Shown here: positions 1 through 64,000 of the stretch, one piece after another | Numbering within the stretch: position 1 is the first letter of the stretch | Layout: every line of letters starts with the position of its first letter | From: an uncultured virus (IMG/VR IMGVR_UViG_3300045596_000200) | Lineage: Duplodnaviria > Heunggongvirae > Uroviricota > Caudoviricetes | IMG/VR virus record: IMGVR_UViG_3300045596_000200 | Length of the DNA stretch: 64,000 nt | Direction: 5' to 3' (one strand) | Notes under the pieces: generated by a model | What the model was told of the DNA's origin: nothing | Databases searched by the model: none | What the model saw: the letters and a program-made list of their open reading frames with translations, nothing else | Translations under genes and position numbers: made by a program

Positions 1-25
1 ATATTGGCCAGATATTAGTCTAACC

Positions 26-54
26 AAAAAAGGTCAGGACACATGTCCTGACCT
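26..54 (-). terminator. Rho-independent terminator downstream of the tRNA fragment
   Basis: Perfect 10-bp stem AGGTCAGGAC/GTCCTGACCT (31-54) followed by T6 on the minus strand. Confidence 0.8.
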
Positions 55-62
55 GTAAGTTT

Positions 63-108
63 TGGTCGCGGGGGCTGGATTTGAACCAACGACCTCCGGG
101 TTATGAGC
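63..108 (-). tRNA. 3' half of tRNA-Met(CAT), initiator-like; displaced att copy at the island boundary, not a full tRNA
   Basis: Minus strand GCTCATAACCCGGAGGTCGTTGGTTCAAATCCAGCCCCCGCGACCA gives anticodon loop, T-arm and CCA; tRNA similarity stops at 108 and an integrase follows. Confidence 0.8.
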
Positions 109-325
109 GAGTCAAGCTGGAGGTTCCGCAAATTCTCCCTCGTCTACCTCGTCTGGACACACTGCGCTGAGCAGGCGTTTTGTGTTTTTTCGCGTCTCCA
201 ACGTTCTGTAGGAATCTGCTTCTTCTGTATCTCCAACCTCGTTTTGGCGGTCATTTGGCGGTCACTTTGGCGGTCACAATGTCGGTCAGAAACGGTTGTT
301 GAAAACCGAGTGGAAGGAAGTGGAG

Positions 326-1618
326 ATGCAGAACCTTACCTACACCAGCCGTAGCCTGAGGAGACGGAGAAACAGCGACCGATGGGAGGCGGTCCTCTCG
401 CACACCGACCCTGTGACGGGCGAGGTCGTGAGGACGTTCCATACGGTCGAGGGAAAGACGCGCCGGCAGGCGGAGCGCGCACGCGACGCGCTCATCCTTG
501 AGCTCGAACGCAAAGGAGGGGCCGTCGGCTCCTCGATGAGCGTGCGCGAGTTCATGGATCAGTTCCTCGCCTACAAGGAGGGATCGGGCACCATAGAGCC
601 CTCGACCGTGCGCGGGTACCGCGCTGAGGCGCGCCAGATAGACTCCTACATCGGAAACGTCCGCCTAGCCGACCTCTCCGTGGAGGACGTGTCGGGATGG
701 ATGCGCAACATGAGCGCGGACGGCTACGCGCCAAAGAGCGTGTCTAAGCCTTTCCGCCTGCTCAAGCAGGCGCTCAAGTGGGGCATGGCGCAGGACCTCA
801 TCACCAAGAACCCCTGCGACTTCTGCAAGCCGCCTAAGCGCGTGAAGACGCCCATCAATGCCCTGCCGCGCGAGGAGCGCACCCGCATGCTGGAGCTTGC
901 GAGGCGCGCGCAGCCGGCGCCCCTGGGCATAGCCATAGAGCTCGCGCTCACCACGGGCATGAGGCGCGGCGAGGTCTGCGCGCTCAGGTGGTCCGACCTT
1001 TCCGACGACGGCACCATCACCGTGAGTCACGCCCTAGGAAACGGCGACGGCGGCTTCTACGTGAAGGAGCCCAAGACCTCGCGCTCCCTGAGGACGATTC
1101 CCCTCACCCGGCGCACCTTCGACATGCTGCGCCTCGTGCGGGCGGACGCTGTGCGCATCGCCAACGAGTTCGCTCTTCCCTTCGGCGACCCCTACATACT
1201 GGGAACGCAGGAGGAGAAGAGCCGGCCCTACAACCCAACGCAGCTCGGGAAGGACTTCGCCGCCTTCTGCAAGATGAACGGCTTCAAGTGCACTTTCCAC
1301 GACCTCAGGCACACCTTCGCCACCATGATGATCGCGGGAGGCTGCGACGTGAGGACCGTGGCGAGCTACCTGGGGCACGCGAGCGTGAGCATGACGCTAG
1401 ACATTTACGCCGACGTGGACCCGGAGGCCAAGCGCGCCGCCGTGAGCAAGGTCGAGGAGAGCTTCGACGCAAAGATGAGCGGCTACAGCGACGCCATCAT
1501 GGATAGCGTCATCGGAGCTTCCAAGCGCCGCGAGCCCGCGCTCAGCTTCTCTGTCGACCAGCTCAAGGCGATGCTCGCCGCCGCGGAGGAGAAGGAGGCA
1601 GGCCATGGGCGTCTTTAG
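326..1618 (+). CDS. Tyrosine integrase of the island
   Basis: Motifs TGMRRGEVCALRW, FHDLRHTFAT and LGHASVSMTLDIY; N-terminal arm-binding-like region. Confidence 0.93.
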   Translation: MQNLTYTSRSLRRRRNSDRWEAVLSHTDPVTGEVVRTFHTVEGKTRRQAERARDALILELERKGGAVGSSMSVREFMDQFLAYKEGSGTIEPSTVRGYRAEARQIDSYIGNVRLADLSVEDVSGWMRNMSADGYAPKSVSKPFRLLKQALKWGMAQDLITKNPCDFCKPPKRVKTPINALPREERTRMLELARRAQPAPLGIAIELALTTGMRRGEVCALRWSDLSDDGTITVSHALGNGDGGFYVKEPKTSRSLRTIPLTRRTFDMLRLVRADAVRIANEFALPFGDPYILGTQEEKSRPYNPTQLGKDFAAFCKMNGFKCTFHDLRHTFATMMIAGGCDVRTVASYLGHASVSMTLDIYADVDPEAKRAAVSKVEESFDAKMSGYSDAIMDSVIGASKRREPALSFSVDQLKAMLAAAEEKEAGHGRL

Positions 1619-1673
1619 GATCGTCTGGCGCTTCGTGCGCTGGCTCTTCCGCGCCGTCTCGCGCTGGATGTGA
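1605..1673 (+). CDS. Candidate 22-aa amphipathic cationic peptide MGVFRIVWRFVRWLFRAVSRWM
   Basis: AAGGAGG RBS 6 nt upstream of ATG; overlaps the integrase stop. Confidence 0.4.
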   Translation: MGVFRIVWRFVRWLFRAVSRWM

Positions 1674-1718
1674 GCGCGCGCTTGATAAAATTGCGTCAAC
1701 GGCTCGCATAGAAAGGCT

Positions 1719-2648
1719 ATGGCTATGCCCGATAAAGAACCCGCCAAGACAGAGGCACCAATCGCGCTCTCAGACGACATGCAAATCAGGAACATGATCT
1801 ACACCGTGAGAGGCCAGCAGGTCATGCTCGACAGCGACCTCGCCGAACTGTATGGCGTTGAGACGAGGGCAATCAATCAGGCAGTCACAAGAAATCCAGG
1901 TCGCTTCCCAGAACGCTTCTGCTTCAGGCTCACAAACGAGGAGTCAGAGATCTTGAAATCACAATCTGTGATTTCAAGATCTGGGAGCTGGGGTGGCAGG
2001 CGAAAGCCTCCGCGTGTCTTCACTGAGCAGGGCGTGTCGATGCTATCCGCCGTGCTGCGCAGCGACACAGCAATCGACGTGAGCGTGCGCATCATGGACG
2101 CCTTCGTTGAGATGCGACACTTCATCGCAGACAACGCCCATATGTTCGAGCAAATCCGCACGGTTGAGCTCAGGCAGCTGGAATACCAGAAAGCAACCGA
2201 CGAGCGCTTCGAGCGCGTCTTCGACTACATGGAGGCCCACGAGGCGCCGAGCCAGAAGGTCTTCTTCGAGGGACAGGTCTACGATGCGTTCGAGCTCTTG
2301 GTTAAACTCGTGCAGAGGGCCAAGCGCGAGATCGTCCTGGTTGACGGCTATGTGGACACGGGCACGCTCAACATCCTCGCCAAGAAGGCATCAGGAGTTA
2401 CCGCCACCATGTGGACGCATCCCAAGACCAGCCTTACCGAACGCGACATTGCCACCTTCAACGCGCAGTACCCGACGCTCGCGGTCAGGCACACGGCCTC
2501 GTTCCACGACCGCTTCCTCATCCTGGACGGAGCCGAGGGCTACCCGATTGGAGCATCGCTGAAGGACGCAGGCAAGAAGAGCTTCGCCATCACCAAGCTC
2601 GAAGACTCAAGCATCATTGAATCGATTATCGCCGCGCTCGGTGAGTAG
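1719..2648 (+). CDS. ORF6N (KilA-N-like) DNA-binding protein with a C-terminal PLD-like domain
   Basis: IYTVRGQQVMLDSDLAELYGVET...FTEQGVSMLSAVLRS; C-terminal FHDRFLILD...GASLKDAG. Confidence 0.8.
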   Translation: MAMPDKEPAKTEAPIALSDDMQIRNMIYTVRGQQVMLDSDLAELYGVETRAINQAVTRNPGRFPERFCFRLTNEESEILKSQSVISRSGSWGGRRKPPRVFTEQGVSMLSAVLRSDTAIDVSVRIMDAFVEMRHFIADNAHMFEQIRTVELRQLEYQKATDERFERVFDYMEAHEAPSQKVFFEGQVYDAFELLVKLVQRAKREIVLVDGYVDTGTLNILAKKASGVTATMWTHPKTSLTERDIATFNAQYPTLAVRHTASFHDRFLILDGAEGYPIGASLKDAGKKSFAITKLEDSSIIESIIAALGE

Positions 2649-3394
2649 GAGATTAAAACGTGTGACATCTTTGAGGTCGCAGTTTGCGACCTCAAAGCGT
2701 CTAAGCCCCTAAGCCAATCTGGCGCGTGATAAATGAAATAAACCGTAACCAGTAAACCCGCCTGGCCTCTGCTTCCGAGCATGCACACTGGCGGATCTTC
2801 TTTATGCGATGCGCCTGCAGTCCGCCCTGCCCCGGGCCCGACGGCAAAGAGCAGCCGCATGGACCGGCCTCCCGTTGAGACGGTCGGCGTGGTAGCGGAG
2901 TGACCTTCTCAACCCGCCACCGGACACAATGACGCAACGAACGCCGAGCCTTCCACATGTTCCAGCGGGCACATCACGACGGCACGAAGCACCCCGTGTA
3001 CCTCACGAGCACGGCCACCGCACGTCGCGCGACATCCACGAGAGAACCTCATTGCCTAGCGAAGCCAACAGCAGCCAGCCGGCGCACTGCACCTCTACCA
3101 CACGCCCCCGGGCACGCAGGTACACAACGCCTCGCGGCAACCCCATCGCCGCATTCCCACAGGCGGCCTCCGCGCACACGCCCACCCCGTCTCGCCTTGG
3201 GAGCGAAGACTCGCCCACGGTCGCTCTCGCACAAGGGCCGCGAAAACTTTTCCGACGGGCACGGAGCGCCCCTCGGAAAACTCGGGCGCATCCGCGTTTC
3301 GCTTCCTCCCTTGCGCTGCCGCTTTCCCGCAGGCGCCATCCGCACCACAAGGCGCGCCAAGGGGGCGGGTCCCAACACGAGGAGGCAGACAGCC

Positions 3395-3748
3395 ATGGGA
3401 AAGAGCATCGACGAGAGGTCGCACGAGGCCATTCGCGCGTACCTGAGGCACAGGGGCATCGAGGTCCTGGAGGAAGGCTGGGCTCACGGCTTGGACAGCA
3501 TCGACTTCATCGCCATGGACGACGAGGAGCTCGTCTTCGTGGACACCGCCACCAAGTGCGGGGGCTACGACATGCCCCGTGAGGAGCCCGACCAGGAGCG
3601 CTTCGAGCGTATCGCGGCGGCCTACCTCGCCGAGGCCGAGGTAGAGGGCCCCACCAGCATCCGCTACGACATCGTGAGCCTTTTGGTGACAGGCTCCGAG
3701 AAGGCCCTCCTGCGCCACCACAAGAACATCCTCAACGACGGGAGATGA
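3395..3748 (+). CDS. YraN/UPF0102-like PD-(D/E)xK nuclease-family protein
   Basis: AYLRHRGIEVLE...IDFIAMDDEELVFVD...IRYDIVSL; GGAGG RBS. Confidence 0.7.
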   Translation: MGKSIDERSHEAIRAYLRHRGIEVLEEGWAHGLDSIDFIAMDDEELVFVDTATKCGGYDMPREEPDQERFERIAAAYLAEAEVEGPTSIRYDIVSLLVTGSEKALLRHHKNILNDGR

Positions 3749-3760
3749 TCCTGAGGCGGC

Positions 3761-3786
3761 TGCCCCGGGCCTTCGGGCTCGGGGCA
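3761..3786. terminator. Hairpin between convergent genes
   Basis: TGCCCCGGGCC-TTCG-GGCTCGGGGCA. Confidence 0.5.
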
Positions 3787-3798
3787 GGGTGGATAACA

Positions 3799-4800
3799 TC
3801 AAAAATGCTTTTTATCAGGCAGTTTCGGCACCCGCTCCAAAGCAACGCCTTCGAGCCTCTCGCTCTTTCTGCCACCGGCGCGGCTACTGACAGACCTGGT
3901 AGCAGTTATCCGTACACGGTCACCAGTATTGACTGCGGCTAAATCAACAGGTGAAATAGAGCCTATCGACAATTGCTCTTCAACGCCGTTATCAAGCAAA
4001 ACGCGGAGCTTATCTTTATTCGACTCGGTAATCGTTATGAGAATGCCTTCTATCGTCTCTTCTTCACTCTCAATATTTGCGTTCTCTATCAAGGACACAG
4101 CGCTCTTTGCATAAGCCGCCGAAATAGAAGATTTCTTTTCTTCTCTGCCGGGCTGCTTCCAGCTGAAGTCAACATCTACACCACTACTACTGACTGACTG
4201 GCATAGCTCTTTAACCGCAGTTGCTACTCTAGGCCCCAAGTCAGTGAGGCGGTCAAGAACCTGTCCTTTATCGGGCGTCTCAGCTGAAAGCTCATTGATT
4301 AAATCAGACAACTCTCCAATTGCTTGGTCTGCAAGTGGCTCCGCATTCGTTTCCTTCTCAATATCGAATAGCGCAGGGCCCTCAGGATACAGATCAAACT
4401 CACGAGGCAAAGTAGGTGCAATTTGAATGACTACTGAACCAGGCATTGGTGATGCGACCATTGATAATTGAGTACGTCCAGACACATCGATGGGAATACG
4501 CCCCCTACTAGAGAGGAAGCCCTCCAGGGATCCCCCAATAGCCTCAACGCCATCTTGCACTGCAGCGATAACCTTGGCCACCGATTTAAGTGGTGCCGAA
4601 TTATTCTTCACTGCTGAACCAGTTATGTGGATAAATCCAATCGATTCTTTACCAACGGCTTCCATATGTTCTTGTACAAAGGCATTTATGCTGGCTCTTG
4701 ACGCTTCCATGGGATCATCGGGAGCCGTATAGGATTCATCAGGATTAAATCCCAAAGAACGTAGGTACTCTAGGGGCAAACCCTTATTTTCCATAGCCAT
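3799..4800 (-). CDS. Hypothetical protein, partner of the nucleotidyltransferase; possible C-terminal OB-fold
   Basis: 333-aa low-GC ORF with GGAGGTGA RBS; overlaps the upstream gene by 17 bp. Confidence 0.7.
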   Translation of the reverse strand: MAMENKGLPLEYLRSLGFNPDESYTAPDDPMEASRASINAFVQEHMEAVGKESIGFIHITGSAVKNNSAPLKSVAKVIAAVQDGVEAIGGSLEGFLSSRGRIPIDVSGRTQLSMVASPMPGSVVIQIAPTLPREFDLYPEGPALFDIEKETNAEPLADQAIGELSDLINELSAETPDKGQVLDRLTDLGPRVATAVKELCQSVSSSGVDVDFSWKQPGREEKKSSISAAYAKSAVSLIENANIESEEETIEGILITITESNKDKLRVLLDNGVEEQLSIGSISPVDLAAVNTGDRVRITATRSVSSRAGGRKSERLEGVALERVPKLPDKKHF

Positions 4801-5353
4801 CGATAATCACCTCCAAATAGCCAGCAGCGGGGTAAAGCCATCTCGAAGAATTAGCGTCAAATCGAGTCTTCGACCAAAACTGATCCCAATACCCACGTAT
4901 GGCCAAATATTTATCTTGCTCGTAGCTATACTCTGTAGGCGGGACGACTAATAAATACGAGTCGACCATGCTTCTTTGATTAGAGGATTTCCGTTTGTTT
5001 GTCAGCAGTTGGATTGCAAATTTTCCCAAGTTACTTTGTGTTGCGTTGGAATACATCGATTCAGTCACCAAATACACAACGTCAATATCATGAGGTGTCT
5101 GCTCGGAGGTAATAAAACTCCCGCCAACCCAAATGGCTACCACTTCTCCAAAACCTTCGCGAACGACGGCGAGGTGCTGCATAAACTCTGTCCAGATAGC
5201 ATTTCTTGACGGGTCGTTATTTACGGAATAAAAAGTCTCTATCTCGTCAAATGTAGTCTGATACCTTCCGTATGGAAGGACCTCACGCTTGGCCCCGATA
5301 TTTCGCAGCGTTGGTATCAAGACTTGCCCCAGTCTTTCATCATTCCCTGTCAC
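4784..5353 (-). CDS. Pol-beta-superfamily nucleotidyltransferase (DUF6932-like)
   Basis: GRYQTTFDEI...WVGGSFITSEQTPHDIDVVYL (GS...DxD signature). Confidence 0.7.
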   Translation of the reverse strand: MTGNDERLGQVLIPTLRNIGAKREVLPYGRYQTTFDEIETFYSVNNDPSRNAIWTEFMQHLAVVREGFGEVVAIWVGGSFITSEQTPHDIDVVYLVTESMYSNATQSNLGKFAIQLLTNKRKSSNQRSMVDSYLLVVPPTEYSYEQDKYLAIRGYWDQFWSKTRFDANSSRWLYPAAGYLEVIIDGYGK

Positions 5354-6143
5354 ATATGAAAATTATATGCATCATTCGACTGCTTCTTATCAGGAGCCAA
5401 TAAATCCAGACAAGCGGCATCATAGCTTCGCCACCTACGAAACGCAGCTCCTCAATCCGCTTCACGTCTATCAAATTGCAGTCGAAGAGGCTAATAGAGA
5501 GACGGGTTGGCCCAGATGCAGCTAAATGATTATTTGGCTGCGTAGGCAGCTCGACTTCGGAGACATCGATTTCTCCTGACATGAGTCTGGAAAGTAGAGT
5601 GTCACGCAACCCAGCAAGATTGAGGTTTTCCCTGTTATTTGTACCAATTTGCTGAATAGCTGATGTAATTGTTGCGAGGTCGTCATCGTCGAAGTTAGGG
5701 TTTATCGGGAACGTCATCATTTGCTTCTTGTCCCCACGTGGCATCTTCGTTTCTTTTGATCCCGTCATGACGAACTCGAAGAAAGCATCCTGCCGAAGGC
5801 ATGCGTAAATGTACGGGGCAAGGCTTGTATCATTCGCCCTGAAAACGATCACATCCCCTGAGCAGGTGCCGTTGCAGTCTGCATACCAAATCTTCTTGAA
5901 GTATGGCCTAATGTTTGAAACGAGCGTGTCGCCAGCTTCATACGTTGTAACCTTGCCTGTTGCGAGAAGCGATGATGCAATCTGTCTGCCACCCTTATCA
6001 GCAAGAAGGGATTCGGTAGACACATAGGTGCGTATGTCCGCTTCTTCGCAAGACACCTTGTCGGCGACTTGGGAACAAATGTCAGTCAGGGCTCCCTCCG
6101 CCGCGTTTCTCCTTGTCGCGATAGCCTCGCATAGCTCAGCCAA
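5340..6143 (-). CDS. hsdS: Silent C-terminal HsdS cassette (alternative TRD2) flanked by recombination sites
   Basis: TRD followed by LRDTLLSRLMSGEIDVS; starts at an NDYL site. Confidence 0.85.
   Translation of the reverse strand: MAELCEAIATRRNAAEGALTDICSQVADKVSCEEADIRTYVSTESLLADKGGRQIASSLLATGKVTTYEAGDTLVSNIRPYFKKIWYADCNGTCSGDVIVFRANDTSLAPYIYACLRQDAFFEFVMTGSKETKMPRGDKKQMMTFPINPNFDDDDLATITSAIQQIGTNNRENLNLAGLRDTLLSRLMSGEIDVSEVELPTQPNNHLAASGPTRLSISLFDCNLIDVKRIEELRFVGGEAMMPLVWIYWLLIRSSRMMHIIFICDRE
5524..5540 (+). repeat. hsdS shufflon recombination site A
   Basis: AAATGATTATTTGGCTG. Confidence 0.85.
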
Positions 6144-6153
6144 ATAATCATTT
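6137..6153 (-). repeat. hsdS shufflon recombination site B
   Basis: CAGCCAAATAATCATTT, exact reverse complement of site A. Confidence 0.85.
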
Positions 6154-6214
6154 GTCGCACGTCACGACCAGCCCAAACAGAATTACTCCATCGCACCCGT
6201 TGAAAGGACTCGTG

Positions 6215-7168
6215 ATGGAGACAACGATCAATCTTGTTCTAGCCCAGATGCAACCGATTTTGAGCTGCGACCAGCTTAAACGCCTCGGGGAAGTGCTCAC
6301 GTTCGCACTATCGCCAAGACAGGAACCAGAAGGCGATTTGTTGCGGCTGTTCCTTACCGCCAAGGAAGTGGAGGGATGCTCATCACGCACAATCGCCTAT
6401 TACGAAAGCACCATCCGACACATGGTCGATACTGTAGCGAAGCCGTACACGCAAGTGGAGAGCAATGACCTGCGGAGCTATCTTGCCGATTACGAATCGA
6501 GCCGCAAGGCCGGCAAGGTCACCATCGACAACATCCGCCGCATACTGTCGAGCTTCTTCTCTTGGCTAGAGGACGAGGATTACATCGTGAAGAGCCCGGT
6601 CCGGCGCATCCACAAGGTTAAGACCGCTACGGTAGCCAAAGAGATCTTAACCGACGAAGACCTCGAAACGCTGCGCGATAGCTGCGCGAACGTCCGCGAC
6701 CTCACCATCGTGGATATGCTCGCCACCACCGGCATGCGCATCGGAGAACTCGTCGGCCTCGATATAGCCGACATCGACCTGCAGGAGCGCGAGTGCGTTG
6801 TCACCGGCAAGGGAAACAAGCAGCGCCCAGTCTACTTCGACGCCCGCGCCAAGCTGCACCTGCAAGCGTATCTCGACACCCGCACCGACGATAGCTCAGC
6901 GCTGTTCATCTCGCTGGACGCAACGGCGACACGCCTCAGCATTGCCGGCATCGAATCCCACCTGCGAAATCTCGGCAAGGCCTGCGGCGTCGGTCGCGTC
7001 CATCCCCACAAGTTCCGCCGCACCTTGGCCACCCATGCGATTGACAAGGGGATGCCCATCGAGCAGGTGCAGAAGCTGCTCGGTCATGCGAGAATAGACA
7101 CCACCATGCACTACGCCATGGTGAACCAGAACAACGTGAAGGCCTCCCACAGGAAGTATTTGGAATGA
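6215..7168 (+). CDS. Tyrosine recombinase/invertase of the hsdS shufflon (Xer-like)
   Basis: TGMRIGEL, HPHKFRRTLAT, LLGHARIDTTMHY; lies among hsdS cassettes. Confidence 0.92.
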   Translation: METTINLVLAQMQPILSCDQLKRLGEVLTFALSPRQEPEGDLLRLFLTAKEVEGCSSRTIAYYESTIRHMVDTVAKPYTQVESNDLRSYLADYESSRKAGKVTIDNIRRILSSFFSWLEDEDYIVKSPVRRIHKVKTATVAKEILTDEDLETLRDSCANVRDLTIVDMLATTGMRIGELVGLDIADIDLQERECVVTGKGNKQRPVYFDARAKLHLQAYLDTRTDDSSALFISLDATATRLSIAGIESHLRNLGKACGVGRVHPHKFRRTLATHAIDKGMPIEQVQKLLGHARIDTTMHYAMVNQNNVKASHRKYLE

Positions 7169-7659
7169 GCAAAATCGAGCTTGCCGAAATATGCAGGTAC
7201 CGCACCGAGAGCGCATCAATTGATCCATCGACCTACATCTCGACTGAGTCGATGCTTCCTAACAGGGCGGGTATCACAACCGCTTCTTCCGTCCCGGCAA
7301 GCGGCAAGGCACGCGTCTTCCGCAGGGGTGATACGCTCGTCTCCAACATCAGACCATACTTCAAAAAGATCTGGCAAGCCACGGACGATGGCTGCTGTTC
7401 GGCTGACGTTCTCGTTTTCGAACCGGTGAGCTGCAACCCCGACTACCTCTATTGGCTTCTGTCGAACGATACATTTTTCGACTATGTTGTTGCCACGTCA
7501 AAGGGCACAAAGATGCCGCGTGGGGACAAAGCTGCCATCATGCACTACGAATTCGTCGACATTGAGGACGAGGGACAAGACTCGATAGCCCTGACCCTTA
7601 ACCCAATTCGAGAACTTATGCACATCAATCAACAGACAAATGATTATTTGGCTGCGTAG
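7165..7659 (+). CDS. hsdS: N-terminal HsdS half (alternative TRD1) ending at site C (NDYLAA*)
   Basis: GDTLVSNIRPYFKKIW...SKGTKMPRGDK; ATGA overlap with the recombinase. Confidence 0.85.
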   Translation: MSKIELAEICRYRTESASIDPSTYISTESMLPNRAGITTASSVPASGKARVFRRGDTLVSNIRPYFKKIWQATDDGCCSADVLVFEPVSCNPDYLYWLLSNDTFFDYVVATSKGTKMPRGDKAAIMHYEFVDIEDEGQDSIALTLNPIRELMHINQQTNDYLAA

Positions 7660-8875
7660 GTAGCTCGACCTCTGATACGTCGATTTCCCCTGACGTTAGC
7701 TTTGGTAGAAGCGCGTCTCTAGCCTGTGCGAGCGCTTTCGATTCGCGCATATTGTTTTCAATCATGGCAAACATTGGCTCAGCAAAGCTCATGAGCTCCT
7801 TAGCCTGATCCGCATCAAAATGAGGTAACTCAAATTGCCTTAGCAATTTACCCGACATGCTGCCTCTGGTTGATGTCGAATCGGACCAGGCGCGAAGGTT
7901 ATCGTATTGAGCAGCTAGCATAAGCAGAAGATATGCCCCATAGTCCTGCTTTGGCCGTATGACTACAACAGACTGGTTGACATATGTGTCGAAGAAGAGC
8001 ATCGATGTTTGACCCCTCGTGAAGCCTTGGCCCGCCGATGCCATGACAACGTCACCAGCTTTGGCTAGCTTGGTAGACGACTCTGCAACGCCAAGTTCTG
8101 TGATGGTCTTCTTCGTATCAATGATGAACCTGGATCTGGTTTCGCCAGATGAAAGCCACGGTAAATTGCCATCCCAGTAAGCGGGCTTCTTAGTCGAAGG
8201 CGTTCCTCCGCTGTAAATCGACTCGCAGCAATCACCAACTTTCATTGTGCTATCGGATGGACCGACGAGATCGTTCATCTTGGCCATGCAGCATTCGAAC
8301 AAATAATCATTTGTACGGTTATTAAGTCGTCGCTTGTTTTCAATCGTTAAAAGTAGACTAGAGATCTTGTTTTGAGTTTCTGTCTCTGGCACTGTGACTT
8401 GTTCAAGCTCAGAGAAAACTTTGTACTGAAAGTTCGACAAACCGGTAGAGCGGTTCTGATAACCCCAGGTTCTCCCCTTTTCATACATATCTTGCAACCA
8501 AAAGAACAAGTACGCTGAATTGATCTCGTGCTCAGGGCGTAAAAGCCTACAGAAACTAGCAGGAATTACTGGGCAATCGTAGCTATCTATTAGCTCATCA
8601 GTGATAAATAGAGTTCTTCCAGTCGGCCTCTCATCAGTACCGCCAGATATCTCGAGCACGATGTCGCCTGGCTGAAGTGATGCCTTCGATGCCTTTGTCT
8701 TCTTTTCCCATCGAATAGGTAGTCTGTCATAGGCACCCTGTTCAATAGATGGGAAGTCTGCACCGCGAATTACGGCTACTTTGCTTTGAAAATCACCTTG
8801 AGGATTCTCTTTGCCCCAGCCACCGCCTATCGAATAGCTAATGAGGTTGCTCACAGAATATACCCTAGAGTCCAT
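7625..8875 (-). CDS. hsdS: Type I R-M specificity subunit (allele in the expression position)
   Basis: Two TRDs, central NNRTNDYL, C-terminal RDALLPKLTSGEIDVS; overlaps the hsdM stop. Confidence 0.93.
   Translation of the reverse strand: MDSRVYSVSNLISYSIGGGWGKENPQGDFQSKVAVIRGADFPSIEQGAYDRLPIRWEKKTKASKASLQPGDIVLEISGGTDERPTGRTLFITDELIDSYDCPVIPASFCRLLRPEHEINSAYLFFWLQDMYEKGRTWGYQNRSTGLSNFQYKVFSELEQVTVPETETQNKISSLLLTIENKRRLNNRTNDYLFECCMAKMNDLVGPSDSTMKVGDCCESIYSGGTPSTKKPAYWDGNLPWLSSGETRSRFIIDTKKTITELGVAESSTKLAKAGDVVMASAGQGFTRGQTSMLFFDTYVNQSVVVIRPKQDYGAYLLLMLAAQYDNLRAWSDSTSTRGSMSGKLLRQFELPHFDADQAKELMSFAEPMFAMIENNMRESKALAQARDALLPKLTSGEIDVSEVELPTQPNNHLSVD
7638..7654 (+). repeat. hsdS shufflon recombination site C
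   Basis: AAATGATTATTTGGCTG, with similarity to site A extending ~40 bp downstream. Confidence 0.85.
8300..8314 (-). repeat. hsdS shufflon recombination site D (inside hsdS)
   Basis: CAAATAATCATTTGT. Confidence 0.8.
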
Positions 8876-9776
8876 ACCCGATAGCCTCCAGGTTCTTCTT
8901 GATCTCCTCCTGCAGGCGATTCGACTCCTCGAAGCACTTGGAGAGCTCGCCGGTTAGCCTTGCCATCTTCTCTTCGAAGGGCTCGCCGTCGTCCTCCTCG
9001 TCGGGGATGCCGACGTAGCGGCCAGGTGTGAGGATGTAGTCTTGTTTGGCGATATCCTCGGTGGTCACGACAGCGGAGAAGCCCTTCTCCTCTTCAAGTG
9101 TGCCTTCGCGGAATGCATCGAATGCCTTGGCCACCTTCTGGATGTCCTCCGCCATAAACTCTCGCAGGGCGCGAGACACCATCGCGCCCATCTCTCGGGC
9201 GTCCACGAAGAGCGTCTTGCCCTTCTGTGGCTTGTCCTTGTCGATAATCCACAGGGATACAGGGATGACCGTGCTGTAGAAGAGCTTGTCAGGCATGGCG
9301 ATGATGCCCTCAATGTAGTCAGCATCCACAATCGCCTTGCGAATCTCGCCCTCGTTGTTCGTCTGCGACGACAGGGAGCCGTTTGCCAGAACCATTCCCA
9401 TGCGCCCATGCTCGTTCAGGTGGTGGATCATATGCTGCATCCACGCGAAGTTCGCGTTGCCCTCGGGCGGGATGCCGAACTCCCAGCGTGGGTCGTCCTG
9501 CAGGCGGTCGCCTCCCCACTCCTTCAGGTTGAACGGCGGGTTCGCCAGGATGAAGTCGAAGCGCTTGTCCTTGTGCAGGTCGTCGAAGAACGTATCGGCG
9601 TTGTGCTCGCCGAGGTCCGCGTCAATGCCGCGTATGGCCAGGTTCATCTTGGCCATCTTCCATGTGGTCGGATTGCTCTCCTGACCGAAGATGGAGATAT
9701 CGCTGATGTTGCCGGCGTGGCTCTCCACGAACTTTGCCGACTGCACGAACATGCCGCCCGAGCCGCAGCACGGGTC
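8865..9776 (-). pseudogene. hsdM: 3' part of the island Type I hsdM, interrupted by the prophage
   Basis: Begins abruptly at DPCCGSGGMF; contains NPPF and LTPGRYVG. Confidence 0.93.
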
Positions 9777-9801
9777 TATTAAGACTCTATCTTTGATACC
9801 A
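9760..9801. other. Left prophage attachment junction (core TC at 9775-9776)
   Basis: hsdM homology ends here; inner arm TATTAAGACTCTATCTTTGATAC is an imperfect inverted copy of the right inner arm. Confidence 0.85.
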
Positions 9802-9976
9802 ACCCCATATGTGTTTCTGGTCCTGAAACGGCTTGATTTCTGGGCTTTCTTCAGTTTCGAACCAGCAGAAAAGGGCGCACTTGCGGCCCTGTGCTGGTAT
9901 AGGTTTGCAGCAGCTGTAGTCAAAAGCGACACCCCCGTTCTGTAATCGTTAAAATGTATGGCTATCGTTCGAAGGT

Positions 9977-12331
9977 TCAGTCGTCGGCTTCGGTATAGCC
10001 GAAGTGTTCTCTGACCTTCTGGTGCGTCATCTTGTCGTTGAGCATATAGGCCACGAGAGGAACGGTCTTCATTCCTTTCTCCCAGTAGGCATCGTTGACA
10101 TCGGTCACGTAACTCTTCCACGCGACCCCGATGAACACCTCCTTGTTGGGATCGAGATTCCGCTTGGCTTCCTCGGATTCCCATGAAGCGTCAGCCACAG
10201 GGGTCGGCGTGCCATTGACCATCACGGTGAAGTTCTTCATCGGCACGGCGGTCGACGTGCATTCGCCAATGCCGACGAAGCCGTTCCCGGCGATGTGGCA
10301 GTAGATGGTGTCGCCGACCTGCACGTTGTAGATCGACTTCCCGCTTCCGCCAAGATTCGCGGACAGGAATCCGTACTTCAGCGCGTCCGGCCAGCTGCGG
10401 TCAGCGTAGCCGACAGTGAATTCACGGCCTTTCTCGTTCTTGAAGAAACCCTTCTCCTCGTCATCGGTCCAGCCGCCCGCGATCTGCTTGATGGCGTCCG
10501 GATTCCAGATGTCACTGGCCATGCGCAGGTAGATCTCCGCCCGGTCGGCGATGCTCTGCTTGCCGAAATCGGTAATGGCCTTGAAACCGTATTCGTCCGC
10601 CACTTCGAGGAACTTCGGGTTGTTCGTGTACGCGGTGCCGTTCAAAGCCTGCGCGAGTATGTTGTCCCCGGCGTATTTCTGGACCTTCTCCGTGTACTTC
10701 ATCGCCTGGTAGCTTCTGTTCTTGTCACGCGTGAGCAGAATCAGGTTCCCGATCTGGTTTCTGGTAGTTTCGAAGTCGTCGTAGTCCGCGAAGCTGTCCT
10801 TGTAGTCCTCGTACTTGTCGGGCAGGATGTGCTCGATATCGTAGGTGTTGCCCTGGCGCTTGCGGTCGACGTATTCCTCGAAGTGCGACGGATTCCCCAT
10901 CTGCACGTTCACGTAGGAGGTGAACCGAGCGAGGATGTGAAGCATGTACCGTCCGGAGAACTGGTTCAGGCTGAACCGGGTGACGCCCTCGACGGTCACG
11001 TCCATGCGCCGCAGGGTGCGTACGTAGACCATCCCCATCGTCTTGCAGTCCTCGTTCCGGATATCAAGCATCATGCGGAACAGCAGGTATTTGTTTGTGT
11101 TCCAGTTGACCTTCTTGAAGTTCATGATCCGGATGGTTGCGAAGTCGTCCACGAACTTGGCGGTCATCTGGATCTTCCGCTTGATGACGTCCTCGGGGTC
11201 GTCGTTCCTGATGGCAGCGATGGCGAGCATGGTCTGGTAGGTCAGATCCCGGTTCGCATTGTATAAGACCTCTTCATAACCTTCGGTGAGCTTGCCGCCA
11301 TATTCCTTCATCCGCAGATAGATGTCGGTCACGCGCGTCATCTCGGTAAGTACGAAATCCTTGTAGTCCTTCGGCTTTACGAGATTCATCGCCGACCGGG
11401 CGTTGTTGCGGACCCATGTGTGGAACTTGTCGCCGAGGAGTTCATAGTCTTCGTCTCTGGCACCGCGCTTGGTGTCACGCATGGTGCTGGCGTACTTAGC
11501 ACGCAGCCAGGCGGAGATGAACTCCACGTCCTGCGTGTTTACCATGCCGCTCGTGTCATAGGAGGAGGCGTTCTTGATGCGGTTGATGTTGTCCTGCCAC
11601 TGGCGGTTGACCGCGATCCGGTCCTGCTCTGCCACCTGCTGGATGATGTATGCCTTCATCATCTCCGCGCTGTTCAGACTCAGACCGCGGTCATTCATGG
11701 TGAGGAATATCGTGTGCGCCTCGTCGTCCGAAGGAGTGTCGATCTCCAGAAGGAGCACCTTCTCGATAAGCCAGTAGATGAAGTACAGAAGCGCCTCTCC
11801 CTTGAGCTCGTCGGGGAACAGGTCCTCGATGTCCTCGTACCGGTCGAGCATGTTCTGGGCGCTCTCGTTCTCCGGCGCACAAGTCTCGTCGCCCTGCAGC
11901 AATGCCTGCATGCACGGGCCGCGGTCCTTCACATCGATGCTGAAGCTCTTCTTGCCGAACGCGTTCGAATAAATCATGTCGTCGAGCGGGACCCGTTCGT
12001 CAGCGTTTTCGATTGTCTCCTTCTGCAGGTTGTTGAGGTAGATCAAAAGCAGTGTCAGCGACGTCAGCCGCTGCTGCCCGTCAATGATCTTCTTGACCGA
12101 ACCTCCCGTGCAGATGATGCACCCCATGTAATAGAAGCCATATCCCATGACTTCCTCGGTCGTGTCATGATCCTCCGGATCGTAATACTCCTCGAAGGTG
12201 CTCTGGAAGTCGGCGATCATCTGCTCGATCTGCTTCTGGCCCCACCGATATTCCCGCTGGAAATAATCCACCGTGTACTTGCGCCCGCTCAGAATCGTCT
12301 TGAGCGTGTCTGTCTTATCGATCTTCTTCAT
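9977..12331 (-). CDS. gmrSD: GmrSD-family (DUF262+DUF1524) type IV restriction nuclease with an extra C-terminal domain
   Basis: FQREYRW, IIDGQQRLTSL, FLTMNDRG; IEHILP...GNLILL...N His-Me finger motif. Confidence 0.85.
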   Translation of the reverse strand: MKKIDKTDTLKTILSGRKYTVDYFQREYRWGQKQIEQMIADFQSTFEEYYDPEDHDTTEEVMGYGFYYMGCIICTGGSVKKIIDGQQRLTSLTLLLIYLNNLQKETIENADERVPLDDMIYSNAFGKKSFSIDVKDRGPCMQALLQGDETCAPENESAQNMLDRYEDIEDLFPDELKGEALLYFIYWLIEKVLLLEIDTPSDDEAHTIFLTMNDRGLSLNSAEMMKAYIIQQVAEQDRIAVNRQWQDNINRIKNASSYDTSGMVNTQDVEFISAWLRAKYASTMRDTKRGARDEDYELLGDKFHTWVRNNARSAMNLVKPKDYKDFVLTEMTRVTDIYLRMKEYGGKLTEGYEEVLYNANRDLTYQTMLAIAAIRNDDPEDVIKRKIQMTAKFVDDFATIRIMNFKKVNWNTNKYLLFRMMLDIRNEDCKTMGMVYVRTLRRMDVTVEGVTRFSLNQFSGRYMLHILARFTSYVNVQMGNPSHFEEYVDRKRQGNTYDIEHILPDKYEDYKDSFADYDDFETTRNQIGNLILLTRDKNRSYQAMKYTEKVQKYAGDNILAQALNGTAYTNNPKFLEVADEYGFKAITDFGKQSIADRAEIYLRMASDIWNPDAIKQIAGGWTDDEEKGFFKNEKGREFTVGYADRSWPDALKYGFLSANLGGSGKSIYNVQVGDTIYCHIAGNGFVGIGECTSTAVPMKNFTVMVNGTPTPVADASWESEEAKRNLDPNKEVFIGVAWKSYVTDVNDAYWEKGMKTVPLVAYMLNDKMTHQKVREHFGYTEADD

Positions 12332-15072
12332 TGCGTTTGTCCCTCGTCAAAATTGCCGGTCTCAAAAATCTCCGGAGAATTCTGCCTGATGTACACAATC
12401 TCGTTACGCACATCGGTATTGCTGCACTGGGCGAGTGCTGGACTCAGTCTCAATTGCCCAGTGCTCCCATCCCGGATAACGAACTCGCCGCGACGCTCCT
12501 TTATGTAGCGTGCCGCTTCTCGCGAGAAGCCGCTCCGCTGCAGCAAGATCGTCAACGGATTCGTTGTTCCGAATTCCACGTATTCGTACCAGTTGTTCCG
12601 GTTGAGTGCTTCGTCACCCTTGATCTTCCGATACTCATTGGAAAACCGCAGGAAGTAGTTCGAGATACTGTAGAGGATGATGTTCTCGATGACCTCGAGC
12701 GTATCAGCGAACACAATATTGTGATGCTCCTGTGATTTCGGGTTATATGTGCCCAGTTGTCCATACTTGTTGATCCAGAACGGATAGGGATTCTTCTTAT
12801 GATAGTCAAGAGCCCTGTCCATGATGTATTTCAGCCCGCCGCCATCCATCCACTGGCAGAGGACTACGGCATACCAGCTGCGGAGTGATGGCTTTCCAAG
12901 CGAGCTGGCCTCATACTCCTCCCAGTTGAATACTTCTGCAAGTTCATCGAGGAACCTGACCACATCAGGATAAGAGGTTTTCCCATTGACAAGCTCAGGA
13001 TAACGCAGCGGATTCTGTTCTCTCCGGATCGCTGCTATCAGATTTCTTGTCTGATCGACCGACGTATTGATGTCGTCATCCGGCTTCACTTCGGCATCCT
13101 TGAAGGTTTCCCGGATGTGCTCCTCGTCGGCAGGTGTCAGGAAGTCGCTGAATTCCCGGCGTACCAGCGTGTCCCGGTCGTGGACGATGTCGCCTTGAAG
13201 GATTGTTGCGAATCGGCGCATCATCTCATAGGATTCCTCGCTTTGGCGAGATATTCCCTTTTCGTTAACTCGTTTCGGGATTTCTGATTTTCCGCTTTTG
13301 AGAATGTCAGCGACGTACTGCTTTTCAACCTTCTTGAGCACATCCGGATCTGTGGCAATGGAAAGCGACTGCTCAGGAATCGTCTGCCCAAGCATCCTCA
13401 CATAGTCGCCTGTTGTGACCTTGCTGTCGCGTTCCGCCACAAAGTACACATTCCCATAGAGGTTGAAGCTGATTCTGCCCACGCGCCCAATAAGGTTACG
13501 GAAATCTATGGTGTTCATCTCTTTTGAGAATATCTTGTTTTCCATGATGAACAGGTTGTCAGCGGGCAGGTTGACGCCCTCAAGCAAAGTGCTTGTGCAG
13601 AACATCACCGTGATGTTTCCGGATTTGAACAGCTCCTCGATCCGCGCCCGTATGGATGCCGGAAGATAACCGATGTGGTAGGCGATGCCATAGCGCACCA
13701 TTTCAGCCAAGTAATACCATTGATGGACTTCGTCCTGGATATCCTTTGCCAAGGATTCGAGAAGTGGGTCATTTCTCGGTCCGTTAGGCTTCACCAGTTC
13801 AAAGAAGGCATGCGCCGCATTTACGGCCTTGTTACGCCCGTTGTAGTAGACGATGCTCTGTTTGCGCCTTTCCTTCGGCAGTCTCTGGTTCTGTGTCTCG
13901 ATTGCCAGCAGGAAGTCATTCACCTCGATGCCGTTCCCGTTGATATTCGCCAACAGTATCCTGCACTGCTCCTCAGGCGCGTGCTCGTTATAAACCTCAA
14001 TTCGCCCTGTCTGCAGATCAACAAGGAACTTGATCTGCACGACCGGCGAATAAGTTATAGTAAGGGCTTCTTCGTCACCGCCCTCCACATTCAGCATCAA
14101 GCGCAGATAGACCTGCGGATTGGGAATATTCGGTGACGCAAAAATGAAGTGTGGTTTCTTCTGGCGGTGAACCAGCTTGTCAACCACCTTGTAATAGAAG
14201 GGTGCTCGGCTGTTTATTCCGGAAAGCTTGTGCGCTTCGTCGATGAACAGGTAGTCCAGGTCGAAGTGAGGTCTCGCTATCAGCAGATACAGAAGCCGCT
14301 CCGGGGTCATGACGAGGATGAAGTTCTGGCTCTCATCCTCCAGAGCAATGTCGCTGGCTGCGGTCACAACGCTGTAATTGCAGCGGGCGAGATAGTTGAT
14401 CCTCTCCGTGTTCTTTTCGCCACCGAGGTCGTCGATGACCTTGGTACGCACTTCGTTTATCAGTGCCTTGGTTGGAACGATCAGCGCATAGTTCTTCTGA
14501 GCGCCATTCATGATTTCGTCCTTGATGAACATCCGCATGATGAAGGATTTCCCCATCGAGGTTGGAGCGGAGTAGCTGAAGCATTCGTCTGTCAGATGGT
14601 CGTAGGCGTTCTTCTGCTCTCCGAAGAAATGCTCGCCGGGCTCCGCAGGAATGGCAAGGTAGTCGCTGCGGAATTGTGCGAAGATCTCCTCCAGCGCATT
14701 CGGCTCTGAATACGTCTTGTTGACCAATTCAAGGCCCTTGTGATTCCCGACGCTCGAGAACACGTTACCTGCGTATGCTTTCACAAGGGCGTCATCCGGG
14801 TAAAGCTCGTTCATCAATATGGCTATTTCCTGCGCCCAGATCTTATGGCTATCGGCTTTCTCCAGATCATTAGATTTTGAGAGAATGTCCGCGAACCGAA
14901 GGATGTCCGCTTTCTCCTTGTCTGTAAACAGCGCGCCTTGCCGGTCTTGATCTATGCTGAAGGCATGCATCCCGTAGCCTTTGAGGAGTCGCGCATACAG
15001 CTTCCCGAGATAATCATTGTTTTCGATCTCGGCGAAGATGGCCGACCCTAGTGTTCTTTTACCAGTGTTCAT
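12328..15072 (-). CDS. hamB: Hachiman-like SF2 (Ski2-type) DEAH helicase
   Basis: APTSMGKS, DEAH, TSTLLEGVNLPA, NLIGRVGR; coupled to a DUF1837-like gene. Confidence 0.8.
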   Translation of the reverse strand: MNTGKRTLGSAIFAEIENNDYLGKLYARLLKGYGMHAFSIDQDRQGALFTDKEKADILRFADILSKSNDLEKADSHKIWAQEIAILMNELYPDDALVKAYAGNVFSSVGNHKGLELVNKTYSEPNALEEIFAQFRSDYLAIPAEPGEHFFGEQKNAYDHLTDECFSYSAPTSMGKSFIMRMFIKDEIMNGAQKNYALIVPTKALINEVRTKVIDDLGGEKNTERINYLARCNYSVVTAASDIALEDESQNFILVMTPERLLYLLIARPHFDLDYLFIDEAHKLSGINSRAPFYYKVVDKLVHRQKKPHFIFASPNIPNPQVYLRLMLNVEGGDEEALTITYSPVVQIKFLVDLQTGRIEVYNEHAPEEQCRILLANINGNGIEVNDFLLAIETQNQRLPKERRKQSIVYYNGRNKAVNAAHAFFELVKPNGPRNDPLLESLAKDIQDEVHQWYYLAEMVRYGIAYHIGYLPASIRARIEELFKSGNITVMFCTSTLLEGVNLPADNLFIMENKIFSKEMNTIDFRNLIGRVGRISFNLYGNVYFVAERDSKVTTGDYVRMLGQTIPEQSLSIATDPDVLKKVEKQYVADILKSGKSEIPKRVNEKGISRQSEESYEMMRRFATILQGDIVHDRDTLVRREFSDFLTPADEEHIRETFKDAEVKPDDDINTSVDQTRNLIAAIRREQNPLRYPELVNGKTSYPDVVRFLDELAEVFNWEEYEASSLGKPSLRSWYAVVLCQWMDGGGLKYIMDRALDYHKKNPYPFWINKYGQLGTYNPKSQEHHNIVFADTLEVIENIILYSISNYFLRFSNEYRKIKGDEALNRNNWYEYVEFGTTNPLTILLQRSGFSREAARYIKERRGEFVIRDGSTGQLRLSPALAQCSNTDVRNEIVYIRQNSPEIFETGNFDEGQTQ

Positions 15073-15998
15073 AGGTCGACATCTCCTTCCATGACATGCT
15101 GCATGATCTCGTTGCTTTCCGTTTCGGCTTGATTGAGCGGCAGGGTGAAGAAATAGAACGAGTGGTTCTGCAGCCCAGCCTCCCTGATCTTTCCGGCGAT
15201 GTAGTCCTCGTGGGCTTTGATATCCCGGATCATTTTCAGGTGCATGCGTTCCCTGAACTGGTCATCGTCGTAGCCGTCGGGGATCAGGCCGAGCGAGTAT
15301 CCGAGGAACACGCCGAACGATGTCCCATATGAGGCGTTCTTGTGCTCCTCTGGGATAACGTAGCTGGTCAACAGTTTCAGATCGTCTTCTTCGTAAAAAC
15401 GGTCCAGTGCCGTTTTTTCGATAAGGAGCAGCTCGCTGTCTTCATGATTCGCGATGCGAGATATTTTCTCGAATGCGATGTCGATGGCGTCCTTGATATC
15501 ACCGGTGACGCTGGAAGCGCCGAAAACCATCTGATCCGACAGCACGTTCCCACCATCTTTGCATAGGAAATGGATTCCGTCCGCTTCGCTCGCATACTGG
15601 GCGGCATCGGTACCGAGTTCGATCTTGCTCAGGAGCTTGTGCGCGTTCAGTTTTTCTTCCATGACGGCGTAAACCATAATTTCGCCAAGCGTCTCGCCAG
15701 CGGCTATATTCCGCGCTTTCGCGCTCTTTCTCATAACCCGAAGCGCCTGCTGCGTCACGGAATCCAGGTTTCCTGCACTACGGAAGTTCTCCTGCTTTGC
15801 CCGTGAGAAAACGTAGCGCCCGATGTTGAGCATGGCGAATTTCTCAAGGTCGGATGATCTGATCTTTCCGTTCCTGACGTTAAGGCAGAATAGGCGCAGA
15901 GAACCGGGGCGAAGCATCCCTGTGATGGTCTCGGAATGCTTCACCTCGGTAAAGTAATCATCGAATGTTTTGTCCTTTACAGTCTTCGATAACTCCAC
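15069..15998 (-). CDS. hamA: Hachiman-like HamA (DUF1837)
   Basis: GETLGEIMVY...KLLSKIEL...DGIH...FGVFLGY...FYFFTLPL pattern; 4-bp overlap with the helicase. Confidence 0.75.
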   Translation of the reverse strand: MELSKTVKDKTFDDYFTEVKHSETITGMLRPGSLRLFCLNVRNGKIRSSDLEKFAMLNIGRYVFSRAKQENFRSAGNLDSVTQQALRVMRKSAKARNIAAGETLGEIMVYAVMEEKLNAHKLLSKIELGTDAAQYASEADGIHFLCKDGGNVLSDQMVFGASSVTGDIKDAIDIAFEKISRIANHEDSELLLIEKTALDRFYEEDDLKLLTSYVIPEEHKNASYGTSFGVFLGYSLGLIPDGYDDDQFRERMHLKMIRDIKAHEDYIAGKIREAGLQNHSFYFFTLPLNQAETESNEIMQHVMEGDVDL

Positions 15999-16029
15999 GC
16001 CATTCGCCTCCTGTCTTCTTCAGCTAACT

Positions 16030-19000
16030 TCAATTCACCGAATCATTCTTCTCTCCATAGGTACTCTTGTCTTCGGCGACCATGTCGTCCGAATACCCGG
16101 TCTGCCGGAAGCGCTGATATTCGGCCACCTTGCCTTTGCTTGCCTGCGTGGCATCGTCCGGAACCTCGTACGGCTTTCCTTCCTTGTTGTACGTCAGGTT
16201 GAACACCATGTTGGTCAGCCACTTCTTGAATGAAGGATTGTCCTGGAATTGCTTGAACAGCTCCATGTTGTCTGACATGATGGCGAAGATGACCTTCTGC
16301 AAGGCACGTTCGCTTTCGGTTCTTGCCTCCTGCTCATCCGAATTACGCATGGCGTTCTGGTACTTCTCATCACGCGACACCATTGCCGGTATCCGCAGGA
16401 TCTGCTTTTGCACATTGTCTGCGTCATTCCACTGGATGTTGCCGAACATGTCATTGAATTCCGAGATGATATGCGACAGCGGATCCATCTCCGGCTCGAC
16501 GACATGACCTGCTTTCCCAGCCGGGACGGGCGCGATCTCCGCGTCCTCGTCTTCAAGCTTGATAGCCACTGCCTCCTGCGCCTCATTTCGATAGCTGTCG
16601 AGGTCGATAGCTGACAGGATTCCCTCAGACAGATCGTCCTCGCGGGGTGACGGGAGCTTCGGGATCAGCAGGTTCAGGAAAATGGACAGCTTCTCCCATT
16701 CCACGTTTCCGTAAGGAAGGATTGAGCCAAGGAAGCCATAGGTCCGCACGAATGACTTCGCCGCGCTCTTGAACTTGATCTGGTCATCCATCTCCAGCTC
16801 GTTGAAAGTGACGACGCACGGGTCAAGCATCGGATCAAGACGGTCCCTTTCAGCGCCACCCAGGAACAGATCGACCACATGCTCCACGTCATCATTGTCA
16901 TAGACCTGGTATTCTTCCATGATGGTTATCAGGTCATAAAGCTTGTTCGGGTCAGTCTCTCCAGACAGAATCGTCGTCCGGTAGAACTTCGAGAACGCTT
17001 CCTCGATCGTCGAGGTCTTGTTGGCGAAGTCCAGCACGTAGACCTCATCCTTGCCCGGGCAGGCCCTGTTCAATCTGGACAATGTCTGTACCGCCGCAAT
17101 ATCGTAGAGCGGCTTGTCCACATACATGGTCTGCAGAAGCGGCTCGTCGAATCCGGTCTGGAACATGTCCGCAACGACAAGCAGCCTGTAAGGATCCTTC
17201 TTGAACTCCTTTGGTATCTTAGCGTCCGGGAAACCATTCATCTCGGCGGAGGTGAGAGCCGGATCCTGCCCGTTGTACTTGCACTCGCCGGAGAAAGCGA
17301 TAATTGCCTTATAGGGGCTATGCCGTTCGGCAAGGCACTTGTTGATGGCATAGTAGGTCTCGATGCAGCGCGGGATGCTAGCAGTCACGGCCATGGCGCG
17401 CGACTTGCCGTTCAGCTTTTTCTTGGCGATGATCTGCTCGTGGAAGTGGTCCACCATCATGGCGGCCTTCTTGGCGATGACGTCAGGATTGCCCTCGACG
17501 AATGAGCGCAGCTTCTTCTGGGCGCGCTTCTTATCGAACATCGGGTCATCCTCGACTTTTTTGGCGATCTTGTACCAGCTGTCGATGGTCGTGTAGTTCC
17601 TCAGCACGTCAAGGATGAAGCCTTCCTGAATCGCCTGCTTCATCGTATAGACGTGGAACGGCCTATGCTTGATGACGCCGTCTTCCTCATACGGTGTACC
17701 GAAAACCTCCTCGGTCTTGTTCTTCGGCGTGGCTGTGAATGCGAAATAGCTCGCGGTCCTCACGAGTTTCCGGCCTTCGACGATGGCGTTGATCTTGTCT
17801 TCGTTATCCATTTCGTTGTCGGAAGCCATGCCGGAAAGCGCGAGATTCATGTTCGCCGAGTTTCGCCCGCTCTGGCCCGAGTGCGCCTCGTCAATAATGA
17901 TGGCAAAATGATTGCTGATGTGTTCCTGGCCGATCTCCTGAGAGATGTACGGGAACTTCTCGACCGTAGTTATGATGATCCGTTTGCCATCCTGGATGGC
18001 CTTTTTCAGATCCCCGGAATCCTTAGCCCATACAACGGTGTTCTTCACCTGCATGAACTGCCTGATGGTATCGCGGATCTGCTTGTCGAGGATCCTACGG
18101 TCGGTCACCACGATAACGGAATCGATCATCGGATGCCCATCTTGCTCCAACCCGATCAGCTGATGCGCCAGCCATGCGATGGAGTTCGACTTTCCGGAAC
18201 CTGCGCTGTGCTGGATAAGGTATCTCTTGCCGACGCCATTCTGTTTCACGTCAGCGAGCAGTTTCTCTACACAGTCGAGCTGATGATAGCGTGGCCAGAT
18301 CTGTTTCACGGTCTTCTTATGCGTGTCCGGATCTTCGTCAGTAATGACCTGCGCGTAGTTTTCGATGATTCTGGAAAGCTTCCATTTGGTCAGGATGTCA
18401 TGCCATAGGTAATCCGTCATGATGCCATTCGGATTCGGAGGATTGCCCGCACCATCGTTATGGCCTTTGTTGAACGGCAGGAACCAACTATCCTTTCCGG
18501 CAAGCTTCGTGCAGAACATAACGGTCTGGTCATCTACAGCGAAATGCACCATGCAGCGCTTGAACGAGAACAGTGTGTCATGCGGGCTGCGGTCTTCCTT
18601 ATACTGTTCGACAGCGTCCGCCGTTGTCTGTCCGGTGAAGTGGTTCTTGAGCTCTATTGTGATGACCGGCAAGCCGTTGATGAACAGGCACAGGTCGAGC
18701 GCGAGCTTTGTCGCGTCCGTAGAATATCTCAGCTGCCGTGTCACACTGAAAATGTTCTTCTTGAACATCTCCCCGGACTCCTCATTGTTCTCGGTTGGCG
18801 TGAAATAGAACATGATGAGGTTAGCCGGGTATGCTTTCACACCATTGCGCAGCACATCGATGATGCCACGCGTGGTAATTTCCCTGGAGAGGCGGTTGAG
18901 AAACTGCCTTTTCTTCTGGTTGCTGCTATTAACCCCCCAGCTTCTCCATTTCCTTCGGCTGAGTGTCATTCAAGAAGCGGAAAAGACGAATTTCGTCTAT

Positions 19001-19114
19001 CGCATACTCCTTGCTGTAGTCATCATTCGTGCCCTGCTCATAGCCGTTCTGTTCTACAAGCCAGTTCACGATAAGGGTCTCGAAGCCTTTCTCAGTTCTG
19101 TCTGTAAAGACCAT
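16030..19114 (-). pseudogene. hsdR: Prophage Type I restriction subunit, frameshifted (+1) in a G6 run at 18933-18938
   Basis: The 61-aa N-terminal ORF and the 979-aa ORF join on deleting one G; INGLPVITIELK, HSAGSGKS, DEAH, FTATP. Confidence 0.88.
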
Positions 19115-19116
19115 GG

Positions 19117-20475
19117 CTACTCCTCCTCTCCATCGGTCTCTTCTTTGACATCTTCTGAATCGTCCTCGGCAATGTCGTCCACATGCTCATACTCCGGTAC
19201 AGTTACATTGCGGACATCGATTTTGCCAGTGACAACGTCGGAAATGATTTTGTTTTTGAGTTCAACAAGGACATCTATTTCTTTGTGCAAATCATCCATT
19301 CGTGATTCGCACTTTTTTTGGAGTGTCTTGATTGTCTCGACGATTTCTTCTTGTTCCTGTTCTGATGGAACTATAAACGGAATTTCTTTCATTTTATCCA
19401 TTTGTAAATCCCATTGCCCAACTCGAATTCCATCAGATGCCTGAGCAAAGAAATTGACATATACCTTGCTGCGAATTGCATAATGAAAATATTCAAGGTT
19501 TTTAAAGTCAATATCGAAAATGAAATACGCCGGGCTTACTATGCCCGTATATGGAGAAACACCGTAAGAGCCCTGCCAAGCCTTCATTTTGTTCATTGCA
19601 AATTGATTTTTTCTAACAACCTTATAATTGCTTAAATCATCAGGGATGTAATTATGGTTTGACTCAGTATCATCAACATCTCTAATGATGACGCCTTTCT
19701 CCCGAACGACTGAAAGCAGAGGTAATTCGGGATGATTCTTTTCGCTTACAGAATGTAAAATCTGACGCAGTTTAACAACTTTCCATCTCTTTGGAATGTC
19801 ACCCAGCCAGTTAACCCCGCTGTATTTCATCTCTGCATGACTATCCATCCCTCTTGTCACGAGCTGACTCACGACAGCATTTTTAAAGCTCCTTAGTTCC
19901 TGTATTTCCTTCCGGCGGATTCCGATCAGCTTGTTGATTTCGGAGACCTTCCAGTCAAGGAACCGCACAATCTGATCCTGCTCGACACGGGGAGGAACGG
20001 GAACATACGTCCTTTTCAGACTAATCCAATGAATGTTCCGCTGAATTGATCCAACACTTTTTGAGTTGATTACATACTGATCAACCATCGTGTGTGAACG
20101 CAACATATAGTTCATAAACTCGCTATTATTGCGGTCATCCATTTCAAGGACAATGTATGCTGGACTTACAATCCCTGTGTAGCGAGACACTCCGACAGAG
20201 CCTCTCCATGCTTGCTGATTATTGAGAACAAAGTCACCTGGATCAACACGTTGATATTTCGATAAATCCGTGCTTGTAACATTAGTTCTTTTCTCGGCTT
20301 TTTGAGAAAAAGGAATAACCCCGAGATCCAAATAAACCGATAGCAGTTCTAAGTCTGCGCAATCAGATATTTTCTTTTCCTTCGCTAGACCATACATCGG
20401 AGTTATTGTCCAATGCGAAGGTAATACCTCATTAAAGATTTGAGGGCAACGACTATAGTTTTCGTACTTAATCAT
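19117..20475 (-). CDS. hsdS: Prophage Type I specificity subunit
   Basis: Two related TRDs (both with GIVSPAY); PPRVEQDQIVRFLD; ISDVVTGKIDV. Confidence 0.92.
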   Translation of the reverse strand: MIKYENYSRCPQIFNEVLPSHWTITPMYGLAKEKKISDCADLELLSVYLDLGVIPFSQKAEKRTNVTSTDLSKYQRVDPGDFVLNNQQAWRGSVGVSRYTGIVSPAYIVLEMDDRNNSEFMNYMLRSHTMVDQYVINSKSVGSIQRNIHWISLKRTYVPVPPRVEQDQIVRFLDWKVSEINKLIGIRRKEIQELRSFKNAVVSQLVTRGMDSHAEMKYSGVNWLGDIPKRWKVVKLRQILHSVSEKNHPELPLLSVVREKGVIIRDVDDTESNHNYIPDDLSNYKVVRKNQFAMNKMKAWQGSYGVSPYTGIVSPAYFIFDIDFKNLEYFHYAIRSKVYVNFFAQASDGIRVGQWDLQMDKMKEIPFIVPSEQEQEEIVETIKTLQKKCESRMDDLHKEIDVLVELKNKIISDVVTGKIDVRNVTVPEYEHVDDIAEDDSEDVKEETDGEEE

Positions 20476-22481
20476 TACTCCAGCCCCTCCACGATCTCAT
20501 CCATCACGCCGTCAGACTCCTTCTCAAGTTCGGCAAGCGATGCGAGAATGTCTCTCATGTCACGGAGTTCCACCGGCTTATAGAAGTACTTTGTGAAGCT
20601 GATCTCGTATCCGATCTTTGTCTTGCTCTCGTCGACATAAGCATCGGGTGCGTATGGCTTTACTTCCTTCTCGATGAAGGCATCGATGCCGCCGTCGTAG
20701 TTGAACGGGATGTTCTCCGTGTCGCGCAGATTCGGATCGGATTCTCCTTCGACTTCTTTTGCATCGGGGTCGGTCTCGGTGATGTATGGCCGGATCTTCT
20801 TGAGCTGCGTCTTTTTGAGTTTCGTTGCCTTGGCGAAGGCGTCCCAGTCATCAAGCGGTGTTCCGGCAGGAACATTCGCCACTGCGTCACGCACGGTATC
20901 GAGTTCGGCCTGTTTCTTGAATGCATCATCTGGGATCGGTCTTTCGGGGAATACACGAAGACGCAACGGCCTCTCGACGGTCACGTTCCAGTATCCGAAC
21001 TCGCTGTTGTCAAAGATCATGCTGACGTCGCTTTCCTCCATGTCGAGGAAGATGCGGACTATTTCCTTACGGATCTCCGGCGTGAACTCGCAATTCTTGT
21101 TGCCCATGTTCTTGCGCAGCGGAGACTTCATGTTCGTCGCGTCGATGAGCTGGGTCTTGCCTTTGCGGCGATCCTCTTTCTTGTTGGAAAGAACCCAAAT
21201 GTACGTGCCGATGCCGGTGTTGTAGAACATGTTGTCGGGCAGGGCGATGATTGCCTCTACAAGGTCACGCTCAATCAGGTATCGGCGGGCATTGCTCTCG
21301 CCGCTTCCGGCGTCACCGGTGAACAAGGATGATCCGTTATGTACTTCTATAATCCTGCTGCCGAGTTCCGTGTCGGTTTTCATCTTTGACACGTTGTTCA
21401 GAAGGAAGAGGAGCTGCCCGTCGCTCATGCGCGGGATCATCTTGAGCTCTTCGCCGTCTGCAAGGTATGCGTTGAATCTGGTGTCGAGGATCTCACTCTT
21501 GCCGCCCAGTTTGTCGGCATCCGTTTTCCAGCTTTTCCCGTAGGGCGGATTGGAGAGCATGAAGTCGAACTGGCGCGATGGGTTGCCGTCCAGCGACAGT
21601 GTCGATCCGTAAAAAATGTGCTCGGCTTCCTCGCCATCGCCCTTCAAAAGCATATCTGCCTTGCAGATGGCATACGTCTCCGGGTTGATTTCCTGTCCGA
21701 ACAGATGGATTGAGACATTCTTTCCTCGACGGGCAGCAAGTGTCATGAGCCGTGACTGTGCCACGGTGAGCATTCCGCCTGTGCCGCAAGCTCCGTCATA
21801 GCAGGAGTACGTAGCATCCTTGATCTGATCCTCGACGGGGTAGAACGCCAGGTCCGCCATGAGCTCGACAACATCACGTGGGGTCCAGTGCTCACCGGCC
21901 TCCTCGTTGTTCTCTTCGTTGAATCTGCGGATGAGTTCCTCGAAGATCGTTCCCATTCCGTGGTTGTCGAGTCCCGGCAGCTTGATGATTTTCTTCTCTG
22001 CGTCTTTGTAGACAGGGTTGGGACTGAGGTTGATGTCCGCAGAGGTGAACTTGTCGATGACCGACCCGAGGATGTCTGCGTCCACCATTGTCCTGATCTG
22101 GTCGCGGAACTTGAACTTGTCGAGGATCTCCTGGACGTTCGGCGAGAATCCGTCGAGGTACGCCTTGAAGTCGGCTTCCAGTGTCTGCTTCTTTCCACGG
22201 CTGGTGAGATCCTTCAGCAGAAACGGGGACGCGTTGCAGAATGCCTGTCCCGCTACGTTGCAGAGGGCTGGCCACTGGTTGTCGATCTTCGCTGCATCCA
22301 GTTGTTTCTTCATTTCCAGCACGGCCGGTTTTGTCTCCTCGAGCATTACGTCGAGCCGGCGAATGACTGTCATCGGAAGGATGACGTCACGATATTTTCC
22401 TCTTACATAAACATCCCGAAGGCAATCGTCAGCGATTCCCCAAATGAAGCTGACTATCGAATTGTATTCCTGATTGTCCAT
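20475..22481 (-). CDS. hsdM: Prophage Type I methyltransferase subunit
   Basis: FIWGIADD, GEHWTPRDVV, YDGACGTGGML, NPPY. Confidence 0.94.
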   Translation of the reverse strand: MDNQEYNSIVSFIWGIADDCLRDVYVRGKYRDVILPMTVIRRLDVMLEETKPAVLEMKKQLDAAKIDNQWPALCNVAGQAFCNASPFLLKDLTSRGKKQTLEADFKAYLDGFSPNVQEILDKFKFRDQIRTMVDADILGSVIDKFTSADINLSPNPVYKDAEKKIIKLPGLDNHGMGTIFEELIRRFNEENNEEAGEHWTPRDVVELMADLAFYPVEDQIKDATYSCYDGACGTGGMLTVAQSRLMTLAARRGKNVSIHLFGQEINPETYAICKADMLLKGDGEEAEHIFYGSTLSLDGNPSRQFDFMLSNPPYGKSWKTDADKLGGKSEILDTRFNAYLADGEELKMIPRMSDGQLLFLLNNVSKMKTDTELGSRIIEVHNGSSLFTGDAGSGESNARRYLIERDLVEAIIALPDNMFYNTGIGTYIWVLSNKKEDRRKGKTQLIDATNMKSPLRKNMGNKNCEFTPEIRKEIVRIFLDMEESDVSMIFDNSEFGYWNVTVERPLRLRVFPERPIPDDAFKKQAELDTVRDAVANVPAGTPLDDWDAFAKATKLKKTQLKKIRPYITETDPDAKEVEGESDPNLRDTENIPFNYDGGIDAFIEKEVKPYAPDAYVDESKTKIGYEISFTKYFYKPVELRDMRDILASLAELEKESDGVMDEIVEGLE

Positions 22482-22572
22482 TGCTTTTTCCTCCGCGCCG
22501 TCGATTATCAGCGGCGGCATTCCTTTTCTATCTATCGTGTATTACCGACTGGATTACCAACACTGTGGCCAA

Positions 22573-22779
22573 TCAGCTGTCCTTCTCCTCATTGCTTTCT
22601 GCCGCGCCGCCGGAACGAATCCAGTCATCGACTTCGCTGAGCTTGAATTTCCATAATCGCCCGACCTTATACGCGGGCATGTTCCGTTTGCTGATCCACT
22701 GCATGATGCTCTCGCGTCCCACGCCGAGGTATTCCTGCACGTCCTTCATCGTCGACCATTTCTCTACGTTCTTATCCAC
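22573..22779 (-). CDS. Small excisionase-like HTH DNA-binding protein
   Basis: VQEYLGVGRESIMQWI...PAYKVGRLWKFKLSEVDDWI; GTG start after GGAGG. Confidence 0.8.
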   Translation of the reverse strand: MDKNVEKWSTMKDVQEYLGVGRESIMQWISKRNMPAYKVGRLWKFKLSEVDDWIRSGGAAESNEEKDS

Positions 22780-23620
22780 GTTCGTCTCCTCCTGCCATCG
22801 CGTTGAACGCCACATGGATTCTTATGTTGAAATCCCACCTTTTGTTCGGGAAGCAGTTCTCGCCATTGGCGTCCTGCATCTCCCACTTGCATTCAAAGTC
22901 ACCTTCGAAGCCGCGGGCATCTATGTCCGTGGCTATTTTTGTAAATCCTCCCGGACCTGTATCTGGGACCGAAATCTTCGCCTCAATGGGCCGCGGGTGT
23001 ATGTCCTGCTGGTTCACCAGCACCAGCTTGCGGTTATGCCATGGAACCCTGCCGCTGTTCTGCAGCTTCCACTCGTGGTGAACGATCTCATAGCAGTCCG
23101 CCATATGCTGCTTGCTTCCGAATTCGACATAGACGTCATCACCTGCGTATCTTGGGCCGCTGATGTCATCAGCGGAAATCGGCTGCCCCTCGAGAAGTGT
23201 CTGATATATCTCCCAGACGGCATTGTCCACGTCATCATTCTGTGATGTCACAAACAGGCTGAACTGTACGGCAAGCGCTCTGCAGAACTTGTCCTTATCC
23301 TGCTCGACTCCGGAGGGAATCCCGAAATCGGCCATGCATGCCGCGAGCATGCTGTCCTCGAGTCTCCCGCTGATGAACGCGGCGAGCCCACCAGCATCAA
23401 TCGGATTCGGAAAGCTGTTCTTTATCTCATTGGTCAACGGCCGATCCTTGACATACCGCCTTTCGGCCTCCAGTGCCTTATTCGTCCGCTCAACATACGA
23501 AGCGGGCATCTCGAAATGGTGGCTCCCTGCAGCGTTGAAGAACAGTATGGCGTAGGTTCCCTGGTTCCTCTGATTAGGCAGATACCCGTACAGCTTGTTG
23601 AGAAACTCGTTGCTTCTGAT
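22772..23620 (-). CDS. Protein with a C-terminal NBR1-like Ig (FW) domain; start uncertain (ATC at 23620 or GTG at 23629)
   Basis: HEWKLQNSGRVPW...VPDTGPG...CKWEMQD; GGAGGTGA RBS. Confidence 0.65.
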   Translation of the reverse strand: MRSNEFLNKLYGYLPNQRNQGTYAILFFNAAGSHHFEMPASYVERTNKALEAERRYVKDRPLTNEIKNSFPNPIDAGGLAAFISGRLEDSMLAACMADFGIPSGVEQDKDKFCRALAVQFSLFVTSQNDDVDNAVWEIYQTLLEGQPISADDISGPRYAGDDVYVEFGSKQHMADCYEIVHHEWKLQNSGRVPWHNRKLVLVNQQDIHPRPIEAKISVPDTGPGGFTKIATDIDARGFEGDFECKWEMQDANGENCFPNKRWDFNIRIHVAFNAMAGGDERG

Positions 23621-23635
23621 GGTGCTCACCTCCCC

Positions 23636-23708
23636 GGTACCTGGCTGGTACCTGATTTTGTACCTGCGGTACCTGATTTGCGTCTTTTCTCCTGTTTCCC
23701 GGTACCTG
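23636..23708. repeat. Five GTACCTG direct repeats (operator-like)
   Basis: Copies start at 23637, 23648, 23660, 23669 and 23702, in the divergent control region. Confidence 0.7.
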
Positions 23709-23881
23709 ATGCCTCCCCGACAATGTGAGCAGTTGATCGGAAGGGCCCCGAAGACAACGAAAAACAGACTCCTGACCACATTATACGGGTTTTGCGTGAG
23801 TAAATCAACGATATGCGCGTCACTGAGACGTCAATAGGAACTAATCGACAAAAACAGGCAAAGAACGACGGAGGTGAGGAA

Positions 23882-24073
23882 ATGACCCGCGACGACAAGG
23901 AAATGTGGCACATCAACATCGAGAGCAGCGCGGACGAGGTCTGCTCCATCTATGGGGCGGCCGTGGCCAAGGCGGTGTTCGCAAGGTATGACGCCACCTG
24001 CTTCGATGACCTCAGCCCTGCATGTTACGAGGAGGTCTTCAGTGACCTCGAGCTGATGATCAACGACGACTGA
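23882..24073 (+). CDS. Small acidic hypothetical protein
   Basis: GGAGGTGAGG RBS; 63 aa. Confidence 0.65.
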   Translation: MTRDDKEMWHINIESSADEVCSIYGAAVAKAVFARYDATCFDDLSPACYEEVFSDLELMINDD

Positions 24074-24187
24074 TTCTCTGCGACCCGGGCATGTCAATAA
24101 ACCGCCCGCCGTCATGGCCGTTCACCCCGGTGCACAGAGGTGGCTCGAACCGCCCTGGCGGCAATAACTGAACAACAACCAGCTTAC

Positions 24188-24249
24188 GAGCGTGGCTGGC
24201 CTTTCAGAACAGATTTCCCGTTCTGGATGGCTGGCCACGCTCCTTTTTT
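24188..24249 (+). terminator. Long hairpin plus T-run (terminator/attenuator) before the sigma-like gene
   Basis: GAGCGTGGCTGGCC...GGCTGGCCACGCTC followed by CTTTTTT. Confidence 0.65.
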
Positions 24250-24293
24250 ACGCGGTGCCTCCGGTTCGGGAGAAGCGAACGGAGGTATCGCAC

Positions 24294-24794
24294 ATGAAAA
24301 ACAACGGCAATCAGAGTCAACGGATCTATGACAAGACCACCCGCACCTGGTATGAGGTGCCGGAGGACCAGTACCGGGAATTCGACAGGTGGCGCACGAA
24401 TCTGCGCAAGCGCGAGCAGTACTCGGGGCGTTGCTTCTGCCCGCGCGGCAAGTGGTGGCTGTGCGACGGCAACTGCGTTGACTGCGAGTTCCACACGCGC
24501 AACGAGGTCTCCCTCGATGACCCGTTGCCCGACGGCGAGGGGACGCGCGGCGATTATGTGCCGGACGAAAACCCGACTCCCGAAGAGATCATATCCGACC
24601 GGGACCTTCTGGAACGGCTCACTGCTCGTCTGCATGAGCTTGATCCTGACGCGGACAAGATCCTCGAGCTTTGGAGCGAGAACCCGAATCTTTCCGACCG
24701 GAAGATCGCCGAAGCCATCGGTCGGCCGCAGAAGACCTTCTCGGATCGCATGAAGAGGCTCCGCGACGAGTTCCGGCCTTACCGCAACTCCTGA
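24294..24794 (+). CDS. Phage sigma-factor-like regulator (Cys cluster plus region-4 HTH)
   Basis: CFCP..CDGNCVDC, SLDDPL, LSDRKIAEAIGRPQKTFSDRMKR. Confidence 0.65.
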   Translation: MKNNGNQSQRIYDKTTRTWYEVPEDQYREFDRWRTNLRKREQYSGRCFCPRGKWWLCDGNCVDCEFHTRNEVSLDDPLPDGEGTRGDYVPDENPTPEEIISDRDLLERLTARLHELDPDADKILELWSENPNLSDRKIAEAIGRPQKTFSDRMKRLRDEFRPYRNS

Positions 24795-24854
24795 TCCCAT
24801 TATCCATCTGCCGCTGTCCCGATTTCAGGACAGTGGCAGTTTTTTCCTTTCCTC

Positions 24855-24883
24855 CGCTCAAACCGCGGGCCCTTCTCCAGTGG
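24855..24883 (+). promoter_or_regulatory. Repeated promoter-like motif, class 1, copy 1
   Basis: CGCTCAAA-N14-CCAGTGG; four copies in identical register. Confidence 0.65.
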
Positions 24884-24927
24884 AAGGTGAAGGGCAAGAC
24901 AAGAGCCCGGAAAGCGAGGTGAACAAC

Positions 24928-25149
24928 ATGTACCGCAGCTACACGGACAGCGGGGGCGCACCGGCGGACACGGCGAACGAGGAGATCCGACTCCTGCACG
25001 CCATCAGCCGCGTCTCCGCAAGACTGGCAAGGAACCTGGCGATCCTTGCCGCCAACAGCAAATCCGAGGAAGGAGGAAAAACAAATGCCAACAGCGTCCG
25101 AGATGGATCAGACCATCAAAGAGCTCAGGGAGGCGGCCGCTGCCATTAA
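24928..25149 (+). CDS. Hypothetical phage protein
   Basis: GAGGTG RBS; first gene after class 1 motif. Confidence 0.5.
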   Translation: MYRSYTDSGGAPADTANEEIRLLHAISRVSARLARNLAILAANSKSEEGGKTNANSVRDGSDHQRAQGGGRCH

Positions 25150-25408
25150 TGCGGCAGCCGACCGGCTCGCCCGGCAGTCCGCCGGAGACGATAAGCGGCA
25201 GAACGCAGAGACCGCTGCCGACCAGCAGGAGAAACCGAAGCTGTCGCTGGCCGATGTCCGCGCCGTGCTTGCAGACAAGTCCCGCGCCGGATACACGGAT
25301 CAGGTGCGCGAGCTGCTCCACAAGTACGGGGCGAGCAAACTGTCGGCCGTCGACCCGAAGGACTACGAGGCCCTGCTGTATGACGCGGAGGGACTCAATG
25401 AATTCTGA
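25085..25408 (+). CDS. Conserved phage protein preceding DUF2800
   Basis: LADVRAVLADKSRAG...YGASKLSAVDPKDY; GGAGG RBS. Confidence 0.7.
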   Translation: MPTASEMDQTIKELREAAAAINAAADRLARQSAGDDKRQNAETAADQQEKPKLSLADVRAVLADKSRAGYTDQVRELLHKYGASKLSAVDPKDYEALLYDAEGLNEF

Positions 25409-26540
25409 AAGACAGCATGCGGTCCTTTCAGCGTCCGGCTCAGACCGGTGGATCCACTGCCCGCCGTCCGTCAGGCTCGGCGAGGGCTTCGCGGACAAGG
25501 GAAGCGACTACGCCCTCGAGGGCACCTGCGCACACGCACTCGCAGAGTACAAGCTCCGCAAGGCGCTCGGCCAGCCGACCGACGACCCGCCCGAGAGCCT
25601 CGACTTCTATGACGAGGAGATGGACGAGGCGACCGACGGATACACGAGCTACGTGCTCGAGCAGGTGCAGGCCGCGAAGGAAGCCTGCGCGGACCCGGCC
25701 GTCATGGTCGAGCAGCGCGTGGATTTCTCCCGCTGGGTGAAACAGGGCTTCGGCACCGCCGACGCACTCGTCATCGCGGACGGAACGCTACACATCATCG
25801 ATCTCAAGTACGGGACCGGCATCGAGGTGTCGGCCGAGGACAACCCGCAGCTCAAATGCTACGCGCTCGGTGCCTTGGAGCTTTTCGACGACATCTACGA
25901 CATCGGGGACGTCGCCCTGCACATCTACCAGCCGAGACGTTCAAACGTCAGCGAGTGGCGGATCCCGAAGACGGGTCTTCTCGCCTGGGCCACGGATGTC
26001 CTGAAGCCCGCCGCGGATCTCGCATGGGTCGGCAAGGGGGAATTCTCCTGCGGCGACTGGTGCCGGTTCTGCAAGGCGAAGAGCATCTGCCGCGCCCGGG
26101 CGGAGGAGAACCTGAAGCTCGCGCAGCATGACTTCAGGCTTCCGCCGGAGCTGTCCGACGCGGAGATCGAGGTCATCCTCTCCAAGGTGGACGGTCTGGT
26201 CTCCTGGGCGTCCGACGTCAAGGAGTACGCGCTCCGGCAGGCGCTCTCCGGGAAGGAATGGCATGGCTTCAAACTGGTCGAGGGACGATCCGTCCGCAGG
26301 TACACCGACGAGACGTCCGTCGCCAAGGCGGTCACCGACGCCGGGTACGACCCGTACGAGAGGAAGCTCCTCGGCATCACCGCCATGCAGAAACTCCTCG
26401 GCAAATCCCGTTTCGACGGACTCCTGTCGGCATACATCGAGAGGCCGCAGGGCAAACCCACCCTCGTGCCGGACAGCGACAAGCGCCCGGCCATGAACAC
26501 AGCAAAAAACGATTTCAAGGAGGAAAAACACCATGAGTAA
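25398..26540 (+). CDS. DUF2800 Cas4-like PD-(D/E)xK exonuclease
   Basis: HAVLSASGSDRWIHCPPS, GFGTADA, IIDLKYG, CRFCK. Confidence 0.85.
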   Translation: MNSERQHAVLSASGSDRWIHCPPSVRLGEGFADKGSDYALEGTCAHALAEYKLRKALGQPTDDPPESLDFYDEEMDEATDGYTSYVLEQVQAAKEACADPAVMVEQRVDFSRWVKQGFGTADALVIADGTLHIIDLKYGTGIEVSAEDNPQLKCYALGALELFDDIYDIGDVALHIYQPRRSNVSEWRIPKTGLLAWATDVLKPAADLAWVGKGEFSCGDWCRFCKAKSICRARAEENLKLAQHDFRLPPELSDAEIEVILSKVDGLVSWASDVKEYALRQALSGKEWHGFKLVEGRSVRRYTDETSVAKAVTDAGYDPYERKLLGITAMQKLLGKSRFDGLLSAYIERPQGKPTLVPDSDKRPAMNTAKNDFKEEKHHE

Positions 26541-27099
26541 ACGAATCGCCAACCCCATGAAGGTCATCACTGGACCGAACACCCGCTGGAGCTATGCAAA
26601 CGTGTGGGAGCCGAAGTCGATCAACGGCGGAACCCCGAAGTACAGCGTCAGCCTGATCATCCCGAAGTCCGACACCGCGACGCTCACCAAGATCAAGGCG
26701 GCCATCGAGGCGGCCTACAAGGAGGGCGAGGCCAAGCTGCGCGGGAACGGAAAGAGCGTGCCCGCCCTGTCGGCGATCAAGACGCCCCTGCGCGACGGCG
26801 ATGTGGAGCGTCCGGACGACGATGCCTACAGGAACGCTTACTTCGTCAATGCGAACGCCACCACCGCTCCGGGCATCGTGGATGCTGACCTGAATCCGAT
26901 CCTCACCCGCTCGGAGGTGTACAGCGGCGTTTACGGACGCGCCAGCATCACCTTCTACGCGTTCAACAGCTCCGGCAACAGGGGCATCGCCTGCGGGCTC
27001 AACAACCTGCAGAAGATCCGTGACGGCGAGCCGCTCGGAGGAAAGGCAAGCGCCGAGTCCGACTTCGCGACCGACGATGACGAGGATTTCCTGGACTAA
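26533..27099 (+). CDS. DUF2815 single-stranded DNA-binding protein
   Basis: SYANVWEPK, LRDGD, YSGVYGR, GLNNLQK, acidic tail. Confidence 0.88.
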   Translation: MSKRIANPMKVITGPNTRWSYANVWEPKSINGGTPKYSVSLIIPKSDTATLTKIKAAIEAAYKEGEAKLRGNGKSVPALSAIKTPLRDGDVERPDDDAYRNAYFVNANATTAPGIVDADLNPILTRSEVYSGVYGRASITFYAFNSSGNRGIACGLNNLQKIRDGEPLGGKASAESDFATDDDEDFLD

Positions 27100-27109
27100 G
27101 GAGGCCGCC

Positions 27110-27328
27110 ATGGCCTGGACATATGTTCTCTGCGCCCTGACCCTGTCTCTGTATATCCTTCTCGCCGCTTTCTGGATCGTCCGCTCGGTCATCGACACGG
27201 TCGATGACCGCAGACGCGACATGGAGAATGCGAAGTGGGAAGCCGAGAAGAAAAAGCTCGAGCTTGAGAAGGCACGGCGTGACAAGGAATACCACGATGC
27301 GCGGATGAAGGGACTCAACCTGGAATAA
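27110..27328 (+). CDS. Small membrane-anchored coiled-coil protein
   Basis: AAGGAGG RBS; hydrophobic N-terminus. Confidence 0.6.
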   Translation: MAWTYVLCALTLSLYILLAAFWIVRSVIDTVDDRRRDMENAKWEAEKKKLELEKARRDKEYHDARMKGLNLE

Positions 27329-27384
27329 GCACACGGCAGGCGGTGGGGAGCGATCCCCGCCGCCTGTCTGGTTGGAGGCAAATA

Positions 27385-29373
27385 GTGAAAACACTGAGCA
27401 TAGATATTGAAACCTATAGTGACGTCGAGCTCGGCAAATGCGGCGTGTATAAGTACGCCGAATCTCCTGCCTTCGAGATCCTGCTCTTCGGATATTCCGT
27501 CGACAACGGCGAGGCCGGGACGATCGATCTCGCGCAGGGGGAAACGCTCCCGCCGGACCTCATCGACGCCCTTGTCAGTGACGAGGTCGTCAAGTGGGCG
27601 TACAACGCGAACTTCGAACGTGTCTGCCTGTCCCGGTACCTGCGCGACAAGGGCCTGAGCCTCGACCCGTTCCACGACGGCCATCCCCTGTCCACGGAAC
27701 GCGCCCGTTTCCTGAACCCGGAAAGCTGGCGCTGCTCCATGGTCTGGGCTTCCACGATGGGGCTGCCTCGCTCATTGGAAGGCGTCGGCACGGTCCTCGG
27801 GCTGGAGAAGCAGAAGCTCACGGAGGGCAAGGACCTCATCAAATACTTCTGCGTCCCCTGCACGCCGACGAAATCGAACGGTGGCAGGACCAGGAACCTT
27901 CCCCGCCACGCCCCGGACAAGTGGGAAGCGTTCAAGCGATACAACATCCGGGACGTCGAAACGGAAATGGGGATCAAGCAGCGACTGTCCAAATTCCCGG
28001 TGCCGGACTCCGTGTGGGACGAATACCACATCGATCAGGAGATCAACGACCGCGGCGTCCGACTTGACATGGATCTTGTGGAGAAAGCCATCGAGATGGA
28101 TTCCCGGTCACGGTCGGAGCTCACTGCCGCGATGAAGGACCTGACCTCCCTCGACAATCCGAACAGCGTGCAGCAGATGAAGCAGTGGCTTGCGCTGCAA
28201 GGGGTCGAGGTCGGAAGCCTCGGGAAAAAAGAGGTCGCAAAGCTTATCGATTCCGTTCCGCCAAGACTCAGGGAGGCTCTTGAGCTTCGCCAGCAGCTTG
28301 CCAGATCATCCGTCAGGAAATATCAGACCATGCAGCGGGCCATCTGCGAGGACGTAAGGGCGCGTGGGATGTTCGCCTTCTATGGTGCGAACCGCACGGG
28401 CCGCTGGGCCGGACGCCTGATCCAGCTGCAGAACCTCCCGCAGAACCATCTGGAGGATCTCTCCTCCGCCCGCGCACTGGTGAAGTCCGGGGACTTCGAG
28501 GCCGTCAAGATGCTCTACGAGGATGTCCCGGACACGCTCTCGCAGCTCATCCGGACTGCCTTCATCCCGAAGGACGGCATGCTTTTCTACGTCGCCGACT
28601 TCTCCGCCATCGAGGCAAGGGTGATCGCATGGTACGCCGGTGAGAAGTGGCGGCAGAAGGTGTTCGAGGACGGTGGCGACATCTACTGCGCGTCGGCTTC
28701 CCAGATGTTCCATGTGCCGGTCGTGAAGCACGGGGTGAACGGGCACCTGCGGCAGAAAGGCAAGATCGCAGAGCTCGCGCTCGGCTACGGCGGGTCGGTC
28801 GGGGCGCTCAAGGCGATGGGCGCGCTCGAGATGGGGCTCTCCGAGGACGAGCTTCCTCCCTTGGTCGACGCGTGGCGGCAGACGAACCCCCGCATCGTCC
28901 GGTTCTGGTGGGATGTGGACAGGGCCGTCATGAACGCCGTCCGATACCACGCCCCATCCACCATCTACGGCCTGACATTCGACTGCCGCTCCGGCATGCT
29001 GTTCATCCGGCTGCCCTCCGGCAGAAAACTCGCGTATGTGAAGCCGAGGATCGGGACGAACCGGTTCGGCGGCGAATGCATCACCTACGAGGGCATCGGC
29101 GCTTCCAAGAAATGGGTACGCCTCGACTCCTACGGTCCGAAATTCGTGGAGAACATCGTGCAGGCCACATCCCGCGACATCCTGTGCTTTGCCATGAAGA
29201 CGCTCCGCTGCTGCCGGATCGTCATGCACGTCCATGACGAGCTGATCATCGAAGCAGACCTAAAAGTCTCCCTTGATGCGATCTGCGAGCAGATGGGCAG
29301 GACCCCACCGTGGACACCGGGGCTTGTCCTTCGCGCGGACGGCTATACCACGCCGTTCTATAAGAAAGATTGA
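27385..29373 (+). CDS. Phage family A DNA polymerase
   Basis: DIETYS exonuclease motif; ADFSAIEARV, RQKGKIAELALGYGG, HVHDE. Confidence 0.93.
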   Translation: MKTLSIDIETYSDVELGKCGVYKYAESPAFEILLFGYSVDNGEAGTIDLAQGETLPPDLIDALVSDEVVKWAYNANFERVCLSRYLRDKGLSLDPFHDGHPLSTERARFLNPESWRCSMVWASTMGLPRSLEGVGTVLGLEKQKLTEGKDLIKYFCVPCTPTKSNGGRTRNLPRHAPDKWEAFKRYNIRDVETEMGIKQRLSKFPVPDSVWDEYHIDQEINDRGVRLDMDLVEKAIEMDSRSRSELTAAMKDLTSLDNPNSVQQMKQWLALQGVEVGSLGKKEVAKLIDSVPPRLREALELRQQLARSSVRKYQTMQRAICEDVRARGMFAFYGANRTGRWAGRLIQLQNLPQNHLEDLSSARALVKSGDFEAVKMLYEDVPDTLSQLIRTAFIPKDGMLFYVADFSAIEARVIAWYAGEKWRQKVFEDGGDIYCASASQMFHVPVVKHGVNGHLRQKGKIAELALGYGGSVGALKAMGALEMGLSEDELPPLVDAWRQTNPRIVRFWWDVDRAVMNAVRYHAPSTIYGLTFDCRSGMLFIRLPSGRKLAYVKPRIGTNRFGGECITYEGIGASKKWVRLDSYGPKFVENIVQATSRDILCFAMKTLRCCRIVMHVHDELIIEADLKVSLDAICEQMGRTPPWTPGLVLRADGYTTPFYKKD

Positions 29374-29397
29374 AACAGCCTTGTCCACATGCATCCC

Positions 29398-29430
29398 ACG
29401 CCTCCGCAGAAATAAGCGGAGGCGTTTTTT
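29398..29430 (+). terminator. Rho-independent terminator
   Basis: ACGCCTCCGC...GCGGAGGCGT followed by T-run. Confidence 0.7.
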
Positions 29431-29459
29431 CGCTCAAAACGGCTGCCTTTCCCCAGTGG
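29431..29459 (+). promoter_or_regulatory. Repeated promoter-like motif, class 1, copy 2
   Basis: CGCTCAAA-N14-CCAGTGG. Confidence 0.65.
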
Positions 29460-29518
29460 GAGGTGAAAGGGCGAGCACCAGACAGAAAACCTTCCGCCCG
29501 CCCGGAAAGGACAACCTC

Positions 29519-30301
29519 ATGGCAAACGAAATGACAACATTCACAAACGCGGAGTTCGGAACCGTACGCACCATCACGATCGACGGTGACCCGTGGTTCG
29601 TCGGCAAGGACGTCGCCGACATCCTCGAGTACCAGAACGGTAGTCGAGATATCAACCGGCACGTAGACGAGGACGACCGGCAGAAGCTGATGGTTCACGA
29701 CGGAAACCAGATGAAGGAAACCATCGTCATCAACGAGTCCGGCCTGTACTCCCTGATCCTCGGCAGCAAGCTGCCCACGGCGAGGCGTTTCAAGCGTTGG
29801 GTGACCTCGGAGGTCCTGCCGTCCATCCGAAGGCATGGCCTTTACGCCATCGATGACATCCTGGCCAACCCGGACATCGCCATCGCCGCCCTGCAGGAAC
29901 TCAAGGCGGAACGCGAGAAAAGGCAGCAGATGGAGAACACGGTCGCCGTCCAGACGCAGCAGATCGCCGAGATGACGCCGAAGGCCAGCTATTACGACGT
30001 GGTCCTGAACTGCAAGGATCTCGTCGCGATCTCCGTCATCGCCAAGGATTACGGCTGGAGCGCGAAACGGATGAACAAGTGGCTTCATGAGAAAGGCATC
30101 CAGTTCAGGCAGCCGAGCGGCATCTGGCTTCTCTACCAGCAGTACGCCGACAAGGGCTACACCTCCACGAAGACCACGACCTTCACCGGAAGCGACGGTG
30201 AGATCCATACCGCGGTCCATACCTACTGGACGCAGGCCGGAAGGCTCTTCATCTATGAACGGATGAAGGCTGACGGCAACCTGCCACTCATCGAACGATG
30301 A
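29519..30301 (+). CDS. Phage antirepressor (BRO-N plus KilA-C/ANT)
   Basis: PWFVGKDVA, INESGLYSLI, WVTSEVLPSIR, TYWTQAGRLFIY. Confidence 0.9.
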   Translation: MANEMTTFTNAEFGTVRTITIDGDPWFVGKDVADILEYQNGSRDINRHVDEDDRQKLMVHDGNQMKETIVINESGLYSLILGSKLPTARRFKRWVTSEVLPSIRRHGLYAIDDILANPDIAIAALQELKAEREKRQQMENTVAVQTQQIAEMTPKASYYDVVLNCKDLVAISVIAKDYGWSAKRMNKWLHEKGIQFRQPSGIWLLYQQYADKGYTSTKTTTFTGSDGEIHTAVHTYWTQAGRLFIYERMKADGNLPLIER

Positions 30302-30343
30302 CCCCTTCTCGGCCCGCCTCCTGAAAACGGAGGCGGGTTCTCC

Positions 30344-30372
30344 CGCTCAAAACGTCGCTCCTTCTCCAGTGG
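30344..30372 (+). promoter_or_regulatory. Repeated promoter-like motif, class 1, copy 3
   Basis: CGCTCAAA-N14-CCAGTGG after a hairpin. Confidence 0.65.
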
Positions 30373-30414
30373 GAAGCAGAGGCGAAAAAGCGCCTCGGGA
30401 AGGAGGTAAGGCAC

Positions 30415-30831
30415 ATGGATTACAAGAACAGCGAAGGCTATCCGGACCCTACATGCTACGAGGCTCTCAGAAACATCGAGGCCGAGGAGCGGAGATCACT
30501 CAAGGCATTCCGGCCGATCGTCTACATCTGCTCCCCATATGCCGGGGACGTGGAGAGGAACGTCGAGGCCGCCAGACGTTTCTGCCGTTTCGCTACGGAG
30601 CAGGGATACATCCCGCTTGCTCCGCATCTTCTGTTTCCCCAGTTCCTTGACGACGACGATGAGACGGAACGCTCACTCGGACTCTTTTTCGGGAACGCCC
30701 TGATGAGCAAATGCGCGGAGGTCTGGGTGTTCGGGGACAGGATCTCCCCGGGGATGGAAACGGAAATCAAACGCGCCAGATGGAAAGGCTACCATCTGCG
30801 CCATTTCACGGAAGACTGCCAGGAGGTTTGA
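30415..30831 (+). CDS. DUF4406-like (nucleoside deoxyribosyltransferase-fold) protein
   Basis: VYICSPYAGD, PLAPHL, CAEVWVFG..ISPGMETEI. Confidence 0.7.
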   Translation: MDYKNSEGYPDPTCYEALRNIEAEERRSLKAFRPIVYICSPYAGDVERNVEAARRFCRFATEQGYIPLAPHLLFPQFLDDDDETERSLGLFFGNALMSKCAEVWVFGDRISPGMETEIKRARWKGYHLRHFTEDCQEV

Positions 30832-30833
30832 GC

Positions 30834-31166
30834 ATGTACGAAATAAACGAACACAGCAAGGTGCTGGATGACGGGACGGAAATCACAACCTACGGGCGCG
30901 AGGTCGTCAGCGCCAACATCCTCGATGTCGAGGCCGGGACCACCGGCTACAAGGGCGGCGACAGCGGGCACGGCGGAAGGACCTATTTCCGGATCTCGGA
31001 TGCGGCCTGCACGGACATGGACGTCCATGTTCTCCGCGACCGCTACGGGGACGCGACGGGATTCGAGGTCGTCCTCGGCGGTGACTGCGAGCTGGAGACC
31101 ATGATCCGGGCGCTCAGGTTCATCGTGAGGGTGCTCGAGGACGAATCGAAGGAGGTGTACGACTGA
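30834..31166 (+). CDS. Hypothetical phage protein
   Basis: AGGAGG RBS; GTTGYKGGDSGHGGRTY. Confidence 0.7.
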   Translation: MYEINEHSKVLDDGTEITTYGREVVSANILDVEAGTTGYKGGDSGHGGRTYFRISDAACTDMDVHVLRDRYGDATGFEVVLGGDCELETMIRALRFIVRVLEDESKEVYD

Positions 31167-31168
31167 GC

Positions 31169-33454
31169 ATGAGATTCACGTTATACACCGCGGACTGCAC
31201 GGGAAACGAGGCCAACTGCCTCTACCCGCATGAAGCGATCATCAACACCCCGGAGGATTTCGCCGCCGCCGTCGCACGCGACCACGTGACCGCGGCATAC
31301 AGGAACAGCTACCGGTCGAACGACAACTTCATCTCCGCCGACGCCATCGTCTGGGACTGCGACAATGATTTCTCGGAAAACCCGGATGACTGGGTGACGC
31401 CGAAGAAGCTGGCCGGAGGCGCTCTTGCGGACGTGGCGTTCGCCGCCTCCCCGAGCCGCCACAACATGCTCCGGAAAGACAGCTACTCGCCCCGTCCCCG
31501 TTTCCATCTGGTCGCGCCGATCACGGTCTGCACGGACGCCGACGCCTTCGCCGCGCTCAAGAAATCCGGCATGCAGAAGTTCCCGTTCTTCGACTCAAAG
31601 GCGCTCGACGCCGCACGATTCCTGTATGGCGCGAAGGTGAAACCGGAGGACGTGTTCTGGCATGAAGGCACGCTCACGATCGACCGGATCCTGCCGGATG
31701 CGCCGGACGGGGAAGCACCGGATGCGCCTGCCTACACCGGCGGGTCGATCCCGGAGGGAAGCCGCAACAACACGATGTCCCATTTCGCTGGCCGCGTGCT
31801 GAAGCGCTTCGGCGACACGGACAAAGCCTACGAGGCGTATCTGGAGCGAGCCGGGAAATGCGATCCGCCGCTTCCGGCAAAGGAGCTCAGGACCATCTGG
31901 CGGAGCGCCCTGAAGTTCTTCAAAAGCAAGGTGGAGGGAAGCGACGGATACGTTCCGCCAGACGAGTACGAGGACACGTTCGGTACCGGCTTCCTGAAGC
32001 CGGAGGACTACTCCGACATCGGAGAGGCCAAGGTCATCTCCAAGGAGTGCCGGGACCGGCTCCGCTTCACGAGCGCCACGGACTTCATCGCCTTCGGCGG
32101 GGACCGCTGGTACGAGGACAAGCAGAAATCGCTGGGCGTCGTCGAGAGCTTCATGGACGACCAGCTTCTTGATGCGACGGAGGCGATCCGCATCGCGGAG
32201 GAGAACCTCATCGCCCTCGGCGTACCGGAATCCGACGTCAAGGCAAGAGGCAAGGCGCTCGTGAACGCCGTTCCGGAAAACAAGATGGGGCTTCTCCATG
32301 CGCTGCTTGGCGCGGACACCTACAAGAAGTTCGTCATGAAGTACCGGAACTACAAGAACATCGTCAACGCGCAGAACGCCGCGAAGCCGATGCTGGCGCT
32401 TGACGTGTCCGAACTCGACTACGATCCGGAGCTCCTCAACACGCCGGACGGCACCTACGATCTGACGAAGGGTCTCATGGGCAGTCATCCGCATGATCCG
32501 GACGATCTCATCACGAAGATCACGGCCTGCTCTCCCGGCGACAAGGGAACGGATCTGTGGCTTCAGAACCTTGACCTGTTCTTCTGCGGCGACCGGGAGC
32601 TCATCGGCTACGTGCAGCAGATCGTCGGCATGGCTGCGGTCGGACGCGTCTACGCGGAGCAGATGATCATCGCCTACGGAGGCGGCGCGAACGGCAAGTC
32701 CACCTTCTGGAACACCATCGCCAGGGTCCTCGGAAACTACTCCGGCAAGATCTCCGCCGAGGCGCTCACCATGAACTGCAAGCGGAACGTCAAACCGGAA
32801 ATGGCGGAGCTCAAGGGCAAGCGCCTCATCATCGCATCCGAGCTTGAGGAAGGCCAGCGGCTCAACACCGGCATGGTGAAGCAGCTGTGCAGCGTCGATC
32901 CGATCGAGGCGGAGAAGAAATACAAGGACCCGTTCCACTTCGACCCCTCGCACACGCTCGTCCTTTATACGAACTACCTGCCGAAGGTGTCCGCGAACGA
33001 CGACGGCACCTGGAGGCGGCTCATCGTGATCCCGTTCAATGCGAAGATCACCGGGAAATCCGACATCAAGAACTACTCCGACTACCTTTTCGAGCAGGCG
33101 GGCCCGGCGATCCTCTCATGGATCATCGAAGGGGCCGGGATCGCCATCTCCAAGGGGTTCAAGATACCGGAGCCGAAGGCGGTCAGGGACGCCTTCGACA
33201 AATACCGTGAGGACAATGACTGGCTCGGCCAGTTCATCGACGAGCACTGCGACGTGGATCCGTCATACACGGAGAAATCCGGTGATCTCTACCAGCAGTA
33301 CCATGCGGTCTGCTTTCAGACCGGGGAGTATGCCCGGAGCACGACGGATTTCTACGGGAACCTTGAGAAGGCCGGGTTCAGGCGCAGGAAGACCAGAAAC
33401 GGGATTCTTGTTTATGGTCTGAGGCTCAAGTCAGGTCAGGATTTTCTGGGCTGA
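31169..33454 (+). CDS. P4-family primase/D5-like SF3 helicase
   Basis: PriCT-like EGSRNN; GGGANGKSTF; WRRLIVIPF. Confidence 0.92.
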   Translation: MRFTLYTADCTGNEANCLYPHEAIINTPEDFAAAVARDHVTAAYRNSYRSNDNFISADAIVWDCDNDFSENPDDWVTPKKLAGGALADVAFAASPSRHNMLRKDSYSPRPRFHLVAPITVCTDADAFAALKKSGMQKFPFFDSKALDAARFLYGAKVKPEDVFWHEGTLTIDRILPDAPDGEAPDAPAYTGGSIPEGSRNNTMSHFAGRVLKRFGDTDKAYEAYLERAGKCDPPLPAKELRTIWRSALKFFKSKVEGSDGYVPPDEYEDTFGTGFLKPEDYSDIGEAKVISKECRDRLRFTSATDFIAFGGDRWYEDKQKSLGVVESFMDDQLLDATEAIRIAEENLIALGVPESDVKARGKALVNAVPENKMGLLHALLGADTYKKFVMKYRNYKNIVNAQNAAKPMLALDVSELDYDPELLNTPDGTYDLTKGLMGSHPHDPDDLITKITACSPGDKGTDLWLQNLDLFFCGDRELIGYVQQIVGMAAVGRVYAEQMIIAYGGGANGKSTFWNTIARVLGNYSGKISAEALTMNCKRNVKPEMAELKGKRLIIASELEEGQRLNTGMVKQLCSVDPIEAEKKYKDPFHFDPSHTLVLYTNYLPKVSANDDGTWRRLIVIPFNAKITGKSDIKNYSDYLFEQAGPAILSWIIEGAGIAISKGFKIPEPKAVRDAFDKYREDNDWLGQFIDEHCDVDPSYTEKSGDLYQQYHAVCFQTGEYARSTTDFYGNLEKAGFRRRKTRNGILVYGLRLKSGQDFLG

Positions 33455-33584
33455 ATCCCCATGTGTGCAGGTCGAGAAGGTCTATATACAAAAGTCCCTA
33501 TAGAGAAGAATCAAACATCTATATAGGGGTTTTAGGAATAGACCATCGAGACCTGCACACCTCGGATTTTTCGAGGAGGAACGC

Positions 33585-33866
33585 ATGAACGAAAAGGACA
33601 TAGAACGAAAACTCGTCGTGACGGTAAAAAGCGCGGGCGGGATCGCTCCGAAGCTCGTCTCACCGGGATTCGCGGGCATGCCCGACCGCCTCATCCTGTT
33701 GCCTGACGGGCATATGGCGTTCGCGGAGCTGAAGGCACCCGGGCAAAGTCCGAGACCGCTTCAGCTGTCGCGTCACCGGCTCCTTCGGAAGCTGGGATAC
33801 CGGGTCTATGTGATTGATGACGTAAAGCAGATCGGAGGGATGCTGGATGAACTTCGAACCCCATGA
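33585..33866 (+). CDS. VRR-NUC nuclease
   Basis: GMPDRLIL...FAELKAPG...LQ. Confidence 0.88.
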   Translation: MNEKDIERKLVVTVKSAGGIAPKLVSPGFAGMPDRLILLPDGHMAFAELKAPGQSPRPLQLSRHRLLRKLGYRVYVIDDVKQIGGMLDELRTP

Positions 33867-35193
33867 CTACCAGAGATACGCCATCGACTACATCGAGACG
33901 CATCCGGTCGCCGCGGTCCTTCTGGACATGGGTCTTGGCAAGACGGTGATCAGCCTGACGGCCGTCTCCGATCTTCTGTTCGACAGCTTCCTGGTCCACC
34001 GCGTCCTGGTGGTCGCGCCGCTTCGCGTGGCGAGGGACACCTGGCCCGCGGAGATCCGGAAATGGGAGCACCTGTCCGGCATCACCTACGCCGTCGCGGT
34101 CGGGACCGCAAGGGAGCGGAAAGCGGCCCTCCTTCAAGGCGCGGACGTCACGATCGTCAACCGGGAGAACCTCGTCTGGCTGATCGAGGGCTCCGGCGCC
34201 CCGTTCGATTACGACATGGTGGTCGTCGACGAGCTCTCGTCCTTCAAGAACCACAGGTCCAAGCGGTTCAAGGCACTCATGAAGGTCCGCACCACGGTGA
34301 AAAGGATCGTCGGCCTCACCGGGACCCCTTCCTCCAACGGGCTCATGGACCTGTGGGCGGAGTTCAGGCTCCTCGACCAGGGGGTACGGCTCGGACGGTT
34401 CATCGGCCAGTATCGGCTGGACTACTTCGTGCCGGACAAGAGGAAAGGCTCGACCGTCTACTCCTACAAGCCGCTGCCCGGTGCTGAGGACGCCATCTAC
34501 CGGAAGATATCCGACATCACGATCTCGATGAGGTCCACCGACCACCTGAGGATGCCGGAGCTCCTGTCCACGGAATACGAGGTGCGGCTGTCCGGGGACG
34601 AACGCAAACGGTACGAGGCCCTGAAAAACGACCTCGTCCTCCGGCTTCACGGGGACGAGATCACGGCCGCGAACGCCGCGGCGCTCACCGGCAAGCTCGC
34701 GCAGCTCTCGAACGGGGCCATCTATTCGGACGACGGGAGGATCATCGAATTCCACGACCGGAAGCTCGACGCCCTGGAGGACATCATCGAATCCATGAAC
34801 GGCAGGCCCCTGCTGGTCGCCTACTGGTTCCGGCATGACCTTGAGAGGATCCGGAAACGGTTCGGCATACGGGAGATCAAATCATCCGGGGACATCGCGG
34901 ACTGGAACGCCGGAAGGATCCCGGTCGGGCTGATCCACCCCGCCTCCGCCGGGCACGGGCTGAACCTGCAGGACGGCGGAAGCACCCTCGTCTGGTTCGG
35001 GCTCACATGGAGCCTCGAGCTCTACCAGCAGACGAACGCAAGGCTCTGGAGGCAGGGCCAGAAAAGCCGGACCGTCGTCATCCAGCACATCGTCACAAAG
35101 GACACCATCGACGGGCGGATCCTTGCCGCCCTGCAGCGCAAGGACAGGACGCAGTCGGCCCTGATCGACGCGGTGAAGGCGGTGATGCGATGA
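33847..35193 (+). CDS. SNF2-family helicase
   Basis: DMGLGKT, DELS, LTGTP, GHGLNLQ, ARLWRQGQ. Confidence 0.92.
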   Translation: MNFEPHDYQRYAIDYIETHPVAAVLLDMGLGKTVISLTAVSDLLFDSFLVHRVLVVAPLRVARDTWPAEIRKWEHLSGITYAVAVGTARERKAALLQGADVTIVNRENLVWLIEGSGAPFDYDMVVVDELSSFKNHRSKRFKALMKVRTTVKRIVGLTGTPSSNGLMDLWAEFRLLDQGVRLGRFIGQYRLDYFVPDKRKGSTVYSYKPLPGAEDAIYRKISDITISMRSTDHLRMPELLSTEYEVRLSGDERKRYEALKNDLVLRLHGDEITAANAAALTGKLAQLSNGAIYSDDGRIIEFHDRKLDALEDIIESMNGRPLLVAYWFRHDLERIRKRFGIREIKSSGDIADWNAGRIPVGLIHPASAGHGLNLQDGGSTLVWFGLTWSLELYQQTNARLWRQGQKSRTVVIQHIVTKDTIDGRILAALQRKDRTQSALIDAVKAVMR

Positions 35194-35411
35194 CCGGCCC
35201 ATACGAGGATCTCGCGAACGCCGTCGTGCTGCAGGCCTCCAAGGATTACAGGAAGGCGCTGAAGACCCTGCGCGTGTATCCGAAAAGCCGGTCGGCGAAG
35301 GCGGACAGGGACGAGCTGGAGCGGTTCTTCCGCTCCCCGTGGTATGCGTGCCTCACCTCGGTCGATGGCGAGACGCTGATCCGGAAGATCCGGGAGGAGG
35401 TGGAATCATGA
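35190..35411 (+). CDS. Hypothetical phage protein
   Basis: ATGA overlap; LANAVVLQASKDYR. Confidence 0.7.
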   Translation: MTGPYEDLANAVVLQASKDYRKALKTLRVYPKSRSAKADRDELERFFRSPWYACLTSVDGETLIRKIREEVES

Positions 35412-35827
35412 CGCCAAAACAATACCTGATGCAGGCCAAGCACCTGGACGCGCTGATCGACGCGCGCCTCCGCGAGATCGACTACTGGAAGGACATGTCC
35501 ACCAGCATCTCCGGCCCGCGGTTCGACGGCATGCCGCACAGCCCGAACCGCAGGACCGACGCGAACTTCGTCCGCTGCCTGGAGAAGGTCGCCGAGATCC
35601 AGGCGGACGTCGAGAGGAAGATGTCGCGGCTCATAGCGCTCCGGGACGAGATCGGCCGCCGCATCGACATGGTCGACAGCCCGGAGGAGCAGCTGGTGCT
35701 GCGCTACCGGTACGTCGACAACTGCACGTGGGAGGAGATCGGGACCCTGATGAACGTGTCGGAGCGGACGGTCTTCCGCATCCACGGCAGCGCCCTGCAG
35801 CATTTCCCCATGCCAGACGAAAGTTGA
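35408..35827 (+). CDS. RinA/ArpU-like (DUF1492) late transcriptional activator
   Basis: LRYRYV...WEEIG..MNVSERTVFRIHGSAL; located before the packaging module. Confidence 0.78.
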   Translation: MTPKQYLMQAKHLDALIDARLREIDYWKDMSTSISGPRFDGMPHSPNRRTDANFVRCLEKVAEIQADVERKMSRLIALRDEIGRRIDMVDSPEEQLVLRYRYVDNCTWEEIGTLMNVSERTVFRIHGSALQHFPMPDES

Positions 35828-35981
35828 CAGCCCATGGCAGTGTCTGTCAGTGAATGGCGGTGCCCGCGCGTGATATAACCATGATAGGAAAACAGGATGA
35901 AAAGCGGCGCAGCCGCATCAAGCCTCGGAGGGCCGACGCCTTCCGGGGCTTTTCCTATGCCTTGGAAGGAGGTGGCAGGCA

Positions 35982-36335
35982 ATGCCAAGGAAACCGAAAC
36001 GCCCCTGCCGCTACCCGGGCTGCCCGAACCTCTGCGAGGACGGCGAACAGTACTGCGACGAACACAAGGCGCTGATGGAAAGGCACTACGAGAGGTTCAC
36101 GCGCGGCTATTCCCCGGGCAAACGGTACGGCAGGGCCTGGCAGCGCATCCGCACCCGCTACGTCCACAAGCATCCCCTCTGCGAGGAGTGCCTGAAGCAC
36201 GGACGGTACGTCGCGGTCGAGGAGGTCCACCACATCGTCCCGCTCTCGGAGGGCGGGTCGAACGACGAGTCGAACCTCATGAGCCTGTGCCGTTCCTGCC
36301 ATGAGAGGATCCACAGGGAGCGCGGCGACCGGTAG
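35982..36335 (+). CDS. Packaging-associated HNH endonuclease
   Basis: PLCEEC, VHHIVPL, NLMSLCRSCH. Confidence 0.9.
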   Translation: MPRKPKRPCRYPGCPNLCEDGEQYCDEHKALMERHYERFTRGYSPGKRYGRAWQRIRTRYVHKHPLCEECLKHGRYVAVEEVHHIVPLSEGGSNDESNLMSLCRSCHERIHRERGDR

Positions 36336-36420
36336 GGGCGGTCAAAATCTCTGTCGCCTGCCCCAGCGGAAAACGGCGCGGGGTCTTCCGTGCGAAAAAA
36401 GCGAAAACAAACGAGGAATA
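36330..36420 (+). other. Probable cos region
   Basis: Position between HNH and terS as in HK97-like cos phages; GGGGCGGTCAAAATCTCT; exact cut site not determinable. Confidence 0.4.
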
Positions 36421-36453
36421 GCCCCACGCGGGCTTCGAAGGAGCGGATATTTC

Positions 36454-37005
36454 ATGGCGAAGGACGGAACTGCCAGAGGCGGTCAGCGTTTCGGGCAGGG
36501 ACGCCCGAGCAAAGCGATCAAGGAAAAAATCGACGCGGGGAACCCCGGCGGAAGGAAGCTCCAGATCATGGACCTCCCTGAGCCTCCGGACATGGAGGGG
36601 CGCGAAGCGCCGGACCCGCGTGACTACATGCTCGAAAAACAGCAGAGCGGCATCGACCTGTGCGCGGCGGACGTGTTCAAGGAGACCTGGGAGTGGCTCG
36701 CGAGCCTCGGCTGCGAGAAGCTCGTCTCCCGGCAGCTCATCGACCAGTACGCGATGAGCGTCGCCCGGTGGATCCAGTGCGAGCACGCGATCTCCCGCTA
36801 CTCGATGCTCTCCAAGCATCCGACCAGCGGAAAACCCATCGCCTCACCGTTCGTCACGATGTCGCAGAACTACATGAAGCAGACCAACCAGCTCTGGTAC
36901 CAGATCTACCAGGTCGTGAAGGAGAACTGCCTGACGGATTACAACGGCGCGGACGTGCAGGACGACGTGATGGAACGGCTGCTCCGCGCAAGAAAGGGAC
37001 TGTAG
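36454..37005 (+). CDS. Terminase small subunit (P27 family)
   Basis: RGGQRFGQGRP, GNPGGRKL, HPTSGKPIASPF. Confidence 0.85.
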   Translation: MAKDGTARGGQRFGQGRPSKAIKEKIDAGNPGGRKLQIMDLPEPPDMEGREAPDPRDYMLEKQQSGIDLCAADVFKETWEWLASLGCEKLVSRQLIDQYAMSVARWIQCEHAISRYSMLSKHPTSGKPIASPFVTMSQNYMKQTNQLWYQIYQVVKENCLTDYNGADVQDDVMERLLRARKGL

Positions 37006-37008
37006 GAC

Positions 37009-38268
37009 ATGAACACACACAGACTGGAACAGGTGCCGGTCGACAGACTGGTGCCGTATGCGAGGAACGCGAGAACACACTCGAAGGAACAGATCGCGCA
37101 GCTGAGGGCATCCCTCCGGGAGTTCGGATTCGTCTCCCCGGCGGTCATCGACCAGGACTACAACATCCTCGTCGGCCACGGCAGGATCATGGCCGCCCGC
37201 GAGGAAGGCTACAGGACCGTCCCCTGCGTGTTCGCCGAGGACCTCACCGAGGCGCAGAAACGCGCGTACATCCTCGCCGACAACCAGCTGGCCCTGAACG
37301 CCGGATGGGACGAGGACATGCTCTCCGTCGAACTGTCCGACCTCAAGGACCAGTCCTTCGACCTGTCGCTCCTCGGCTTTAACAACAAGGAGCTCGAGAA
37401 GCTCCTGAACGGAAGCGACGGCACCGGCATCGAGGATGACGGCTTCGACCTGACGGCCGCCTTGGAGAAGGCTTCCTTCGTCGAGCCCGGCGACGTGTGG
37501 ACGGTCGGAAGGCACCACCTGATGTGCGGCGACGCGACCAAGCCGGAAGATGTAACTACACTCATGGACGGCAAACGCGCGAACCTCGTCCTGACCGACC
37601 CGCCGTACGGCGTCTCCTTCAAGGCGTCGGACGGGCTGACCATCCGGAACGACGGCCTCAAGGGCGAGGAATTCTACAACTTCCTCCTCTCCGCGTTCAG
37701 GAACATGGCGGACCACCTCGAGAAAGGCGGAGCCGCCTACTGCTTCCACGCCGACACCGAGGGGCTCACCTTCCGGCGCGCGTTCGTCGACGCGGGATTC
37801 CATCTCGCGGGCGTGTGCATCTGGGTGAAGAACAGCCTCGTGCTCGGTCGCTCCGACTACCAGTGGCAGCATGAGCCGGTCCTGTACGGATTCCTCCAGA
37901 ACGGCAGGCACCCGTGGTACGCGGGACGCTCCGAGACGACCATCTGGAATTTCGACAAGCCGAAACGCAACAAGGACCATCCGACCAGCAAGCCGCTCGA
38001 CCTGCTCGGCTACCCGATCCGGAACTCCACGCAGGAGAACGCCATCGTCCTCGACACCTTCGGCGGCTCCGGCTCCACGCTCATGGCATGCGAGCAGCTG
38101 AACCGCACCTGCATGACGATGGAGCTCGACCCGAAATACGCCTCGGTCATCCTCCGCCGCTACGTGGAGGACACCGGCGATTCAGGAAATGTATCCGTCG
38201 TCCGTGACGGCAAAACGCTCCGGTATGCCGACCTCGTGAAGGAGGTCGGGCCACCGGACATGGGCTGA
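37009..38268 (+). CDS. ParB-like domain plus N4/N6 DNA methyltransferase (orphan)
   Basis: PYARNARTH, GHGR; TDPPY, HPTSKP, DTFGGSGST. Confidence 0.9.
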   Translation: MNTHRLEQVPVDRLVPYARNARTHSKEQIAQLRASLREFGFVSPAVIDQDYNILVGHGRIMAAREEGYRTVPCVFAEDLTEAQKRAYILADNQLALNAGWDEDMLSVELSDLKDQSFDLSLLGFNNKELEKLLNGSDGTGIEDDGFDLTAALEKASFVEPGDVWTVGRHHLMCGDATKPEDVTTLMDGKRANLVLTDPPYGVSFKASDGLTIRNDGLKGEEFYNFLLSAFRNMADHLEKGGAAYCFHADTEGLTFRRAFVDAGFHLAGVCIWVKNSLVLGRSDYQWQHEPVLYGFLQNGRHPWYAGRSETTIWNFDKPKRNKDHPTSKPLDLLGYPIRNSTQENAIVLDTFGGSGSTLMACEQLNRTCMTMELDPKYASVILRRYVEDTGDSGNVSVVRDGKTLRYADLVKEVGPPDMG

Positions 38269-38343
38269 TTCCCCTGTACGCCAAGCACAGTTTTCCTCTC
38301 GGATAATCGTCGGATATTCCGCTCAGGAAATACCCCGGATCCG

Positions 38344-38378
38344 CTTGCTATCACGGCCGGAAAGAGTGATGTATGGAC
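38344..38378 (+). promoter_or_regulatory. Repeated promoter-like motif, class 2, copy 1
   Basis: CTTGCTAT-N11-AGAGTGATRTAT; four copies in identical register. Confidence 0.65.
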
Positions 38379-38424
38379 ATGCCGAAAAGGCAGGAAAACA
38401 CCACAGAAAACGGAGGCAGACACA

Positions 38425-39156
38425 ATGCGAATCAACTTCAACGTAACAGGCGCACGGCGCAAGGAACTGGTCAAGATCATCTCCGGCACCACCGGAACCA
38501 AGGCGGAATACAAGTACATGCCGACCTGCAACTTCGAGATCGGCGACCTGACCGTCACCAAGACCGGAACGCTCGAATGGGACGCCGAGGCGGACGGCGA
38601 GGAAACCGAAAAGGTCCTCAAGGCCCTCGCGGACGCGGGATTCGAAGCGGGGCCGCAGGAGGCCGCGGAGCCCGAGCCCGACGCCGGGGAGGAGCCCGAG
38701 GAACCGGAGGAAACCGCGGCAAAGCCCGAGGAAAACGGCCTCACGGTCGAGATCCCGCTGGACAAGGCCTCGGTCGGAAACCTCACGAACATCCTCGAAG
38801 CCAAGGGAAGCCTCATCAAAAAGGCGCTCGGCGTGGACGACCTGCGGTTCGAGATCAAGGAGGACCGCATCGCCTTCCCATGGTTCAACGAGCTGCCGGA
38901 TGCGGCCGAGGCGAAAGCCTATACCGAGTTCATCTCCCTGCTCTGCAAGCTCTCGAAGGAGCTCAAGCGCACCAGCAGCAAGGAGACGCCGGTCACCAAC
39001 GAAAAATACGCCTTCCGCTGCTTCCTGCTCCGCCTCGGATTCATCGGATCCGAATACAAGGAAAGCCGCAGGCTCCTCCTGAAGGACCTCTCCGGGAACT
39101 CCAGCTGGAAGAACGGCGCACCGGAAAAGACCGCGGACGAGGAGGTACAGGCATGA
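38425..39156 (+). CDS. Conserved phage protein (often labelled virulence-related)
   Basis: RKELVKII, NEKYAFRCFLLRLGFIG. Confidence 0.75.
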   Translation: MRINFNVTGARRKELVKIISGTTGTKAEYKYMPTCNFEIGDLTVTKTGTLEWDAEADGEETEKVLKALADAGFEAGPQEAAEPEPDAGEEPEEPEETAAKPEENGLTVEIPLDKASVGNLTNILEAKGSLIKKALGVDDLRFEIKEDRIAFPWFNELPDAAEAKAYTEFISLLCKLSKELKRTSSKETPVTNEKYAFRCFLLRLGFIGSEYKESRRLLLKDLSGNSSWKNGAPEKTADEEVQA

Positions 39157-39374
39157 TGATCAGACCAGAGCAGCTCGAGATCCTTCGGAGAATGTACCCC
39201 GACGGCACCCGCGTGGAGCTCGTGCGGATGGACGACGTCCAGGCACCGCCCATCGGAACAAAAGGAACCGTCCACGGCGTCGACGACACGGGGAGCCTCC
39301 TCGTCCACTGGGACGACGGAAGCGGCCTGAACGTGATCTACGGCGAGGACCTCGTGCGAAAGGCCGGTGACTGA
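39153..39374 (+). CDS. DUF4314-like protein
   Basis: YPDGTRVEL..MDD, GTV.GVDDTG, WDDGSGL. Confidence 0.75.
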   Translation: MMIRPEQLEILRRMYPDGTRVELVRMDDVQAPPIGTKGTVHGVDDTGSLLVHWDDGSGLNVIYGEDLVRKAGD

Positions 39375-39375
39375 C

Positions 39376-39552
39376 ATGACGGAGACCATCAGGGAGCAGA
39401 TCCTCGCGATCCGGGACACCGGGCTCACGAACATGCTCGACCTTCCCCGTGTGCAGCGGCTGGCGTTCGACCGCGGATACCACGAGCTGGTCCTCTTCAT
39501 TGAGGAGCACCGCGGCGAATACGTCCGCTTCATCATGACCGGGGAATCCTGA
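39376..39552 (+). CDS. DUF5049-like protein
   Basis: IREQILAIRDTGLTNMLD. Confidence 0.7.
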   Translation: MTETIREQILAIRDTGLTNMLDLPRVQRLAFDRGYHELVLFIEEHRGEYVRFIMTGES

Positions 39553-39595
39553 TCCCAAGGACACGGAAAACCATCGATTTTCATAGCAAAATCGG

Positions 39596-39630
39596 CTTGC
39601 TATATGCGCCGGACAGAGTGATGTATAGAC
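39596..39630 (+). promoter_or_regulatory. Repeated promoter-like motif, class 2, copy 2
   Basis: CTTGCTAT-N11-AGAGTGATGTAT. Confidence 0.65.
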
Positions 39631-39678
39631 ATGCCGAAAGGCACGGAAAGCCAGGCAAGCGAAAACCAGGAGGAACAC

Positions 39679-40149
39679 ATGATGGAGACGAACAGCAGAC
39701 TCGAGGAAATGCGGGAAACGGCGATCGCCTACAACCAGGCGAAGGCCATCCGGGAAAAGGACCGCGAGGCCATGATAGCGGCGGACGACTGGGACGGCGT
39801 CAAAGCCTTCGACGAACGCGAGAAGGCGGAATTCCCCTACCCGTTCACGCAAGGCGCGGTGAAGGCCCTCACCGCCTACGACCGGAGCCTGAAACGAGGC
39901 GCGGACGCATTCGAGGTCGAGGACCTTCCATGGGATCATGAGCTTGCCGACTTCGCCGCCACGCTGCGGGACGCGGGCATCAAGGAGATCGTGGTGACCG
40001 ACCAGAGCACGGCGCTCATGGACGGCATCTACGGACTGACGGCACTCGGATGCAGGATGACCGGCCTCAGGACGGTGACGCGCGCGGACGACCACCGCTT
40101 CGGAAGCAAGGAACCCGAACGCCGCAACGGCATCGAATTCAGTCTGTAA
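39679..40149 (+). CDS. Hypothetical phage protein
   Basis: AGGAGG RBS; own upstream promoter-like motif. Confidence 0.7.
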   Translation: MMETNSRLEEMRETAIAYNQAKAIREKDREAMIAADDWDGVKAFDEREKAEFPYPFTQGAVKALTAYDRSLKRGADAFEVEDLPWDHELADFAATLRDAGIKEIVVTDQSTALMDGIYGLTALGCRMTGLRTVTRADDHRFGSKEPERRNGIEFSL

Positions 40150-40210
40150 ACCACACAATCCGCCGAGGCGAAACCGCCGCGGGATCGTCACATATATTAT
40201 CCGGAAACGA

Positions 40211-40245
40211 CTTGCTATCACGGGCGTCCAGAGTGATATATGTAC
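40211..40245 (+). promoter_or_regulatory. Repeated promoter-like motif, class 2, copy 3
   Basis: CTTGCTAT-N11-AGAGTGATATAT. Confidence 0.65.
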
Positions 40246-40284
40246 ACGCCGAAAGGAAAACACAAGCAAACGGAGGATACGACA

Positions 40285-40512
40285 ATGTGGGACGAAGGAA
40301 CGCTTCTGATCGACGGGACAAGCGTGAAATACTGGGTGAAGCACTACGCGGAGCCTTCCGAGGACTACGGGATCGACGGCGGCCGCATCTCGAAGATGGA
40401 GCTACGGGTCGGCGGCAGGACCACCCTGAACTACGACCGCGGCTGGGACATCGAGCCCGAAGACGAAGCAAGCCAGCTCGCCTACGCGGTTCTCCTGAAG
40501 CAGTACAACTAA
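40285..40512 (+). CDS. Small acidic hypothetical phage protein
   Basis: GGAGG RBS; YGIDGGRISK...NYDRGWD. Confidence 0.7.
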   Translation: MWDEGTLLIDGTSVKYWVKHYAEPSEDYGIDGGRISKMELRVGGRTTLNYDRGWDIEPEDEASQLAYAVLLKQYN

Positions 40513-40628
40513 GCATTAACCTGAATTTGAATATTCCGAAAGCAGAGCCGTTCAAGGCTCCTGCTCTCGTACTGATAGAAGCCGCAGCGATGCGGTTATT
40601 TTTATGCCATGAAGGGAGTGATTTTCCA

Positions 40629-42236
40629 TTGGCAGTACGGAAACTGAAGAAATACAAGGTCACACGGTTCATGGAGAAGACCTCCCACTACGACGAGAAC
40701 CTCGCCGACTACGCCTGCCTGTTCATCGAGCAACTCTGCCACACCAAGGGCACCTGGGCCGGGAAGCCGTTCGAGCTCATCGACTGGCAGGAGCAGATCG
40801 TCCGCGACCTCTTCGGCGTGATCAAGGAGAACGGCTACCGGCAGTTCAACACCGCCTACGTGGAGATCCCGAAGAAACAAGGCAAGTCGGAGCTGGCCGC
40901 GGCGATCGCGCTGCTCCTGACCTGCGGGGACAACGAGGAGCGCGCCGAGGTGTACGGCTGCGCCGCCGACCGGAACCAGGCCAAGATCGTGTTCGACGTC
41001 GCGGTCGACATGGTGCGTTTCTGCCCGGCGCTCTCCAAGCGCGTGAAGATCCTCGAATCGCAGAAGCGCCTCGAATACCTGCCGACACACAGCTTCTACC
41101 AGGTGCTGTCCGCGGATGTCGCGAACAAGCACGGGTTCAACACGCACGGCGTCATCTTCGACGAGCTGCACACGCAGCCGAACAGGAAGCTCTTCGACGT
41201 CATGACCAAGGGATCCGGCGACGCGAGGATGCAGCCGTTGTTCTTCCTCATCACCACCGCCGGGAACGACACGCACTCCATCTGCTACGAGCAGCATGAG
41301 AAGGCGCTCGACATCATGAACGGCAGGAAGCACGACCCGACGTTCTACCCGGTCATCTTCGGAGCGGACGAATCCGAGGACTGGACTGACCCTGAGGTCT
41401 GGAGGAAGGCGAACCCGAGCCTCGGCATCACGGTCGGCATCGACAAGGTCAAGGCGGCCTGCGAGAGCGCGAAGCAGAACCCCGGCGAGGAGAACGCCTT
41501 CCGGCAGCTCCGCCTCAACCAGTGGGTGAAGCAGTCCGTCCGCTGGATGCCGATGGATAAATGGGACGCCTGCGACTATCCGGTGAACGAGGACGACCTC
41601 GAGGGCCGCGTCTGCTACGGCGGGCTCGACCTTTCCAGCACGACCGACATCACCGCCTTCGTCCTCGTGTTCCCGCCGCAGGACGAGGACGACAGGTATG
41701 CGGTCCTCCCGTACTTCTGGGTGCCGGAGGACACGCTCGACCTCCGCGTCCGGCGCGACCACGTCCCCTACGACCTGTGGGAGAGGCAGGGCGTCCTGCA
41801 GACCACGGAGGGGAACGTCATCCACTACGGCTACATCGAGAAGTTCATCGAACGCCTCGGCGAGCGGTTCAACATCCGCGAGATCGCGTTCGACCGGTGG
41901 GGAGCCGTCCAGATGGTGCAGAACCTCGAGGGCATGGGCTTCACCGTCATCCCGTTCGGACAGGGCTTCAAGGACATGAGCCCGCCCACCAAGGAGCTCA
42001 TGAAGCTCGTCCTTGAAAGGCGCATCGCGCACGGCGGGCATCCGGTCCTCCGCTGGATGATGGACAACATCCACATCCGAACCGACCCCGCCGGGAACAT
42101 CAAGGCAGACAAGGAGAAATCCACGGAGAAGATCGACGGCGCGATCGCCACCATCATGGCCCTCGACCGCGCGATCCGCATGGGAAACGACAATGCCGAG
42201 TCCGTCTATGACAGCCGCGGCATCCTTTTCATCTGA
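40629..42236 (+). CDS. Terminase large subunit (TTG start inferred)
   Basis: IPKKQGKS, FDELH, ITTAG, GLDLS, KIDG. Confidence 0.93.
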   Translation: MAVRKLKKYKVTRFMEKTSHYDENLADYACLFIEQLCHTKGTWAGKPFELIDWQEQIVRDLFGVIKENGYRQFNTAYVEIPKKQGKSELAAAIALLLTCGDNEERAEVYGCAADRNQAKIVFDVAVDMVRFCPALSKRVKILESQKRLEYLPTHSFYQVLSADVANKHGFNTHGVIFDELHTQPNRKLFDVMTKGSGDARMQPLFFLITTAGNDTHSICYEQHEKALDIMNGRKHDPTFYPVIFGADESEDWTDPEVWRKANPSLGITVGIDKVKAACESAKQNPGEENAFRQLRLNQWVKQSVRWMPMDKWDACDYPVNEDDLEGRVCYGGLDLSSTTDITAFVLVFPPQDEDDRYAVLPYFWVPEDTLDLRVRRDHVPYDLWERQGVLQTTEGNVIHYGYIEKFIERLGERFNIREIAFDRWGAVQMVQNLEGMGFTVIPFGQGFKDMSPPTKELMKLVLERRIAHGGHPVLRWMMDNIHIRTDPAGNIKADKEKSTEKIDGAIATIMALDRAIRMGNDNAESVYDSRGILFI

Positions 42237-42256
42237 AACACACGGAGGACAAGCCC

Positions 42257-43597
42257 ATGGGCATATTCAAAGGAATATTCAAAAGCCGCGACAAGCCAAA
42301 GGACTCCACCGCCGGAAGCTCCTACCGCTTCTTCTTCGGAGGGACCACCTCCGGCAAGACGGTGACGGAACGCTCCGCCATGCAGATGACGGCGGTCTAC
42401 TCCTGCGTCCGGATCCTGTCCGAGGCGATCGCGGGACTGCCACTGCACCTGTACCGCTACACGGAAAACGGCAGCAAGAAAAAAGCCATCGGCCACCCGC
42501 TCTACGAGCTTTTGCACGACGAACCGAACCCCGAGATGACGAGCTTCGTCTTCCGGGAAACGCTCATGACGCACCTGCTCCTGTGGGGCAACGCCTACGC
42601 GCAGATCATCCGGAACGGCAAAGGCGAGGTCATAGCGCTCTACCCGCTCATGCCGAACCGCATGACCGTCGACCGGGACGAGGACGGGCAGCTCTACTAC
42701 GAATACCAGACCTCGCAGGACGAGGCGCACACGATGACCGGGAGCCTAGTCAGGCTCTCGCCGTATGACGTGCTCCACATCCCGGGTCTCGGCTTCGACG
42801 GGCTCGTCGGCTACTCGCCGATCGCAATGGCGAAAAACTCGATCGGCATGGCGATCGCCTGCGAGGAGTACGGCGCGAAGTTCTTCGCCAACGGCGCGAC
42901 GCCCGGCGGGATCCTCGAGCACCCCGGCGTGGTGAAGGACCCGGAGCGGGTCCGGGAAAGCTGGAACACGGCCTTCGGCGGCTCCGCCAACTCCAACAAG
43001 GTGGCGGTCCTCGAGGAAGGCATGAAATACACGCCGATCTCCATCTCACCGGAGCAGGCGCAGTTCCTCGAGACGAGGAAATTCCAGATCGACGAGATCG
43101 CGAGGATCTTCCGCATCCCGCCGCACATGATCGGCGACCTTGAGAAAAGCTCGTTCAGCAACATCGAGCAGCAGTCCCTGGAATTCGTGAAATACACGCT
43201 CGACCCGTGGGTCTCCCGCTGGGAGCAGTCCATGCGGAGGGCGCTCCTCCGCCCCGAGGAGAAGAAGGAATACTTCTTCAAATTCAATGTGGACGGGCTT
43301 CTCAGAGGCGACTACCAGAGCCGCATGAACGGATACGCCACCGCACGCCAGAACGGCTGGATGAGCGCGAACGACATCCGCGAGCTCGAGAACCTCGACC
43401 GCATCCCGGCCGAGGAAGGCGGCGACCTGTACCTCATCAACGGCAATATGACCAAGCTCGAGGACGCCGGAATCTTCGCGGCCTCGGCACCCAGTGAAAC
43501 GGAGGCACAAGGTGAAACACAGGAAGAACAGGCAGAGGAACCACAGGAACAATCGGAGTCCGATGACCGGCTCCGGGAAAGGAGGAACCCCCTATGA
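42257..43597 (+). CDS. HK97-family portal protein
   Basis: AVYSCVRIL, LLWGNAY, GYSPI, IARIFRIPP. Confidence 0.93.
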   Translation: MGIFKGIFKSRDKPKDSTAGSSYRFFFGGTTSGKTVTERSAMQMTAVYSCVRILSEAIAGLPLHLYRYTENGSKKKAIGHPLYELLHDEPNPEMTSFVFRETLMTHLLLWGNAYAQIIRNGKGEVIALYPLMPNRMTVDRDEDGQLYYEYQTSQDEAHTMTGSLVRLSPYDVLHIPGLGFDGLVGYSPIAMAKNSIGMAIACEEYGAKFFANGATPGGILEHPGVVKDPERVRESWNTAFGGSANSNKVAVLEEGMKYTPISISPEQAQFLETRKFQIDEIARIFRIPPHMIGDLEKSSFSNIEQQSLEFVKYTLDPWVSRWEQSMRRALLRPEEKKEYFFKFNVDGLLRGDYQSRMNGYATARQNGWMSANDIRELENLDRIPAEEGGDLYLINGNMTKLEDAGIFAASAPSETEAQGETQEEQAEEPQEQSESDDRLRERRNPL

Positions 43598-44328
43598 CAA
43601 GAAAATTCTGGCTATGGGCGCGAAACGAGACCCCGGACGGCTTCGGATCCGACCGCACGCTCTACCTCGACGGGGAGATCTCCGATGAGACCTGGTACGG
43701 CGACGAGATCACCCCACGGGCCTTCAAGGACGAGCTCAACTCCGGCAAGGGCGGCATCACCCTCTGGATCAACTCGCCCGGCGGGGACGTCTTCGCAGCC
43801 GCGCAGATCTACAACATGCTGATGGACTACCCGTACGACGTGACCGTCAAGATCGACGCGCTTGCGGCATCCGCCGCATCCGTCATCGCGATGGCCGGTA
43901 CAAGGGTCTGCATGAGCCCCGTCGCGATGCTCATGGTGCACAACCCCGCGACCATCGCGATCGGCGACAGCGAGGAAATGCAGAAAGCCATCGACATGCT
44001 CTCCGAGGTCAAGGAAAGCATCATGAACGCCTACGAGCTCAAGTCCGGGCTGTCCCGGAACAAGATCTCGAAGCTCATGGACGCCGAGACCTGGATGAAC
44101 GCCAGGGAGGCGAAGAAGCTCGGATTCGCGGACGAGATCCTCTTCGCGGACGGCACCGGGCCAGCCGAGGAGGGCGGCACGGAGACCGGGATGCTCTTCT
44201 CACGGAAGGCCGTCACCGACTCGCTTCTTTCCAAGCTCATCCCGAAGCGCGCACCCGCGCAGAAAGACACGAAACCGGCCGTCAAGGCCGCAGATCTACA
44301 GAAGCGCCTGTCGCTTCTCAGCCACTGA
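43594..44328 (+). CDS. ClpP-type head maturation protease
   Basis: INSPGGDV, AASAASVIAM, MVHNP, ETWM. Confidence 0.92.
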   Translation: MTRKFWLWARNETPDGFGSDRTLYLDGEISDETWYGDEITPRAFKDELNSGKGGITLWINSPGGDVFAAAQIYNMLMDYPYDVTVKIDALAASAASVIAMAGTRVCMSPVAMLMVHNPATIAIGDSEEMQKAIDMLSEVKESIMNAYELKSGLSRNKISKLMDAETWMNAREAKKLGFADEILFADGTGPAEEGGTETGMLFSRKAVTDSLLSKLIPKRAPAQKDTKPAVKAADLQKRLSLLSH

Positions 44329-44349
44329 AACGAAACGGAGGAATCTGAA

Positions 44350-45555
44350 ATGACCAGGATCATGGACCTTATGGAAAAAAGAGCCAAGGCGTGGGACGCC
44401 GCGAAGAACTTCCTCGACACCCACTCCACGGGCGGCGGCAACGTGTCCGCGGAGGACGCCGCCACCTATGACAGGATGGAAAAGGAGGTCACCGACCTCA
44501 CGCACGACATCGAACGCCTGCAGCGCCAGGAGCAGATCGACAGGATGCTCTCCCAGCCGACCTCCGCGCCGCTCACCGGGAAACCGGGAGCAAAGGACGA
44601 GCCGGACGACAAGCCGGGCATCGCGTCCAAGGCGTACAAGACGGCGTTCTGGGATTCCATCCGCAAGCGCAACTGGTACGACGTCAAGAACGTCCTCGAG
44701 GCCGGGACCGACGCGAACGGCGGCTACCTCGTCCCGGACGAATACGAGAGGCAGCTCGTGCAGGCGCTGACCGACGAGAACTTCTTCCGCTCCATCGCCC
44801 ACGTCATCCAGACCGACAGCGGCACGCACACCATCCCGATCGTCGCATCCCACGGGACGGCGAGCTGGATGGAGGAGAACGGCCTGTATCCGGAATCCGA
44901 CGAGACCTTCGACCAGATCACGCTGTCCGCGTACAAGCTCGGCACCGCCATCAAGGTGTCCGAGGAGCTGATGAACGACTCCGTCTTCGACCTCGAGAGC
45001 TACATCTCCACCGAGTTCGCACGCCGAATCGGTGCCGCCGAGGAGGAGGCGTTCCTCGTCGGCGACGGCCAGAAGAAGCCGGAGGGCGTCTTCACCAAGG
45101 TCAAGGCGACCGACGGGGCGACCACGGAGATCGCGAACACGAGCCTCACCTTCGACCAGATCATGGACGTGTTCCACTCCCTGAGAAGCGTGTACCGCAA
45201 CCGCGCGGTGTGGATCCTGAACGACTCCACCGTCAAGGCGCTGCGCAAGATCAAGGACGGCAACGGAAACTACATCTGGCAGCCGAGCGTGGTCGCAGGC
45301 CAGCCGGACACCATCCTCAACCGCCCGTACAGGACGAGCATCTACGCGCCGGAACTGGCGGCCGGGAACGTGCCGATCCTGTTCGGCGACTTCTCCTACT
45401 ACTGGATCGCCGACCGCCAGGGACGCTCCTTCAAGCGCCTGTCCGAGCTGTACGCGGCTAACGGGCAGATCGGCTTCCTCGCCTCCGAAAGGGTCGACGG
45501 CAAGCTCATCCTGCCGGAGGCCGTGCGCGGCCTTTCCGTCAAGGCATCCGCCTGA
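44350..45555 (+). CDS. HK97-family major capsid protein
   Basis: GGYLVP, VSEELMNDS, FGDFSYY, RVDG. Confidence 0.93.
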   Translation: MTRIMDLMEKRAKAWDAAKNFLDTHSTGGGNVSAEDAATYDRMEKEVTDLTHDIERLQRQEQIDRMLSQPTSAPLTGKPGAKDEPDDKPGIASKAYKTAFWDSIRKRNWYDVKNVLEAGTDANGGYLVPDEYERQLVQALTDENFFRSIAHVIQTDSGTHTIPIVASHGTASWMEENGLYPESDETFDQITLSAYKLGTAIKVSEELMNDSVFDLESYISTEFARRIGAAEEEAFLVGDGQKKPEGVFTKVKATDGATTEIANTSLTFDQIMDVFHSLRSVYRNRAVWILNDSTVKALRKIKDGNGNYIWQPSVVAGQPDTILNRPYRTSIYAPELAAGNVPILFGDFSYYWIADRQGRSFKRLSELYAANGQIGFLASERVDGKLILPEAVRGLSVKASA

Positions 45556-45574
45556 TCCGCGTGCTGACCATCAC

Positions 45575-45614
45575 ACGGGCATCTCCGGTTCTCCCGGAGG
45601 TGTCCGTCTTTTTT
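45575..45614 (+). terminator. Terminator after the capsid gene
   Basis: ACGGGCATCTCCGG...CCGGAGGTGTCCGT followed by T-run. Confidence 0.7.
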
Positions 45615-45627
45615 ATGGAGGTGCCTT

Positions 45628-45915
45628 ATGGAAGTGACGCTTGACGAAGCGAAAACCTATCTCAGGGTCAGTTCCTCCGACGAGGACGAGCTGATCACAC
45701 ATCTCATCGCATCCGCAACAGGCATCGTGCAGGACATCGCCCGTTTCCCCGACGAGGAGTGGGAGTCAGGCGAGGAGAAAATCCTCATCCGCATGCGCAT
45801 CGCCATCCTCTACACCGTGGCGTATCTCTACGAGCACCGCGAGGAGGCGAACCACAGCCAGCTGAACCTCACGCTCCGCGCGCTGCTCTTCGGCGTCAGG
45901 AAGGAGGACTTCTGA
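45628..45915 (+). CDS. Head-tail connector (gp6-like)
   Basis: LDEAKTYLRV...YLYEHRE; synteny. Confidence 0.85.
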   Translation: MEVTLDEAKTYLRVSSSDEDELITHLIASATGIVQDIARFPDEEWESGEEKILIRMRIAILYTVAYLYEHREEANHSQLNLTLRALLFGVRKEDF

Positions 45916-46247
45916 TGAACATCGCCGCCCTCCGCGTCCCCGTGACCTTCCAGAAGAACACGGTCACGGTCGACAAATACGGAAACCACACCGCCAAATG
46001 GACGGACTACTTCACATGCCACGCCACAATCGGCACGCAGAGCGGCTCCGAGTCGACCGACGAGATCATCAGCCCCGAGGAGTCCCTCGACTTCACCTGC
46101 CGCTGGTGCTCCGAGCTCGCCGTGGTCGAATCCACGAAATACCGGATCCTCGCCGAGGGCAAGACCTACAACATCACCTACGTGAACCCGATGGGATACA
46201 AACGCAACTCGATCAAATTCAACTGCAGGCTGGAGAAGGACACATGA
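45915..46247 (+). CDS. Head closure/head-tail adaptor protein
   Basis: Synteny; DKYGN...W...YNI. Confidence 0.75.
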   Translation: MNIAALRVPVTFQKNTVTVDKYGNHTAKWTDYFTCHATIGTQSGSESTDEIISPEESLDFTCRWCSELAVVESTKYRILAEGKTYNITYVNPMGYKRNSIKFNCRLEKDT

Positions 46248-46624
46248 GCAGAAACACATCGATCGACGACATGGACTCCGCCATCATGGCGGAGCTCGGG
46301 AAATACGCGGACCTCGCGGCGGACGACCTGAAGGACGCCGTGAAGGAAACGGCGAAATCCATCCGCAAGGACATCCAGGACAACGCCCCGGTGGACACGG
46401 GGAAATACAAGAAATCATGGTCCGTGAAGAACGTCCACGAGGACTCCCAGTCCATCGACCTCGTCGTGCACTCGAGGAACCGCTACCAGATCGCCCACCT
46501 GCTCGAACACGGGCACGCCAAGCGAGGCGGCGGAAGGGTCGCCGCACGGCCCCACATCGCAAGCGCCGAGCAGCGCGGCAGCGAGAAGCTCGTCGAGGCC
46601 ATCGAAAGCAAGCTGAAAGGATGA
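46244..46624 (+). CDS. HK97 gp10-family tail protein
   Basis: APVDTG, HLLEHGH, ARPHI. Confidence 0.82.
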   Translation: MSRNTSIDDMDSAIMAELGKYADLAADDLKDAVKETAKSIRKDIQDNAPVDTGKYKKSWSVKNVHEDSQSIDLVVHSRNRYQIAHLLEHGHAKRGGGRVAARPHIASAEQRGSEKLVEAIESKLKG

Positions 46625-46630
46625 CATCCC

Positions 46631-46957
46631 ATGACATTCGAGGAAACGAAAGCGATGATCGAGGAGACCGTGCTTCCCGTCGCCTACGACCACTTCGCCG
46701 AAGGCGAGTCCCCGGACCCGCCCTTCATCTGCTTCCTGTTCCCGGGAAGCGACAACCTGTTCGCTGACGATGCGGTCTTCCAGAAGATCGACGAGCTCAA
46801 CGTCGAGCTCTACACGGACAGGAAGGATCCCGATATGGAAACCCGGATCGAGGACATCCTCAACTCGCATGAGCTCCCCTTCGAGAAATCGGAGGTGTGG
46901 ATCGCGGATGAGCGGATGTACGAGGTCCTGTACCAGACACAGATCATAGGAGGTTAA
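46631..46957 (+). CDS. Putative tail terminator/completion protein
   Basis: Synteny before the major tail gene. Confidence 0.65.
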   Translation: MTFEETKAMIEETVLPVAYDHFAEGESPDPPFICFLFPGSDNLFADDAVFQKIDELNVELYTDRKDPDMETRIEDILNSHELPFEKSEVWIADERMYEVLYQTQIIGG

Positions 46958-46962
46958 CAGAT

Positions 46963-47565
46963 ATGGCTAACAAGAGAAACAAGGTCAAGTTCGGCCTCAA
47001 GAACTGCCATTACGCGATCGTGACGCTCGCCGAGGACGGCACGGTCACGTTTGGCACGCCCGTCGCCATGCCCGGCGCGGTATCGCTCTCCCTTGACGCG
47101 GAGGGCGACAACGACCCGTTCTACGCGGACGACTCCGTGTACTACATGGTCTCGAACAACAACGGGTATTCCGGCGACTTCGAGCTCGCCCTCATCCCGG
47201 AGAGCTTCCTCACGGACGTGATGCACGAGACGGAGGACGCCAACGGCGTCATCGCCGAGAACAAGGACGTGGAGCCGGAGCATTTCGCTCTCCTCTTCGA
47301 GTTCTCCGGCGACCAGCGGAAGATCCGCCACTGCATGTACTACTGCTCGGCGACCCGCCCGTCCGTGTCCGGCTCCACGAAGGAGGACTCCACGGACGTG
47401 CAAACGGAGACCCTTTCCCTCACCGTGTCCCCGCTCCCGTCCGGGCTCGTGAAGGTCAAGACCGGCACGAACACCACCGACGCCGTGTACGACGCATGGT
47501 ACGACAAGGTCTACGAGCCGTCGTCGACCGCGGCATCCTCATCCACGAGCGGCACGGGCGAGTGA
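46963..47565 (+). CDS. Major tail protein (phi13 family)
   Basis: KFGLKN, FYADD, FALLFE. Confidence 0.85.
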   Translation: MANKRNKVKFGLKNCHYAIVTLAEDGTVTFGTPVAMPGAVSLSLDAEGDNDPFYADDSVYYMVSNNNGYSGDFELALIPESFLTDVMHETEDANGVIAENKDVEPEHFALLFEFSGDQRKIRHCMYYCSATRPSVSGSTKEDSTDVQTETLSLTVSPLPSGLVKVKTGTNTTDAVYDAWYDKVYEPSSTAASSSTSGTGE

Positions 47566-47576
47566 GGTGAGAACAC

Positions 47577-47954
47577 ATGGCAGTGACAAAGACAATAGAA
47601 GTTGACGGCAAGCTGGTGACGTTCCGCGCGTCCGCCGCGATCCCGAGGCTCTACCGGAACAAGTTCCACAGGGACATCTACCGCGATCTGAGCGAACTGC
47701 AGAAAGGCATCGACGAAAGCGACGCCGAAAACTCCAGCCTTGACACGTTCAGCCTCGAGCTGTTCGAGAACATCGCGTGGCTCATGGCGAAGCACGCGGA
47801 CAAGACCGTTCCGGACACTCCGGAGGAATGGCTGGACGAGTTCGGCACGTTCTCGATCTATGAGATCCTGCCGCAGATCATCGAGCTGTGGGGGCTCAAC
47901 ACGGAGCAGGAGGTGGCCGTTAAAAAAAACGGCATGCGACAGAACGGGAAATGA
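47577..47954 (+). CDS. Tail assembly chaperone (gpG-like)
   Basis: Between major tail and tape measure; ends near an A8C slippery run. Confidence 0.75.
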   Translation: MAVTKTIEVDGKLVTFRASAAIPRLYRNKFHRDIYRDLSELQKGIDESDAENSSLDTFSLELFENIAWLMAKHADKTVPDTPEEWLDEFGTFSIYEILPQIIELWGLNTEQEVAVKKNGMRQNGK

Positions 47955-48115
47955 CGACCCCGCTCTTCCTGCTCCGCTGCGTGCAGATCGGGCTTTCCAT
48001 CTCGGAGCTCGACCTCCTGACGATCGGCACCGTCAACGACATGTACGCGGAGATGAGCAACGACGACTGGGACTACCCGGAAATCGCGACACAGGAAATG
48101 ATGGACAGATTCTAA
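47924..48115 (+). CDS. Tail assembly chaperone gpT part, reached by -1 frameshift (or ATG at 47951)
   Basis: -1 frame is open from the A-run: KKRHATEREMTTPLFLLR...DRF*. Confidence 0.7.
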   Translation, partial: KKRHATEREMTTPLFLLRCVQIGLSISELDLLTIGTVNDMYAEMSNDDWDYPEIATQEMMDRF

Positions 48116-48130
48116 GGAAGGAGGCTTCGT

Positions 48131-50848
48131 ATGGCTGACAGAATCAAAGGCATCACGGTCGAGATCGGCGGCGATACGACCGGTCTTTCGAAGGCGCTGT
48201 CCGGTGTCAACAAGGAAATCAAAAGCACCCAGTCGCAGCTCAAGGACGTGAACAAGCTCCTGAAGCTCGACCCGACCAACTCCGAGCTCATCGCCCAGAA
48301 GCAGAAGCTCCTCTCGCAGGCGGTGATGGAGACCAAGGACAAGCTCACACAGCTCAAGTCCGTGCAGGACCAGATGGACGAGGGCCTCAAAAGCGGCAGC
48401 GTCACGCAGGAGCAGTACGACGCATGGCAGCGTGAGATCATCGCGACCGAGCAGGAACTCAAGAACCTCGAAAAGGAAGCGAAGGACACCGACTCCTCCA
48501 TCTCCGCAACCCTGAAGGAGACCGGCTCCACGATGCAGGAGGTCGGAGGCAGGATCAGCGGCGTCGGGGAGTCCCTCTCCAAGGGTGTGACCGCGCCCAT
48601 CGCCGCCATCGGCGCCGCCTCCCTTGCCGCGTTCGGCGAGGTGGATTCCGGCCTTGATATCGTGACGCAGAAGACCGGCGCGTCCGGTCAGGCGCTCGAG
48701 GACATGCAGCAGAGTGTCAAGAACCTCGCGACCCGGATCCCGACGGACTTCGAGACCGCGGGCGCTGCCGTCGGCGAAGTCAACACGAGGTTCGGGCTGA
48801 CCGGTCAGGCGCTCGAGGATCTGTCCGGAAAGTTCATCAAGTTCGCGCAGCTCAATGACACAGACGTATCCACCTCCGTCGACAACGTCTCCTCCGTCCT
48901 GAACGCCTTCGGGCAGTCCACGGACGACGCGGGCGACCTCCTCGACGCGCTCAACGCCACCGGGCAGGCGACCGGAATCTCCATGGACACGCTGGCGAAC
49001 GACCTGTCCCAGAACGCCGCGCAGTTCAAGGAGATGGGACTCACCGCCCAGCAGGCCGCCGGATTCATGGGCATGGTCGAGATGTCCGGCCTTGACACCT
49101 CCACGGCGATGGCCGGTCTCAAGAAGGCCATGAAGAACGCCGCGGACGACGGCATGACCCTCGACGAGGCGCTCAAGGGCTTCTCCGACACGATGAACTC
49201 CAACAAGTCGGACACCGAGAAGCTGCAGGCTGCCTACGACCTGTTCGGAAGCAAGGCAGGCGCAGCCTTCTACAACGCCGTGCAGAGCGGGAAACTCAAC
49301 CTCGACGACCTGTCCGGCACGCTCGGCGACTTCTCCGGCAGCGTGGAGAACACCTTCAACGAGACGCTCGACCCGATCGACCAGTTCCAGATGACCCTGA
49401 ACTCCCTGAAGGAAGTCGGGGCGGACATCGGAAACAGCCTCGCAACCGTCCTCCAGCCGGTTCTGCAGGACATGTCCGCAGCGCTCCAGAGGTTCGCGGA
49501 CGTCTGGAACACCATCCCCGGGCCCGTGCAGGAGACCATCGTGAAGATCGCGCTCGTCGCCGCAGCCGTGGGGCCCGTGCTCATCATCGTCGGAAAGCTG
49601 ATCACATCGGTGGGGACGATCCTCACCGTCATCCCGAAGGTCACCTCGGCGATCACCGCGGTGAAGACCGTCATGACCGGGCTCAACGCGACCATGGCCG
49701 CGAACCCGATCGGGCTTATCATCACAGCCATCGGTCTTCTCGTCGCAGCGTTCCTCTACCTGTGGAATAACTGCGAGAGCTTCCGGGACTTCTGGACCGG
49801 CCTCTGGGACAACATCAAGCAGGTCGCGGTCACGGTGTTCACCGCGATCAGGGACTTCTTCACGACGATCTGGACGGCGATCACCAGCGTGTTCACCACC
49901 GCCGTGACGGGAATCGGCACATTCCTCTCCGGTGCGTGGAACGGCATCAGGACCGTCGTCGAAACCGTCATGAACGATATCAGCACCGTGATCCAGACCA
50001 TCTGGAACGGCATCACATCGTTCCTCACGACCATATTCACGGCGATCCAGACCGTGGTGACGACCTACTTCAATATCTACAAGACAGTCATCACGACGGT
50101 TCTCACAGCCATCCAGGCCGTGGTCAGCACCATATGGAACGCGATCAGGACCGTGATCACCACCGTCGCGGGCGCGATCGGCACCGCCGTTTCCACGGCA
50201 TGGAACGCCATCGGGACCGCGACCAGCACCATCCTCTATGGCGTGAAGTCCGTCGTGACCTCGATATGGAACGGCATCAAGTCGGCCGTGATGGCTGTCG
50301 TGAACACGATGAAGAGCGGCATCACCGGAGCGTTCAATACGATCAAGAGCACGATCTCCGGGATCCTGAACGGCATCAAGGGGACGTTCTCCTCTGTGTT
50401 CAACGGCATCTGGAGCTTCGTCTCCGGGATCGTCGGAAAGCTCGAGAATGTCTTCAACTTCAAGTGGAGCCTGCCGAAGATCAAGCTCCCGCACTTCTCC
50501 ATAACCGGAAGCTTTAGCCTGAACCCGCCGAGCATCCCGCACTTCTCCGTCTCCTGGTACAAGAAGGCGATGGAAGGCGGCATGATCCTGAAGGACGCGA
50601 CGATCTTCGGACAGTCGAATGGCACGCTTCTTGGCGGAGGCGAGGCCGGGGACGAGGCCGTCGTCGGCACAGGCCCCCTTCGCTCCATGATTCGCGACGC
50701 CGTGAGCGATGCCTCCACGGGCAACAACGGCCCTCTCATCAACATCGAGACGATGAGCGTCAGGAGCGACGACGATATCCGGAAAATCTCCCAGCAGCTC
50801 AACACGCTGCTCGTGGGAAGCCGCCGCGCGAAAGGAACGGTGATCTAA
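48131..50848 (+). CDS. Tape measure protein
   Basis: 905 aa, helical, periodic W/F repeats; synteny. Confidence 0.9.
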   Translation: MADRIKGITVEIGGDTTGLSKALSGVNKEIKSTQSQLKDVNKLLKLDPTNSELIAQKQKLLSQAVMETKDKLTQLKSVQDQMDEGLKSGSVTQEQYDAWQREIIATEQELKNLEKEAKDTDSSISATLKETGSTMQEVGGRISGVGESLSKGVTAPIAAIGAASLAAFGEVDSGLDIVTQKTGASGQALEDMQQSVKNLATRIPTDFETAGAAVGEVNTRFGLTGQALEDLSGKFIKFAQLNDTDVSTSVDNVSSVLNAFGQSTDDAGDLLDALNATGQATGISMDTLANDLSQNAAQFKEMGLTAQQAAGFMGMVEMSGLDTSTAMAGLKKAMKNAADDGMTLDEALKGFSDTMNSNKSDTEKLQAAYDLFGSKAGAAFYNAVQSGKLNLDDLSGTLGDFSGSVENTFNETLDPIDQFQMTLNSLKEVGADIGNSLATVLQPVLQDMSAALQRFADVWNTIPGPVQETIVKIALVAAAVGPVLIIVGKLITSVGTILTVIPKVTSAITAVKTVMTGLNATMAANPIGLIITAIGLLVAAFLYLWNNCESFRDFWTGLWDNIKQVAVTVFTAIRDFFTTIWTAITSVFTTAVTGIGTFLSGAWNGIRTVVETVMNDISTVIQTIWNGITSFLTTIFTAIQTVVTTYFNIYKTVITTVLTAIQAVVSTIWNAIRTVITTVAGAIGTAVSTAWNAIGTATSTILYGVKSVVTSIWNGIKSAVMAVVNTMKSGITGAFNTIKSTISGILNGIKGTFSSVFNGIWSFVSGIVGKLENVFNFKWSLPKIKLPHFSITGSFSLNPPSIPHFSVSWYKKAMEGGMILKDATIFGQSNGTLLGGGEAGDEAVVGTGPLRSMIRDAVSDASTGNNGPLINIETMSVRSDDDIRKISQQLNTLLVGSRRAKGTVI

Positions 50849-52753
50849 ATGGGATTCAGATTCAACGGACGGACATCCCAGAGCTTCGGCCTTGCCACAC
50901 GGCAGACGAAGGAAAACAGGATGCCGGACTTCACCAATAACACGGTCACCGTCCCGGGACGCGAGGGCGTGTTCGACTTCGGGGAGACCATCGGAGAACG
51001 AAAGATCGAGATCTCCTGCTTCATCCCGCCGGGCAGATCCGACGAGGAGTTCCTCGCACGTAAGGACGAGATCATCGCATGGCTGAACCCGGATAGCGGC
51101 CTCAAGGACCTCATCCTCGACAAAGAGCCCGGACGCGTATACCGGGCAAGGCTCGAAGGCGGATTCTCCTTCGACAAGGCTGTGCGGAACTCCTGCACCT
51201 TCGACCTCACGTTCCTGTGCCCCGACCCGTACGCCTACGCCGAGGCGGACGAGACCTACGAGTTCACCGAGCCCGGCACCTTCACGGTGAGCCGGAGCCT
51301 CGGGAACGCGGACTCCCTCCCGGTCTACTCCCTCTCGGCGGAGCTCACGAAGGACAAAAAGGCTATCATCACCACAAACGGCAAGGCGCTCGAAATAAGC
51401 GGAAGGCTCACCAAGGACGAGATCCTCGTGATCGACTCCTCGCTCATGACGGCAAAGGTCACGGACACAGACGGGAACACGCTCCGGAACGGCCTTCCGC
51501 TCATCGACAGCCTGGACTTCCCGAAGCTAAAGACCGGGGAGAACACGCTCGTGATCGATGCGGACAGCAGCACGACGAAGGTCGTGAGGCAAGTCAATAC
51601 ACAGGACGCGTTCACCGGGCAGGTGCCATCCTCATGGGGCGCGGACGGCCTGTGGCGGTTCAACGAATCCGAACCTGACTCGAATACGAGCCTTGCGGAC
51701 TCCTCCGGCAAAAGCCGGAGCGCGGTGATCAGCGGCTGGAGCGGAACGACCGCAAGCCTTCCGACCGGGCATCTCGGACGATCCTTCCGGATGAACATCA
51801 ACGACCCGTCGACCGAGAGGACCTACCTCAAGGTCACGAACGACGGCACGATCTTCCAGACGTTCGGCGAAACGATCGCCGTCGGCGGATGGTTCATGCC
51901 GACCACCTACTCGGTCGGAAACACGTTCTGCCCGCTCTTCAACACGCGCTACGGCCCGGGCCAGCCGATCCTCTACCTGTCGCTCCTGTCCGGAAAACCG
52001 AGGATCATGCTCTACGATTCGACCGGCACGCTGATCCTCGACAAATCCGTGACGCCGTCCTTCACGCTGGAGAACGCCGCCTGGTATTTCATCGCCTGCC
52101 TCATCAAGCCGGTTGCCAAGACCGCCCAGTACATCCTCGGAAACCGGAGCACCGGCGCGGTCTGGGAATCCGACGTCCTCGGCTTCACCGGGACGCTCAA
52201 CGCGTCCTGCACCGCGGACCTCGTCTGGGGCATGCACGCCGACTCCTACTGGTACGCGGGGAACTTCGACGACTGGTTCCTCGACTGCGACTCCGACCTC
52301 ACCGCGGACGACATCTCCCTGTGGCTCAGGGAATCCCTGTCCGCGAACGCCGCCGACTCCGACGCCGGCGTGGACGGGCTCACAACTGAAAACGCCGTGA
52401 CCCTGAAAGCCACGAGCGGCGCATACCCATCGTCCGGGACGCTCACCACCGCAGCCACCGCCTACGGGATCGAAGGCACCTGCCTTGCCTCCGTGGACGC
52501 GGACCTGCCGGACGGGACCGGGATCAGCATCGAGACCTCGACATCGGACGACCTTGCGACCTGGAGCGACTGGGCGACGCCCGGGGATGACGGAAGCGTC
52601 AAGTCCGCGGCGGGACAATACATCCGCTTCCGGCTCACGCTCACGACAACCGACGCATCCAAGACGCCGACCCTCAGAAGCATCAGCCTCTCCGTTCCGG
52701 GAGAATCGGCATTCAAAAAACTCGTCATCACGGCGCGAAGCAGATGGAGGTGA
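50849..52753 (+). CDS. Distal tail protein with a LamG/lectin-like extension
   Basis: GFRFNG..S, VPGREG, FLCPDPYAY; extra GLWRFNE...AGNFDDW domain. Confidence 0.75.
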   Translation: MGFRFNGRTSQSFGLATRQTKENRMPDFTNNTVTVPGREGVFDFGETIGERKIEISCFIPPGRSDEEFLARKDEIIAWLNPDSGLKDLILDKEPGRVYRARLEGGFSFDKAVRNSCTFDLTFLCPDPYAYAEADETYEFTEPGTFTVSRSLGNADSLPVYSLSAELTKDKKAIITTNGKALEISGRLTKDEILVIDSSLMTAKVTDTDGNTLRNGLPLIDSLDFPKLKTGENTLVIDADSSTTKVVRQVNTQDAFTGQVPSSWGADGLWRFNESEPDSNTSLADSSGKSRSAVISGWSGTTASLPTGHLGRSFRMNINDPSTERTYLKVTNDGTIFQTFGETIAVGGWFMPTTYSVGNTFCPLFNTRYGPGQPILYLSLLSGKPRIMLYDSTGTLILDKSVTPSFTLENAAWYFIACLIKPVAKTAQYILGNRSTGAVWESDVLGFTGTLNASCTADLVWGMHADSYWYAGNFDDWFLDCDSDLTADDISLWLRESLSANAADSDAGVDGLTTENAVTLKATSGAYPSSGTLTTAATAYGIEGTCLASVDADLPDGTGISIETSTSDDLATWSDWATPGDDGSVKSAAGQYIRFRLTLTTTDASKTPTLRSISLSVPGESAFKKLVITARSRWR

Positions 52754-52759
52754 CAGAAA

Positions 52760-54133
52760 ATGGCAGATCGGACAAGCCTCCTTGTCATGGACAAGGACGA
52801 CAACACGGAGGCCGTGCTCGAAAACGCCTACGACATCATCGTCACCGGCGAGATCAACGGCATCGACACGCTCGAATTCAACCTCCCGTTCCGCGACGTC
52901 AAGCGACAGTATCTCGAAAACGAAAAACAGATCTCCGTCGGCGGCGACACCTACCGCATCCGCACGATCACGGACGAGAAGAGCGAGCAGGGCACCGCCA
53001 TCACCTCCGTGTACGCCGAGGCCGCGTTCTACGACCTCGGGTTCTCCGTGAAGAAAACGGAGCAGACCTTCAACGCGGACACGGCGGACGTCCCGATGGC
53101 CTACGCGCTTAAGGACACCGGCTGGACGCTCGGAACCGTCAACGTCCGCACGAAGCGCACCTGGACTTCCACGGAGAAAAACGCCCTCGCGGTCCTGAGG
53201 AAGGTGCAGGACCTCCACGGAGGCGACCTCATCTTCGACAACAGGAACAGGACCGTGAGCCTTCTGGCCTTCAGCGGCATGGACTCCGGCGCGCTCTTCT
53301 GCTACAGGAAGAACATGAAGTCCATCAAGCGCGTCATCGACACGCAGAGCCTCATCACACGGCTCTACGCCTACGGCAAGGACGGCATGACCTTCGCGTC
53401 CATCAACGACGGCAAGGAGTACGTCGAGGACACCACGTACACGGACGAGACCCGCATATCCACGCTCGACTGCTCGAACTTCACGAACCCGTACCAGATG
53501 CTGGAGTACGCCAGCATGCGCCTCGCCGACTACGCCAGCCCGCGCGTCTCCTATGTCCTGAACGCGATGGACCTCTCCGTCCTCACCGGCTACGGGCACG
53601 AGACGTGGAAGCTCGGTGACATCGTGACCGTGAAGGACGACGAGCTGGGCCTTTCCATCAAGACAAGGATCGTGCGCCGGGAGTACAACCTGCGCGAACC
53701 GTGGAACACCGTCCTCGAACTGTCGACCACTCTCCGGGAGCTCGGCGACTCCTCCTCGCAGTGGGACGCCGCCGCCGACACGCTCGCCGGGGCGAATCTC
53801 GTCGACAGCCAGGAAATGCAGGACCTGGTGCCGTTCAATCATCTGAAGAACTCCCGAGCCGACTCCGGCCTCTCCTACTGGGAGAACTCCGGATTCGAGG
53901 TGGATACGAAGAACGGCGTCTCCGGAACCGCGTCCTTCAAATGCGAAGGCGCGCTCGGCACCACGAAAAGCCTGACGCAGACCGTGACCCCGGCGAACCG
54001 GGACAGCTACACATTCTCCTGCCAGATCGCATCGGACGACCTCGCGATGGGCGAAAGCGGGCAGGTCGGCGTGGAGGTCACCTTCGAATACGAGGACGGG
54101 ACGACGGAGACACGGTTGATCGACCTGATGTAA
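52760..54133 (+). CDS. Tail hub/prophage endopeptidase-like (Tal) protein
   Basis: NMKSIKR...ITRLYAYGKDG; LGDIVTV.D. Confidence 0.75.
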   Translation: MADRTSLLVMDKDDNTEAVLENAYDIIVTGEINGIDTLEFNLPFRDVKRQYLENEKQISVGGDTYRIRTITDEKSEQGTAITSVYAEAAFYDLGFSVKKTEQTFNADTADVPMAYALKDTGWTLGTVNVRTKRTWTSTEKNALAVLRKVQDLHGGDLIFDNRNRTVSLLAFSGMDSGALFCYRKNMKSIKRVIDTQSLITRLYAYGKDGMTFASINDGKEYVEDTTYTDETRISTLDCSNFTNPYQMLEYASMRLADYASPRVSYVLNAMDLSVLTGYGHETWKLGDIVTVKDDELGLSIKTRIVRREYNLREPWNTVLELSTTLRELGDSSSQWDAAADTLAGANLVDSQEMQDLVPFNHLKNSRADSGLSYWENSGFEVDTKNGVSGTASFKCEGALGTTKSLTQTVTPANRDSYTFSCQIASDDLAMGESGQVGVEVTFEYEDGTTETRLIDLM

Positions 54134-54146
54134 AGGAGGTGCCCAA

Positions 54147-54341
54147 ATGGCTTCATTCTCACATGTGGCGCAGGCGGTCTCCCCGCAGAACGGACATGTC
54201 GGCAAGATACGGGTCCGCGTCTGCGTGACCGACTGCACCGGGACCATCAACATCACCGACATGCTCCTTCAGGGAGGCTCCATCGCGACCGGCTGGGTCG
54301 GGCATGTCAGCGAGATCAAGTGGACCGAGGACGGTGAGTGA
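54147..54341 (+). CDS. Small tail-module protein
   Basis: AAGGAGGTG RBS; DCTGTINITDMLLQ shared with the next gene. Confidence 0.65.
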   Translation: MASFSHVAQAVSPQNGHVGKIRVRVCVTDCTGTINITDMLLQGGSIATGWVGHVSEIKWTEDGE

Positions 54342-54925
54342 TCATGCCGGTATTCACAAGGTTCATGGAAACCGTCGCGAAAAAGGAAAAGAAGCGCATC
54401 GTCTCAATCACCGTGAAACCGCTGGTGAAGGACTGCACGGGGACGGTCTGGTTCACCGACCTCATGCTGCAGGAAGGAAACCGCCTCTCCGGATACGTCC
54501 CCAACACCGAAACACTCCAGAAGGCATATGCGACCGGCGACGAATACGCGGTCTCCGGGAAACGCTTCTACAACGGCATCGTCCGCGGGAGCATGACCTG
54601 CATCATCTTCAACCTCGGCAAGACCACCGCGGGGCTCGACTGGAAGATCACGCCCATTCAGAGCATGAAGGCGGGAAGCGTCTCCCTCGCACTCGGGGCG
54701 GGAGCGCACAAGGCGACCTTCACCGAAGCGGCGGCGGCCGGTGACGAGCTCTCCCTTCTCGCGTCCACGCGCGAGTGCCTGAAGAACGGCGAGTCCTCCT
54801 CGAAGGACGGGTTCTTCCAATACTCCGCCGCCGGGGACAGCAAGCATCCGGTGACGGTCGAGGACAGGAAATCGGCACGGCTCTACGTGGAGTTCCGGGA
54901 AATGGAGGACGGCGATCAGATATGA
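54338..54925 (+). CDS. Tail-module hypothetical protein
   Basis: DCTGTVWFTDLMLQEG; coupled to neighbours. Confidence 0.65.
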   Translation: MIMPVFTRFMETVAKKEKKRIVSITVKPLVKDCTGTVWFTDLMLQEGNRLSGYVPNTETLQKAYATGDEYAVSGKRFYNGIVRGSMTCIIFNLGKTTAGLDWKITPIQSMKAGSVSLALGAGAHKATFTEAAAAGDELSLLASTRECLKNGESSSKDGFFQYSAAGDSKHPVTVEDRKSARLYVEFREMEDGDQI

Positions 54926-57396
54926 GCCTGGATGTACTCAAAGGCCGCAAATGCATGGTCTGGACGTTCATGGGAAACACGAGGATGCACACCGCACTGA
55001 AGAACTACGGGGACCGCCTGTCACAGGTCGGCCTCTTCTCCTTCAAGGTGGACGCGACCGGGACGATCACGGAATCCGGCGTGGCGATCAGCGGCATGCT
55101 CACCTATGTGAACAGGTATCCGCACATCACCTGGCTCCTGACCGTCCGGAACGACGGGACATCCAGCGTGTTCACCGCGCTCCGGGAGAACACGGACGGC
55201 GCGCAGGACAAGTTCCTGACTGAGCTTGTCCGGATCATGGAGAAATACCCGTGGTGCGCGGGCGTGGACATCGACCTCGAACGGGGCGGCGACTACTCCA
55301 CGCACGCCAAGTCCACCGCCATGTTCCGGAACATCTGGAACACGGTCAAAGCCTATGACAGCACGAAGAAGGTCAACATCTGCCTTCCCGGCATGGACTC
55401 GGTGAACGGCTCGGTCGGCGGCGAGAACTGGTGCGTCTACGCGGACCTGAGCCCGTACTGCGACACGGCGGCCATCATGAGCTACGGCATGGCATGGGCG
55501 GGCTCCGCCCCCGGGCCCGTGTCCCCGAAGGACTGGCTGGACGGCATCTACGACTACGCATCCCGCGTCATGACACCGGACAAGGTGTTCATGGGGCTTC
55601 CCGCCTACGGATGGAACTGGCAGATCCACGACACGCCGGAGAACCTCGGCGATACCTACCGGGGCGTCTCCAACACCTACTACGCGGCGAAGAACTGGAT
55701 GACCGGCAAGTACAATTTCACGGACGACAAGCCGCCGCAGCCGTTCATCCCGATCCTCGCGTACTGGGACGACTACAACAAGGTGCCCTACGCCTTCCCG
55801 CAGGTCTACGACTTCATGGAAGGCCGCGACGCCACAAGCTACGAGTACCCGCAGCTGAACGGCACCTACAACCGGCATCATTACCTGACCGCCTACGGCA
55901 AGCAGCAGAAAGCCACGTTCGGCACAATCTACGCGGACCACGACGGGACGCCGGACAGCCACTCCGGCATCGTCTCCAGCGAAAACGGCATCGCCGTCAT
56001 GGGCGACGCGGGGAGCGCGGCCTACCGCTTCACCGTCCCGTCCTCCAGAACCTACGACATCGCGGTGCGCCTCTGCTATCCCTTCTGGGACAAGAACGGC
56101 ATCTACGTGTCGATCGACGGAACCAGGAAACATTTCGCGGAGTCCCGCCTGTGGTGGCCATACTGGAGAAGCACCTTCTGGGCGAGCCTCGCGAACGGGA
56201 TCACGCTTTCCGCCGGGTCGCACACCATCACGGTGTCGGTCGACGTGAAGGGCGTGCAGTTCCACGGGTTCCGCGTCTGCTCCGCTTTTTCCGAAGCGCC
56301 GTCCGCCGGGTCCGCGTCCTTCACGCTCTCTCCCCGGAAGCTCATCGACGTTAACGGGAACGAATGCCAACCGGACAAAGGCTTCAAGCTCACGGCCGAG
56401 GTGCTCCGCAGGAAACCCGACTCCGCCCTCATCTGGTACGCGGACTTCGAGGACTACGGCATGCTCGACACCGGCTACTGGCAGACCCTGTCCGGCTCGT
56501 GGAAGATCTGGCGGGAGGACGACCACTCCGAGGAGCGCGTCTACTCGCAGCTTGACGGAAGAGGGAAATTCGCATGGAACTACGACGGCTTCCGCGACAT
56601 CCACCTTCGGGCGCGCCTCGCGTTCCCCTCCGGAAGCACCGGACGCGCCGGGGTCTTCTGCGGAAGCCTGTTCTGCTGCCTCGACTATGACACGCAGGCC
56701 GTGGAACTCTGGGACGGCAGCACGAAACTCGGAAGCTACAGCCAGAGCATCAGCCAGACAAGAACGGCCGACCTCAGGACCGCCCCCACGATGTACACCA
56801 TCGAGATGCGGATCCGGGGAAACACGGTGCGCGTCTATTCCGGCGCGTCCTCCACGCTCCGCTTCACCGTGAGCACCAGCGGATTCACCGGCGGCGAGGC
56901 AGGATACCAGAGCGACAACCGGACCGTGTGCGAGCTTCTCCGCATGGGCGACGCATGGACCTACGAGCCATACGAGCGCTTCGACGTCACATTCCCGGAC
57001 GGCACCGTAACGCAGTATGGCAGGATCGGCCGCACGGACTGCATATGGGACGACGAGTTCCAGGTGTTCACGCTGACCTCCGACGTGGAGGAACCCGCCA
57101 CGAGAAGCGAATCCATCTCCATGGACTACGAGTTCTACCACTCGGCGCAGCTCGCCCTCGAATGCGGAAGCGACTACACGATTACCGTCACGCCACGGGA
57201 CATCAACATCTGGCTGTCACGCCTGTTCCTCGGGGACGCGGACGGATTCTCGATCCTCTACTACCAGGACGTGGACTCGCTCGTCTACTGGGCGAACCAG
57301 GCGGCCTACCGGTGGAGGCTCCGCGGGATCGCGATCTGGTCCCTCGGACAGGAGGACCTGAGGCTCTGGGAGGCGCTCCCAAGGCAAACCGGATAA
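54922..57396 (+). CDS. Tail-associated GH18 glycoside hydrolase with beta-rich C-terminal domains
   Basis: GVDIDLE (DxDxE), IMSYG, MGLPAYG, GIAIWSLGQED. Confidence 0.8.
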   Translation: MSLDVLKGRKCMVWTFMGNTRMHTALKNYGDRLSQVGLFSFKVDATGTITESGVAISGMLTYVNRYPHITWLLTVRNDGTSSVFTALRENTDGAQDKFLTELVRIMEKYPWCAGVDIDLERGGDYSTHAKSTAMFRNIWNTVKAYDSTKKVNICLPGMDSVNGSVGGENWCVYADLSPYCDTAAIMSYGMAWAGSAPGPVSPKDWLDGIYDYASRVMTPDKVFMGLPAYGWNWQIHDTPENLGDTYRGVSNTYYAAKNWMTGKYNFTDDKPPQPFIPILAYWDDYNKVPYAFPQVYDFMEGRDATSYEYPQLNGTYNRHHYLTAYGKQQKATFGTIYADHDGTPDSHSGIVSSENGIAVMGDAGSAAYRFTVPSSRTYDIAVRLCYPFWDKNGIYVSIDGTRKHFAESRLWWPYWRSTFWASLANGITLSAGSHTITVSVDVKGVQFHGFRVCSAFSEAPSAGSASFTLSPRKLIDVNGNECQPDKGFKLTAEVLRRKPDSALIWYADFEDYGMLDTGYWQTLSGSWKIWREDDHSEERVYSQLDGRGKFAWNYDGFRDIHLRARLAFPSGSTGRAGVFCGSLFCCLDYDTQAVELWDGSTKLGSYSQSISQTRTADLRTAPTMYTIEMRIRGNTVRVYSGASSTLRFTVSTSGFTGGEAGYQSDNRTVCELLRMGDAWTYEPYERFDVTFPDGTVTQYGRIGRTDCIWDDEFQVFTLTSDVEEPATRSESISMDYEFYHSAQLALECGSDYTITVTPRDINIWLSRLFLGDADGFSILYYQDVDSLVYWANQAAYRWRLRGIAIWSLGQEDLRLWEALPRQTG

Positions 57397-57480
57397 CGGA
57401 ATACGGATACCAGCACCCATGGCTGCCCGCGACCGCGCGGACGGCCTTTTTTCATGCCAATTTTCAAAGGAGGTCTACAC

Positions 57481-57894
57481 ATGAAGGAATTCTGGTCAAT
57501 CATCCAGCTCATCTTCGCCGGAATCGGCGGATGGCTCGGCTACTTCCTCGGAGGCTGCGACGGGCTCCTTGTAGCGCTCATCATCTTCGTGGTCTGCGAC
57601 TACATCACCGGCGTGCTGTGCGCCATCTCCGACAGGAAGCTCTCAAGCGCCGTCGGATTCAAAGGGATCTATCGCAAAATGCTGATCTTCATCCTGGTCG
57701 GCATCGCCAACATCCTCGACATCCACGTGCTCGGCCACGAAGGGGTCCTGAGGACGGCGGCCATCTTCTTCTACATCTCGAACGAAGGGCTCTCCCTCAC
57801 CGAGAACGCCGCACACCTCGGCCTTCCGATACCGGAGAAGCTCAAAAACGCACTGGAACAACTGCACGACAGAAACGACAAGGAGGAACAATAA
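57481..57894 (+). CDS. Holin (phage holin 4-1 type)
   Basis: DYITG, SSAVGFKG, NEGLSLTEN..LGLPIP. Confidence 0.88.
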   Translation: MKEFWSIIQLIFAGIGGWLGYFLGGCDGLLVALIIFVVCDYITGVLCAISDRKLSSAVGFKGIYRKMLIFILVGIANILDIHVLGHEGVLRTAAIFFYISNEGLSLTENAAHLGLPIPEKLKNALEQLHDRNDKEEQ

Positions 57895-57895
57895 C

Positions 57896-58864
57896 ATGGC
57901 CATCAAAGGAATCGACGTAAGCCACTGGCAGGGAAACATCGACTGGGCGAAGGCAAAGGCGTCCGGTGTCCGGTTCGCCATTATCAAGGCCGGAGGCTCG
58001 GATGACGGATTCTACACGGACAGCAAATGGGAGGCCAATTACAAGGATGCGAAGGCGAACGGCATCGCGGTCGGGGCCTACTACTTCGTCGGCCCGAAAT
58101 GCGTAAACGCCACCGCCGGGAAAGCGGACGCCGAAAGGTTCATCCAGCTCCTCAAAGGCAAGCAGCTCGAATACCCGGTGTTCATGGACAACGAGGCGCA
58201 GCCCGCCTCGGCGAAGGCCGGGATCACGGAGGCGACGATCGCCTTCTGCGAGACGATGGAGGCCGCCGGATACTTCGTCGGCATCTACGGCTCCACAAAT
58301 TCCGGGTTCCGCGAGAGGATGGACGACTCCAAGCTCACCGCATACACCCACTGGGTCGCGCAGTACGCTTCGAAATGCACCTACGCCGGATCCTACGGCA
58401 TCTGGCAGTATTCCTCCACGGGACGCGTAAGCGGCATCAACGGAAACGTCGACATGGACCTGTCCTACGTGGACTACCCGTCCGCGATCAAGAACGGCGG
58501 CTTCAACGGATACGCGAAAGGCACGACGACCGGCGGCACCCCGGCGGCAACGCCCGCGAAGAAGCCCGTGGACGAGATCGCCTCCGAGGTGATCGCCGGG
58601 AAATGGGGAAACGGAGACAACCGAAGGAACAGGCTCACCGCCGCCGGATACGACTACAACGCCGTGCAGGCAAAGGTTAACGAGAAGCTAGGGGCATCCG
58701 CCGCCAAGCCATCCGCCGCCTACCACACGGTGAAGCGCGGCGACACGCTCTCGGCCATCGCAAGCAGGTACGGCACAAGCGTCTCTGCCATCCAGAAGCT
58801 CAACGGCTCGCTCATCAGGAACGTGAACCTCATCCAGATCGGCTGGAAGATCCGCGTGAAATGA
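57896..58864 (+). CDS. Endolysin: GH25 muramidase, Cpl-7 and LysM domains
   Basis: GIDVSHWQG, WQYSS; EVIAGKWGNG; VKRGDTLSAIA. Confidence 0.92.
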   Translation: MAIKGIDVSHWQGNIDWAKAKASGVRFAIIKAGGSDDGFYTDSKWEANYKDAKANGIAVGAYYFVGPKCVNATAGKADAERFIQLLKGKQLEYPVFMDNEAQPASAKAGITEATIAFCETMEAAGYFVGIYGSTNSGFRERMDDSKLTAYTHWVAQYASKCTYAGSYGIWQYSSTGRVSGINGNVDMDLSYVDYPSAIKNGGFNGYAKGTTTGGTPAATPAKKPVDEIASEVIAGKWGNGDNRRNRLTAAGYDYNAVQAKVNEKLGASAAKPSAAYHTVKRGDTLSAIASRYGTSVSAIQKLNGSLIRNVNLIQIGWKIRVK

Positions 58865-58880
58865 CCATCCACACCCGTAC

Positions 58881-58923
58881 GCCCGCAGGCGTTCCCTCGT
58901 CGGAATGCCTGCGGGCCTTTTTT
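58881..58923 (+). terminator. Terminator after the lysis cassette
   Basis: GCCCGCAGGC...GCCTGCGGGC followed by T-run. Confidence 0.75.
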
Positions 58924-58928
58924 GTTTC

Positions 58929-58957
58929 CGCTCAAACCCCGGTCCTTTCTCCAGTGG
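58929..58957 (+). promoter_or_regulatory. Repeated promoter-like motif, class 1, copy 4
   Basis: CGCTCAAA-N14-CCAGTGG. Confidence 0.65.
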
Positions 58958-58978
58958 AAAGCGACGGGAGGTGTTTTC

Positions 58979-59401
58979 ATGAACACAGAGCAAAAAGAAC
59001 AAATACGCAGCCTCCGCAAAGAAGGACACGGATATGCCGCGATAGCCCGTGCGCTCGGGCTCACCAAAAGCCAGGTATCGGCCTACTGCAGACGAAACGA
59101 CCTCGCCGGAAGGCTCGCCGATCCCGATGGAGGGAACACGCCGGGCCAGTCATACTGCCAATGCTGCGGGAAACCTCTCACGCAGCGACCCGGTCGGAAG
59201 GAAGCGAGGTTCTGCTCCGACGCCTGCCGCCTCAGATGGTGGAACAGCCACCCCGGCGACATCAACAGGAAGGCGTTCTACACATTCACCTGCGCCTGCT
59301 GCGGGAAACCCTTCACGGCCTATGGAAACCGCCACCGCAAGTACTGCTCCCACGTCTGCTACATCCAGGACCGGTTCAAAGGGGGTGACGGGCATGACTG
59401 A
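58979..59401 (+). CDS. HTH plus double zinc-finger protein
   Basis: GYAAIARALGL; CQCCG..FCSDAC; CACCG..YCSHVC. Confidence 0.75.
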   Translation: MNTEQKEQIRSLRKEGHGYAAIARALGLTKSQVSAYCRRNDLAGRLADPDGGNTPGQSYCQCCGKPLTQRPGRKEARFCSDACRLRWWNSHPGDINRKAFYTFTCACCGKPFTAYGNRHRKYCSHVCYIQDRFKGGDGHD

Positions 59402-59558
59402 CGAGCAGTTCGAACGCGAAAAACTCTATCAGGCCAGCATGGAGATGTTCCGCGCGATGCTGGGGCAGGGGCTCGTCACCGAGGAGGAATACGCGGTCAT
59501 CGATGCCAGAATGCGCGAGAAATACAGCCCGGTGATCGGCACACTGTCACCCCGGTAG
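59394..59558 (+). CDS. SHOCT-like small protein
   Basis: MLGQGLVTEEEY. Confidence 0.65.
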   Translation: MTDEQFEREKLYQASMEMFRAMLGQGLVTEEEYAVIDARMREKYSPVIGTLSPR

Positions 59559-59560
59559 CA

Positions 59561-59595
59561 CTTGCTATGTGTCTGTTTCAGAGTGATATATGGAC
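59561..59595 (+). promoter_or_regulatory. Repeated promoter-like motif, class 2, copy 4
   Basis: CTTGCTAT-N11-AGAGTGATATAT directly before recombinase 1. Confidence 0.65.
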
Positions 59596-59615
59596 GAGAC
59601 GAAAGGAGTGATACC

Positions 59616-61409
59616 ATGCCGAAAATCACAAAGATAGAGCCAAAGGTCAAGGCTCTTCCGGCGCGGAAAAAGGTGGCGGCATACGCCCGCGTGTCCATGG
59701 AGACCGAACGGCTTCACCACTCCCTCTCCGCGCAGATAAGCTATTACTCGGAGCTGATCCAGAAGAACCCGGAATGGCGATACGCAGGCGTCTACGCCGA
59801 TGAAGGCATCAGCGGCACCGGCACGGCGAGACGCCCGGAATTCCAGAGAATGCTCGAGGACTGCGAGGCCGGGAAAATCGACATCGTCCTCACCAAGAGC
59901 ATATCGCGGTTCGCCCGGAACACGGTCGACCTTCTGGAGGCCGTCCGGCATCTCAAGGACCTGGGCATCGAGGTTCGGTTCGAGAAGGAACACATCAATT
60001 CGCTGTCCGGCGACGGCGAGGTCATGCTGACACTGCTCGCCTCGTTCGCACAATCCGAATCCGAGAGCATCTCCACCAATGTGAAATGGGGAATCCGAAA
60101 GCGCATGCAGGCAGGCATTCCATACGCCAACGGCCACATGAACGTGTACGGCTACCGGTGGGAAGGTGACGAGATGGTCATCGTCCCTGAGGAGGCCGCG
60201 ATCGTGCGGCGCATCTACCAGAACTTCCTTGACGGGAAATCCCGGCAGGAAACAGAGAAGGAGTTCGCCGCCGAAGGCATCAAGACCAGAGGCGGCTACC
60301 GTTGGGTGGATTCCAACCTGAAGCTGATCCTCACGAACGTCACCTATACCGGCAACATGCTCTACCAGAAGGAATACGTCTCCGATCCCATCACCGGAAA
60401 GGTCAAGAAGAACCACGGCGAGCTGCAGCAATACTACGTGGAGAACACGCATCCCGCCATCATCGACAAAGAGACATTCGACTACGTACAGGCTGAGATG
60501 GCACGGCGCAGGGAGCTCGGCTGCTTTGGCAACAAAGCGCTCACGCTCAACTGCTTCTCCACGAAAATCAAATGCGGACTGTGCGGACGGAGCTTCGTCC
60601 GTTCCACAAGAACAAACCGCGCAAAGATGAGCCTGCTCGGCGAGAAATATACCTTCTGGGCCTGCACATCCCATAAAAGGAACAACTGCCCGTATTGCAA
60701 GAGCGGAACCATCCGCGAGGACGTACTGAAAGAGGAATGCGCCCGGATGCTCGGAACACCGGAATTCGACGAGGATGCCTTCAGCGAACGCGTGAAGCAG
60801 ATCACCATACCCGAGGCCGGGACCATGATCTTCGAGTTCACGGACGGAAGCACTCTTGAACACCACTGGTACCGGAACGCGAAAAAGGAAAGCTGGACGG
60901 ACGCTCACAGGAAAAGAGCCTCCGAATACAGGAAACGGCATCCGACGACCCGCAGCGACATCACCTGCTTCACCACGAAGATCCGATGCGAGGAATGCGA
61001 CTGCAACTACCGCAAGCAGACCACGACCATGGCAGACGGACATAAAAACGCCTACTGGTCATGCGCCGACAAGAAAACGCATCCCGGGAAAAGCCTGCGT
61101 GAGGATCATCTGAAGGAAATCATCGCACAGGTGCTGGGTCTTGAGGAATTCGGCGAGGAAGCATTCAAGGAACGCATCGACTTCATCTCGGTCCGTGGGC
61201 TGACGCATCTTACATTCCATCTCAAAGATGGCTCGACTGTCAAACGCGACTACGAATTCCGTAAGGAAGGCATCCCATGGACGGACGAGCGCCGCGAAAA
61301 GCAGACCAAAGCCATCCGGGATAGCCTCACGCCGGAACGCAGGCAGAAAACCAGCGAAAGTACGAAGAAAACAAGGAGTGAGAAACATTGGGACAGCAAA
61401 AGAAAGTGA
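59616..61409 (+). CDS. Large serine recombinase 1 (two zinc-ribbon repeats)
   Basis: YARVS, DEGISG, KSISRFARN; KIKCGLCG and KIRCEECD. Confidence 0.92.
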   Translation: MPKITKIEPKVKALPARKKVAAYARVSMETERLHHSLSAQISYYSELIQKNPEWRYAGVYADEGISGTGTARRPEFQRMLEDCEAGKIDIVLTKSISRFARNTVDLLEAVRHLKDLGIEVRFEKEHINSLSGDGEVMLTLLASFAQSESESISTNVKWGIRKRMQAGIPYANGHMNVYGYRWEGDEMVIVPEEAAIVRRIYQNFLDGKSRQETEKEFAAEGIKTRGGYRWVDSNLKLILTNVTYTGNMLYQKEYVSDPITGKVKKNHGELQQYYVENTHPAIIDKETFDYVQAEMARRRELGCFGNKALTLNCFSTKIKCGLCGRSFVRSTRTNRAKMSLLGEKYTFWACTSHKRNNCPYCKSGTIREDVLKEECARMLGTPEFDEDAFSERVKQITIPEAGTMIFEFTDGSTLEHHWYRNAKKESWTDAHRKRASEYRKRHPTTRSDITCFTTKIRCEECDCNYRKQTTTMADGHKNAYWSCADKKTHPGKSLREDHLKEIIAQVLGLEEFGEEAFKERIDFISVRGLTHLTFHLKDGSTVKRDYEFRKEGIPWTDERREKQTKAIRDSLTPERRQKTSESTKKTRSEKHWDSKRK

Positions 61410-62971
61410 CCACGATCCCGGCGTCCCGTACGCGCTTTTCCTCCACTCCCATCACCGAGAAGAAAAAACGCAGGGTCGCCGGATACGCCCGCGTCTCGAC
61501 CGACCATGACGACCAGTTCACCAGCTACGAGGCGCAGATCGACTACTACACGAACTACATCAAATCCCGTGACGACTGGGAGTTCGTGAACGTCTACACG
61601 GACGAGGGAATCAGCGGAACCGGCATCAAGAAGCGTATTGGCTTCCAGAGCATGGTCGAGGACGCCCTCGACGGAAAGATCGACCTCATCGTCACCAAGT
61701 CCGTCAGCCGATTCGCCAGAAACACCGTGGACAGCCTGACCACGATCCGCAAGCTCAAGGATCATGGCGTCGAGTGCTATTTTGAGAAGGAGAACATCTG
61801 GACGTTCGACGGCAAGGGCGAGCTTCTCATCACGATCATGAGCTCCCTCGCGCAGGAGGAATCCCGCAGCATTTCGGAGAACTGCACCTGGGGCCAGCGG
61901 AAACGTTTCGCGGACGGCAAGGTGACGGTCCCGTTCAACCGGTTCCTCGGATACGACCGCGGCCCGAACGGGGAACTCGTCCTAAACGAGAAGGAAGCCG
62001 AGACCGTGAAACGCATTTACCGAATGTTCCTTCAGGGCATGACCTACAACGGGATCGCCAAGAAGCTGGCCGCGGACGGCATCAAGACGCCGGGCGGCAA
62101 GAACAATTGGAGCATCAGCACCGTCAGATCCATCCTCTCCAACGAGAAATACAAGGGCGACGCCCTATTGCAGAAGTCCTACACCGTCGACTACCTGACG
62201 AAGAAGACGAAGGTCAACGAGGGCGAGATCCCGCAATACTACGTGGAGGGCGACCACGAGGCCATCATCCCTCCGGAGACCTTCGACATGGTCCAGCGCG
62301 AGATGGAGAACCGCGGCAAGGGGAAGAAATACCACAGCGGCGTACACCAGTTCTCCAGCAAGATCCGGTGCGGAGAGTGCGGCTCCTTCTACGGCTCGAA
62401 GGTCTGGCACTCGAACGACAAATACCGTAAGGTCATCTGGCACTGCAACCACAAGTACGACCACGGGGAGAAATGCAGAACACCTGCCTTGACGGACGAC
62501 GAGGTGAAGGCCGCCTTCCTGTCAGCCGCGAACAAGCTCCTCGCCTCGAAAGCCGAGGTCATCTCCAACGGCAAGGAGATGCTTGGACTGCTCTTCCAGA
62601 CCAACGAGATGGAGCAGAAACGCGAGCGTCTGATCGAGGACGCGCAGATCGTCGCCGACGCCGGCCAACAGAACATCACGGAGAACGCCCACACCGCGCT
62701 CGACCAGACCGACTACCAGAAACGCTACGACGACCTTTCCGCCCGGTACGACAAGCTCAAGAAGGAAATCACTGAGCTGAGCGACAGGATACAGGAAACG
62801 CAGTCCCGGAAAGCCGGTGTCGAGGACTTCCTCAAGGCATTCGAGAAAACGCCCGGCACCCTGACGGAATTCTCCGTCGACGCCTTCAACGGACTGGTCG
62901 ACCATCTCACCGTCCATGCCAAGGACGACATACGCGTGACCTTCCGGAACGGACAGGAAATCAAGGCATAA
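61388..62971 (+). CDS. Large serine recombinase 2
   Basis: YARVS, KSVSRFARN, KIRCGECG, coiled coil, VTFRNG. Confidence 0.93.
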   Translation: MGQQKKVTTIPASRTRFSSTPITEKKKRRVAGYARVSTDHDDQFTSYEAQIDYYTNYIKSRDDWEFVNVYTDEGISGTGIKKRIGFQSMVEDALDGKIDLIVTKSVSRFARNTVDSLTTIRKLKDHGVECYFEKENIWTFDGKGELLITIMSSLAQEESRSISENCTWGQRKRFADGKVTVPFNRFLGYDRGPNGELVLNEKEAETVKRIYRMFLQGMTYNGIAKKLAADGIKTPGGKNNWSISTVRSILSNEKYKGDALLQKSYTVDYLTKKTKVNEGEIPQYYVEGDHEAIIPPETFDMVQREMENRGKGKKYHSGVHQFSSKIRCGECGSFYGSKVWHSNDKYRKVIWHCNHKYDHGEKCRTPALTDDEVKAAFLSAANKLLASKAEVISNGKEMLGLLFQTNEMEQKRERLIEDAQIVADAGQQNITENAHTALDQTDYQKRYDDLSARYDKLKKEITELSDRIQETQSRKAGVEDFLKAFEKTPGTLTEFSVDAFNGLVDHLTVHAKDDIRVTFRNGQEIKA

Positions 62972-63464
62972 GAACAGCCTGGCTATCGAGCAAAGAGTGC
63001 CGATGGCCAGACTGTTCTCCGTCTATTGCAAAAACGTGAAATATGGCATCTGATCTTCGTGATCTGATGTCAGACCGATACAATCCAAAGCTGAATCTCC
63101 TGAGAAGCCTGGCGTAAGCCTCCAAATTATAAGACTCGTCTAAGCTCAGAATCAGGTAACGTTCCCCGCCGTCTACTATCCAGGAATCGGCCCTGTGATA
63201 ACCATTCCTCTCATAGAACGCGAGCCGCCTCTCCCGCTGCACAGCATTGACGGCCTTTGGGTCAGGCATTTCGACGTTCAGGAAAACATCCTCTCTGCGA
63301 TAAGTGCCGTAGCATTCAAGAATCTGCTTGCCTATGGCTTCCGGATTGCAGTTGTATGCCCGATGCAGGAGGTACACGAAATCCGGTGTGATGATACGGC
63401 TGTGATTCTTGTCGTAGAGATACCGCCGATACTCCTCATACTGTTTATTCGTGATGCTGTGCAT
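62961..63464 (-). CDS. Hypothetical protein with a partial GNAT-like C-terminus (possibly chimeric)
   Basis: LNVEMPDP...QRERRLAFYERNGY; lower GC than neighbours. Confidence 0.45.
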   Translation of the reverse strand: MHSITNKQYEEYRRYLYDKNHSRIITPDFVYLLHRAYNCNPEAIGKQILECYGTYRREDVFLNVEMPDPKAVNAVQRERRLAFYERNGYHRADSWIVDGGERYLILSLDESYNLEAYARLLRRFSFGLYRSDIRSRRSDAIFHVFAIDGEQSGHRHSLLDSQAVLMP

Positions 63465-63545
63465 GCGCTTTTCCCTTATATACAAAAATTCGCCGGTCAT
63501 GTAACCGACGTTCAAAGCGACACCCCTGAATGAAAACCGACACCC

Positions 63546-64000
63546 CTATGCACATGCAACGTTGAATTGTATCCAATTTTGCGTCTTGTTTTCGTAGACG
63601 CGCCCGTGGTAAGGCTCGATGATTTCGACCAGCGTCTTGACTATGCAGGTGGGCGTGTAGAATTCGCCGGCGTTCTTGCCCTCCTGCTCGGCGAACTTGG
63701 CCAGGCAGTACTCGTAGGTACGACCCAGCACGTCCTGCGTGCCGTCCTTGCCGGCCATCTTCACGTTGGTGAACAGGTCGACGACATCGCCCAGCATGCG
63801 CTTGTCGAGCTCCTGACGGGCGAAGTTCTTGGGGAGGATGCCCTTGAGCGCCTTGTTCTCCGTCTCGATCTCGCGCATGGCCTCGTCGATGACCTTGCCA
63901 ATCTCGGGCGTGTGCGCCGCCTTCGCGATCTCCTCCCAGCGGGCTCCCTTCGGGACCCAGAAGATGTTCTCGAAGCTGTACTCGTCGCGGTCCTCCTCGA
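63546..64000 (-). pseudogene. hsdM: 5' part of the island hsdM (starts beyond the window), truncated by the prophage
   Basis: LKGILPK, LGRTYEYCL, GEFYTP...EPYHGRVY, then 15 phage-derived codons and a stop. Confidence 0.92.
63567..63610. other. Right prophage attachment junction (core TC at 63592-63593)
   Basis: hsdM homology breaks after GRVY; inner arm GTATCCAATTTTGCGTCTTGTTT. Confidence 0.85.

Follow-up and report, generated by a model that had tools for sequence, protein, structure and literature searches.

Results

The resident Type I locus and the interruption of hsdM

The window, that is, the whole stretch of 64,000 nucleotides that was analysed, carries an hsdS inversion locus (5340..8875), recognised by Pfam matches to Methylase_S and Phage_integrase, PADLOC Specificity_I matches and inverted repeats. 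It is composed of hsdS (7625-8875, minus strand), a silent hsdS half (7165-7659, plus strand), a tyrosine recombinase gene (6152-7168, plus strand) and an hsdS-like remnant (5340-6143, minus strand). One inverted repeat extends over 20 nt with 100% match (6137-6156/7635-7654) and another over 93 nt with 71% complementarity (5841-5933/7327-7419). The same layout is shared by contig C57 of genome G001. This organization, with hsdS, an inverted silent half, a tyrosine recombinase and inverted repeats, is the one expected from the original prediction of a phase-variable system, and the resident Type I system is probably phase-variable.

The resident hsdM, on the minus strand, is present as two separated parts. 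The N-terminal part (63594..64000, approximately residues 67-201 of about 503) runs off the window end, contains Pfam HsdM_N together with N6_Mtase profile positions 3-51 at its end, and is 97% identical to P0004. The C-terminal part (8865..9776, 303 aa), beginning with DPCCGSGGMF of motif I, covers N6_Mtase positions 52-310 from its first residue and is detected by PADLOC MTase_I with an E value of 3.4e-123. The cut is located between Tyr (63594-63596) and Asp (9774-9776), inside the SAM/cofactor-binding motif I. In translation, the N-half reads ...IIEPYHGRVY and then continues into the element-derived ENKTQNWIQFNVACA* (the asterisk being the stop), and the C-half follows the element-derived ...KDRVLI and extends from DPCCGSGGMF up to the stop at 8865.

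When both halves were aligned with six full-length homologues of 503/504 aa that are 81-97% identical (alignment A1), the N-half ended at column 201 and the C-half began at column 202, with no gap or overlap. On an uninterrupted paralogue in G001, the two halves map to the adjoining bases 30162 and 30163. The uninterrupted hsdM of a metagenome locus, L103, aligns with them at 89% and 94% nucleotide identity; there, the halves overlap by 2 bases, GA, and 112 of 120 nt around the joint are identical. Indeed, removal of 9777-63593 restores TAC GAC CCG, as was predicted for a prophage inserted by large serine recombinases (LSRs) precisely before the DP of hsdM motif I, and the rejoined gene shows no indel relative to the 503-aa homologues or to L103. 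The expected absence of decay within the window is also borne out, with no stop or frameshift in the visible parts of the halves, which include 135 of the about 201 residues of the N-half, the start and the promoter being outside. L103 is the closest uninterrupted locus and has hsdR directly upstream of hsdM. Since the resident hsdR, hsdM start and promoter lie outside the window, it is this locus, and only this one, which suggests that the resident system may have been active before the insertion. None of the 72 assessable metagenome relatives of the resident hsdM is split, indicating that occupancy of this site is uncommon.

Element boundaries and att arms

The dinucleotide TC, corresponding to the sense-strand GA of the Asp codon, is duplicated at the left (9775..9776) and right (63592..63593) junctions, as defined by comparison with L103, whose GA aligns to both window halves; no longer direct repeat is present. 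The boundary is therefore ambiguous by 2 bp, which is what the crossover dinucleotide of a serine recombinase would give. Adjacent to these positions are the attP-derived left arm P' (9777..9816), with AAGAC and TTTGATACCAA, and the attP-derived right arm P (63552..63591), with TTGTATCCAA and GTCTTG, both recognised by attP dyad symmetry and by conservation in relatives. The reconstructed attP has 21 dyad-symmetric positions out of 40, compared to 13 out of 40 for attB. The arm motifs TTGATAC and GTATCNAA occur in the window in one copy each, and only at the element ends (9793 and 63569).

The motif TTTGATAC is kept at the left junctions of three related loci (L093, L094 and L095), and the left junction of a locus targeted in mod (L184) carries an arm similar to the left arm of the window. 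The right arm is conserved in 29 related loci, with an encoded tail E[IN][KI]xxx[LW]IQ. The host-side arms have little in common across the junctions beyond T(-5), T(-3), Y(-1) and GAYCC. One related locus, L053, presents a P'-GA-P junction, which is an excised or circular form belonging to this relative and not to the window element.

A composite prophage with a defence island and tandem recombinases

The insert (9777..63593; 53,817 bp) is one composite prophage, as judged from its gene content, the arm motifs at its ends only and its contiguity with contig C60 of G001. It comprises a 14-kb defence island at the left end, a Heliusvirales-type siphophage and two overlapping LSR genes. The island genes, all on the minus strand, include a GmrSD-like (DUF262/DUF1524) nuclease carried as phage cargo (9977..12331; Pfam GmrSD_N and GmrSD_C; PADLOC HEC-06, Orf5 and SspE-like models) and a Hachiman pair (12328..15998) made of the HamB helicase (12328-15072; PADLOC E 0, Pfam DEAD/Helicase_C) and HamA (15069-15998; PADLOC E 9e-122, Pfam HamA). 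They are followed by a phage-borne Type I R-M system (16030..22520) with hsdR (16030-18969), hsdS (19117-20475) and a 681-aa hsdM (20475-22520), identified by Pfam and by PADLOC REase_I, Specificity_I and MTase_I (E 8e-244 for the last).

The siphophage core (24192..59388, plus strand) was recognised by Pfam and by TerL homology. Its Pfam matches cover replication genes (DUF2800 nuclease, Enc34-type SSB, PolA, D5 primase, SNF2), a ParB-N6_N4 methylase (37009-38268), packaging and head genes (TerS, TerL, portal, ClpP protease, capsid), tail genes (connectors, tape measure, Dit, tail endopeptidase) and lysis genes (holin at 57454, GH25 endolysin at 57896). TerL, over residues ~184-728, is 85.3% identical to NatCom_991 and 87.7% to NatCom_11578, and the taxonomy line of a NatCom reference, PV036449.1, reads Ca. 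Heliusvirales. TerL was the marker compared; the SSB, helicase, capsid and methyltransferase are also of types that seem compatible with this assignment. No conjugation domain was found by Pfam among the 58 ORFs scanned, and the serine integrases are two in number.

These recombinases, LSR1 (59562..61409, plus strand, 615 aa) and LSR2 (61388..62971, plus strand, 527 aa, near attR), are intact. Both have the Pfam domains Resolvase, Recombinase and Zn_ribbon_recom and match the PHROG 95 integrase family, with E 3e-148 for LSR2. They are 44% identical over 364 aa, and their genes overlap by 22 nt. The resolvase of Streptococcus phage phi1207.3 shares 52.7% identity with LSR2. Between LSR2 and attR lies an ORF of 184 aa on the minus strand (62961..63515) that has no match in Pfam or PHROG; to assign it an excision-factor role would be pure guesswork, and the Pfam and PHROG searches recognised no directionality-factor candidate in the element.

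The insert could alternatively be two independent elements in tandem, with a defence island of lower G+C (9.8-24 kb) placed next to a phage (24-63.6 kb). The G+C content indeed ranges from 0.43 to 0.58 over 9-24 kb against 0.56-0.64 over 24-63 kb, every island gene is opposite in strand to the phage genes, and the CheckV/IMG-VR provirus record G002 is trimmed to window 23882-61387. However, the boundary between island and phage shows no att-like arm motif, these motifs being present at 9793 and 63569 only, and there is a single recombinase module, located at the far right. Furthermore, C60 corresponds to window 9775-34618 as one contiguous stretch with 100% identity, so that a left arm of 24.8 kb holding the island and the phage replication genes is found behind the same left end, which makes two elements quite improbable. 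In G001, this left arm borders a host flank different from that of the window. It is even harder to believe that a metagenome misassembly joined the hsdM halves to a phage. The runs containing the stretch are metagenomes and the G001 contig stops 127 nt past the same phage end, resembling a branch point of an assembly graph, but both junctions fall at one codon boundary with a common dinucleotide, and the architecture recurs in other assemblies, including L036 in G006 and L038 in G007, which are titled complete genome/chromosome.

Recurrence of the junctions among LSR2 relatives

The 80 best of 569 stretches with LSR2 relatives in genome_contigs were surveyed, and junctions were located through the conserved element-end tail pattern adjoining an interrupted ORF. 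A recognisable junction was present in 30 of these 80 loci, 29 being found by the tail and one, L075, being an inverted case. Sixteen of them are in hsdM, at the same codon, six in Type III mod, immediately ahead of DPP(Y/F), and one in a Type IIG gene, a methylase share that covers only junctions findable by the tail pattern and may thus be biased. Fourteen of the 25 ORFs scanned with Pfam carry HsdM_N and an N6_Mtase match ending at profile positions 42-52; further hsdM junctions were assigned by HMM (L045) and by a Pfam match starting from position 51 (L075). Among the mod-like cases, L073 matches the N-terminus of EcoP15I Mod (E 7.6e-11), with the break at ...KMIYI/D, and the other five junction ORFs are homologous to it. 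The Type IIG junction ORF is the N-terminal part of the enzyme. Types I, III and IIG are exactly the classes in which loss of the methylase also disables restriction.

Five additional loci (L013, L015, L019, L021 and L051) can be called methylase-like only on the basis of a motif and a weak Atlas lead. Junctions outside methylase genes are those of L034, L057 and the attP case L053, to which the flank in G001 can be added. No Type II methylase gene was recognised among the targets of the 30 junction loci. Four other genomes also contain the corresponding C-terminal halves, at roughly 16-59 kb from the N-halves; they start with DP(C/T)CGS in three genomes and with DPPFNTG in one.

The LSR1-LSR2 pair is kept in 70 of the 80 related loci, and some relatives (L026, L048, L064 and others) possess a third recombinase. 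The 50 loci of 80 with no recognisable junction comprise 6 that lack a complete LSR2 end, 14 with less than 1.3 kb downstream and about 30 with 1.7-4 kb downstream. Identical LSR2 proteins are found at different targets, namely hsdM, mod and other genes (L013/L014 and L043/L047). Since identical LSRs reside in other genes and the same left arm borders another flank in G001, the choice of site appears to be a property of the recombinase family and not a matter of host regulation.

Discussion

The split of hsdM is exact, it is accompanied by a 2-bp duplication, dyad-symmetric attP arms and intact recombinases, and the arrangement recurs across genomes. The explanation as a whole, that a complete temperate siphophage of the Heliusvirales lineage with tandem LSRs is integrated at the GA of the hsdM motif I Asp, is in our opinion likely. 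The tandem LSRs would have integrated the 53.8-kb phage at GA, positions 1 and 2 of the Asp codon with which DPCCGSGG begins, and the resulting split should abolish HsdM. Type I restriction needs the M2S core. Loss of HsdM is therefore expected to leave the resident system with neither methylation nor restriction activity. Meanwhile, the phage would supply its own Type I R-M, Hachiman and GmrSD-like nuclease. Thus, of the proposal that integration disarms the cell, the interruption of the resident HsdM stands, but the systems carried by the insert point to a defence swap rather than to disarmament. The attB of this recombinase family would be the (D/E)P start of catalytic/cofactor motifs in Type I hsdM, Type III mod and Type IIG genes. 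Such methylase sites would be conserved, widespread and dispensable, and since loss of the methylase also removes restriction, insertion there should not be suicidal. Excision by the LSRs with some directionality factor would rebuild hsdM exactly.

Serine-recombinase ICEs disrupting hsdM are already known, as is an LSR pair with a GA core in Phi1207.3; the tailed phage as inserter, the exact motif and the wider range of methylase targets are new. According to the relevant passages of the cited report, Phi1207.3 / Phi10394.4 of Streptococcus pyogenes has the tandem serine resolvases orf56/orf57, targets comEC and is flanked by a duplicated GA (PMC4260502). Similarly to the window element, it is a tailed prophage with a right end composed of holin, lysin, a small ORF and two overlapping serine recombinase genes, and both are integrated within a protein-coding gene at a duplicated GA (PMC4260502). 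On the other hand, the target is comEC in Phi1207.3 and hsdM here, the host of the former is streptococcal, its cargo is macrolide resistance instead of a defence island, and a third resolvase is described in its left arm. In line with the original remark on defence genes, hsdM is a known target of serine-recombinase elements (PMC4701971, PMC3055811): the streptococcal ICEs Tn1806 and those of the Tn1549 family are described as having serine-integrase triplets, disrupting hsdM with very short duplications and using secondary sites when the primary one is unused (PMC4701971, PMC7563491, PMC3055811). They share with the window element a site-specific serine-recombinase insertion within hsdM, but they are conjugative and have three integrases, the duplication of Tn1806 being GGG, whereas the element studied here is a phage, its integrases number two and its duplication is GA. 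The descriptions consulted for these ICEs give no position of the insertion within hsdM.

The window TerL is 85-88% identical to the NatCom reference phages of Ca. Heliusvirales. Among the common genes described for this group are one for a DNA methyltransferase and one termed 'DNA invertase' (de Jonge et al. 2024, PMC11283538); the passages devoted to the latter interpret this recombinase as an invertase that may take part in host-range switching, and integration sites are not given there (PMC11283538). The host of the window prophage looks like Olsenella, judged only from the source name of P0007. The literature searched contained no report of breaks confined to one codon, ahead of the motif I DP, of hsdM being split in this manner by tailed phages from a very common gut lineage, or of the same recombinases splitting Type III mod and Type IIG genes at the equivalent DP.

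Excision by serine recombinases restores the interrupted gene in the case of SPbeta in spsM and skin in sigK. Likewise, the serine-recombinase element A118/phi10403S in comK of Listeria splits a gene that precise excision can rebuild (A118/comK: PMC4701971). For comK, spsM and sigK, regulated and function-restoring excision has been demonstrated, whereas for the window element such excision is a potential only. It was originally proposed that the prophage is a reversible off-switch, a form of active lysogeny in which lysis-free excision would re-enable the phase-variable Type I system and cause a methylome change or self-restriction. Precise restoration is possible, the halves are undecayed and the recombinases intact, A118 in comK provides a precedent, and elements in hsdM have been speculated to excise when the gene becomes useful (PMC4701971). 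Nevertheless, the phage is complete with lysis genes, so that excision would as a rule go together with induction and the death of the cell. Moreover, insertions of this family are spread over many hosts and affect non-methylase genes as well as hsdM, mod and Type IIG genes, and the same left arm is found at another site, which argues for recombinase specificity rather than host regulation. What remains of the proposal is the potential for frame-restoring excision, indicated by A1 and L103; since the site follows the recombinase family, as seen from the G001 flank and the identical LSR2s, a regulatory role is unlikely. Type I systems tolerate new specificities, and a phase-variable hsdS itself requires such tolerance. 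Because this hsdS would already confront the chromosome with such specificities, it is doubtful whether excision would lead to self-restriction.

Adaptive erasure and replacement of defence is a more serious possibility, although we do not consider it probable. In this view, selection would have directed the family to methylase subunits that restriction also requires, so that lysogeny would safely remove a host barrier and the phage would put its own island in place. Such a scenario would fit the 23 of 30 junction loci situated in hsdM (16), mod (6) and Type IIG (1), with five more methylase-like by motif, the lack of any junction assigned to a Type II methylase gene, the use of both hsdM and mod by identical LSR2 proteins, and the position of the Type I R-M, Hachiman and GmrSD-like genes directly at the attL end. 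However, the removal of a barrier already passed brings a prophage no obvious benefit, and the progeny of the lysogen, devoid of the host modification, would be restricted by non-lysogenic kin. The short context TAY/GAYCC, encoding Y/DP, combined with dispensability could equally produce the pattern, and the defence cargo is known from the window element alone.

Beyond insertion of the phage by its tandem LSRs at this locus, we put forward a broader view only tentatively, as somewhat short of an even chance. A widespread Heliusvirales-like clade with tandem LSRs of the Phi1207.3 type may use the (D/E)P of restriction-system methylases as a near-universal att site, one recombinase serving several methylase classes in hosts of different phyla. 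Lysogeny would then systematically delete Type I/III/IIG immunity, for which the phage's own island could substitute, and excision would return the old immunity. If this pattern holds, it would provide an att-site rule for a large and poorly understood group of phages whose recombinases are now annotated as invertases, and would explain some of the "truncated" methylase genes in genome annotations. It would also constitute a source of serine integrases with a short and widely conserved natural target, and lead to the testable idea that lysogeny rewires the restriction barrier and the methylome by swapping host systems for phage-borne ones.

Splitting of the resident hsdM at the motif I aspartate codon

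The resident hsdM lies in two pieces on either side of the inserted prophage, both on the minus strand. Its N-terminal part enters at 64000 and, in translation, reads ...CIVKTLVEIIEPYHGRVY before continuing into the foreign residues ENKTQNWIQFNVACA and a stop; 135 of its ~201 residues are inside the window, the gene start and upstream region falling outside. The C-terminal part, which runs to the stop at 8865, begins with foreign ...GIKDRVLI followed by DPCCGSGGMFVQSAKF... The end of the first piece covers positions 3-51 of the Pfam profile N6_Mtase, and the second piece, starting with its first residue, covers 52-310. The best full-length relatives have 503 aa, and the protein P0004 is 97% identical to the C-terminal half. 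When both halves were aligned with six full-length homologues of 503/504 aa, the first piece finished at column 201 and the second began at column 202. Similarly, in the uninterrupted paralogue of the nearest genome available for comparison (G001, contig C57), the joint corresponds to the adjacent bases 30162 and 30163.

The uninterrupted metagenome locus L103, with 94% protein identity, shows the same continuity. The two window pieces align with it at 89% and 94% nucleotide identity, 112 of 120 nt around the joint are identical, and their overlap is exactly two bases, GA. Since this GA is common to both pieces, the same dinucleotide stands at both junctions; on the plus strand it reads TC, at 9775-9776 and 63592-63593. 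The serine-recombinase crossover thus falls at GA, with which the motif I Asp codon opens. The exact split of hsdM proposed in the original prediction is confirmed by the profile, the alignment columns and the L103 joint, and its junction coordinates were right to within the 2-bp ambiguity given by TC at both junctions.

A scan with the C-terminal half of hsdM among 80 metagenome relatives revealed no second split copy (72 intact, 8 not assessable), and therefore occupancy of this site is uncommon. Separately, P0007, a 305-aa protein named in its source as N-6 DNA methylase of Olsenella uli MSTE5, shows 95% identity and starts with ML/DPCCDSGG. Being cut at the same codon but with a different preceding residue, it suggests that an isolate carries another insertion here.

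Organization of the insert and of the resident locus

The insert 9777-63593 (53,817 bp) is composed of a defence island, a siphophage and two large serine recombinases. The defence island extends over 9.8-24 kb on the minus strand (G+C 0.43-0.58) and carries a GmrSD-like nuclease, Hachiman (PADLOC HamB, E 0; HamA, E 9e-122) and a complete Type I system with hsdR, hsdS and hsdM (PADLOC MTase_I, E 8e-244). The siphophage occupies 24.2-59.4 kb on the plus strand at a G+C of about 0.6 and encodes replication proteins (DUF2800 nuclease, Enc34-type SSB, family A polymerase, D5 primase and SNF2 helicase), a ParB-fused N6/N4 methylase, structural proteins (terminase, portal, ClpP-type protease, capsid, connectors, tape measure, Dit and tail endopeptidase) and lysis proteins (holin and GH25 endolysin). 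The recombinases at its right end, LSR1 (59562-61409) and LSR2 (61388-62971), both have Resolvase, Recombinase and zinc-ribbon domains; they are 44% identical and their genes share a 22-nt overlap. The insert is a complete phage with intact integrases. Residues about 184-728 of its TerL are 85-88% identical to those of "NatCom" phages filed under Ca. Heliusvirales. The TerL ORF as taken (40050-42236, 728 aa) probably extends too far at its 5' end, the homology starting near residue 184.

The same arrangement could in principle arise from a tandem of two elements, an island and a separate phage. The conserved arm motifs TTGATAC and GTATCNAA, however, have a single occurrence each in the 64-kb window (9793 and 63569), and window 9775-34618, which spans the island and the phage replication genes, is contiguous on G001 contig C60 at 100% identity. 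The tandem was therefore set aside, and the defence island and the phage constitute one element. Misassembly was also considered as the origin of the split and set aside. Dyad-symmetric positions number 21/40 in the reconstructed attP versus 13/40 in attB. The IMG/VR provirus G002 was ruled out as an independent relative, as it is the window's own 23882-61387 at 100% identity. The phage-borne HsdM (20475-22520) has YDGACGTGG in place of the resident YDPCCGSGG, and at the DNA level it agrees with the resident attB in 27 of 54 positions.

The split hsdM is followed downstream by hsdS (7625-8875), a silent half of hsdS in convergent orientation (7165-7659), a tyrosine recombinase (6152-7168) and an hsdS-like remnant (5340-6143). 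This region contains a perfect 20-nt inverted repeat at 6137-6156/7635-7654 and a second one of 93 nt, 71% complementary; the layout of the hsdS region in G001:C57 is identical. Judged from this layout, the resident locus has the anatomy of a phase-variable Type I system, for which inversion is predicted. In L103, a gene for a 1033-aa HsdR is located directly upstream of hsdM, and by analogy the resident system probably has its hsdR immediately past the end of the window.

The host flank at 296-5353 resembles a mobile defence island, with a tyrosine integrase (296-1618), an ORF6N protein (1719-2648; PADLOC candidate PDC-S05, E 6e-125), a 333-aa ORF (3799-4800) and a DUF6932 protein (4784-5353) with a weak PDC-M63A match. 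Upstream of the intact hsdM paralogue in G001 (L011, C57 26000-34532), the stretch at about 4900-8000 holds two gene fragments, one of DUF2326 and the other a decayed recombinase of 143 aa, as well as an intact large serine recombinase (522 aa) that is a relative of LSR2 at 66-69% nucleotide identity. The G001:C57 R-M locus is bordered by another LSR element or remnant.

Genes interrupted by related elements

Scanning one genome per species for relatives of LSR2 revealed 569 related stretches, from which the best 80 loci (58-92% identity, mostly Bacillota) were kept. An LSR1-like gene directly precedes the LSR2-like gene in 70 of these 80 loci, and some carry a third recombinase. Holin, endolysin or capsid genes were present just upstream of the pair in 16 of 26 loci examined, indicating that LSR-pair loci are mostly prophages. 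Two different LSR-pair prophage ends, L013 and L016, are found ~44 kb apart on the same contig (CAIFEZ010000008.1, 46-56 kb and 90-100 kb), one in a methylase-like gene and one in hsdM; in L066, two LSR pairs occur within 8 kb.

The element's right-hand end encodes a conserved tail on the interrupted host gene, E/D-[INRV]-[KI]-xxx-[LWMI]-[IS]-[QH]. This pattern was matched in 29 of the 80 loci and L075 added a case in opposite orientation, giving 30 junction loci; the target proportions that follow are valid for junctions detectable by the tail pattern. Among the 50 loci without a junction, 6 had no complete LSR2 end, 14 had <1.3 kb downstream and about 30 had 1.7-4 kb.

Type I hsdM is interrupted in 16 junction loci. 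Of 25 Pfam-scanned ORFs, 14 contain HsdM_N and an N6_Mtase ending at profile positions 42-52; L045 was assigned by a local HMM, and L075 contains N6_Mtase from position 51 (Pfam). Six loci have a Type III mod-like target, namely L073, which matches the EcoP15I Mod N-terminus (E 7.6e-11) and ends ...KVKMIYI, immediately ahead of the D in the DPPY motif, and five loci homologous to it (E from 1e-10 to 6e-57). In L035 the target is a Type IIG enzyme, represented by its N-terminal DUF7149/DUF7814 part only. Five further loci (L013, L015, L019, L021 and L051) are methylase-like by motif only. For L021, an Atlas search gave a weak N6_Mtase lead, 14-22% of cluster members carrying the family, and PDB searches with the L013 and L035 fragments gave nothing useful. 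No gene class was assigned to L034 and L057. In L053 (CANRND010000039.1, about 5680-5874), LSR1 and LSR2 are followed by the phage's own left end, joined at GA (P'/GA/P), an attP junction whose arrangement is as expected for a circular or excised relative.

The hsdM breaks always come after ...(V/I/L)(Y/L/C), at the point where DP would be expected to follow. Matching C-terminal halves could be located in four junction-locus genomes. They begin DPCCGSGGMF in G004 and G006, DPTCGSAGML in G007 and DPPFNTG in G008 (N6_N4_Mtase from profile position 3), and the elements, sized by hand from coordinates, measure about 56, 16, 59 and 55 kb, respectively. In G006, a Paenibacillus chromosome (L036, 4.215-4.231 Mb), only ~16 kb separate the hsdM halves, and the LSR pair has an rve-type transposase immediately upstream; from this organization, the element is probably what is left of a decayed prophage of this type.

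One recombinase, several targets

A maximum-likelihood tree was built with 31 LSR2 sequences. Identical LSR2 proteins are encoded in L013 (methylase-like target) and L014 (hsdM), and again in L043 (hsdM) and L047 (mod); targets also differ within the near-identical pairs L059/L061 and L021/L022. The host-side arms have T at -5 in 23/29, T at -3 in 19/29 and a pyrimidine at -1 in 25/29, with GAYCC after the cut and little else in common. Such methylase-motif targeting with little shared DNA could reflect either recognition of longer-range features or loose integration followed by survival that favours insertions in these genes.

In G001, the identical phage left end (TC/TATTAAGACTC...) lies beside an unrelated 127-nt flank, which is single-copy in the assembly and agrees with the window's arm in 19 of 40 positions. 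Its 42-aa translation gave no Pfam match and has the look of a membrane permease by eye only. At the sequence level, this flank shows that the window's phage shares the loose target choice of its family. Window 6000-14000 is present mostly in sequencing runs from people. When window 7000-12000 was used as a query, four runs contained every sampled word and may represent the source, and nine digester, fermentation and bioreactor metagenome runs contained 0.45-0.46 of the sampled words. This share is close to the element's fraction of the query, a hint only that the phage might occur there without this host flank.

Proposed mechanism and relation to known elements

By splitting hsdM, integration would abolish resident modification and, because Type I restriction needs the M2S core, resident restriction along with it. 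The phage-borne Type I R-M system, Hachiman and the GmrSD-like gene may then take over as the cell's defences there. Excision with a directionality factor would rebuild TAC GAC exactly. The original prediction saw in the prophage a reversible off-switch of a phase-variable R-M system; our data support a precise, potentially reversible knock-out insertion of hsdM but not a regulatory switch that works by controlled excision without lysis. Nor do they support its suggestion of self-restriction after excision, which seems unlikely because any system that shuffles its hsdS has to cope with unmodified chromosomal DNA anyway.

Serine-recombinase elements that interrupt hsdM are already known, and this element is one of them, with an integrase pair of the Phi1207.3 type. 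Streptococcal Tn1549-family ICEs with serine-integrase triplets are described as inserting site-specifically in hsdM, with 2-8-bp repeats and secondary sites (PMC4701971, PMC7563491), and the authors of one already speculate that excision could restore hsdM (PMC4701971). In S. pneumoniae AP200, hsdM harbours Tn1806, whose right end carries three recombinases (PMC3055811). Phi1207.3 likewise has holin, lysin and two overlapping resolvase genes in this order and duplicates a GA target, but the gene it enters is comEC (PMC4260502); its counterpart of LSR2 is 52.7% identical. In the available portion of the Heliusvirales paper, the common recombinase is called a DNA invertase and no attachment sites are given (PMC11283538). 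A search for attP downstream of the LSR pair in the published phage NatCom_35866 (PV036449.1) gave no convincing arm match, and no report of prophage insertion by serine integrases in hsdM or Type III mod was found in the literature searched.

What is new is the presence of a Heliusvirales phage in a host resembling Olsenella, the use of a fixed motif I codon as break point, a target range extending to Type III and Type IIG methylases, and a replacement defence island built into the element. The chief interest lies in the target pattern, which is family-wide.
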